Positions 1-64,000 of a stretch of DNA of 64,000 nt are shown here, one piece after another. The position numbers were made by a program, and so were the translations under genes. Every line of letters starts with the position of its first letter. The stretch's first letter is position 1. Origin of the DNA: Guillardia theta CCMP2712 (Eukaryota; Protista; Cryptophyta); NCBI RefSeq assembly GCF_000315625.1, contig NW_005434630.1, positions 248,001-312,000 of the forward strand. Direction: 5' to 3'. The notes beneath the pieces are model-generated. The model made no database searches. It saw nothing but the letters and a program-made list of their open reading frames with translations, and had not been told where the DNA came from.

Positions 1-149
1 GAATTCAAGCGAATTCAGGCTTTGTCAATCAAAGCACTTCAGCTCAGCTTCGTTTCCAATGGCCGGAAGAGTATCGAGATCATAGAACTTCGTATACGAG
101 TGACGATGGTTCCGACACCAGCTTGTAATGCTGAAGCTGAGCCCCTAGA

Positions 150-2960
150 GGCTAGAAAGGTTGAATAATGGGAGGAAGATGTTTCAAGTCAGTAGAGGAA
201 AGGTGTAGCGAGGAAAGAAAACGCTGCGGGGAAGTCAGACGATGGTGCGGAGGAAGCGAAAGATGGGGGGGGGATGGGAATGGGAGGAGGCAAGGGAGGG
301 GGGCTGAGGTTGGGGAAGAACGAATGGGCCAATAATGTAAAAAAGAATTGAATCTATACCCCTTTCTTGTCACAACATATGCAGGTTTTTGGTTGGTAGG
401 GGGTCCTTATCCTACCAACTTTCGTTTTTTCGTTCGCGACATCTCACAATAGGGTTCCGCCTCCTGACCATGGTGGGGTGGGTGGAAACCGGGAGGTGAG
501 GGTGGGCTTAATTTGAGACTAGTATAAGCTTTTTGTACCACAAACAGTTTTAGCCCCGTAGGATCCGCTGGCAAGTCTTAATTTAAGCTCAAGATGGTCG
601 GTGGTGGAGGTGGTGACATTGTGCAAGGGTGACAAACGCTCAAAGCAGAGGGTGGGGTACATGGTGGTGTGGGGGAGGAATAATCAGGTGTGAACTAGGT
701 AGGGTAGTCAGCAATCCTTCCAATTCCGGGGGTGGTTCGCTGAGGAAGAAGGGGTAGGGGCCCTTTATGAGTGGGATCTGTTTCCCAGGAAAAAGTTCTG
801 GGAGGGTGTATCTGGAAAATCGATCTGGTGTAATTGGGTAGGTGGGTTGGTATTTGTCAAGGGGTACTTCAGAGGTGAACCAGGGGGTATAGGAAATATC
901 TCCCCATTTCATTCCAAAGTTTCAAGTTTATCAAGCGGAAGGTAGGGTTACCCCTTTGTGAACTATTGTTGGACCCGGTCTTGGACTTGATGACAGATGG
1001 TAGGGTCCTAAACTTTGACGGGTGTTTCATGATTTAGCGTACAATCTGGAAATATTTTATGTTCCCCAGATTCAGAAGGGGTGGGGTAGTAATACCTACG
1101 GGGTGATAGGAAACACCGTGATCAATTTGGGTAGGTAAGGGTCCATTGGGACCTGAAGTGAGCCTGGTACAGGGTGTAAATGGTGTTATCGTTTTTCGAG
1201 GGGTGGTTATCTCAAAACATGGGGGTTGGGTGGTGGCTAGTCTGGTGGGGTACTTAGGGATGGTGGTTCTGTTGTTGGGGTGGGGTAATGCGAGGGGTGT
1301 ATTGTGGCTGATACAAAAGGGGAGGCGGGGGGATCAACATGTTGGAAAGTTGGCAGATTGGTCAGAGCTTTCGAAAATATTTCTTGAATAATTCAAATAA
1401 TTACCTCAATTCTTTTCATCTTCTGAAATTTTCTTTTGATAGTATTGTCAAGGATGCACATTTCAGTACAAATATACTGATAAAAATATCGATACACCTT
1501 CGGATCTAGTCTTCAACAGCCAAGGCGATCAGACTGTACCGAAATATTCACAAATTTGGTGAAATTGTTCGAAATGTGCTTGCCAACCTTGATGACAGAT
1601 GCAACCATTCCTTTACACCCTCATCACCTCCCCCATCCAACCCAGTCCCACTAATACAGTACCCCACCCAGAGCACTCCTACCCCGTTTTTCTGGTCATT
1701 CTACCCCATATCTATCCCCCACATTTCCTTGCACGGTACCCCTCACCCCCGAAAAATGTTCCCACCCCAATTCATCAGCAATCCTGCGCCTACCTACGTA
1801 CCCCCCAAATAAAATTCCTTGCATACTGTATATATAGTACCCCTACCCCCAGAGCCATACTTCACTCTCATCAACTACCCCCTCGTTTCCCACTGGCTTG
1901 CATCAGCTTCCTCCTCCTTGTACCCCTGACAGGTACGATCTCCCCTGTCTCCATGGACCCCTGTCAGATATCACCCCTTCTTTGGAAGGATGGTATACCG
2001 GTGTGCACCCCAGCTTCTCCCAAGCATCCACATAAACCCTCCTGGCGTTGCTTGTTGCTTTTTAAGACCACCCATACCCTCACTATACATAGCAAATTCC
2101 TTTTTAGACCTCTCGAGTACCCGTACCAATTTAGTCTACATTTAAGCTCACCTTGAAGAGTCTCTTCTACCGCCGCCCCCAACCTACCCCAGTCGTAATC
2201 CTCCGATACCCCAACACCCCCCCTTCCATCGACTCTCAGAAAACTATGGGTAGGCGTACGGTGATGTGGGTAAAACGTGATTGGTTTTGGGTCATTACCG
2301 GTGAAATCACTCTAAAAAGTAGGGGTCTAGTTGATAAAACGGGGGTGGTGTAGAGGTGAACCCCCAAGTTGAGGAGTAGAACAAGGGAGTAGGTTTGTGG
2401 GGGTGGGGGTACGATGAATCCCCCGGGGTGGTCACATGACAAAAAACGGGGGCTGCTAAAACCATCTTTGTAAAATATCAAAGCTTACAACAACTTTTAA
2501 ATTTTGTATGTTTAATTTTCTGCTTCTGAATGCAAATATATTCTAGATCATAATTGTAAAGTATCCTTGAAATATTCAAATTAGTTATAAATAGTTCAAA
2601 ATAAGGGTTCATTGTGCATCGAAAAAACTTTACATAAGTTCGACGGTAACCTGAAATATTCAGGAAATATGAATTCACAAATCCAAAATGGTTATGTGTA
2701 GTTGAAATTTGAAATAAAAAACATATATTTCAAAGAGTACAGAAATGTTGAAATCGTTGTTTTGTTGTATAACCTTTTTTAAATGGCCCCTTTGGCATTT
2801 TGGGATGTGCCTGATCTCATTGTATCGTTCATCATACCGGTGTATTTCCCCCAAAATTGAAGCGAAATTGAGGGTGGGGTAAAAAGTTCTCAGAAATAGA
2901 AACTTCACTGGACCGTAGTTCAACGATTGAGAGTTTTATTACTCAACTATTGTCGATACT
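150..2960. other. Long non-coding region of strand-asymmetric GGGGT(A)/TACCCC-rich blocks around AT-rich cores
   Basis: G-rich ~150-1340, AT-rich ~1370-1580, C-rich ~1600-2230, G-rich ~2245-2460, AT-rich ~2460-2950. The ORFs here are compositional (Pro/His- or Gly/Val-rich) with no recognisable domain. Confidence 0.6.
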
Positions 2961-3317
2961 AAGCACCGGCAGTGACTGAGGCTCAGTACACTGACAGTAC
3001 TACTAGTGACTCCCGGAGCCCGACCGTCAGTGACTGAGAGTTGGATAAGGCGGCGGCCGCCCGGCACCGCCGGTGCGCCGGGGTGACGGTCCGACGGCCG
3101 AGCGTTCCGAAGTTCACTGCCCTGAGCCTGGCAGCCGACTGCGGCCGAGCCGGGCGGCCGGCGGTGGCGGCCGGCAGTCCGAAGTTTGCCAGGGTTAGAA
3201 GCTCATCATTTGCGGATCAAGTTGGGCGGAAGACTCGGTTACCAAGGGTTCACGTACTGCGTTGGGATGTGCGAACTGCCGCCGCTTCCTCTCTTGGGCG
3301 TCGTGTCCTGATGGGCC

Positions 3318-3758
3318 ATGGAGGATGAGCTGACGCCTTGCCCTCTCACCTCAGGCTCACTCACCCGCGACACCCTCGGCATAGCGGCAGCGGAGCTCGA
3401 CGCCATGCTGGCCGAGCCTGGCCGAGCTCTGTCGCAGCGCTGCAGTTACTGCCAGTCCTCACACGGCAAGAAAGTGCGAGTACCTAGAGGGGCTCTGAGG
3501 TGCCGGATGACTTCGGGAAGGAGACCTGAACCCTCCCGCCCACCTCGACATCTCCGGATCGCTTCCCATGTCTGACCTCCTGGTCTGGTTCGAGTCCTCC
3601 ATCTCTCTGACCTTCAAGGCGGAACGAGATCAACGGGGAGGGGAGGGGGGAAGGAAAAGAGAGGAGGGGAGGGGAGGGGAGAGCATGTACAGGAGGCTGA
3701 TCTTGCCCCTACCTTCTTCTCCCGGGCTAGCAAGACGGCCTCCACTGCCTTCACCTGA
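3318..3758 (+). CDS. Small hypothetical protein (probably 3 exons; second intron would be GC-AG)
   Basis: ATG 3318 MEDELTPCPL...CSYCQSSHGKK / DLNPPAHLDISGSLPMSDLLVWFESSISLTFK / EADLAPTFFSRASKTASTAFT*. Lies downstream of a palindrome-rich promoter-like block. No family recognised. Confidence 0.3.
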
Positions 3759-3813
3759 CGCGCAGGGGCAAGGGAGTCATACGATCAGCCAGCCACCCGT
3801 CCCCCAGCTCTCC

Positions 3814-6800
3814 TCACCTGCCCGTCTCGCTTGGCGACCCACTCCTCCCTTGCCTGCCACGTCCTCCATCATCGGTCCCCCTCCTGCTCCTTGTCCAGCA
3901 CACCTTCACACGGGTCTCCCGCTCAGCAAGCGAACTTTCCCTGGAGCGGACATCCAACTCGAGCGCCCTCAGCTTGGACTGCCCGGCAGCATCCTCTCAG
4001 TACGCTGTGGTAGAGAGGAGAACAGGAACCCACCTCTCGCTCTGCCAGCTCCCGTAGCTTCGTCTCCATCACCTGACATGGCCAAAGAGTTCAGGCAGAT
4101 TCTCTCGATCGTCATCCTCTACGTCGATCTCAGTCTTCCTCCTGTTAACTGTGTCTTTCAAGTCCACCACCTCACTTTGAAGGAGCAGCCTGTCAACAGC
4201 AACGCCCTGTGAGCGAGGTAGGAACAGACAGGATCGGTGGGACCTCTGTTGGGCTTTCGAGGAGACTTCTTCCTTGAGCTCCTGCAGCTCCTGCCTCAAG
4301 CTTTCCTCCTCCTCCCTGCAGAGTTTGAGCAAGTCACAGTCAATGAGTGCTGACGTCACCTTGTTGCCGCCAACTCTGCATGCGCCCTCCTCATCGTATC
4401 ATCCATTCTTCGCACCTGAACCAGGAGACAATCAACAAGGACGGGAGGAGGAGGAGGAGGAGGTTGACCTTAGCAAGGTCCGAGGAGTGCTTCTTCATCT
4501 CCTCCTGCAGCTTTTCTATCCTTTCCACCAGCGATTTTTCTTCCCCCTTCAACTTCCTGAGCCTCTGCACACTGAGCGTCAAGATAAACTTGGCAAGGCA
4601 GAAGATGCAAGTTTGCATCGACCTCGTGCGTTGAGCTGATCTCTTTCTCTTTCGCTTCCGCCCTGGTAAGATTCAGATGCTGGTAACTGAGCAAGGAGGG
4701 GGACCATGAAGTCCCCAGCTTGCTCATGTTGCTGTTGAGCGCCTCGACCTACGAGTTGTCAGCATCTCAAGAGGGAGAGGAGGCCAGGGAGCGAGAGAGG
4801 AACATCACGGTTGGGATGGATCGTGTTCAGCATAGACAAGGGTTGAGGAAGTTTACCCGTTGATGAACAGTCTTCATCTTCGTCTCCATTCTTTCCATCA
4901 TCTCATTCTATGGTGGAAGATAAAATCAGCAGGAACGAGCATGGCAGTTGCTGGAACCTGTTGGTGGCTGAGAAATCGAGTGACTTCGTCCATCGCACTT
5001 TGAATTTTCTGCTGGTTGTGTTACAAAGGACATCCAACGACGGTCAGCATACTTGTGACACGAGCTCTCGCTCCCTGGCCCCATTCCTGAAAATGACGTG
5101 TCAACACCAGCAAGGATGGTGGTTGAAGAGGTCAAGGAATGGACTAGCCACGTCATGGGAACGAATAATACGTCACAAACTCCTCAAAACCAAGGTGACG
5201 ATCATGTTGACAACTCACAACGATTTTTCTTGTCCATTCTTCTCTTGTGATGATTTTTGGACAAAAGCGTCCTGTACCACTTCTCAGCCATCCTTCACCA
5301 TCACATTCGTCAGAAGTCACTTCTTGCGCTCCGTGGGCCTCAGCGTTCTTGGTCCGGTTGGATGCGTTTGTTTCCCTCTGAATGTGAGGATGATGATGAT
5401 GATGATGTTTTGTGTGGTCATGTTGGTTTCTCAATGTTCGATTCCCGTCCCTTTCGCTCTCTGCAGAAATAACCGGGCGTTCCCATCCATCTTGAACCTT
5501 CCCTGCCTGTAGAGCAAAGATAAATACCAAACCCTTCCCCCTCCACTTTCTTCTGCTTTTTCTCCTCCCACACAATCTTTCGACTTCCATTGCATCACGG
5601 TATGTTGACAACACTTCAACTTACAAGCGGAGAGTCCAGCGTCCCTTTCTCTGCATGTCCATGGTAAGAAAGCTGGACACCTCCCAACGTTCCACTGGTG
5701 CTCCATCAACTCACCGTGAGCTTGGCCTGCTGAAGGATAGTCCTGCAACTGCGATCCTTGGAACGTGTGCCTCTGATGATGATAAGTCGATTGTGAATGA
5801 GCCGATTTCTGCTGTGAAGATCGTTGATGAGCTGAAATGTCTGACGTCTCGATCGCATCATGCCACATCGCCAACACCTACAATCCTGGTCAAATACGAG
5901 TGACTCTCTACCTATATGCCGTACCTGTGAGGCCGGAGAGATCGGGTCAGTTCCTGGTTCTTGCTCTGGCGCGTTCTTCGCCTTCGAGCTGCCACGGAAG
6001 ACGATATCCTTTCCGCCTTCTGTACAGCAGCATATACAGAGCAAATCAAGGGAAGCGAGAGTGTCACAAGGAAGATACTGTAGGAAGGAGGGGGAGGGAG
6101 GGGGAGGGTCGACTCACCTTCGCTGTCTGCAGCTTTGGTGGAAGTGCTCTGCAGAGACTGCAAGCTTCTTCACACGCTGGGAAGAAAACTTTCATTCATC
6201 CTTGCCTGAATGTAGTTGTTGAGCCCCTTCTTGGCAACTGAGAAGAGTTTGTTTCCAGCATTGCTGCCTCTTTGGCTCAGAGAACTGCAGGACCGCAAGT
6301 ATCACATCACCTGCTCGCACCCTTTCGTGCAACATTCTGCTATCCAGCCCGTCAGTATGAGGGATCAATGAAGCTCGAATCACCTTGCCGCTGTCAAACA
6401 TGAGCGGTGGTTCCACGGGACCGCCTTTTACCGTAGAATATGAGAGGAGGGGGGGGGCGGGGGAGGGAGGGAGGGAGGGAGGAGGAGGAGGAGGAGGAGA
6501 TCAAGAATGGGATGGAGGACAAAAGTGTCAATGAGAAATTCAATCACCAGCAGGAGGAGCGGCTTCTGCGACTGCATTGTTTGCCTGTGGAACATGCGCG
6601 TTCATGTGAGAGCAGAGGCAGAGGATCTCCAGACCTTCGGGTCCATCTTCGCAGGAGGGAAAGACAAGATAGGAGCAGCCGCAGCATCTTTGGCGAGCGG
6701 AACGTTCCCGGTTGAACGACCTTGCACGAAGGGACATTGCGGGTACCTTATTGATGACAGTCAGCGGGAAGTAGTCTTCGGCAGGTTAAGACCAAGTCTG

Positions 6801-7261
6801 ATGCTCCAGCCATGGATCGTCCGTGGGGTCCCAGTTCGTGAGAGCATTCTCACATGCGAAGCAGACGACTCCTGAAGAGGAGGAAGTCAGCGTCATCAGA
6901 CTCCACCCGCGGCTCTAGTCGCACTATCGGGTGCCTTCGAGGTAGGCGCTGCGTAGAACCCTGCAGCTGCCAGTCGCTGGGGAGTGAGAGGAGTGTTGTT
7001 GTGCGGCCATATGATGCTCTCAAAGGTCTTGAGACGAGCGCTTTCCTTCTATCTCATGAATGTAAGGCCAAACAAGACAGGACAACCCATCGCACCATCA
7101 TCTCCTCTGGCATTTTGTTTGATACTGCTGATTCAGCGAAGACAACGCATTGTATCCACTGATCAAGATGCCCGTCCTTCTAGAAGAATTTTGTCGTCTT
7201 GCTTGTTATAACATTCTTCGTGTAAACGAAAGTCATAAACAGGAATATCAAGACCAGCATG
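3814..7261 (-). CDS. Multi-exon hypothetical coiled-coil protein (boundaries approximate; may be more than one gene)
   Basis: Heptad-like exons LRKLKGEEKSLVERIEKLQEEMKK, REEEESLRQELQELKEEV and KLRALELDVRSRESSLAERETRVK, separated by short GT-AG introns. Confidence 0.4.
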
Positions 7262-8609
7262 TTGTGTATACTACCCTACATTTGTTCCGTTCCTTCCACT
7301 TGACTAGATTTTTCACGATTGTTGTCCTTCTTATCTCTCCTGGCTTCATTTCATCTTTATTTCCTCACTCTCTTTATCTTCCTCTTCTTCCTCCTCATCC
7401 ACCATCTGTAGACCACCTCATCTTCTCTAAGGAGAAATTTCGCCCATTTCGGCGCTTTGGTGACGATGCCCGGCGGCCCGGGCCCGGGGCCGGGTTCGGA
7501 GGCTCCGACCGACTCGCCTTATTCCCGGGGGCCCCAGTTTGAGTGTGAAGGTCCGACGGGAGGCTTAACTTCAATTTGAATACAGAGAGAGGTCATGCAG
7601 CCTTGCCGAAGTTGGTCTTTCACTCAGCGTTGTGTCAGGGACCGTCGGACCCTGATCACTGAGATACTGTCGCATATGATAGCGGCCATACCGTACGGCG
7701 AGAAGAGAAAAGACAGCGTGAGAACCAACCCTTATTGATGGAACGTATGCCAGCCGTGCCAGTCAGATAGCGCCGAGTTAACAAAAACTCTCCTGTAAAC
7801 CAAGACGACCTACCGTACGTGTTTTGCGAGGCGGCCAATGTAGCCTGTGTGTGGACGAAGAGGGGGCCGCCCGGCTTTCCTAGCCGTCCGACCGTCTTGC
7901 TAAGGTCCCGGCTCTCATGTCTGAATGCTTGGGTTTCACATCCTACTGAGCATACAGTCTATCTCTCATGTGCTCCTCAATTCTGGATTTGTGTGCATTA
8001 AACTCGGTCTTGAGCAAAAACTGTCTTGTTACAACTAAGGTCGATGTGACGTCTGCAGTGCGTGACTTTGGACTAGTACAAGTCTAACGTCTCTTATCCT
8101 GCCGACTGCTGTCCCCCAAACTTAAGGTCATTGCCAGTGACTTCCTCGACCAGGAGGCTGAGGGCCGAGCCTCCGGCGGAGGCTGGGCACTGCAGTGCGG
8201 CACTGCGGCAGTGATCGGCATTGGTAAATGCCCGGGCCCGGTCTAGGGCCGATGATGAACTTGGAACGGCTGCAACTTGCCCCTACACCCCTGCTAAGAT
8301 GACCCCCACCTACAATTATTGGTATGTACATGTATAGTACCCGTTCTTTTCATACGTAAATACTGTGCTGTACCACATGTAAAGATTTTAGACCCCTTTC
8401 ATTTTAGTACCCCACCCCCTATGTTTGAAAGACAACCTTGAGCCTCTATGGGCGGATTCAACAAGGGATCGGCGCACGCTATCTCCTCGTCCTCCTCGTC
8501 CTCGTCCTCGTCCTCCTCGTCCTACTCATCCTCCTCGTCCTCCTTGTCCTCTTGCCTCCCTCCATCGCGCACATACAGTCAACAGCATTCTTGAAAGTTC
8601 CTTGTTCCA

Positions 8610-10750
8610 ATGAGATTGATAACACCGTTCCTCCTCTGCCTCCTCAATGCTCAGGCCGTCACGGTGACCCCTCACCCTTCATCCAATCTGCCAGCACAGA
8701 ATGTTGAAACATGCTGGAAACTTCCATATCCGACAGAATCACTTCGGGGAGGAGGTGACCTGGCCCATGAAAACGGTGGAGCGGTTGCAGCGAACAAGGG
8801 ATCTGTTGGAATCGATCGCTATCGTGGCAAACCTTGGTACGTCATAGAATGCTCCCACTGCCCTGTGCACAGGCACAACAGACCTCCAGAGATGAACGAA
8901 ACAGAATGGGCTGAGCTGAAGAGAATCATTGAAATCAGCGATGAGATCGAACGGCTGAAAGAAAACCTTACAGATCTCCCGAACCATCTGAGAGCAGATG
9001 TAGAGAGATTGAACGGGATGATTCGAAATGGGACGAAGATCAGGCCCGTGGAGGAAGAGCCCGTGAGGTCGAGGAGATACCAACCAAGGTACCCTCGACA
9101 GAGGACCCTCTCGCCTGCTGAACGAGACGCCATCTCTCGAGTACGCTCCAGTCACGGGACGGCCAACGAGCCTTGCCTGGAGGAGGTGAGAGGGTTTTAA
9201 GAGAGCAGGACGAGCATGGTAACGCGCTTGTCAGGTGTTCGAGGATACAACGTACAGGCAGCGGTCGAAGACTCCGTCCTCATACAGGAACTCTCGCGCG
9301 AGGGTCGTTGAGGTAGGAGGGGAGAGATCTCGATCGAAGAGCGAGAATCCCTCCAACATGGTTGAAGCCGTTTCAAGAGGATGTGAAGACACGTTCTACA
9401 ACATGGTGATTGCCTCGTTGCGGAGTTGTGCTGTTTGGATAATGACTTGTTGAAACTGCAGAGACAGTCCTTCCTTGACCCGGTCCCATATCCTCCCTAC
9501 ATGCAAGAGCACCCAGAGAGCATGCGATCTGTACAGTTTGAGCCCAGTCCGCAAGAAATCCATCATACAGAACAGGAGGGAATGGTCTTGCAGATGGAGC
9601 AAGCTCGGGTTGTGCATGGTGTGTTGTCCATGGACGAAGTAGAGCGAAAGTTGCTAGAGACAAACGCAGGGAAAGAAGCCAGGGCAGAGGAGGACAAAGC
9701 TTCCTCTACATCTTCTGCTAGAGAGGTGCAAGGAGGAGCCTTCTGGCATGAAGAGATCGAACGTCGGATCCTCGCAGGAACGCCGAGGAAGAGGACGGAA
9801 GTGGTAGAGGTGGAAGAGGACCAGACGTTCCAGAAGGGGACGAAAACACTGGAAGACGTGGAGAAGGAGTTGTTGATGTCGAGAGGAAGAGGATCGAGCA
9901 AGGTTCTGTTTGTGTCCTTTTCAAACTTTCTCTTCCTGAAAGTGGGTGATTCAGGTTGGTACGAATCCTCAGCCTGGTGTGAATGGAGCAGGGCAAGGGA
10001 TCAGGTCCCTCGGAGGAGAGGAAGGGGTTGGAGGAAGAGGAGGCCAGAAAGAAGAGAATGCCAAGGTCCAGTTGAAGTCCAGGACGAGGCAAGTCGAGCA
10101 GGAGATGAGGGCTGGCGAACCTCCGGTAGTCAAGACGCCAGTAAAGGACGACAAGTCGCAAGATGGAAACTTGTTGAGCAAGGGAGACAGCAACCCATGG
10201 AAGATTCCACAGAAGCAAACCACCATTACCAGGTGAGGAGGGAGGAGGGAGGAGGGAGGAGGGAGGAGGGAGGAGAGTTGGGAAGGGAGGGGAGGATAGG
10301 ATGACCTCATTCCTTGTCAGTGAATTTGCGGCTTCGTTTCCTACTCTCTCCGAGGCTGCAGATTTCACCAAGAAGAGTGAGACGTTTAGACATGGCCATA
10401 CATTGAATTATGCGTAGATCAATAATTATTCTTAGGAACCCCAAGGGTCCACAAGACCTTCCCAAGGCAACAAGCTTCCCAGGCAGAAGAGGAGGATCAG
10501 GGTGCGAGCTGTTCTGCTCTTGCCACTGCTCTTGCACCTGCTCCTCTACATCTACTGACTACCAGCTATCCCAGGCAAGGGCAAAGGAGGAGGGACTTGG
10601 TTGCGAGTGGCACAGAGGGGTATAGAAGCCCATGAAAGTCATCAAGGCAGCTTTGCCGGGTGAGTCACTCCCTCCTTTTCTCTTTCCTCTTCCTTCGTTG
10701 ACGATCTTTGAACCAGGAGCGGAATTTCTCCTCTCGACCTGCTGCTGAAG
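8610..10750 (+). CDS. Hypothetical protein with N-terminal signal peptide and LRGG leader motif (multi-exon, 3' end approximate)
   Basis: MRLITPFLLCLLNAQA is signal-peptide-like; ESLRGG at 8736-8753; repeated (L/M)xxVE(R/K)xLL motifs in ORF 9426-10304. Confidence 0.5.
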
Positions 10751-10761
10751 GGCAAGCGGGA

Positions 10762-13317
10762 CTAAGCATGGCCGCGCCAGCACAATGATTTCTTTGACCT
10801 CCTGTACCTCCTCTGGGGGGTCATGAAAGCTCCTGCACTGTCTTCTTCCTCGGGGTCTCGAGGTCAGCCGTGTCGCCATCTGCTCTCAGTTCAGCACAGG
10901 AGCAGCAGCGAGTAGCAGCAATCACCCTCTATCTCCGTTGCCGTTCGCTTTCTGCTTTCCACCTGCATGCAAGTCGTCACAAGGAGGAGGAGCAGGAGGG
11001 AGGGGAAAGGAGAGGAGTACCTTCGGGGCTTCTGAAACATTGTGGGAAGTGACATTCCTTTGTGCAGCAGGAACTGCGGGGTGATGATTTGGGTCGATTC
11101 TTTTTGGTTGCATTTCCTGTGAGGAGGGGTTGATCAGTGGGGGGGGCGGGAGGAACAAAGAAGGGAGAGCAGGTCGAACGACGAAATGGAAATGAAAATA
11201 ATGATAGTGATTGTGATGACTGCAGTGGTGATGATGGTGAGGGGGGGGGAGGAGTGATGGGGGGATGGGGGTACGAAGAGAACTACCTCGAACTCGTCTT
11301 CGTTGAATGGTTCGGGGTCTGTCACGAAGTCACATGGTGAAGGGAGGAAGCTGAATGATACCTTGCTCATCCTCCTTGAGTTTTTCCATCATCTCAGACA
11401 GTGTCGTATTTCCTGTTCGACCAATCATCCCTCTCAACACCATCCTCCTCCGCTTCTCCTCCCCTCCTCCTGCTGTTCCTCCCCTACCTGCAGTTTCTTC
11501 CTCTTGAATCCGGGCTGGCAGGGACACGTGAGTCTCACCAAGGGTGCAAGGGTGGAGAAGGGAGGGGCAGGGGAGGTGTAGGAGGGGGAAGGATAGGAGA
11601 GGATGATTTCACCTTCGATCTCCTGTAGGATGTTCGTGTAGTTCTTGCCATCCTTCTCTGCCTTGCTCGACAAAACCTTGCAGACCTCGGACGCCTTCTC
11701 AACACGTCAGTTTCAGCCCCCGCTCCTCCTCCCCTCCCCTCCTCACGCTCGCCTCCTCCTCCACTCCCCTTCTCACGCTTGCTCCTTCTCTCCCCAACCT
11801 CCCTCCTCCCCTCCCCTCCTCCACCCCTCCCCTCCTACTCCCCTCCCTCACACTCGCTCCTTCCCTCTCCTTCCTCACCTCCCTGAGAAGTTCAAGGCCT
11901 GCTTGCTTGTCTCCTTTGTAGAGCATCGAGATCCCCGTGATGTACTCAGCCTGCTCCCACGTCATCGTCCACTCCTCATCCCCTCCACTGTCGCTTCCTC
12001 CATCAACTTCTTGTCGTTCGGGTCCAACAAAGTTCTCCTGAGCAAGAGGCACTGCAGAAGATTCAAACATCAGCCTCCTCATCATTTCATACCCTATGCG
12101 CTTGCCTCCTCCACATCTCTCCTCCCGTTCTCCTCCTCCTCCTCCTCCTCCCGCCTTCCCTCTTACCTGCGAGTAATCCCAGGTGCTCTCCTCGAAATTC
12201 TCATTCCACAAGTTCAGGTCGCCGAGCCGAAGGTGGACGTCGGCGAGCAGGAGGTTCAAACTCTTCCTCTCTGCTGGAGTGACGGGAGCGTCTCCGGGAG
12301 TCGGGGAGAGGAGCTCTTTCTGCAGGATTAGACGAGCCGTCTCCAGGATCTCCCACGCTTGTGTACGAGGGTCGTTCGTCTCCTCGTCCTCAGTCACGTT
12401 GGATCGAGCTGTGCGGGCCATGTCAGCTGCCTCCTCCTCCCCCCCTCCACCATCAGTCTCTCGTACTTGTTGCATTGTCGACGCTGGCGATAGCTCCATC
12501 TGCCTGTGCTTCTTTAAACCCTTCCGTCACTTGTTCTTGGACCTCTTCCTCGACTTTTGCTTGCTCCTCTACGCCTGCGCCTGCTTCTTCAATTTTCCCT
12601 TCCCGATTTTCTTCATTCCCTTCTTCGTGCTTCTCCTCTCCGTCCTCTTCATCGCCTTCCTCGCCCTCCTCTTCCTCTTCCTCCTCTCCCTTCAACGCAA
12701 TATGCTTCGGGACTTTCGGCCCGAACAAATTTTCTCCATCGTCCTGCTCCGCTTCCTGTTGGATAGATCACACGGAGGACAGGTTAGAGTCAGCACAGGA
12801 GGGACGAGCGTACCAGGGCAAGAGCTGAGCCGTACAGGAAGTAGTTCTCCGCGCAGCGAATGGACATCTCGCCATGCTGTTCGACCTATGATCGTTATTG
12901 TCAAGACCTTCTCTACCAGACTTTCCTCCTCCTCCTCTTCCCATGTTCTCCATCCTCCATGCTTCTTCCTTCCTCCCTTCAACTTCTGCTCTCTGGCTTC
13001 ACCTTCATCTGCAGCGCAGCTGAGAAGAGATCCGCTGCTTCCGAGAACATTGCTCCCGCCATAGCCTTCTTGCCGCGGCGAACCAGATCAGCAACTTGGT
13101 CGCTGCCAGCCTCTCCCTGCCCTCCTCGCAGCAGCAGGGGAGGAAAACAAGCCGGAGGAGATGGTGATCGGAGGGAGTAGAGCCTTGCTGAGAGTCTCAG
13201 CAGTAGGGTCGATCCTGCCCGTGACGGCGATGAGATCACGAGGGAGAGGAGGGCGATCGCAATCCCGGCGACTAGCTGCCATTGTCGTCGCATCGATTCT
13301 GCGAGGGGGAGTGTCAT
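10762..13317 (-). CDS. NASP: NASP/Sim3/Hif1-family SHNi-TPR histone chaperone with signal-peptide-bearing N-terminal extension
   Basis: RGKKAMAGAMFSEAADLFSAALQMK..HGEMSIRCAENYFLYG, then an acidic insert (12453-12728), then AWEILETARLI...LADVHLRLGDLNLWNENFEESTWDY, matching SHNi-TPR architecture. Basic C-terminus (RKRT, RRYRRSKK). Hydrophobic LVAGIAIALLSLVISS leader. Confidence 0.75.
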
Positions 13318-14072
13318 GACGCCATCGTTTGACCTCTTCGTCTTTTCCTCTCCTCCTCTCTGCCTACTCTCTCAGATCTTTCCTACCAGCCCGTCTGCAT
13401 GGCATGACTTCTGCTGTCCTGTCCTGTCCTGTCCTGTCCTCCCGTCTTCTCTCTGTTCACCTCCACCTCCTCCGACTTTGTCTGCCTGCTGGGTGCATTT
13501 TGCATGGGCCTGAGATCAGGGGGTGGGGGTAGAGTGATTACCCCCATCTGATACCACCAAATTTCGGGTAGGATGCATTGATCCTCGAAAGGGGTGGGTG
13601 GTCCCAAATCGAAAATTCAAAAAAATGAACTGACAAAATGTAGAGATAGGGAGTGAGGAGACGAGGAAGGTAGGAGGACCGCAATGGCGGAGCAGGAAGA
13701 TGAGAAGACGAGGAGAACGGAGAAAGAGCAAGCAGGATGGATGTGCGAGAAGGGTGACATGGGAGACAGAGCTGCGAGTATGAGAAAAGATTTTATGGCA
13801 GATCAGAGGAATTGTGACAAAGGTTTGCAAGACAGAGACTGAAGACAGAGGAGCAAAGGAGAGTTCTATATGAGCACAAGAGTAACCAATGGTAATCAAG
13901 GGCAAGATGAGCCCAAAACGCCAGAGTTGGACGATCCCAGCGGTAGAATGTAGTGCGAGAACAATACAGATGTCAGAAGAAACGTCTGCGAAAGCGAATA
14001 GATTGACGATGGAAGGACTGAGCAGCCGATTCGTAGAGAATTCAGCCCTTGACAAGAAACCTTTGACCATTT

Positions 14073-15922
14073 ATGGCAGGGCTGCTGCACATCTCACAGG
14101 GCAAAAGTTCACCGTCGTGCTCTCGAAGCACGATCTCCTCGCTCAAAACGATTTCCAGGTCGAACCTGAAGATCGACCGCCTTTCTCCTTGCAAGCGCAG
14201 CCGCGACATGGTCCGAGAGAAGATGAGCACACCAATCCGACACAAACCCTCAGTGAAAGGAACTGAAGGGCTCCTAGCGAGGTGTAAGGCGATGAACGAG
14301 CAGCAACTCTACGCTTCCTCCGCTGCTATCACCTCCTTCCTCATCTCCGAGGACGCGCGCAGCACCGAGGTCTACATGGTCAACGCGGAAGCCCTGCATG
14401 GCCTCGGGGAGTACCTGCGGGCAGCGGAGGTGTACAAGCAAGCTCACGAGTGCCTGTCGGAGGCAGAGCAGAAGGGGGAAGAAGGGGCGAAGGTGCTGCA
14501 GGCCATGGCGGAGTGCTACGGGAAGGGGGACCAGCAGAGGAAGCAGCTGGCGACGCTGCTGAGCATCCCGGAGGAGCTGAGGACGGTGCGGGTGCACGTC
14601 GAGATAGCGAAGCTGCAGCATCGGGCGGGGGCAGCAGACAAGGCGCTGTCGGCACTGAAGAGCGCGCTGGACGATGCGCCGCTGGCGATCGAGATGATCG
14701 AGGAGCTTGTGTGGGCGGGGCAGAGCGAGGAGGAGATCATGTCGCACTTCCGGTGCATGGTCGAGAAGGGGTGGCTGCTGGACTTTATCAGGGCGCGGGT
14801 GCAGCATGCCATGTACGACTACAAGGGGGCGCTGCAGAGCTACAAGCAGGTAGCGGAGGCGTTCCCGGAGAACCTGGAGGTGATGTCGGGGATGGCGACA
14901 TGCCAGCTGCACACGCGGGACGTGGTGGGGGCGACCAAGGCTTTCGAGCGGGTGCACGAGAAGGACCGGCACTACCTGGACAGGATGGAGGAGTACGGGA
15001 GCGCGCTCAAGGCCACGGGGTCGTCGGCGAAGCTCAACATCGTGGGGTACGAGCTGGTGAACGTGAGCCCGCAGAGACCGGAGGGATGGATCGTGTGCTC
15101 GATGTACATGGAGTGCCAGGAGGAGAAGGAGCTGGCGCTGGAGTACGCCGAGCGAGCCATCCAGGTAGCGCCGAGGAGCAGCGCGGCGCTGATCCAGCGA
15201 GGACGGATCCAGCTGGATGCGGAGAAGTACGACCTTGCGCTCATGTCGTTCCGGGAGGCGCTGGGGATAGCGAAGAGCATCCATGCGTACCAGGGGCTGG
15301 TGCGGGGATACATCGGGGCGAGGCGGGTGAAGGAGGCGATCACGACGGCACGGGAGTCACTGCAGCAGATGCCCAAGAACGCGCAGGCGTTCAAGCTGGT
15401 AGGGCTTGCCCTTGCGCAGCTGCCGGAGGGAGTCAGCAAGGCGAAGACGGCCTTCGAGCGGGCGATCCAGCTGGATCCCACGTGCCCGGAGTCAGTGCTG
15501 GAGCTGGTGGACATACTGGAGGAGGAGAACAAGCTGCAGGAGAGCGTGGAGGTGATGGAGCGCTTCGTGAGCAAGACAGAGTCAGACGTGGCGCATTGCC
15601 GGCTAGGGGACTTGTACCTGAAGCTAGGGCGTTTCCAGAACGCGCTTGTGTCATATCACAACGCGCTGTCAGCGCATCCGGGGATGGAGGCGGCCACGAT
15701 AGGTGAGGGGGGGGAGAGGAAGGAAGGGGAGGGAGGAGGAGGGAAGGGAGAGGGAGGAGGAGGAGGAGGAGAGATTTGACGGGGTTGACGGCAGGGCTAT
15801 CGAGGCTGGAGAAGGCGATGAAGGGGATCGATCCGGACGGGGACGGGGAGCTTGAGAAGGATTCATACGACAGCATGGGAACCCCATCCACACCCCGCGG
15901 GATGGACGTTATGGACCGTTAA
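14073..15922 (+). CDS. APC7: Anaphase-promoting complex subunit 7-like TPR protein, copy 1 (intron ~15703-15794; true start may lie further upstream)
   Basis: Long TPR array. The spliced C-terminus GLSRLEKAMKGIDPD followed by an acidic tail resembles the plant APC7 C-terminus as recalled. Stop TAA 15920-15922. Confidence 0.8.
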
Positions 15923-17707
15923 AACTCGACCGTCAAGATATCAGCAGCCTCTCCTTCCTCGTTCAATTTAAGGATATAATCAATAATCAGCTATCAACAC
16001 ATTGCAGTCAGTGACGTTAAGGTGTAACGATCCTTCTGAACTTGCAATTAAAATCTCATCGCAGCTCTCCTGCTGTACCACCTCTTGAGTTAATCCGAGA
16101 GGTTCGTCGACCCGAACCCATCAATGTCGTCATTGTCCTGCTGCATCTCCCCGTCCCCGTCCGGATCGATCCCCTTCATCGCCTTCTCCAGCCTCGATAG
16201 CCCTGCCGTCAACCCCGTCAAATCTCTCCTCCTCCTCCTCCTCCTCCCTCCCCTTCCTTCCTCTCCCCCCCCTCACCTATCGTGGCCGCCTCCATCCCCG
16301 GATGCGCTGACAGCGCGTTGTGATATGACACAAGCGCGTTCTGGAAACGCCCTAGCTTCAGGTACAAGTCCCCTAGCCGGCAATGCGCCACGTCTGACTC
16401 TGTCTTGCTCACGAAGCGCTCCATCACCTCCACGCTCTCCTGCAGCTTGTTCTCCTCCTCCAGTATGTCCACCAGCTCCAGCACTGACTCCGGGCACGTG
16501 GGATCCAGCTGGATCGCCCGCTCGAAGGCCGTCTTCGCCTTGCTGACTCCCTCCGGCAGCTGCGCAAGGGCAAGCCCTACCAGCTTGAACGCCTGCGCGT
16601 TCTTGGGCATCTGCTGCAGTGACTCCCGTGCCGTCGTGATCGCCTCCTTCACCCGCCTCGCCCCGATGTATCCCCGCACCAGCCCCTGGTACGCATGGAT
16701 GCTCTTCGCTATCCCCAGCGCCTCCCGGAACGACATGAGCGCAAGGTCGTACTTCTCCGCATCCAGCTGGATCCGTCCTCGCTGGATCAGCGCCGCGCTG
16801 CTCCTCGGCGCTACCTGGATGGCTCGCTCGGCGTACTCCAGCGCCAGCTCCTTCTCCTCCTGGCACTCCATGTACATCGAGCACACGATCCATCCCTCCG
16901 GTCTCTGCGGGCTCACGTTCACCAGCTCGTACCCCACGATGTTGAGCTTCGCCGACGACCCCGTGGCCTTGAGCGCGCTCCCGTACTCCTCCATCCTGTC
17001 CAGGTAGTGCCGGTCCTTCTCGTGCACCCGCTCGAAAGCCTTGGTCGCCCCCACCACGTCCCGCGTGTGCAGCTGGCATGTCGCCATCCCCGACATCACC
17101 TCCAGGTTCTCCGGGAACGCCTCCGCTACCTGCTTGTAGCTATGCAGCGCCCCCTTGTAGTCGTACATGGCATGCTGCACCCGCGCCCTGATAAAGTCCA
17201 GCAGCCACCCCTTCTCGACCATGCACCGGAAGTGCGACATGATCTCCTCCTCGCTCTGCCCCGCCCACACCAGCTCCTCGATCATCTCGATCGCCAGCGG
17301 CGCATCGTCCAGCGCGCTCTTCAGTGCCGACAGCGCCTTGTCTGCTGCCCCCGCCCGATGCTGCAGCTTCGCTATCTCGACGTGCACCCGCACCGTCCTC
17401 AGCTCCTCCGGGATGCTCAGCAGCGTTGCCAGCTGCTTCCTCTGCTGGTCCCCCTTCCCGTAGCACTCCGCCATGGCCTGCAGCACCTTCGCCCCTTCTT
17501 CCCCCTTCTGCTCTGCCTCCGACAGGCACTCGTGAGCTTGCTTGTACACCTCCGCTGCCCGCAGGTACTCCCCGAGGCCATGCAGGGCTTCCGCGTTGAC
17601 CATGTAGACCTCGGTGCTGCGCGCGTCCTCGGAGATGAGGAAGGAGGTGATAGCAGCGGAGGAAGCGTAGAGTTGCTGCTCGTTCATCGCCTTACACCTT
17701 GCTAGGA
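14272..17707. repeat. Large inverted repeat: arms ~14272-15850 and ~16147-17707, spacer ~296 bp
   Basis: Arms are reverse complements with only a few visible differences (CAG/CAT Q>H, CTT/CTG, GCG/GCA, intron GGA-repeat length). Weaker homology continues at 14080-14220 vs 17760-17897. Confidence 0.95.
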
Positions 17708-17771
17708 TGTCCTCCGTTTCATGGCTAATTTGTTTCATTTGGAGAAATGCCAAAAACTTCTCTCGCGCCAT
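16090..17771 (-). CDS. APC7: Anaphase-promoting complex subunit 7-like TPR protein, copy 2 (start uncertain)
   Basis: Reverse-complement copy of the above with a distinct tail ...GIDPDGDGEMQQDNDDIDGFGSTNLSD*; stop at 16090-16092. Confidence 0.8.
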
Positions 17772-19493
17772 GTCGCGGCTGCGCTTGCAAGGAGAAAGGC
17801 GATCGAGCTTTGAATTTGAGCTCGAAATCGTTTTGAACGAGGAGATCGTGCTTCGAGAGCACGACGGTGAACTTCTGCCCTGTGATATGTGCAGCCTGCC
17901 TCAAGCGCTGTTCAGATAGAGTTGCCATGCATCATGATTAATCTCGTTTAGCAACTGATTTCTCGAAGGTTCTTTTCAAGATATTCTGAGACCTATGCAC
18001 ACACATACACACGTATGTGAAAGTAGAAAATTTGAACATACATTTTCACTTGAATTACATCCTTCATGCTGAACAATAACCGTATAGTATTCCTTGTCCA
18101 ACCGATCCTCTCCAACCTCTATGAGAAGGCACTGAATGGCAGGAATTTCCTCCCTGGTCTCTCGCTTCTAAGCCATCATTCTGGTTGTATACTATTCACT
18201 CTTTATTTGGTTCTTCTGTAGACAACAATACTTTTCCCTGAGTTCCTCTGCACTTACACTTAGGCACAGGCTGGCTCTGAGTCAGGTAAAGTCAGCAACT
18301 ACTCCTCAACTGTGCATCCTGCTTCCATGTCTTGATCCTCCCTCTCCCACTCTCTCCCTCTTCTCTTCTTCCTATCCTCTACTCAGCAACCCATCTCTCC
18401 ATCACGCGACCAGCATCACCTGCACTGCTGGAATACCCTACCCCAACCAAGTCCCCCAAGTATAGTAGAATTATACACCCCTATGTTTGACTTGGAGTAC
18501 CCAGAGAAATGGTAGGCATCCACTCTACCCCACCCCCACATACGTTTACCAACAAACATAGACTAGTTATCCATCTCCACCCCTCCTTTAGAAAAGAAAG
18601 TAGGGGGTAGTGACATAAATCAATTGTAACGATAGAACAAGCCTTGTCTGGTACAGGCTTGAATTGATAAGTAATGTTTCATAAAGAAATAAAATTCAAG
18701 TTTTTAGATAAGTATATTAAATAAGTTAGTTAAACAAAACATGGTACAGACATGATATAAAGTGTTCTGGAAGAGTACCGCTTTCTACATCCATTTATGA
18801 ATTTTATAAACCGAATCACATCCCCCATCCCCCATTCAGGCACCCGTCTCCACTTTTTGGTACCCTACGTCAATCTGAATATACCCCTTTATTTCCCAAC
18901 CAAATACCGGTATTTGTAGGGTACATGAAGGAGGATCGAGGTATACTACCGGTGAATTCAATGACCCCTACCCCATGTCCCCCACAATATCCAGGGTCTT
19001 GAAACTAGTCCCCAGCATGTCGATGCGGTGAGTTGCGGCGAAACGGCACAAGGAAACCATGAGAAGGAGGAGGAGAAGACAGAGGAGAACGGAAAATTGA
19101 TGAAAAATGCAATACCATGCAGTGAGAAGAGGAGAAACTCCGAGACAAGATGGATCATGTAGACGCTTTCTTGCTAAGAAGAATTCACGAATTGGTTGTA
19201 TGGGAGCGGAAGGGATTTGCAAGCCAAAAGGAAGGGACTTTGAAGTAGGATAAGAACTGCCCCGTTCACTCAAAGTTACCATACAATGAATGAGGTTTCA
19301 TAAGTCATATAGAGATATATGATCTTTATATTGTTTGTATCGGTTCGCAGCTGATGCTATACCTCTACACTTGCTCTGTACATGGACAATTGAGTGCAGC
19401 CTCTCCGATTAATGCTCTCTCTGTGTGTACAAAACATACTTCCATTGATGTTTCCTCGATTTTCGTCTCGTGGATGCTTGTACTGCCAATGGA

Positions 19494-19933
19494 ATGTCTG
19501 AAAGCCATTGCACCGGTTCCGCAATGATAGTGGCAGTAACGGGTGAGCGCAGGCCGAACAACCTGCGAGTCCTTGTGACTTTCTGTGGAGGGTGAGGATA
19601 CGCCAAGTATTACCGCCAGCTGAAAGCGGGTGGGAATGAGCTGACTCCATGGTGTTGACACTGAAGCGCCGTTGGCAGAGATCCTCAAAGTCTTTCCATC
19701 TGGGGTAGAGGTTGATGGCGAGGCCACTCCGCACGTCTCTGGATGGTTGGAAGTTGAGATTGTGTATCCTAAAGAGAAGACGAAACTTCTTCATAGCAAG
19801 AAGAATGGTCAAGGTAGCTCGAAGCTGGAGGAGTGTGACGATGTGATCAGGGGATGACTGATGTTTGTTAGGATACATTGATACTCATGAGAAGCTCCAG
19901 AGAATCCTGAAAGGGATTCAAGACGCTGTTTAA
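19494..19933 (+). CDS. SELENOW: Selenoprotein W (Rdx family), Sec-encoding TGA at 19593-19595; introns ~19629-19678 and ~19814-19870; start uncertain
   Basis: LRVLVTFCGG-TGA-GYAKYYRQLKA / EILKVFPSGVEVDGEATPHVSGWLEVEIV...LLHSKKNGQ / GYIDTHEKLQRILKGIQDAV*. This is the CxxU motif and SelW consensus. Confidence 0.92.
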
Positions 19934-20056
19934 GGAAGGTGAACACCTTTGACCGTATTCGGCCAGCTGTCTTGGAGAGAATGCCAAAAAAAAACTGACG
20001 CTTGTGAACAGTGCCATAACAGCGCTGTGAGCGCGAGTTTAATGAGAGCTACTCGT

Positions 20057-20133
20057 ACACGTCTCTCCCGGATGATGTGCACAGCTAAAAGGTCTATCAC
20101 CCTGCTGTGCATTGAATGTATGTAGACGCGTGT
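20057..20133 (+). promoter_or_regulatory. SECIS element (form 2) in the SelW 3' UTR
   Basis: ACACGTCT...ATGAT-GTGCACAGC-T-AAAA-GGT-CTATC-ACC-CT-GCTGTGCAT-TGAA...AGACGCGTGT: AUGA/GA quartet, 9-bp helix II, unpaired AA, apical mini-stem and helix I. Confidence 0.88.
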
Positions 20134-20544
20134 GTGATGGTTTCATTGCCTGTGACTCACAATTTTTGGTTTGGAATATTGCAATTAAATAAATTAAGAT
20201 TGAAGAATTCCTATCTCACCAACAAGCTTTGTTGCATTGCAAAGATCGCAACAGGATCTACAAATGCCATGTGATGAAACAGTGCTCTTCGCGATAGTTT
20301 CTGTGCACAATTACTCTCTGTCACGACAATCCTTGATGAACCAAACCAGAACACATCTGCAGCGCAACAACCAAAGTAGTGCATTTCAAATTAATTTCTT
20401 TTGAGCTTAGGGCTTGAAAACTGTTAATTCACTCTAGTGATTCAAATCGTCGCGTTGTTGATCAATCGTAGGTACGGTCCAATAACGATCCGAATCCAAG
20501 CCACCAAAAGTGAACACTTGATAAGCATACTCTGCAAATCACAC

Positions 20545-21211
20545 TTAGGCACCATTTTCACCAGCGGCTCCCTCCGCATCCATCTTGTTGTTCTCATCAC
20601 CCCAGTAGTTGTCCAGCTTCTCGTCCAGTGCCTGGTGCTTCGACACGTTCGGATCACGACCCATGTAGACGTCCAGCTCTTCATCGAGCTTCTCCCCGTC
20701 TTTGCCAGATCGAGCTCCTCCACGTCCTCCACGACCTCCACGTCCTCCTCTCCCACGGCCTCGCACAGGAGCCGCGCCACGACCGCGCGAGGCGCTTTGA
20801 AAAACGGATCAGAAAGTTCCTGCGCCAACTTGTGGGCACTCACCCGCGAGTGGCTCCAACACCGCGAACTGCTCCACGTCCACGTCCTCGAGCGCGCATC
20901 GGGGCGATGCCACGGAGAGCGCCACGTCCTCTGAGCGCTCCGCGGCCTCTCATGGCCATGCCCCTGCCACGAGGAGCCCCGCGAGGAACAGGTGCCCCTC
21001 TGACTGGGGCAGGTTGAGCTGGAAAGCGCCTGGAAGCAGACACCACCAACCCGGGTGAGCAGAAGGACGGATGGAAGAGGGTGGATCACCTGGCAGAAAC
21101 AGCAGCCTGACGGTTCATGGTGGTGCTCTGCTGCATTTGAGTGAAACGAGCATCAAGGGTCATAGATCCCGTGCTCATCATCCCCTTGACATTTCTTCCC
21201 TTGGGAGGCAT
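20545..21211 (-). CDS. CHTOP/FOP-like RGG-rich RNA-export adaptor
   Basis: N-terminal MTLDARFTQM, RG/RGG tracts, and duplicated C-terminal EKLDEELDVYM...ALDEKLDNYW motif. Confidence 0.7.
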
Positions 21212-21371
21212 CTTGGCTGTGAGTCAGAGAGGATCAGATGATGTGTCGAGGCTGTCAGGGATCCGCGAGAAAGAAGCTCGCGAAGGCTGGAGGGGGGAGG
21301 GGGGGAGGGGAGGGGACAGGCGGGGACGAGGAGAGGGCGGGAAGAGGAGAGGAATACACCTCACCCACCCA

Positions 21372-21487
21372 GCGGTTCCTTACAGTGGCGGTTCCTTATC
21401 TGAGTCGGTTTCTTCGATGAGATAGAAGGAACCGGCTCACATTTTTTTAAGTTCCTTTACAAGGAACCGCATTTTTTAAGGAACCAG
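21372..21487. promoter_or_regulatory. Bidirectional promoter with a cluster of GGTTCCTT/AAGGAACC motifs
   Basis: About seven copies in both orientations within 115 bp, between divergent ATGs at 21211(-) and 21497(+). Confidence 0.5.
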
Positions 21488-21496
21488 GGCGGAAAC

Positions 21497-22797
21497 ATGC
21501 AGCCCGTGGTCGGCTGGCTGCCAGTGCGAACATGCGGGAGGTTGATCCGGATGACTTCATGGCTCATGCCAAGGCACAGATGCTTGTCAGAAGCATCGCC
21601 TCCTCCAGCCTGCTCCTCTGCAAGGCCCTTGACCAGTCCCCCGTCTCCTGCATCGCCTGAGCGCCATCCAACCTCTTCGAGGCCTGCTCTGACCATCTCG
21701 TTGGAAGGGAATATCGCGGCAGGTCAGCGTGTGCACTTTCCGTCCGCCAAGCTCATCAGCATGGCAGGAAAGAGCACGTTCCTCAGAGTTCTGCAGAGTC
21801 GTTTTCCAGTGTCCACTGTACAGGAACCAGTTGACAAGTGGCAGAAAATATCGAGGTTTGCCATTGGGATTTCATTCTTGGAGCTGACCATCAGCAGCAA
21901 CGAGGGAGAAAAGTCAGACAACCTGCTGGATATGTTCTACAAAGATCCGAAACGATGGGCGTACACCTTTCAGACTTACGCCTTCTTGAGGTGAGAGGGT
22001 TGGTGGGATGCATGCCTGACTCAATAGTAGCCGACTGGAAACACAGCTTAGCAAAGATTCGTCTCCGTCAAAGATCGTCATCCTCGAGCGATCAGTGGCG
22101 TCAGACAAGGAGATCTTCGGTGCGCTGCCCATCTACCCCAGCAGGAACCTGATCTTTGAGCGCAGCATCGAATTGCTACCGTACAGGCCTGTTCAATGGC
22201 GTCGAGGTAGAGTGGCGGACGTCCAGACTGTCTGACGGTCTGACGAGCGAGCAGTGGGCCCTTTACAGTGAGTGGCATGAGTGGATGATGAAGAGATTTC
22301 ATCCTGACAGCGAGGTCGACGCCTACGTCTACCTCCGCACAAGGTACGAGGAGGCGGGGAAAGTATAGCTATCTACTTATCCTCTCCCGAGTTGACGCCA
22401 TCTTCCTCCTTGCAGGCCAGAAACATGCATGAGAAGGCTGCACAAGAGGGGCAGGGGAGAGGAGAAGTCCATCCCCCTAGACTATCTGCAGGTGAAGCGC
22501 TGAGGGGCAAGGGGGGGGCACGTGACGAGGACGGCAGCAAATCCACGAGAGACACGAAGAGTGGCTAATGCAGGGAGCAGCGGGCGGGAAGATGGGAGAC
22601 CGGCTACTGACGAGACGCTCCCGGGGGGATGAGAAACCTGTTCTTGTGGTGGACTGCGAGCAAGAGGACGACGGGAGATCAGCAAGAGAGGTCAGGGCAG
22701 CCGGTGGAGGGCGCCGATGTTTTGACGAGTTTGACAGGAGGAGCTTGTTGGGCAGGTTAGAGAGTTTCTAGACCGGTGCTTTCCCGGTCATCTATAG
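21497..22797 (+). CDS. Deoxynucleoside kinase (dNK/dGK family), possible mitochondrial transit peptide
   Basis: Spliced ISLEGNIAAGKST P-loop, EPVDKW, FYKDPKRWAYTFQTYAFLS, ILERSVASD, YVYLRT.PETCMRRL.KRGRGEE, YLQQIHERHEEWL. Confidence 0.9.
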
Positions 22798-22880
22798 AGA
22801 TGGTACACCTTTAATGCACACGTCTGTCCGGGGACCCTGAATCCCACACCGACACATTGGTTACTCTATCAGCTATTGAT

Positions 22881-27047
<4,167 letters not shown>

Positions 27048-27059
27048 GGCAGGTAAGGG

Positions 27060-27420
27060 AGAGGGGCGAGCGAGAGGTGGAGGAGGGAGGGAGGGAGGGA
27101 GGGAGGGAGGGAGGGAGGGAGGGAGCGAGGGAGGGAGGGAGCGAGGGAGCGAGGGAGGGGCAAAGAGCGAGGGAGGGGCAAAGAGCGAGGGAGAAGAGGG
27201 GCGAAGGAGCGAGGGAGGAGCAAGGGAGGGAGCGAGAGAGGGAGCGAGGGAGGGATGGGCAAAGAGCGAGGGAGGGAGGGGGAAAGGCGAGGGAGCGAGG
27301 GGCGAGGGAGCGAGGGAGCGAGGGAGGTGAGAGAGAGCGAGGGAGGGGCGAAGGAGCGAGCGAGGGAGCGAGCGAGCGAGGGACGGACGGACGGACGGAC
27401 GGAGATAGAGGAGAGGAGAG
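27060..27420. repeat. GA-rich low-complexity tract between divergent genes
   Basis: Nearly pure GGGA/GCGA/GGAC runs. Confidence 0.9.
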
Positions 27421-27506
27421 AATTGGAGGATGGCATTGACAGTGTGAAGTGTTTTGAACAGCACTCTTCTGTCTGAATTGATTTGCGCATAGAATAACTT
27501 CAAGGT

Positions 27507-28195
27507 ATGCAGGTTGCTTCAGTGTTGCTCCCAATCGTCATCAGTTCCTCAACTGCCCTGCAGCCCCATCGCAGCCTTCGACTGCATGACCTCATGTGTT
27601 TTGCTTCAACCTCATCAGGTACCTCGTCATGTACAACTTTCGTGCTAGATGGGTCCCGTGAAGCGACGACAGGCCTTGCTCCACCGCCTTCAAGAAACCT
27701 AAGGCCAACATGCTCGTTGTCTAGCCGACGATCGCTCTTGCTCAGACCGACGTTTTCGGGGAGAGTCCGGCCTGCAACATCAAAGTTGGCCATGTGCAGC
27801 GATGCTGGGGTTGTGGTTGGAGACATTGTAGAGTTCACGGCCGACGATCTCTGTACCGTTGGCATCGTAGAGAAGATTCGAGATGATTACGTAATGATCC
27901 TGCCTCTTGTGCGAAGGGAAGGGATGGGAGAGGAATGCTACGTCGATGAATCTCAACCCATGGTAACACTTTAGAGCTCTCGAGCACCTGCCGCCCTCTG
28001 ACCTCCTTTCTCCAGTTCACAGTGTCAAGAGACGTTTGCAGATCGCTGAATGTCTATCCCAGTCAGCGCGTCGCCTGGTCTACAGCATCGCCGCATCACA
28101 ATCCTCATGGGGAGGAATCAGAAGATTGCTACTTCATTGAAGACTCCGTCGCAGACAACTGTGTCATTCCAGTGAAGTACATTTCAGACACATGA
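27507..28195 (+). CDS. Hypothetical protein, probably organelle-targeted
   Basis: Ser/Arg-rich N-terminal leader, SH3-like beta-rich segment GDIVEF...VGIVEKI, last exon SQR...NPHGEESEDCYFI...DT*. Confidence 0.45.
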
Positions 28196-28329
28196 TGCTT
28201 CAACTGAAGCCAGTGAAAACTTCCGAGAGGAACATTCTAACGTAGACATCAACTAATGTACAAATCGAATAAACAGGATATAAAAAGGTTGTGAATACGG
28301 CGATTCTCGACCGCTCAGCTTTCCATTCC

Positions 28330-29110
28330 CCTCCTTTGCAGGCGCTGGGACCTGCGAGCCTCCAGCCTCGCAACCAGCTTGACCTCCTGCTCCATCTGCT
28401 GTTGCCTGATGGCATTTTGAAACCTGAACACAAGTCAGCGTGATCTCAACAGTGCCGTTCGCATCACAGCGCAAGTTGCTTCATGGAGACCTCGACGATG
28501 GCACTGCAGGACGTGAGTCGAGCACACGGGAACCGACAGCACACTTACTTGGCTCGCCTTGTCAGGTCCACTTCGTCGAGGTGTCGGAGGATGTATCTTT
28601 GCTTCCAAGTCTCGAAATCTATCAGGCCTCTACAGAATTCTGATCGCCAGACTCGAGAACTCCACAAACCTGCAATGACGTCCAACTGCTTCAGACCCTG
28701 GAAGCAGCAAGGATACAAGCTTATTCACCGCTCCAAAGGTGTTCTGAAGACTCCCCAATTTGCGAACTGTCTCTCCATTTCATGCAGACCTCCTCGCAAA
28801 GACAGAGCTGTCCAAGGTCAGAAGAGAATGGTATCAGTGACGAGATCCACCAGCATGAGAAGATAGTAGTTTTAAGTCAAAGACGTACCTGTCTCGGGCA
28901 TTTGATCTGCGATAGAATGCAGATGATCAACTCGGTTGGTAGCACTGACATGGAAAGCACTTCATTGTTTGCTTCCATTCAATGTGCCCCCCTAAGGGTA
29001 AAGAGGATGAGCAGAGATGAAGCAGCTTCGGCTCCTTCCTCGCTCTTGAGCTGCACTAAATCAAGTAAGATTATCTCTCGACTCCCAGAGTCAGGTAGCT
29101 TCATGGAAGG
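28330..29110 (-). CDS. Possible F-box protein (boundaries uncertain)
   Basis: SVLPTELIICILSQI ... LCLCEEVCMKWRE resembles the F-box consensus. Confidence 0.4.
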
Positions 29111-30172
29111 TTAGCACACTGCTGCGCTCTTTTTGACGCTCTCTTTCTAGTCGCAGGCATACATAAATTATCTCAACAATCTAGACTAGACTGATACTGA
29201 ACATCACACTATCATACAACTTGTGATATTCTCTCCCTCTCCCTCTCACTCCCTCTCACTCCCTACCTTGTACGCTCCCCCCCTCTCCCTTACCTCGTAT
29301 GCTCCCGCTTTCCCTCTCCCTCTCCCTCTCCCTCTCCCCTCAGGCTCTCCCTCTTCCCTTGGCTCTCCCTCGCTCGCTCTCTTGCTCTTGCTCCCTGACC
29401 CTTTCCCTGACCCTCTCCCTCTCCCTCTCCCCTGCTCTATCCCTCTCTCTCTCTCTCTCTCTTATTTGATTCACTCCATCTCGACAGCATCTTCGTAGTC
29501 TTCTCCTCCTCTTCCTTTCTCTTTTCTACTCAGCTTTCCATCTCACCATGGCTACCAACGAATTGAACCATTGAGGAACGGTATGGTTGTGAATTGAGCG
29601 AAATATTGCTATCAATTTTTAATAACTATGTACTCAAATAATTTGTAATTCTGTACCATGATTAAATTCAATGTGTACAGGTTACATTTACTTTTAATTC
29701 TTCAGTACACTCGCTCAGTACTACCTGCCGACCGGGGCCCGGCCTACGGTCCGGGCAGTCCTGCGGACACTGAGAGTCCTGCACTGAGAGTCGGTGCAAG
29801 TGGTAGGGGGATGAGGGGCCAACACACATAGACCCGAAATAGCATCGGCGGGAATGCAGACCTCAGGTAGAGGATCGAACGAATCACTATGATTGCAAGC
29901 TCTTCTCTTCCTTCCAACTTGCCCACCCCCATGCTTCAACTGCATTGTTTCTCATGTGTATATCGCCATGATGCCGTCTTGCCTTGCAAAGCTTCTCTGC
30001 GTCAATTTGCATTCATTTGCTGCGTTGAAAATATGACTTCCTTTTCTGAAATGCATTTTCGTACCTGATATCCCGTTGGCATGTAGTCGAAAGTTGACAG
30101 TGCTGCCAGCATTAGCATTTTGAATGATTGAATCGCGATGCACACTCCCTTGACAACTGTATTTCAGAAAGG

Positions 30173-31809
30173 ATGAGCACTTTGGACGACCTTGAGGAAA
30201 TGGCACAGAGTGTAAGTGAATTCCTGTTCTATCTTCACTTTCGTTCTACTTGTTTCATGTCTTCCGAACCTTAGACATAACTGACTGTATTTGTTTCTAG
30301 CCCGTTAGCCAAAATTTCGGATCACGGCACAATCGCCGAGCCTCTGTAGGGAGGATCACGTTGGAGGACACTGCCATGGCCAGGAAGGCCTTGACGACAT
30401 ACAGCAGTTTCTCATCGATGGACCAACTCAAACGAAAAGGGGTTTTATCAGGATCGCAGTCACCTGTTGCTGGTAAGAGCCCCACAACGAAAAGGTCCAG
30501 GTTCGAGAAAATTGAATCGGAAGAATCGAAGACAGAAATTCTTAGTGCAGCCGTTGCGATTTATCAAGTCCTTTACGCTCCGAAAGGCAGATTATACAAC
30601 AGGAATGCAAGCGAATGGGCAGAATTACGGACAAAGAATCTCTTCTGGGCCTACATTTGGACGTTGGCTGGGATGGTTGTGGCTGTTTGGGAGAACGAAG
30701 TACTGTGGTCGAATGACCGCACCCCCGATCTTCATACGTTTTGGTTGAAAGTGCTAATTGTCGTCACTACCATCATTGCGATGTACTTTTATCGAGAATA
30801 CTATCGAGCCGCCATTGCTCAGGAAAGGCTGCGAGGAAATCCTCTGCACAATGGGTTTGTTTCCTATGTCAATCTTCAGGCATGTGGCCTTTACGTGCAA
30901 GCTGTTCTCGATTTGCTGTGCCTCTTGCCAATGCCTCTACCATTCTTGGACTTCGAGTTTGATGTTTGGAATGACTCCTTTGAAGGATCTTGCACCTATC
31001 AGATTGATGTGTTCCTTATGGTTGTGATGTTTCTTCGTATCAGAATGTTTCCGCGCTTCTATGGGGAATGCATCAGCGGACTTGCCAGTGACATCGCAAG
31101 AGCTTACGGAAATGTAACAAAGCTTGTCGTTGGGGAATCTTTCATATCCAAATATCTTCTCACATCCAATTTCAATATGGTTTGTATGCTCTGGCTCCTG
31201 CTGATTCTTTTCTATTCGTACTGTTTGATGCTCTTTGAACGGCCGATGGTCTTCATAGATGTCCCTCACAGTCGATTGGATCGTTTTGCCAATTGCGTAT
31301 GGTGCACCGTGATCACCATGACTACTGTTGGTTATGGCGATGTCTTCCCATCGACTCGTTTCGGCCGGCTCATAGCCATGCTCTCTGCGATATCAGCCAT
31401 GATCATGGTCGCTGTTTCGACAAACATCGTAAATGTGGTACTTTCACAGCATCGACTTGAGGTCATGTGCTTGCGAGCTGTCGAGATGTTGGCATCACGT
31501 GACGATGTGAAGATCAAGGCAGCAGAGGTCATTCAGGCTGTCTGGCGTGCTTATGCTGGGCCAGAGCGGAGCAGCAAACGTCGAAAAGGGAGGAAGGTCA
31601 GGGACAACGATGAAGTTCTCCTCAAGGTAGTTGCATTCACAGAGGCTTCAAGGGCGCACATTACTTCCAAGAACGACTTCAACTCTGATGAGGTGGCCTT
31701 GTTGGGGCAGTGTATGAGCATCTCGGATCGTTCCCTGTCTTCTATGGATGGAGTGGTGGAGAAACTTGATTCGGCCATCGCAAATCTGCAAAAGCTCGAC
31801 GGATGCTAA
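30173..31809 (+). CDS. SK/KCNN-like 6-TM potassium channel with IQ-type calmodulin-binding motif (intron 30212-30300)
   Basis: Pore signature ITMTTVGYGDVFP, six hydrophobic segments, AAEVIQAVWRAY, C-terminal coiled coil. Confidence 0.88.
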
Positions 31810-32322
31810 TTGCAGGAACCATTTCTTCTCTCTTCTGGATTTTCTTTATTCTTTCGCTTCATTTTCTCTTCCATAATGAATATCTGTAAATTTCTTGATA
31901 CGTAGCCACAACATGGCCCCGATGATACGTAGCCACAACATGGTCCCGCTGTCCTCGAAACTTCCGACGACATAAAAGGTCGAACAAGCTTAGTAACACT
32001 AACTTAACTTTGAGTAAACGCTATGACCTTTTATGTTTCTGCTACAGGATCTGCTCAGATCACCCCTGAGATCGCCCAAGGATTAGAGGGTGCGGTATGA
32101 GGGTCGCATGCAGGAATACCACGGGGGCTGAAGGTTGCAAGGAGGGAGGGAGGGAGGGAGGGAGGGAGGGAGGGAGGGAGGGAGGGAGCTTTGATGGAAG
32201 AGAACCCCCTCAAAGAAGGATTCGAGCAATGTTGTATCTCAGAGAAGGATTCGAGAAATGTTGTACTTTTCTGGAAGACGCGTTTATGTAAACTCACCGT
32301 CTCACGTCTTGTATTTTGCAAA

Positions 32323-35048
32323 GATGCTCCCGCGGCGACTCCGAGTCAGGGCAGAATGCATACCTGCATTGCTCTGCCTGGTGCTTCTGTTGAACACAAA
32401 CTTTCTCTGCGCGACATCGTCCAGAGATGAGATCTCGCCCCCTCGTCCTCTTCTAGCGTACCAGGTGAATGCATTGCTAACGCTCACGGCAACATCTAAT
32501 TGCATCCCCGTCCAGGTTAGCGACAACCTAAGGTTGAGGGGCGGGGCTTTCTGGTTTTCTGCAGTTGCAGGCCCTGCAGAGAAGGTGAGGAAGAGCAGCA
32601 GTCGGCGAGCTCTCGTCTGGGAGCTCAGTCATGGTTGCTAGGCTGCTTTCTGGAGACAAGTCAGCACAGCGCCGGCACAATGGATTCGCGACAGGTGCTT
32701 CTGACCTGATGGACAAGTGTCTTCCTCACTCCCGATAGGTTGCAGAAGCTCTGCCCCTTTGGATCGAAGGAGGCCAACATAGCGGCCAAGGAGCTCTCGA
32801 GCCAAGGTGTGTGGAGGCCGTGGAGTTCTTGGAAGGAGCTCTGCTGAGGTGGAAACGGGGCCTGGCAGGAAGTAGACTGCGAGGAGGAGGGCTCTTGCTG
32901 AGTAAGCCAGGCTCGGAAGCTTCACCTGCTGAGACTCACATGGGGTCCAAGTTTTCAGAACCTTTTGCCCAGGCATGTTGCGCAGACTGATGCTTGCTTG
33001 TGAACGTCCCGCTCTGACTCAAGTCGATGGTAGCCTGGAGACACTGTGCTGGTTACTGGAGCTTCAGGATTTCTAGCAGGTCGATGATGGCACGAAGAGT
33101 TGAGAGTGTATGACGTCAGTCTCTCTCCAGGACATGTGATCAACGAGCTAATCAAGCGAGGATACCACGTGAGGGGAACAGTGCGAACGTTCAACGACAC
33201 GCAGAAAGTCGCAGCTCTCCAGCAGCTTTTCCCAAAGGTGCTAGCATTTCTGCGGGAGTCTGCTGATATGTAGTCTGCTTGCAGCTTGAGTTGTATGAGG
33301 CAGATTTGCTCGACGATGGGAGCTTCAATGAAGCTATCAAAGGTGTTTTCCCTCCCCCCATCCACACAATGTTGGTTGCAACTCCGTTGTAATGGTCTCC
33401 TCCAGGCTGCAAGTTTGTGCTTCACACAGCTTCTCCTTTCCACTATGAAGTTCAGAATCCAGAAACAGATCTAGTCGAGCCTGCCGTGAAGGTCTCGGGG
33501 AATTGAGCTAGTGAGGGGTGAGCTGAAACACGGCAGGGCACCATGAACATCCTTCGAGGGTCAAGGGTTGTGGGAGGTGTCAGAAGAGTTGTCATCACCT
33601 CTTCCGCCGCTGCCATCCTGACGCTCAACATCCCTTCTGACCGTGAGACCTGCACTGCCTCCAAGCCTGCAGCTCTCTGAGTGATTATGGCAGAAAACTA
33701 TGCATGGAGCGAAGATGACTGGAATGTCGACACAACGCTTGAGGACAACGCATACAGGTTTGCAGCTACGTCCCCTGGAATAGTTTCTGAATGTTCTATG
33801 AAGGTACAGCAAGACGCTCGCTGAACAGGCTGCTTGGGTCTGGATTGCTTCGGCTCTGAACAGCCACAACTATGGTGTTGCCGGTCTGTTTGCGGGTGCC
33901 TTCGCCTTCCCCTCAAATAGCTGGACTGCAGGTGGATTTTCAGATCCCAAGGAAATCAAGAAAGCGTTGGATGCTGGAGGACAGGTGAAGGGAGCTTCTT
34001 TCCCCTTCCTCTTCTTCCTCTTCGTCCCAGTCCCCTCTCGACTCCAATCATTTATGCTCTTGCTCGTCGCCGTCTTCCCAATCCTCTCCTCCTCCCTGCC
34101 CATTTCCTGATCAACTACGCTATCACCACCAGAGCTTGCAATAGCTGCATCAACTCCATCTATCATCTTCATCACCATTGTCGCACTCGTTGAGATTGTT
34201 CCTGTGCAGGAGTACAAAGTCGACTTTGACATCGTTACCATGAACCCCTCGTTCCTCACCGGCCCGTCACTCTCCAACCGAACAGGTCCCCTCCTCCCGC
34301 TCCCAGCCTCTGCTGCCTCTCATTCCCTCCTGGAGCAGATTCAGAGAGCACGAAACTCATCAAGGATCTGCTGGACGTCAGGGCCTCCTCCACTCAGCGA
34401 CCTGCCATGTGACTGCGCTGCAGGGACGATATTCGCACAACGGAACCAACGGAGGAAGGTGCATCGGGTGTGTGGATGTCAGAGATGTTGCAGCGGCGCA
34501 TGTCAATGCCATGGAGAACCCGTCAGCGTTCGGTGAGGAGGAGTTGGAGTGGCAAGGGAGTGGGGGAGTGGGAACGGGAGCGAGAGAGAGAGGAAGTGGA
34601 AGGGGATGCCATGGCGGGGCTGATTTTTTCTGCGCAGGGCGATACTTGATCTCTTCAGACAAGGGGATCAGCCACTTGGAACTTGCCAACATGTTGAAGA
34701 GCGGTGCAAACTCCTCCTCCTCCTCCTGCTCCTCATTGCTTGCTCACTTGCTCTCAGACAAACGCTTCAAGGATTTTCCTCTCCCACGACATTCCATGGA
34801 GCCCATCACCTACAAGCCCTGCTACAACACGGCCAAGGTGAGTCGCCCTCCGTCCTGGTCAGCAGGGGAACTGACAAGAAGGAAGGCGAGAAAGGATCTC
34901 AACCTGCACCTCCGGCCAATAGCAGACTCAGTGATCGATGCTTCCCTCCTCCCCTCATCATCGGCTGAGACTTCACCCGCAGATTCGAGATGCTGCTGAA
35001 GACCTGATCAGGAAGAACCTGATCGAGCAAGGCGCCATGGCTGCTTAA
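32323..35048 (+). CDS. NAD(P)-dependent extended SDR (cinnamoyl-CoA reductase/DFR-like) with signal peptide and LRLRGG leader
   Basis: VLVTGASGFLA, YHVRGTVR, VLHTASP, LVEPAVKGTMNIL, VITSS.AA, YSKTLAEQAAW, VDVRDVAAAHVNAMENP. N-terminal IPALLCLVLLLN; LRLRGG at 32528-32545. Confidence 0.88.
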
Positions 35049-35523
35049 CGAGTATCAGAGCCTGTCAGACTCACTACTTTACTAATTTAATCACTTTCGG
35101 GTAGTACTTCCTAAGTTCAACAATTTTGATCAATCCTTTGACTACTTCGGTGGCCCGCGGATCACACTGTGACAGCGCCAGTCAGTGACTCAGTGATTGA
35201 GCTTGTCAGTAATTGAGGTGGAAGGGACCGGGCCTGGCTCCGGCGGCCCAGCGGCCGGCCACAGCCCGGGCGGACTGTTAGACTGAGAAAAGCCCTCATC
35301 TCCGCTAATGACCAGGTCAACTACCCACCCATCTGCCCACCCATCATAATTCCTACCCCATTCTTTTTCCCATGGGTACTGAATCTTGATGTAAATACCC
35401 TACCCCTATATTTCTAATACATTCAACCTTAAAACACCGGTGTTTTGAGTACCCCAGGGTCTACTTTGTAATGCCCCTACTACCCTCCACTCTCCGACCC
35501 TAGCACAGCTCTGTTTGGACACC

Positions 35524-36578
35524 ATGTACGCGCTGTACTCGTACATGCTCTTCGGGGAGTGCGCCGTGTGCGCCGTGCTGATGGCGCTATCCTTTGCTCC
35601 CTCCTTCATCAAGAGACCCATGAAGAGCGCCATCCAGAGGTCTGACGGAGGAGGAGGAGCTTCTGATCATGACGATGAGCGCTTCGCAGCGTTCAAGTAC
35701 CCTTCTCACGAGAAATCATTGTGGGCTTCGGAGTCATCCTAGTAGGTGAGACAAGCCCATAGGAGTGCTGCGAGTCTGACTACCGATGCCTCCTCGTCTC
35801 TCTCTGCTCCTGTGCTCATCCTTGTCTTTGTGTCTTCTCGTTCGCTCACGGTTCACGTATCTGTCGGGATGGTACTGGTCGATTATGGTGTCTCGCTCTC
35901 AGCTGCATTTGCGGACTCCTACCTGAAAGCAACGAAGCATCGTCACCCGCACACCGATGGGTGGAAGGCATTCGCTCCCTCTCTTCCTCGTTCGAAGCTG
36001 AAGAAGGATTGATAGGACAAGATGGAACATCAAAACAAGAGGTTGCGAGCGGAGAGAAACATTTACATCTCCTTCGGGTCTGTTCTCGTCAATCGGTTGT
36101 CCATCCTGTGAAAGTGCAAGCAGGTGCATGTTCATCTTTCTCGTCGTGTGTCAACTCTGGTCGCTCATCAAGCGCGTCACGGAGCTCGTGAGTGAGGGCT
36201 GGGGGGTTGGGCTACCTGACAAGCCGCGCAGGAGGAGAAGGTGGCGCGAGATGAGAAGTTGCATGAGGTGTACAAGAAGCAGGTAGCGACTCTTTCATGC
36301 CGCCTGCCCTCGATGACCAGAGGACGGGAAGGTGGAGGGCAACGAGAAGTTCCGCAAGAAGCTCGAAGGAGATAAAGATGGTCAGTGAGGAGGAGGAGAG
36401 GGGCGTGTGGCATGACTGGACATCAGCAGATGAGCAGGACACTGCTAGTGAGCTGCAAAGACTGAAAGAAGAGAATGAGAGGTGGACAGGAGGAGGAGGA
36501 GGAGGAGGAGGAGGAGATGACTTTGAGATAGGCTCAAGGAAAAGCTGGGGATGGACGACTCGTCCGAGACAACGCTGA
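35524..36578 (+). CDS. BCAP31: B-cell receptor-associated protein 31-like ER membrane protein
   Basis: Three TM segments, RAERNIYISF motif (BAP31 RAQRNLYISGF), coiled-coil tail ELQRLKEENE. Confidence 0.7.
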
Positions 36579-36669
36579 GGAGGAGGAACGTAGGGGAGCG
36601 AGATAAGAAGGACTAGCCTCATCATTGTCCCTCTTTGGCTTTCATGTGTCAGAAATTTTTGGAAGACTT

Positions 36670-39600
36670 TCATGTGTCAGGAACTTTCCGAACTTTTGGA
36701 AGATCGTGGTAGCCGTACGCCAAGGCCTTGATCGTATCCTCCCACCTCTTAGCCTTCTCCTCGCGCTCCTCCTCCTCGTGTGAGGATTCCGAAAAGTCGC
36801 TGACCAGATCCACCTGCAAGAGCACGCGATCAGCCGCTGGGGAAACGCGTGCCACGTTCATGGTCTGACCTCCCCTTCCTCTGCTTCTTGCGGTGCTACG
36901 ACATACTCGCTCCCGAACGCTGCCGCTGCGAACTCTCGAGACTGGAGTAGGGTGAGGGAACGAGAGGGAAAGAGTACAAGATTGTGTAGACCTGTTTGGA
37001 GCCGGGGGGGATGGAGCAGTCTGAAAGCGTCTTGGTGAAGCTGAGAAGGATCTGGAAGCAGAGGGTGAGTGGAATTATGGCCAGAGAAGTAGAGGAGGAG
37101 GAGGAGGAGGAGGAGGAGCAGGGGGGGGAGAGATGAACATAGGTGAGACTTGGAAGCAGTGGGAGGGCAGCAGGGAAGAGTCGAGGACCGAGTAGTCTTG
37201 GACAGCAGGTGAAGAGCAAGCACGCAATGAGCAGGAACGAGGAGGAGGAGGAGGAGGAGGAGGTGACCAGTGAAGGAAAGAAAACTGGACAATGAAGGGA
37301 GCTCGGGAAAGGATTCGGGGGGCAGACTGACATCCATGCATTCCTTCCGCCTCGTTCTCAGCCATTGAGGGACGTCGTCTATCTTCTCCTTCCACATGTA
37401 TTCTACGATTTCATAGGCGTCCTGACTTCGATGTGAATGACGAGCAAGGGCTGGATGTGCTCACCGCTTCGTCTAGGTTCCTGAGCGAGGCGTCTGCTCC
37501 TGCAACAAGCAGCAGGCGAACGATCTGGAGCAAGAGTCACGTACGCGTGCGAGGGAGGAGGAGGGGGAGAGTATGTTGACCTTTGGAGCTCCGCCGAAGG
37601 CGGCGAGCATAAGGGGAGTTACGCCGATTGAATCTCTGACACGTCGTTGGAAGAGGAGCGGGAGATGGAGCAGGAGCAGGAGCAAAGCGAGGAAGCAGAT
37701 AATGTCAGACACAGGAAAGGGAGAAACAAAGACGTTGCGACAAGATGGTGGGGGAGAAGGTAGAGAGGAGTGAAGGAACGGATCAAAGAAGGAGGAGGGA
37801 GAAGATTCAAGAAAGGCTACCTTGCGTTGGGGTTGGCGCCAGCAGCGAGGAGGGCTCGGCAGCAGAAGAATTGGTTGGAAAGAGAAGCAGCATGGAGGGG
37901 AGTGCAGAGGGCGGAGGAGTTATGACAGATATCAGGATACACGGGTGCCTGAGTGAAAGGAATGAGAAGCAGAACAGCAAAGGTTGCATCGAAGCCAGGA
38001 ATACAAACAGGAAGGAAGATGTTTTGTGAGAGGTATAAGGGACTTGTAGGAGCTGGAAGAGAATAAATAGAGAAGGAGGAGGGAGGAGAGAGGGAGGGAG
38101 GAGGGAGGAGGGAGGAGGGAGGAGGGAGGATCCATACCTCTTTCATCAGTCTTCGTAATCTTCCAGTATACCTCCAATGAAGAATCAGAGTTGAACCTTC
38201 GACTAAAGTCTTACCCCAGCCACGCGCAGCTGAAAAAGTCCTCCACATACCAATCCTGACATGTGATCAACATAGAAGAATTGTTATACTTCACCCCAAC
38301 GTCACTGATGATGCTCGGAGCAATCAACTTGGGGATGTGATTTCCATTCAGGCTGGCGCAAGGTCAAGTGAAGCAGCAGGATGGTAAAAATTGTTCACAT
38401 TCGCCCCATCTTCTCAAACAGTACGTAGCTATTGTTCCCCTCCTTAATCAGCCTCTCCCTCTTTGCAACAGCTTCCTGCAAGGGTGATAGGAGGGGTGCG
38501 GACGAAGAGTGTTATGGTAGCGACTTGAACTTCGCAATGCTCGCTAGTCACCTGAACCACCTCTTCTTCGAATTCATACTTCGGAATCCGGAACCCCTGC
38601 CATCTTTGTCTCAGTCTCAAGACATGAAGTTTCATGGGGACCAGTTCAAACAGTGGGCCTTTCCAGAACACTGAGAAGCAAGACGGTCAGAGAAGTTGAT
38701 CAAGAATAGTTCAAGTTCACCTTGATCCAAGTCGCTGGTATTGAGCACCTACAAGAAATCATGAGCACCATCAGCTGCAATTTCCGCAGCCATCAGGTTT
38801 GAGAACCTTTCCAGAGGCAGGGATTTGTTTGTCAAGCCCCTCTATACTAGCGTTGCTGCACGCATAGTCGTGATCATGTTGGAATCGCTCAAGCATTGAT
38901 AGAAATGATTCTTGGCTACCTCCAATTCGACAGCTGACCTTTCTCCACGAACTTGAGAAACGAGATCACCGATTTCTTGTTGATGCTTGACAGCAGCTGT
39001 CAATGACAACATCTCTTGCAATCAAACTTTCGCACCTCAAAATCTGCTTCGTCAGCAGCTCCGCCGTGGTGGTGGGCCTGGGCTCAACAACAAGTGACTC
39101 TGCGATCCAATCGCACTTCTTGAGGCAGAAATCAGCTCTCTTGCTGAACTTGACCTTTCGCACAAAGGCCTGAAAAAAACTGTCATCGTCGCTGCTGCTG
39201 TACCCATCAAGTGCAACCACAGCATACAAGAGGAGGGGAAACAATTACAAGTACCTCAACATTCTGTTTCAGCTGCATCGAGTCAAAGAGTTCCTTGTCC
39301 TGCCATTCAAGGTCACTACCAGTTTGCTGCTCACGTTTCAACCTCCATGAAAGGATCAAGTAGTCGTGGTATACACACAAACTCGTAGGCCCGAGCTCGA
39401 CCTACACGCGAATCGTTCAGTTCTAGGAGAACAAAGCAACTCTCTCTCCTCCCTTTCACTCCCTCCATCCTCCTCCTCCCTCTCCCGCTCTTCTTCATCA
39501 CTCTCCCTTTTCCTTTCACTTTCGTCTGCCTGCCCGCATTGCTCGTTTCTCCTTCCCCCCCTTGCTCCATTGTGCTCTCTTCCTTACTGAAGCGCGCAAT

Positions 39601-41021
39601 AAGGTAGCTTTCGTTCTTGAGGATAATCTCCGCAGTGACATTCAATGCCAAGGACACCTACAACAAACTTCAGCAACGTCGAGGCTTCTTCCACCGTCTC
39701 CTCTCATCACATTCTTAGGAACCCAAGGGACTACTAAAATGTGAAAAGAACAAGCATCATTCATTGGCTGTCAAATCAACTTGACAAGTTCAAACCGTCG
39801 GGGTCATATTGAAGCTTCTTTCCCGACTGCTCTAGGATGGTTTGAACATGATACTTTCGAAGCGACTCCCCCCGATCCTCTCGGGCCAAATCAACGGCCC
39901 TGGAGGAAACGCAAAGTCAGCACCTGCAGCAAAAAGACTCGTCATCGAACCATCATCCATCAGCAAGAAGCACCTTCAGCCCTAACATAAACTTCTTCAC
40001 CTGATCCATCGAAAGTGTCAGAATCAAAATTCTTTTCAAAGTCCGTTGAAGCATCTTGTAAACCATCATGTCAGCAGCAAGAATACACCATAGAGAGAAA
40101 CTCTCACCCTCTCCAGTGTTGACAACTCTTTCTTCTTCCTTCTCGCCCATGTAGATATCCAGGGCCTGCAGCAAAAAGACTCGTCATCGAACCATCATCC
40201 ATCAGCAAGAAGCACCTTCAGCCCTAACATAAACTTCTTCACCTGATCCATCGAAAGTGTCAGAATGAGATATTGCTGATCTTACAGGCAAACAGCACGT
40301 TCTTCGGCTTCAGACCGAGCTCCCTTGCTTCGTTTGCAATGTTCTTGGACAGTCCCGGGACATCCTCAAACCCTGTTGCGTTCGGAGGACCGGTCTTGGG
40401 GTAGGGCGGCTCGTTGTCCAGGAGTGACGAGATCTTCTTCATCTTCTCCTCAACCTCCTCAAACAGCCGTTCCTTCATCTTTGACAGCTCATCGGGATCC
40501 ATGGTCTTTTCTTTCTCGTCCCAGACCTGGGCGTTTCTGACCATCTTCCTCACGAAACCATCCTCGTCCTCCTCCTCGGTCATCAGCAGCTGTCTGACGT
40601 CGAAGACGTCGGCCTGGACTGGTTCCTCTACCTCCTCCTCAGGTACCACTTGACCAAAGGCCTCCTGTATCTCCCGTCGCGCCCTGCCTACAGCATCCCC
40701 CAATGTGGTGAAGATCGATTCGGGCTGGTGGTTGAGGCAGTCGTCGAGGCAAGTGCAGTTCGGTTTGCAACTCAGTTTCTCCTTCATGACATTCATGAAC
40801 TCCTTATTCCACATCTTGTCCAGCTCATCCACTTCTTTTGTCTGCCATAACTTTGCGACCTCTGTAGGTTTCTCTTCCGCCTTCCTCCCACCCCTCAACC
40901 TCACGGGCAGACATGCTTTCCCACAACCATAGTCACTCACTCTACCGCGACATGGGGCAAGGGTGCTGTCTACGGTGAAGGCATACCATGTAGCCAGCAG
41001 GATCAAAGCAGCAAGCCTCAT
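36670..41021 (-). CDS. Large multi-exon protein with signal peptide and VRLRGG leader and C-terminal ankyrin repeats (may be two genes)
   Basis: MRLAALILLATWYAFTVDS; VRLRGG at 40887-40904; ankyrin repeats TPLHAAS...LLAAGANPNARDSIGVTPLMLAA...IVRLLLVAGADASLRN. Confidence 0.6.
39923..40266. repeat. About 102-bp exact direct repeat (39923-40024 and 40165-40266)
   Basis: CCTGCAGCAAAAAGACTC...GAAAGTGTCAGAAT occurs twice, 242 bp apart. Confidence 0.95.
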
Positions 41022-41410
41022 GTCTCCCTCTGAATCTCCCTCCTCCTCCTCCTCCTCCTCCGCCTCCTCCTCCTCCTCCTCCTCCTCCTCCTCTTCCTCC
41101 CTTACTTCTCAGATGTACTTCTCACATGCACTCCCTCATGCCGTAACCTGATCGCCCTGCATTGCGCCTGCTCGCTCGCCATCTCGTCGCTGCCCCCGTA
41201 ATGAATTCATCAAGTCAATAATATAAAGTTTTCTGTCCTTCAAAAGAACTAATGAATGTTCTGAGGCAGACCTAAGAATGAGTGCGCCGGGCCGGGCTCA
41301 CGGGCCTCTGTCCGGGCCACCCGGGTGGTCAAATCGTTTGACTTTTTGATTGGTATGGGTGGGGATGTGGTTGCACCTCCGCTTTTAGAGCGTCGGCAGG
41401 ATGGCGTAAG

Positions 41411-43110
41411 ATGGAGGGCGCAGGAGGAGGTAGCGGGCGGCCCAGCATGAGCCGCGCAGTCTTTGTGGCAGGATCGTCGTTCATGGCACTTGTTGTGGTG
41501 GTGTTTCTAGTCGGACATGGCGATCAGACGAGGGTGGGTCTGGCTGGACAACTGGGGGAGTGGTCGGAGGGGTTGATGAAGGAAGCACATGGGATAGTGG
41601 AGGATGGTGGAAGGGAAGGTGAAAAGACGCTGAAAGGGTTCAGAGATGGTCTTGGATCAGGAATACTGGAAGATGAGGAAGCGAGGAGGATTGTTGGTGG
41701 TGCTGGAGGCGCTGTTGGAACATGGTGGAACATTGGAAGAAACGGTGGGGGCCAGCATTCGGAGGCGGCGAGCAGCGACAGGTAAGGGTGAGAGAGGGGT
41801 TGAAGTCGTCTGATATTCCTGTTAGCTCAAAGTATGCTAGCGAGGCAAACAAGATCATCACAGACGCATCGAACTCATATCAGATGAAATTGGTGAGAGC
41901 ACCCTATCTGAATCCGATCCCAGAAGTCTGATATCGTGCAGAAAACGGCAGAGACGTTGTCAAAGAAGTTTGCAGACAAATCGTCGTCTCAGTCTCTTTC
42001 GTCCGGCTCTGCTCCGAGCGGTGAGATGATGAGATGACTTGAGTTCTGCCCTCTGACGATTCGGCAGGAACAGGACATTACACCCCCTACCACATCGATG
42101 AGAATGCATGGAAAGGTTTGCAAAGTTTGTGATGTCAGCACGAGTGAGTGATGGTGTTTGTCCTGCTGGCAGACCTGAACGAGTCGACGGATGCGGATGC
42201 TCCAGGAGCAGTAGCGAGGCTCAAGGATGAGTTCAAACACTCCATCTTCGGCCGCGGTGAACTGGAGGTTGTGGTTGCCGACGTGCTGGTTGATCTCAAA
42301 CCCTCAGGCTCTAGCAAAAAGTCGTCAACTCCTTCTATCCCTTCCCCTCTTGACATCATCAACGCTGCGCTGGCGTCAAACTCTGGTTCGTCAGGACAAG
42401 CTGGTGTTGGTGGACAGTCGGCAGGAGCCACAGGGGGCGGCGCTGGGCTGGGAGGGTCAGGTGGTGCAGGAGGATCGAGCGGGAGCGGGAGCGGAGGGCA
42501 GGGTATCTCCTATCCTCCTTGACGCTCTTCGATCTCTGACTGTTGCAAAGGTGCAGCAGGAGGGGCGGCAAGTGAGGAGAAGAAGCAAGGAGGAGCAAGT
42601 GCAGACCCTAACGCGTGGTGGAACGACTGCTTCCTCCTGCCTGAACTCTGCCCCCATTACCCGATGTCAAGCGTGAGTGATGGCGGAGGTGCAGGACATG
42701 ATGAGGAAGGAGTGACGAGATGCGCAGGCTCCTGATTGGTACATCGCAAAGATGAAGGCAAAGGAGGCTGGCGGAGGTTCGCGCAAAGTGATCAGATAGA
42801 AGGCGTCTGACGACATGTAGGAGGAAATTCTTCGAATCCTGTAGGTCTGAGTCCTCCTAGAGACCACGACAAGAACGGTGCCGGTGATTTCATAGGACTC
42901 TGCCTGTTGACTAACTTGAAGCAGTCTCAAACATCGTGGCGATCTCGGACGACGTCGACAACGGGGTGAGGGAGGAGGAGCAAGGCAGTCGGGGAGCTGA
43001 CTAGAGATTCAGGCGTCAGGAAAGGGAGAGAAAATCTTCATTGACACGTCTGCGGACGATTTCTTTGTTGGGCCCAGGAACCATTGAGGACCCAAGGACC
43101 GAATGTGTCT
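41411..43110 (+). CDS. Hypothetical type-II membrane protein with Gly/Ser-rich linker (3' end approximate)
   Basis: Signal-anchor SFMALVVVVFLVG, multiple short GT-AG introns, GGAGGSSG tract. Confidence 0.45.
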
Positions 43111-43301
43111 CAATCGAATATCTCCTTGCCTCCTCCTCCTTCCCGCCCCCGCCCCCTCGCTCTCCTCTCCCTCCCTCCCTCCCTCTCTTTTCTTCAATCT
43201 CCTTCTCTCTCTATTTCTATCAAGTGTCGTTGTATTGTAATGCCCTTCGGCTACCCTTCCCGCTCGTTTCTTGATCGAGTCAATTTTATTCTTCAAACCT
43301 T

Positions 43302-55485: not shown

Positions 55486-58330
55486 ATGGCAATGAGCGCT
55501 CAGTTTGTCGCAGAGCCCCAGTGAGGAGAGGGAGAGAGGGAGGAGAGGGAGAGAGGAGAGAGAGGAGAGGGAGAGAGGAGAGGAAGGAGAGGGAGAGAGG
55601 AGAGGGAGAGAGGAGAGAGAGAAGAGGAGAGGAGAGGGAGGAGAGGGAGAGAGAGCTGGCAGGAATATGTCGAGAATTCCCTTTGAAATCGCGGCGGAGC
55701 AGGGTATCCAGACCTCGGTAACTGCAATGGAACTCGAAGAGTTTGACTGACCTGCTTTCCCAAGTATTCCAAAGATGGCTGCGTGGCCTTCAAAAGAACT
55801 TCGAAAGCCAGCGAGGGGACACTGGAGATTGAAGGTGCCAGCATGCACTGCCCATGGTGGGCTGGCAGCTAACGAGGCGCAGCGGGAGAAGCTTTGCTTC
55901 GTGTCATGGAGCAGCTTCAATTGTGAGTGTCGGACCTTCCGACGGATTGCAAGGGCTGAAAGAGTTTCTCGTGTAGCTCCTCCTCTCTTCGCCAGAAAGA
56001 ATCATCAGAAATAGATCTCAATGAAGAGGTAGGTCTTAGACCTCCGGGCTCCTGAAGCCTCCTCTTGCATCCCCTCTGCCTTTGACTGGTGAACGTCATG
56101 CAGGCTGACTCGTTCGAACGGGATGACTTCCGAACTGGTTGAAAGTGGTGGGGGGGTTGAGGTAGAAACGCTGATGGCGATCAGGTCCAAGTAAGAGCGG
56201 CACAGTGGGAGAGGAGACAACGTTTATCGGGGTGAACAAGGTTCGAGAGCTCCCGTGAAAGATCGGGGTTGATTTGATCCCCAGGCCATCGAGAATCGGG
56301 AGACCATTAATCTCATGCTCATGAAATGTTGTTTGAAAGCCCTTCGAAGCCAAATGGTGACACTGTCATCTTCACCAGGGGTTGAGAGACCGCGGACGGT
56401 CCTCATTGTTGAAAAGAGCGATGGTGATGAGAAACTCATTCTCAGAGCATGTTAAATGTCTGTGATATTGTGGAGCAGCTTGGAGAACTGTAGACGGGGA
56501 GAACGTGAAGCGGCTTGATCATGTAGTCTGCACAAGGAAGTGATTTGTACTCACTGAAATTTGGTAACCTCAGAAATGTGTACTTGCTTTGGAAAGGATT
56601 TGCAGACACTGCTCTGAGCAGCTCCGGTTGTCTATCTTTGTGGAGGTGCCGAAGCCCACTCTTCTCCGTGTCCTCTAAGATCTTCACTCAGGGTCGCATA
56701 AAGCGAGAACTGCCTCACTTGTCCTACTTGATGGCCTGCGACGAAGACTTTGATGAAGAAGATGTAAGTCAGCTGTGTTCCTTTGTTTCGGGGTGAATAC
56801 CTCCTTTGGCATTACTTGCAAAGAGCACATCTGACCAATCTGCAGGTGGACAATGATGATGGAATGGCCAAATTGAACGTTGAGAAGAAGCAAGAAGAGC
56901 AGCGAAAGAAGATGCAGAAGAGGCTATCTCGAGTTGACTTTTGCATTGCTGTCGGTACTCGATCGGAGAACTCAAGTGCAATGAACTCATGACCCTTGCT
57001 CCAAGGAAACGATGGGTCTGTGATCGCTACTTCCGCACTGTTTGACGGCCCGGTAATCAACAAAAGCTCTCCAGACCCTGTGCATGGGTCGCTCATGTTA
57101 TGTTGACCTCTCTCGCCTCGTCAGGTTCCTCCGGTCCTCCCGCTGTGGCTCGATGCTCAGGTAGGAAGCAAAATTGTGAAGGTGAAGCTAGGTTGACTGG
57201 ACGATCTGCAAACGCAGGGGATGATCACGAGAACTCCTCATTCAGAGGCCATCGAAGTCTTGGATAAGATCTTGACTGTATTGGAGTATAAGAGTATCGT
57301 CGTACATTGATTCCAAAGGCAGGGTGACAACCTTCATCTCGGCCTGAGAGTCAGGCTCAAGTGTACGATGTACATAGCAGCTCGAAAACAAGTGAGGACT
57401 TGGGCCTCGCAGGATGGAACTGATTGTTGAACAGGAGTTCATCTACTATGCACTCAACGACATGGTCTTGGACAGGTCATCCTGTCCTTGTTCTGGCGGA
57501 TGCCTGACCGTGACAACGTCAGGGGCCCCTCTCCGTTCTTGACTAGCGTAGAATGCTATTGCAACGGCAAGCTCATTACTCTCGTCCAGGTGAGCCCGCT
57601 TCATGTTGACGTCCTCCCTGAAGTGAGCCGAAAAGGGGGATGGTCTCATCATAGCGACTCCAACTGGCTCCACTGCCTACAATCAGGTACTGTGGTTGAC
57701 TATGACTTCACCGTCATCTTACCAGCTGCTGCGACTGCAGGCCGCTGGTGGCGCCATGGTGCATCCTGGAGTTCCCTGCATCCTCTTCACGGTCATTTGA
57801 CCCCCCTCCTTCAAACGCTCAAGCACGTTCGCAGCCTTTGAATCCTCATTCGTTGTCGTTCCGTCCGATCATCTTGCCCAGCAACAGCGTCCTCAAGCTG
57901 CAGGTCCAGTGCCCTGCAGACTCAAGTGAGCGATGCCTCTGACTCTGCTGCAGCTCACGGCTGTCGCTCGCGCTCCTGCTTGGGTATCATTCGATGGCCG
58001 ACAGCGGCAACCATTGAACCAGGCAACTCACTTCTTGTGTGCAACGATGCTGTTTTATAACAAGGCAATGGTTCTTTCAGGGTGACCGGTTGATCGTTGA
58101 AGCTGCGCACTGGCCGGTACCGATCCTCTGTCATGGAGGATCCACCGAAGTAGGGGATGAAATTTGCTGTACATGGTAGTGACTATGTTCCTCATAGTCC
58201 TGGATTGAGGGATGCAACGCTTTCTTGAGCAGAATGGTACATGCTGACTGCAAACAAGCGACGTTGCTGAGAGCCTTGTGTGCAGGTCACGGACTACGTT
58301 GCTCGCTTTAGGTTGAGGCCGTTGCTCTGA
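55486..58330 (+). CDS. NADK: NAD kinase
   Basis: VDFCIAVGNDGSVI, GPVPPV, ALNDMVLDRGPSPFL, GDGLIIATPTGSTAY, AAGGAMVHP, PHSLSFRPIILP, AWVSFDGR. Confidence 0.9.
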
Positions 58331-58621
58331 TCATCTTAGAGATAACTAGTTAGCTAGTAAATGGCTCGGAGCCTTCGAACTTCGCCGCGTGACTCTCCGA
58401 GCGGCTCAGCGGGTCACCGGGCCGGGTCAGTCGCGTCGCCTGGTCACTGAAACTCCATGTGCCAGTGATCCGGCGATAGCAGTCCGATGTCACTCGGAGC
58501 GCCCGGCGGCCCCGGGCCCAAGCTCGTGGCTGTCACAGTGTGGGCCAAGGTCTGATCCGCCGCCGGGTTCACGGATACTCACGGATACTCACGGATAGAT
58601 TACTGTCGTACTTCACGTGCC

Positions 58622-59566
58622 ATGGCGAAAGAACAAGGAAGGATGATGAGCCCTAAGAAGACGATAGAGAAGAACAGGGGGAACAAGAGATTCGGAAAGC
58701 TCGTCTCAGAAGCAGACAAAGTGCAGAAGGGACACTACATACCATGGGCAAGGTCTCAGAAGCCTGGATCTGTGAAGGAGATCGTGTTCAATCCTCAGAG
58801 TCGCAAGTAGGAAGCTTTCTCGTCTGGTGGGAGCTTCCCTGACTGTTCCTCTTTGTCCTGCAGGACTTTTGTTACTGGATTTCGCAAGAGAAAGGAGCAA
58901 AGGCGAGAGACAGCGAAAAAATCGATAGTTGACAAAGAAAAGGCCGCGAAAAGGTATATCAAATCTTTTTCTTGCTTGCATGTGATTGTAATTTAGGAAG
59001 GAGAAGAGAGAGAAAATGCGCGATATGCTCGATGCATATGAAAGACGCTCAAATGAAATGAAAAACATGATGAACGGGGGTACTGTTTCAGTCTGACATT
59101 TGTCGTATGTGTTTTGTGATTTTGCCTTTGTTTTTCCTCAGGGGATAATGATAGTGACGATATCGACGATAGTGAATCTGAGTCTGATAGAGAGGAGGAG
59201 GTAAGGGCAGAAAACAATCACTATGAGTTTGGTTTTGGTGGAAAGGCAAACGCAATCACGGTGGAGGTAATTTGCTAGTATTTGAAACATGATGGGGTAA
59301 ACTTTGGTGGTAAGGTGAAGGAGATGGATTTGGAGCAGCTGCATAGCGAGTCTGTGGCAACTTCGAGTCTTCCTGCATTGCCCATGCAAGACAACAAACC
59401 AATCTCAAAGAAGAAGAAGCAGGAAGGAAAAGGGCGGAAGAGGTGAGTGTCTTTTATTTCTTGTAACATTTCTCGACGATGGATTTGATCATTTCGGTGC
59501 AGGCATCTCAAAAAGGAGAAGCTGCCGAAAACAAAGCGAGACAAGAGAAAGGGGAAGAAACATTAA
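58622..59566 (+). CDS. NOL12: Nucleolar protein 12 / Rrp17 (Nop25 family)
   Basis: EIVFNPQSRK/DFVTGFRKRKEQRR matches the Nop25 core; acidic middle and Lys-rich tail. Confidence 0.8.
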
Positions 59567-60370
59567 TGGCTTTTGTAGGCCAAATTCACACAGTTTACAG
59601 CACGTTTCTGAAATTGTTTTATAACCAAATTTCCCTTTGAATAAAGTTCAACATGATTGGGGACAATTCGTCTCATGCTGACTTATTGCAGACTTTTTCT
59701 GACTGCTCAACAAGTTATCTTTTTGTTGACAATCAAATCGAGATTTTGAAAGACTTTCCTCCAGTCACCGAAGCATTTGGTGTGTTTTGTGGTGCTGAAA
59801 GAATTGAGCACAATGGCATTTGTATTGACAACTACGAGACCAAATGCTTATTTTCAAATGACTTTTACCTGAGAAACTTAATCATACCCATCTTGTCAAA
59901 CCAAGATATGTTGACCAGCAAGCAAGACATGAGACGGCTCAGCTGCCTGTGATCGCAAACCTTGGGATGCAATCCTTGTCTTCTTGGATGCAGCCGTATG
60001 CCTCGTCAAGATGTAATGTGCTTTCATACGATCACCATTCGGAGACCGTCTCATTCTCCTTCTCTTCGGAGTCTTCATTATGACATGATCCTTGTGTGAG
60101 GTTTTCACCTGATTGTTTTCTTGGTGTTGACATGTTGCTACCAGACTCTATTGGCCAGGCTTCTTGTGGTACCCCAACCCCTCCCCCTCACCACTGCATG
60201 CCATTTCCCAAACCGGTAGTGTTGGCCTGAACCTTCTTTCACCCCTCCCTTGAACCTATAATCAGCATTAAAGTATGGGGTGGGTGAAGGTGAGCGGGTG
60301 AAACCAGGGGTCCAATGGAGGGGTAAGGGTGATAGGGGAAGGGTTTGTCGATCGCGAAGAGACACCCATC

Positions 60371-61506
60371 ATGCAGAGGGAGCGGGCTGGGATGGGAGGG
60401 GTGGTGGCGGCGATGGCCTGCGGATTGATAGTGGGGGTCTTGATTGTAACCATGCGGCCAATGGATAGAGCAGAACTCCTGAATGGCATCGACAGTGAGG
60501 CTGCGCAGGTGCGTTCATGGTTGCCAGGTTTGAAAGAGGCGTGAAATTTTATGCATGGCAGCAACTTCCAAGCCTGGGATCGATGAATGATGCTGGCACA
60601 AGCTCTTCTCCCGGTCAGTTCAGCTCAGTGTCACTTGAAGGCGCTGGTGAGCTTCTTGTTACTTCGTTCGCAACGCGCTCACTCGTCCTGTCCAATCCAG
60701 TGAACAAGATGTTGAAGAAAGTGAAGAGCATTCGACATGACTTCTACAACATCGAAGCGGACTTCAAGACGCATGCTCATAGAAAAGTGAACATTGCTCT
60801 CATGCCGCGAGGAGACAGGGGACCGACTGGCCCTCCTGGCAAGATGGGAAATAAAGGGCCCACAGGCCCTGTAGGACTCCCTGGATATCCAGGGCCGAGA
60901 GGATACCCTGGCAAGGATGGGATCCAAGGCCCGAGAGGAAGGCGAGTAACAAAGAGTTTCGCTGCTATCTTGCTCATCAACAAAGCAGGACAGGGGCAAA
61001 GGGCAATCGAGGTGACGTGGGACAGGCTGGACCCCCCGGACTTGAGGGTCCCCCGGGTCCTGAAGGCGAAAGAGGACAGGTTCATTCAAACATGCTGCAT
61101 GCTCCGATCGATTTGCCTCTGATCTCTCGATTCCCCGCAGCCTGGACGTCCTGGGTCACGAGGACCGCCAGGGAGACCAGGAGCTCCTGGAAGGAACGGA
61201 ATCAACGGTCAGCCTGGACCACCAGGATTCGACGGACTCCCGGGACCTCCTGGTCCTCAAGGAGAGATGGTGAGAAGCTCCTGCAGTCTTGGCCTTGTTG
61301 CCTTGTCACTGTCCTTGATAGGGACCGCCGGGGCCGCAAGGTGCTCGAGGACCACGTGGACCGACAGGAGTCGGGGTAAGTCGAGAGGGGCAAAGTTTCC
61401 CTAGGATAAGCCTCGTGTGTAATCACAGGGCGATCGCGGTCCAACCGGAATGAAAGGAGGCACCGGACCTCCGGGCAGCCCAGGACCCCCGGGGTTCAAT
61501 GCATGA
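60371..61506 (+). CDS. Membrane-anchored collagen-like protein
   Basis: Signal-anchor [16 protein letters not shown]; Gly-X-Y runs across four exons ([13 protein letters not shown]..., [36 protein letters not shown]...). Confidence 0.8.
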
Positions 61507-61599
61507 TGAGAGGACGAGCGCAGAACTTTGCGGAATAAGCAGAATACACGATAGAGAAGAAATTTGCTCTTCTCAAGAATTCAAAGTTCATTCCTCTTC

Positions 61600-63133
61600 C
61601 TTGTCACTCTCGTCCCCGTATGAGAACAACAGATCTAGCCCCGCGGGTTCTTTCTCAGCCTTGTCGTCTGGATTTAGCGATGAAGCTCCGACGTGACCGG
61701 ATCCTCCGTCTTGGCCCTCGGAAGTTTGAGCAAGAACTGCACCCTCAGGAAGCTGGAAACAAAGAAAACAATCAGTTCTGACAGATCAAATAACCGACCA
61801 TAATAACCTGCCAGCTTGTTTGCTGGGTGACTGAGTTGTGATAGTAAGGGATTCCGTCCGGAGTGATGTATGTAATCCATTCGCCTTCACCTCCAACGCT
61901 GCTGTTTCCCTGAGCAAACTGCTGATTCGTGTCTGGATACTCGTCGATACAAGTGTTCTTGGATGCACCGACGCTACTCAGAGCACCGTAAGGACGCTTG
62001 ATAGGGAGATTGTAGTTGCTCGGGTAGTTGTAGGGCGCGTCGGAAAGGCAGACGCCCTTGTCCTGCCAACACTCTAAGTACTTGAAGTTTGAGCTCGCTG
62101 ACTGGACCATGAGATGCTCCGCAGCCTGTCTCTGGACACGGTCCATCTCCGCTCGTCTTGCTCCTGGGTTCGGATCCTCTGTGGCCCATCGTAAGTTGCA
62201 TGCTGGATCTCCAGGGAATATGGATTGAAACGCCATGGCTTCCTTCGCGAACTCCGCCGCTGCTCTCAGCCTGAAGTCCTTCATCACGAGGAGGAGCATA
62301 CGGGTCCCTTCACCTGTACTTGACAAAAGCGCAATTCCGCCCTGCCAGGACTCTCACGCTCTCGATCTGACCAAACTCTGAGAATTGGGCGTGGACGATT
62401 TTCTCCGCATCCTCTCTGTTCGTGTTGACACGTCCAACGTAGAGCGTTCTATTCTCCCCTGTGCAAAGTCAGGAGCCAAGGATAGGGCGTCGTAAAGTAC
62501 TTGAAAACGACCCAACGCCCCCCATGTCCTCCCTTGAACTTGCGAACCTGTCCCTCCCAAACACGTCCATAGCGGCTCCCAACATGTCCTCATCCTCCTT
62601 GTTGGGGATCCTGTGCCAGTAATCACAATTCGGACCTTTGTCGCACCTGACAGTCAGGAGTAGGACGTTAGAGGAGGATACGCATTGCAGGGATCACATG
62701 TCAACCTCCCCTGGGCGAAGAACACGCATATCGGATCTCCCTTCCCTGCACGGGTATATCCACTGTCCTTCGCAGGATGACACCGGGTCTCTGCTATCTT
62801 GGCTTGCTTCTCATCTTTTCTAGTTGAGCATCCTTTCCACAGATTGTGGACGGCCTTGTCCCGGTTGTCGTCGGCTGGTCGAGCCCTTTGGACCCTTGCA
62901 GGATTCTTCATCATCCTCTTCTTTCCTCCCTTCCCAATCTCTGCCTCTCCTTCCTCCCCACTGACTCCCGTCACTCCTTCCTCCCTTCCCACTCTCTGTC
63001 TCTGCTTCCGCTCCTCGTCCTCGCTCGTTCCGCCCTTCACCGTCTCGTCCCTCCCTCCCCCGGCTCCTATTTATCGCCCCTTGACCACCATTGCGACGGT
63101 ATAGTTGAGTAAAATAGTCCACCACATTCCATG
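61600..63133 (-). CDS. WW-domain-containing hypothetical protein (boundaries uncertain)
   Basis: EGEWITYITPDGIPYYHNSVTQQTSWQ at ~61809-61890. Confidence 0.6.
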
Positions 63134-63395
63134 GCGGCCGGCTCAAGGCAACAGCGGTATAGCATGGCTTTCTACCTTTCCTGGACCTCCTTCCTGCTGT
63201 TACCTCTCCTGCTCTCTTTCAGCCTCGTCCTCGTCTCCCTTCTCCTTCTTCCTCCCTCTCGCAAGTTGCTCTTGCCTTCCTCGTCCTGACGACAAGGCCC
63301 AGGGCCCCGACTTCGTGGTTAGCCCCACTTTGCGCCATGGCAGGTCGTTTGCATGTTCTGTAGTGCCACATGTCCGCTTGCTCGTGTCACGTATC

Positions 63396-64000
63396 ATGAT
63401 CAGCTGGTTGCTTCGAATGTTCTTCTTGCTCATCGCGACCTTTGCAGCCCTCCTGCATCTCGAAACTGTATCCTGCTTCCTCGCGCCATCGCTGCCGGCT
63501 CGGCTTCAGAGGCATCTCTCCTTCACGCTCTCCCTCGCTACCTGACACCTCTTCTCAGCTGTGCTCCTGCACGCCTTCAGGCTCACATGGGATTGTCCCG
63601 AAGGAGGGAGACGTGCTTGACCGTTAGGATGCAGCTCGATGACGATGACTTCGAGCAAGACGAGGTGGGGAGGAGGCAGACTCTCCTGCTTCAGGGAGGA
63701 GGCTGACATGCTCTCGTTCGTGCTTCTCTCAGGGATCTGCTCCGATGAACAGAGAGCAGAGGCGGCAGATGGTGATCCCTCCCTCCCTCTCCTGCCAGCG
63801 TCTTAACGTTACCATGCAAGAAAAAGTTGGGCAAGAAGGGGAAACCCACGAAGATGGCGAGGGAGGAGATGATGGATGCGGTGGGCCCTGACTAGCGAGA
63901 GATTGTGATGACTCCGTTGCTGCCAGGCATCTGCACAGATCGCTTCCTCCCCGGCATCCACGGACACTGAAGAAGCTCCTTCCCGAGGGTGAGGACAAGG
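63396..64000 (+). CDS. 5' part of a probable plastid-targeted protein (bipartite leader), runs off the window
   Basis: Hydrophobic signal MFFLLIATFAALLHLETVSC followed by FLAPSLPARL (Phe at +1, ASA-FAP-like), then ...LTVRMQLDDDD. Confidence 0.5.

What the first reader, a model, noticed from the sequence alone, without database searches (positions are those of the whole stretch)
8610..41021. Signal peptide + ubiquitin-C-terminus mimic (LRLRGG) leader on four unrelated proteins: candidate DUB-processed targeting system
Seen: four unrelated genes start with a hydrophobic signal peptide, a ~20-40 aa spacer, then a motif like ubiquitin's C-terminus: SLRGG (LRGG 8742-8753 +), LLLRGG (13120-13137 -, NASP), LRLRGG (32528-32545 +, SDR reductase) and VRLRGG (40887-40904 -, ankyrin protein). 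Codons differ, so conservation is at protein level. In NASP the recognisable domain begins about 10 aa after the GG. Established: deubiquitinases cleave after LRLRGG, and red-derived complex plastids import proteins into the periplastid compartment (PPC) through SELMA, an ERAD/ubiquitin-derived machine, using bipartite leaders without +1 Phe. The likely stromal protein here (63396, +1 Phe) lacks the motif. Inference: LRGG is a leader-processing or conjugation site for a symbiont-specific DUB or Ub-like protease, or a sorting signal. I do not know of a characterised function, and a literature check is needed.
Basis: partly seen in the sequence, partly recalled or inferred. Interest (0 to 1): 0.82.

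Follow-up and report, generated by a model that had tools for sequence, protein, structure and literature searches.

The report
Ubiquitin-tail LRGG ends cryptophyte periplastid leaders
In the cryptophyte alga Guillardia theta, proteins sent to the remnant cytoplasm and nucleus of its red-algal endosymbiont carry a leader that ends in LRGG, the last four residues of ubiquitin; the motif is kept across cryptophyte species while the rest of the leader changes freely, so it is probably a processing site that I could not find described in the literature.

Summary
All four motifs lie at the stated coordinates. Each sits in an ATG-started reading frame with a signal-peptide-like start and a non-aromatic residue after the likely signal cleavage site. 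The window has only 11 LRGG in all six frames, and 4 of them sit 41-70 residues after such a start (about 0.05 expected).

The window is Guillardia theta CCMP2712, scaffold JH993008.1.

The motif is under selection at protein level:
- Codons differ between all copies.
- The Hanusia phi orthologue of the fourth protein keeps LRGG in a leader that is otherwise rearranged.
- Nine distinct leader-bearing NASP lineages (G. theta, Baffinella frigidus, seven from metagenomes or read assemblies) all have LRGG at the leader/mature junction. Their leaders otherwise do not align.
- Leaderless NASPs of other eukaryotes start inside the 8-25 residues that follow the GG.

The leaders are almost free of lysine (3 K against 50 R; 96 against 95 in the mature parts).

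Best reading: LRGG marks the end of the periplastid/nucleomorph targeting presequence and is probably where it is cut. The enzyme may be a ubiquitin-tail-specific cysteine peptidase. Neither cleavage nor the enzyme is shown. Eight full-text searches found no description of the motif. Other first-stage notes report the same motif elsewhere in this genome; I did not check them.

The parts
8610..8657 (+). Gene 1 (protein of unknown function, about 520 aa): signal-peptide-like start MRLITPFLLCLLNAQA
   Evidence: RNA-derived contigs cover it from 8554 or further upstream and show six short GT..AG introns downstream.
8658..8741 (+). Gene 1 spacer (28 aa, transit-peptide-like part of the leader)
8742..8753 (+). 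Gene 1 LRGG motif (ES-LRGG|GDLAHE)
13216..13293 (-). NASP gene (GUITHDRAFT_110226): signal-peptide-like start MRRQWQLVAGIAIALLSLVISSPSRA. The public gene model leaves it out.
   Evidence: RNA-derived contig pieces cover 13001-13256 and 13119-13300.
13132..13215 (-). NASP spacer (28 aa; 5 Arg, 0 Lys, 0 acidic)
13120..13131 (-). NASP LRGG motif (LL-LRGG|QGEAGS). TPR1 of the SHNi-TPR histone chaperone begins about 10-16 aa later.
11287..13119 (-). Mature NASP (SHNi-TPR) coding exons and introns. The last exon lies further 3' and is unresolved.
32324..32413 (+). SDR-type reductase gene: signal-peptide-like start MLPRRLRVRAECIPALLCLVLLLNTNFLCA
32465..32515 (+). Probable 51-nt in-frame intron inside the SDR leader (GT..AG, in the size class of the introns seen)
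   Evidence: inference, no RNA reads laid on this region
32534..32545 (+). SDR LRGG motif (LR-LRGG|AFWFSA). The exon ends at 32584.
33034..33075 (+). Start of the Rossmann fold exon (PGDTVLVTGASGFL). If it is spliced in phase 0 to 32584, it lies 16 aa after the GG.
   Evidence: The next exon matches residues 26-52 of aldehyde reductase II / DFR / CCR chains (E = 0.013, weak). The 449-nt intron is inferred.
40956..41021 (-). Fourth gene (unknown N-terminal domain, possibly with Ank repeats downstream): signal-peptide-like start MRLAALILLATWYAFTVDSTLA
40887..40898 (-). Fourth gene LRGG motif (VR-LRGG|RKAEEK). Conserved in the Hanusia phi orthologue (MH-LRGG|KKVGRK).

Best explanation
In cryptophytes, nucleus-encoded proteins bound for the periplastid compartment (the remnant cytoplasm and nucleomorph of the red-algal endosymbiont) carry a three-part leader. 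It consists of an ER signal peptide, a variable Arg-rich and nearly Lys-free spacer of about 20-65 residues, and a fixed end, hydrophobic-x-L-R-G-G, that copies the last six residues of ubiquitin (LRLRGG).

The most likely function of this end is to mark where the leader is removed after passage through the ubiquitin-dependent SELMA translocon. Cleavage after GG by a periplastid cysteine peptidase that reads the ubiquitin tail would release a mature protein with a normal-length N-terminus.

Shown: the motif, its position at the leader/mature junction, and its conservation across species while the rest of the leader diverges.

Inferred: periplastid destination, cleavage at the motif, and the class of enzyme.

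My odds:
- Selected element of this class of leader: about 0.95.
- Periplastid-type leader: about 0.8.
- Processing site: about 0.6.
- Ubiquitin-tail-specific (DUB/ULP-like) enzyme: about 0.35.

The confidence of 0.55 given for this explanation refers to the core claim: a conserved end of the periplastid presequence that serves as its processing site.
For: (1) Four of the 11 LRGG in the window sit 41-70 aa after signal-peptide-like starts; about 0.05 would be expected.

(2) Codons differ between all copies.

(3) The Hanusia phi orthologue (56% identity) has a rearranged leader but an invariant LRGG.

(4) Nine distinct leader-bearing NASP lineages all have LRGG at the same junction. They are G. 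theta, Baffinella frigidus KAJ1480543.1, P0003, P0004, P0006, P0008, P0009, L009-12 and L013-14. The leaders otherwise do not align.

(5) Leaderless NASPs begin 8-25 aa before TPR1, inside the stretch that follows GG in the leader-bearing forms. Examples are Galdieria, a fungus and a choanoflagellate. Arabidopsis NASP (7w5m) aligns from its residue 24, which corresponds to 16 aa after the GG.

(6) In 13 distinct leaders, position -6 is hydrophobic in 10 and position -5 is Arg in 6, as in ubiquitin L71-R72. P1' is G, A, Q, K, R or V and never Pro.

(7) The residues after the likely signal cleavage sites are V, G, T and P, not aromatic. That is the published rule for periplastid rather than stromal targeting (PMC4494062). 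NASP is a histone chaperone, which fits a compartment with a nucleus.

(8) The leaders hold 3 Lys against 50 Arg, while the mature parts hold 96 against 95 (Fisher p = 3e-10).

(9) Context from papers. The G. theta periplastid compartment keeps a 26S proteasome. All four sequenced cryptophyte nucleomorphs encode a UfSP/ZUFSP-type cysteine peptidase with no assigned role (PMC6559170). Cryptophytes lack the ptDUP clade, and 'an alternative enzyme' is expected (PMC12412216).
Against: - There is no direct evidence of cleavage, of the mature N-termini, or of localisation.
- Signal peptides were judged by hydrophobicity and by eye, not with SignalP.
- The leaders have no ubiquitin fold, and most deubiquitinases get their affinity from the ubiquitin body.
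- Only two protein families could be followed across species. Genome-wide enrichment was not computed here. The many other instances in this genome are unchecked first-stage notes.
- Two 20-kb stretches around NASP genes of other cryptophytes held no further SP+LRGG reading frame. These regions are gene-poor or poorly called, so this says little.
- Whether stromal (+1 Phe) leaders lack the motif could not be tested. The one candidate in the window is unresolved.
Confidence: 0.55

Rival explanations
1. LRGG is the processing site, but the enzyme is unrelated to ubiquitin. One candidate is an M16 metallopeptidase of the MPP/SPP type that uses an Arg -2 rule and cuts between the two glycines (LRG|G). 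Another is an Arg-specific serine protease that cuts LR|GG. On this reading the likeness to the ubiquitin tail is convergence on a small, flexible, basic site.
For: The position at the leader/mature junction is the same as for the main reading. Arg at -2 or -3 is the classical mitochondrial presequence rule, and plastid transit peptides are removed by the related SPP (established knowledge). The leaders lack a ubiquitin fold.
Against: Four invariant residues, plus a preference for hydrophobic-Arg at -6/-5, are far more specific than any known MPP/SPP site. They match ubiquitin over six positions. The absence of Pro at P1' in 13 leaders fits deubiquitinase behaviour, though the sample is small.
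Confidence: 0.22
2. LRGG is not cut. It is a recognition or sorting element. It might be read by a SELMA or ubiquitin-system component as a ubiquitin-tail mimic in place of lysine ubiquitination, or it might be a stop/retention signal that keeps the protein in the periplastid compartment instead of passing on through Toc/Tic.
For: The leaders are nearly Lys-free (3 K in 427 residues). From my own recall of Lau et al. 2016, which is not held in the library and was not read here, diatom SELMA import needs N-terminal lysines. Cryptophytes keep a periplastid proteasome, so ordinary ubiquitination of the cargo would be risky and a built-in mimic could replace it.
Against: The motif always lies at the very end of the leader, just where leaderless homologues begin. 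That is what a cleavage site predicts, whereas a binding element could sit anywhere. Ubiquitin receptors bind the ubiquitin fold and not the tail (established knowledge).
Confidence: 0.15
3. LRGG is a propeptide site of the host secretory pathway (ER/Golgi/vacuole or secreted proteins) and has nothing to do with the plastid.
For: All four proteins start with an ER-type signal peptide. Two of them (gene 1 and the fourth gene) have no known function.
Against: NASP is a nuclear histone chaperone with no role in the secretory lumen. All nine leader-bearing NASP lineages found, two of them from named cryptophytes, carry the leader and motif. Unchecked notes on this genome list eL22, LSm, AspRS, importin, Rae1 and DBP10 with the same leader. 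The spacers are Arg-rich, Ser-rich and poor in acidic residues, like transit peptides.
Confidence: 0.04
4. Chance or compositional artefact: G-rich, R-rich low-complexity sequence that happens to follow hydrophobic reading-frame starts.
For: The window is rich in low-complexity GGA/GAG and CT repeats.
Against: Expected about 0.05, observed 4. Codons differ. The motif is invariant in 9 of 9 NASP lineages and in the Hanusia orthologue, inside leaders that are otherwise unalignable.
Confidence: 0.01

Closest known systems
Bipartite topogenic signal of periplastid-compartment proteins in red-derived complex plastids (signal peptide + transit-peptide-like region without +1 aromatic; Gould et al. 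2006, Gruber et al. 2007, as summarised in PMC4494062)
   Same: N-terminal ER signal peptide, a non-aromatic residue after its cleavage site, a positively charged spacer poor in acidic residues, and cargo of cytosolic/nuclear type.
   Different: The published rule names only the +1 residue. I found no description of a conserved motif at the C-terminal end of the leader. [quoted passage not shown]
C-terminal tail of ubiquitin / NEDD8 / ISG15 (LRLRGG, LALRGG, LRLRGG), cut by deubiquitinases and Ubl proteases, and linear ubiquitin-fusion precursors (Ub-L40, Ub-S27a, polyubiquitin)
   Same: The same four residues and the same hydrophobic-Arg preference at -6/-5. The cargo follows directly after GG, as in natural ubiquitin fusions. 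P1' is variable but never Pro in 13 examples.
   Different: There is no beta-grasp fold in front of the tail, only a short unstructured-looking spacer behind a signal peptide.
LXGG cleavage sites of viral papain-like proteases (coronavirus PLpro and others, which also act as deubiquitinases)
   Same: They show that a papain-like cysteine protease can cut a linear LxGG site with no ubiquitin fold in front of it.
   Different: They are viral polyprotein processing sites, not organelle import signals. No relation of the enzymes is implied.
Double-glycine leader peptides of bacteriocins and cyanobacterial peptides, cut by C39 peptidase domains of ABC exporters
   Same: An N-terminal leader that ends in GG with a hydrophobic residue at -4 and is removed during or after membrane passage by a papain-like cysteine peptidase.
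   Different: Those leaders are 15-30 aa, have no Sec signal peptide, carry the wider LSxxELxxIxGG pattern, and are bacterial. None of that is seen here.
PEXEL/TEXEL (RxLxE/Q/D, RRLxx) and oomycete RxLR motifs
   Same: A short conserved motif 15-60 aa behind a signal peptide that redirects a secretory protein to a further compartment. PEXEL is a protease site.
   Different: The sequence, the lineage and the destination all differ. The LRGG leaders do not fit RxLxE/Q/D or RxLR.

Membership tests
Periplastid-type bipartite targeting sequence (cryptophyte/diatom BTS without +1 aromatic) | N-terminal ER signal peptide | tested here: met
   All four, and the leader-bearing orthologues with a complete N-terminus, have a basic n-region, a hydrophobic stretch of 10 or more residues (Kyte-Doolittle 2.35-3.19) and a small-residue -3/-1 site. 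This is a heuristic; SignalP was not available.
Periplastid-type bipartite targeting sequence (cryptophyte/diatom BTS without +1 aromatic) | Residue after signal cleavage is not F/Y/W/L | tested here: met
   The likely +1 residues are V, G, T and P. This depends on cleavage sites predicted by eye.
Periplastid-type bipartite targeting sequence (cryptophyte/diatom BTS without +1 aromatic) | Transit-peptide-like spacer with net positive charge and few acidic residues | tested here: met
   In 427 spacer residues of 11 leaders there are 53 K+R against 19 D+E. Gene 1 is the weakest case (2 basic, 2 acidic).
Periplastid-type bipartite targeting sequence (cryptophyte/diatom BTS without +1 aromatic) | Demonstrated localisation in the periplastid compartment | not testable with these tools
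   Needs GFP fusions or immuno-EM.
Ubiquitin / ubiquitin-like modifier precursor | C-terminal tail ...LRGG followed by the cleaved extension | tested here: met
   LRGG is invariant in 13 distinct leaders, with a hydrophobic-Arg preference at -6/-5.
Ubiquitin / ubiquitin-like modifier precursor | Beta-grasp ubiquitin fold (about 70 aa) preceding the tail | tested here: not met
   The spacers are 19-65 aa and do not align with each other. Pfam finds no ubiquitin domain in the first-exon ORFs with the leaders of gene 1, NASP, the SDR and the fourth gene, nor in P0001 or P0003.
Ubiquitin / ubiquitin-like modifier precursor | Cleavage after GG by a deubiquitinase or Ubl protease | not testable with these tools
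   Needs N-terminomics or in vitro cleavage.
Double-glycine (C39 peptidase) leader peptide | GG at -2/-1 and a hydrophobic residue at -4 | tested here: met
   L at -4 in all leaders.
Double-glycine (C39 peptidase) leader peptide | Short leader at the extreme N-terminus, no Sec signal, conserved LSxxELxxIxGG pattern | tested here: not met
   A signal peptide precedes the motif, the leaders are 41-88 aa long, and nothing upstream of -6 is conserved.
PEXEL / TEXEL / RxLR host-targeting motifs | RxLxE/Q/D, RRLxx or RxLR 15-60 aa after the signal peptide | tested here: not met
   None of the 13 motif contexts fits these patterns.

The most novel reading that the evidence does not exclude
Cryptophytes remove the periplastid targeting presequence with a ubiquitin-tail-specific cysteine peptidase. 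One candidate is the UfSP/ZUFSP-type enzyme encoded by all four sequenced nucleomorphs. Each imported protein would then be a built-in 'pseudo-ubiquitin fusion'. The Lys-free leader together with its LRGG end would link SELMA's ubiquitin machinery to presequence removal, and would keep cargo away from the periplastid proteasome. That would be a kind of organelle presequence processing not seen in mitochondria, primary plastids or other complex plastids.
Probability: 0.3. Interest if true: 0.92.

Novelty: new variant of a known kind. Interest (0 to 1): 0.8.

Why it matters
How periplastid-resident proteins are told apart from stromal ones, and how their leaders are removed, is known only in outline. 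The single published determinant is the residue after the signal peptide.

A fixed four-residue motif at the leader's end would have three uses:
- It gives a sharp sequence marker for predicting the periplastid/nucleomorph proteome of cryptophytes. It can also rescue truncated gene models, such as GUITHDRAFT_110226, whose public model lacks the leader.
- It predicts the mature N-termini exactly.
- It points to a concrete, testable link between the ubiquitin-derived SELMA import machine and presequence processing, in the one lineage that still has a proteasome and a nucleus in that compartment and lacks the diatom-type deubiquitinase ptDUP.

Tried and rejected
- **Word-index protein searches.** The first exon of the fourth gene found only Hanusia phi. 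Searching again with that Hanusia protein found only itself. The NASP reading frame was swamped by poly-Glu words and found only the species' own model.
- **Metagenome scans.** The alignment of the fourth protein found nothing. The first NASP alignment was too diverse to build patterns from. A closer one worked.
- **Neighbouring DNA in other cryptophytes.** Scanning 2 x 20 kb around the Baffinella and metagenome NASP genes for further SP+LRGG reading frames found only NASP itself.
- **Walking off the window.** Exact look-up of single-exon reading frames at both ends failed, so no independent G. theta DNA could be sampled.
- **The fifth LRGG with a hydrophobic upstream stretch (26995, +).** It lies in a CT-rich low-complexity tract with no start codon, and I rejected it.
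- **The stromal control at 63396.** Its downstream exons could not be resolved.
- **Literature.** Eight full-text searches and eight papers read or queried found no mention of LRGG, RGG or di-glycine in periplastid leaders. Curtis et al. 2012 and Stork et al. 2012 are not held, and Gould et al. 2006 was not looked up, so prior description there cannot be excluded. No supplementary files are held for the aaRS paper.
- **Pfam on single SDR exons.** This found nothing. The identity of the SDR rests on the GxxGxxG exon and on weak PDB matches.
Full report
**1. What is in the sequence**

- Gene 1: MRLITPFLLCLLNAQA | 28-aa spacer | LRGG (8742-8753, +).
- NASP: MRRQWQLVAGIAIALLSLVISSPSRA | 28 aa | LRGG (13120-13131, -).
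- SDR-type reductase: MLPRRLRVRAECIPALLCLVLLLNTNFLCA | 23 or 40 aa | LRGG (32534-32545, +).
- Fourth gene: MRLAALILLATWYAFTVDSTLA | 19 aa | LRGG (40887-40898, -).

The window holds only 11 LRGG in about 128,000 six-frame codons. I applied one fixed rule to all of them: an M lies 25-130 aa upstream and is followed within 25 aa by a 10-residue stretch with Kyte-Doolittle hydrophobicity of 2.2 or more. The rule selects exactly these four. None of the 32 looser [LIVMFA][RK]GG matches qualifies as a gene start. With about eight signal-peptide-like gene starts in the window, about 0.05 such hits would be expected.

The codons for L, R, G and G differ between all copies, so any constraint acts on the protein.

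**2. Gene models and expression**

RNA-derived contigs of three public runs cover gene 1 from 8554 or further upstream, through six short GT..AG introns of 49-73 nt. They also cover the NASP leader exon (13001-13256 and 13119-13300).

- One NASP contig stops matching at 13300, next to a ...ctcgcag acceptor, and then continues with unmatched letters. The NASP start codon is therefore more likely 13293 than 13317. The signal peptide is unaffected.
- The SDR leader holds a GT..AG stretch of 51 nt (32465-32515). It is in the same size class and is probably an intron.
- The SDR leader exon ends in phase 0 at 32584. The exon that starts PGDTVLVTGASGFL at 33034 is also in phase 0. If the two are joined, the Rossmann strand begins 16 aa after GG. 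This 449-nt intron is inferred.
- The next SDR exon weakly matches residues 26-52 of aldehyde reductase II, DFR and CCR chains.

**3. Which organism**

The NASP reading frame retrieves GUITHDRAFT_110226 of Guillardia theta CCMP2712. That protein is identical to the window over the exons. It lies on scaffold JH993008.1 of assembly GCA_000315625.1. G. theta is a cryptophyte. Its red-algal endosymbiont survives as a plastid plus a periplastid compartment that contains a nucleomorph.

The public model of this gene starts at an internal Met (MFSEAADLF...) and so lacks the whole leader.

**4. Conservation across species**

*Fourth gene.* Its first exon has one relative in the word-index search, from Hanusia phi (56% identity). 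The Hanusia leader has a different signal peptide and indels in the spacer relative to G. theta (10 residues more at one place, 15 fewer at another), yet LRGG is invariant: VRLRGG|RK in G. theta against MHLRGG|KK in Hanusia.

*NASP.* A full HMMER scan of 1.84 billion representatives with the G. theta NASP gave 74 hits.
- The six best besides the query itself all carry N-terminal extensions of 90-175 aa. Each extension consists of a signal-peptide-like start, an unalignable spacer, then hydrophobic-x-LRGG.
- One of them is Baffinella frigidus KAJ1480543.1. The others come from metagenomes or read assemblies.
- A metagenome scan added two more lineages: L009-12 (VMVRLRGG|AG) and L013-14 (LALRGG|VG).
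- In total, nine distinct leader-bearing NASP lineages all have the motif, 9 of 9.

In the alignment, LRGG is the only conserved block of the leader. It is followed by 16-37 residues and then by TPR1. Leaderless NASPs have their initiator Met inside that stretch. They come from Galdieria, a fungus, a choanoflagellate, a pelagophyte and unnamed metagenome sequences. Arabidopsis NASP (PDB 7w5m) aligns from its residue 24 to a position 16 aa after the GG of P0004. The motif therefore sits exactly where the mature protein should begin.

**5. Shape of the motif and of the leader**

Over 13 distinct leaders:
- L, R, G, G are invariant.
- Position -6 is hydrophobic in 10.
- Position -5 is Arg in 6.
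- Together this is the pattern of ubiquitin's L71-R72-L73-R74-G75-G76.
- P1' is G, A, Q, K, R or V, and never Pro.

From residue 21 to the GG, 11 of these leaders hold 3 Lys against 50 Arg in 427 residues. The mature parts of these proteins hold 96 Lys against 95 Arg (Fisher p = 3e-10). Lys reappears directly after the GG (RKAEEK, KKVGRK, KDAEDT).

**6. Where these proteins probably go**

- The likely +1 residues after signal cleavage are V, G, T and P. The published rule for cryptophytes and diatoms says that an aromatic residue or Leu at +1 sends a protein on to the stroma, and that anything else leaves it in the periplastid compartment (PMC4494062).
- NASP is a histone H3/H4 chaperone (Pfam SHNi-TPR). 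Behind a signal peptide it makes sense only if it is delivered to the nucleomorph.
- Other first-stage notes on this genome report the same leader on eL22, an LSm protein, AspRS, an importin, Rae1 and DBP10 (the last with MQMKGG). I could not check these. They are leads, not evidence.

**7. Mechanism**

A conserved block at the exact leader/mature junction is what a processing site looks like. The identity with the ubiquitin tail over six positions suggests an enzyme that reads that tail, especially because the import machine of this membrane (SELMA) is itself derived from the ubiquitin/ERAD system.

Relevant published context:
- The diatom periplastid deubiquitinase ptDUP has no cryptophyte member, and an 'alternative enzyme' is expected (PMC12412216).
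- The G. theta periplastid compartment keeps a 26S proteasome.
- All four sequenced cryptophyte nucleomorphs encode a zinc-finger protein with a UfSP-type cysteine peptidase domain and no assigned role (PMC6559170).

Removing a Lys-free leader at an LRGG site would also strip whatever is attached to that leader. It would release cargo without exposing it to the proteasome. This step is inference.

Against a classical deubiquitinase: the leaders have no ubiquitin fold. Viral papain-like proteases do cut linear LxGG sites, so a fold is not strictly required.

Rivals:
- An M16-type peptidase that uses Arg at -2 (LRG|G), or an Arg-specific protease (LR|GG).
- A recognition or retention signal that is not cut.
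- A host secretory propeptide site, which NASP makes unlikely.
- Chance, which the conservation excludes.

**8. Novelty**

Eight full-text searches, and reading of the most relevant papers, found no mention of this motif. The papers included ASAFind 2.0 (2025), the SELMA phylogeny (2025), the nucleomorph proteome re-evaluation, the aaRS targeting study and the work on transit-peptide-like borders.

Two key papers are not held in the library (Curtis 2012, Stork 2012), a third (Gould 2006) was not looked up, and figures are not searchable. Prior description therefore cannot be excluded.

I file the finding as a new variant of a known kind: a periplastid bipartite leader with a previously undescribed, conserved ubiquitin-tail end. 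If the ubiquitin-type processing is confirmed, it would be a new mechanism of presequence removal.

**9. Limits**

- No proteome-wide statistics.
- No SignalP.
- No RNA reads laid on the SDR gene or the fourth gene.
- The stromal control is unresolved.
- Cross-species evidence comes from two protein families only.

Noticed in passing
window 13003-13293 (-) against public model GUITHDRAFT_110226 (P0002): The public gene model of the NASP gene starts at an internal Met (MFSEAADLF) and omits the transcribed 80-aa leader. N-terminally truncated models like this would hide the LRGG leaders from proteome-based surveys.
   Followed up: yes
11 leaders: window 8610-8753, 13120-13293, 32324-32545, 40887-41021; P0001, P0003-P0006, P0008, P0009: The leaders are almost free of lysine (3 K against 50 R in 427 residues). 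The mature parts of these proteins hold 96 K against 95 R (Fisher p = 3e-10). Lysines reappear directly after the GG.
   Followed up: yes
window 14261-15755 (+) and 16218-17771 (-): Two TPR-repeat genes (568- and 517-aa reading frames, many TPR Pfam hits, faint ANAPC3 likeness) form a tail-to-tail (convergent) inverted duplication that is 99.1% identical over 1495 nt.
   Followed up: partly
window 40160-40266 and 39918-40024 (-): A 107-nt direct repeat (105/107 identical) lies just downstream of the fourth gene's first exon. It duplicates what looks like an exon (…KKFMLGLKVLLADG / RCFLLMDDGSMTSLFAAG). This could be an assembly or tandem-duplication feature, and it complicates the gene model.
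   Followed up: partly
window 10716-11286: Gene 1 (+) and the NASP gene (-) converge, and their 3' ends overlap or abut. RNA-derived contigs run from one gene into the other across 11115.
   Followed up: no
window 60371-61122 (+): A reading frame with collagen-like G-x-y triple-helix repeats (Pfam Collagen, E = 3.5e-8). A hydrophobic anchor-like segment starts at 60371, in a separate reading frame just upstream. This is unusual for an alga.
   Followed up: no
The downstream exons could not be resolved before the window ends, so it does not serve as a control.
   Followed up: partly
window 26760-27120, 10235-10305, 8479-8553 and elsewhere: Frequent CT-rich and GGGAGGGA-type microsatellites, which translate as SSLLPPP or GREGGREGG runs. 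They lie in and between genes, and they caused the read tool to skip repeats.
   Followed up: no
window 30361-31809 (+): A gene for a potassium channel of the two-pore/ion-transport type, with faint SK-channel likeness. It is an ordinary host membrane protein with no LRGG leader.
   Followed up: no
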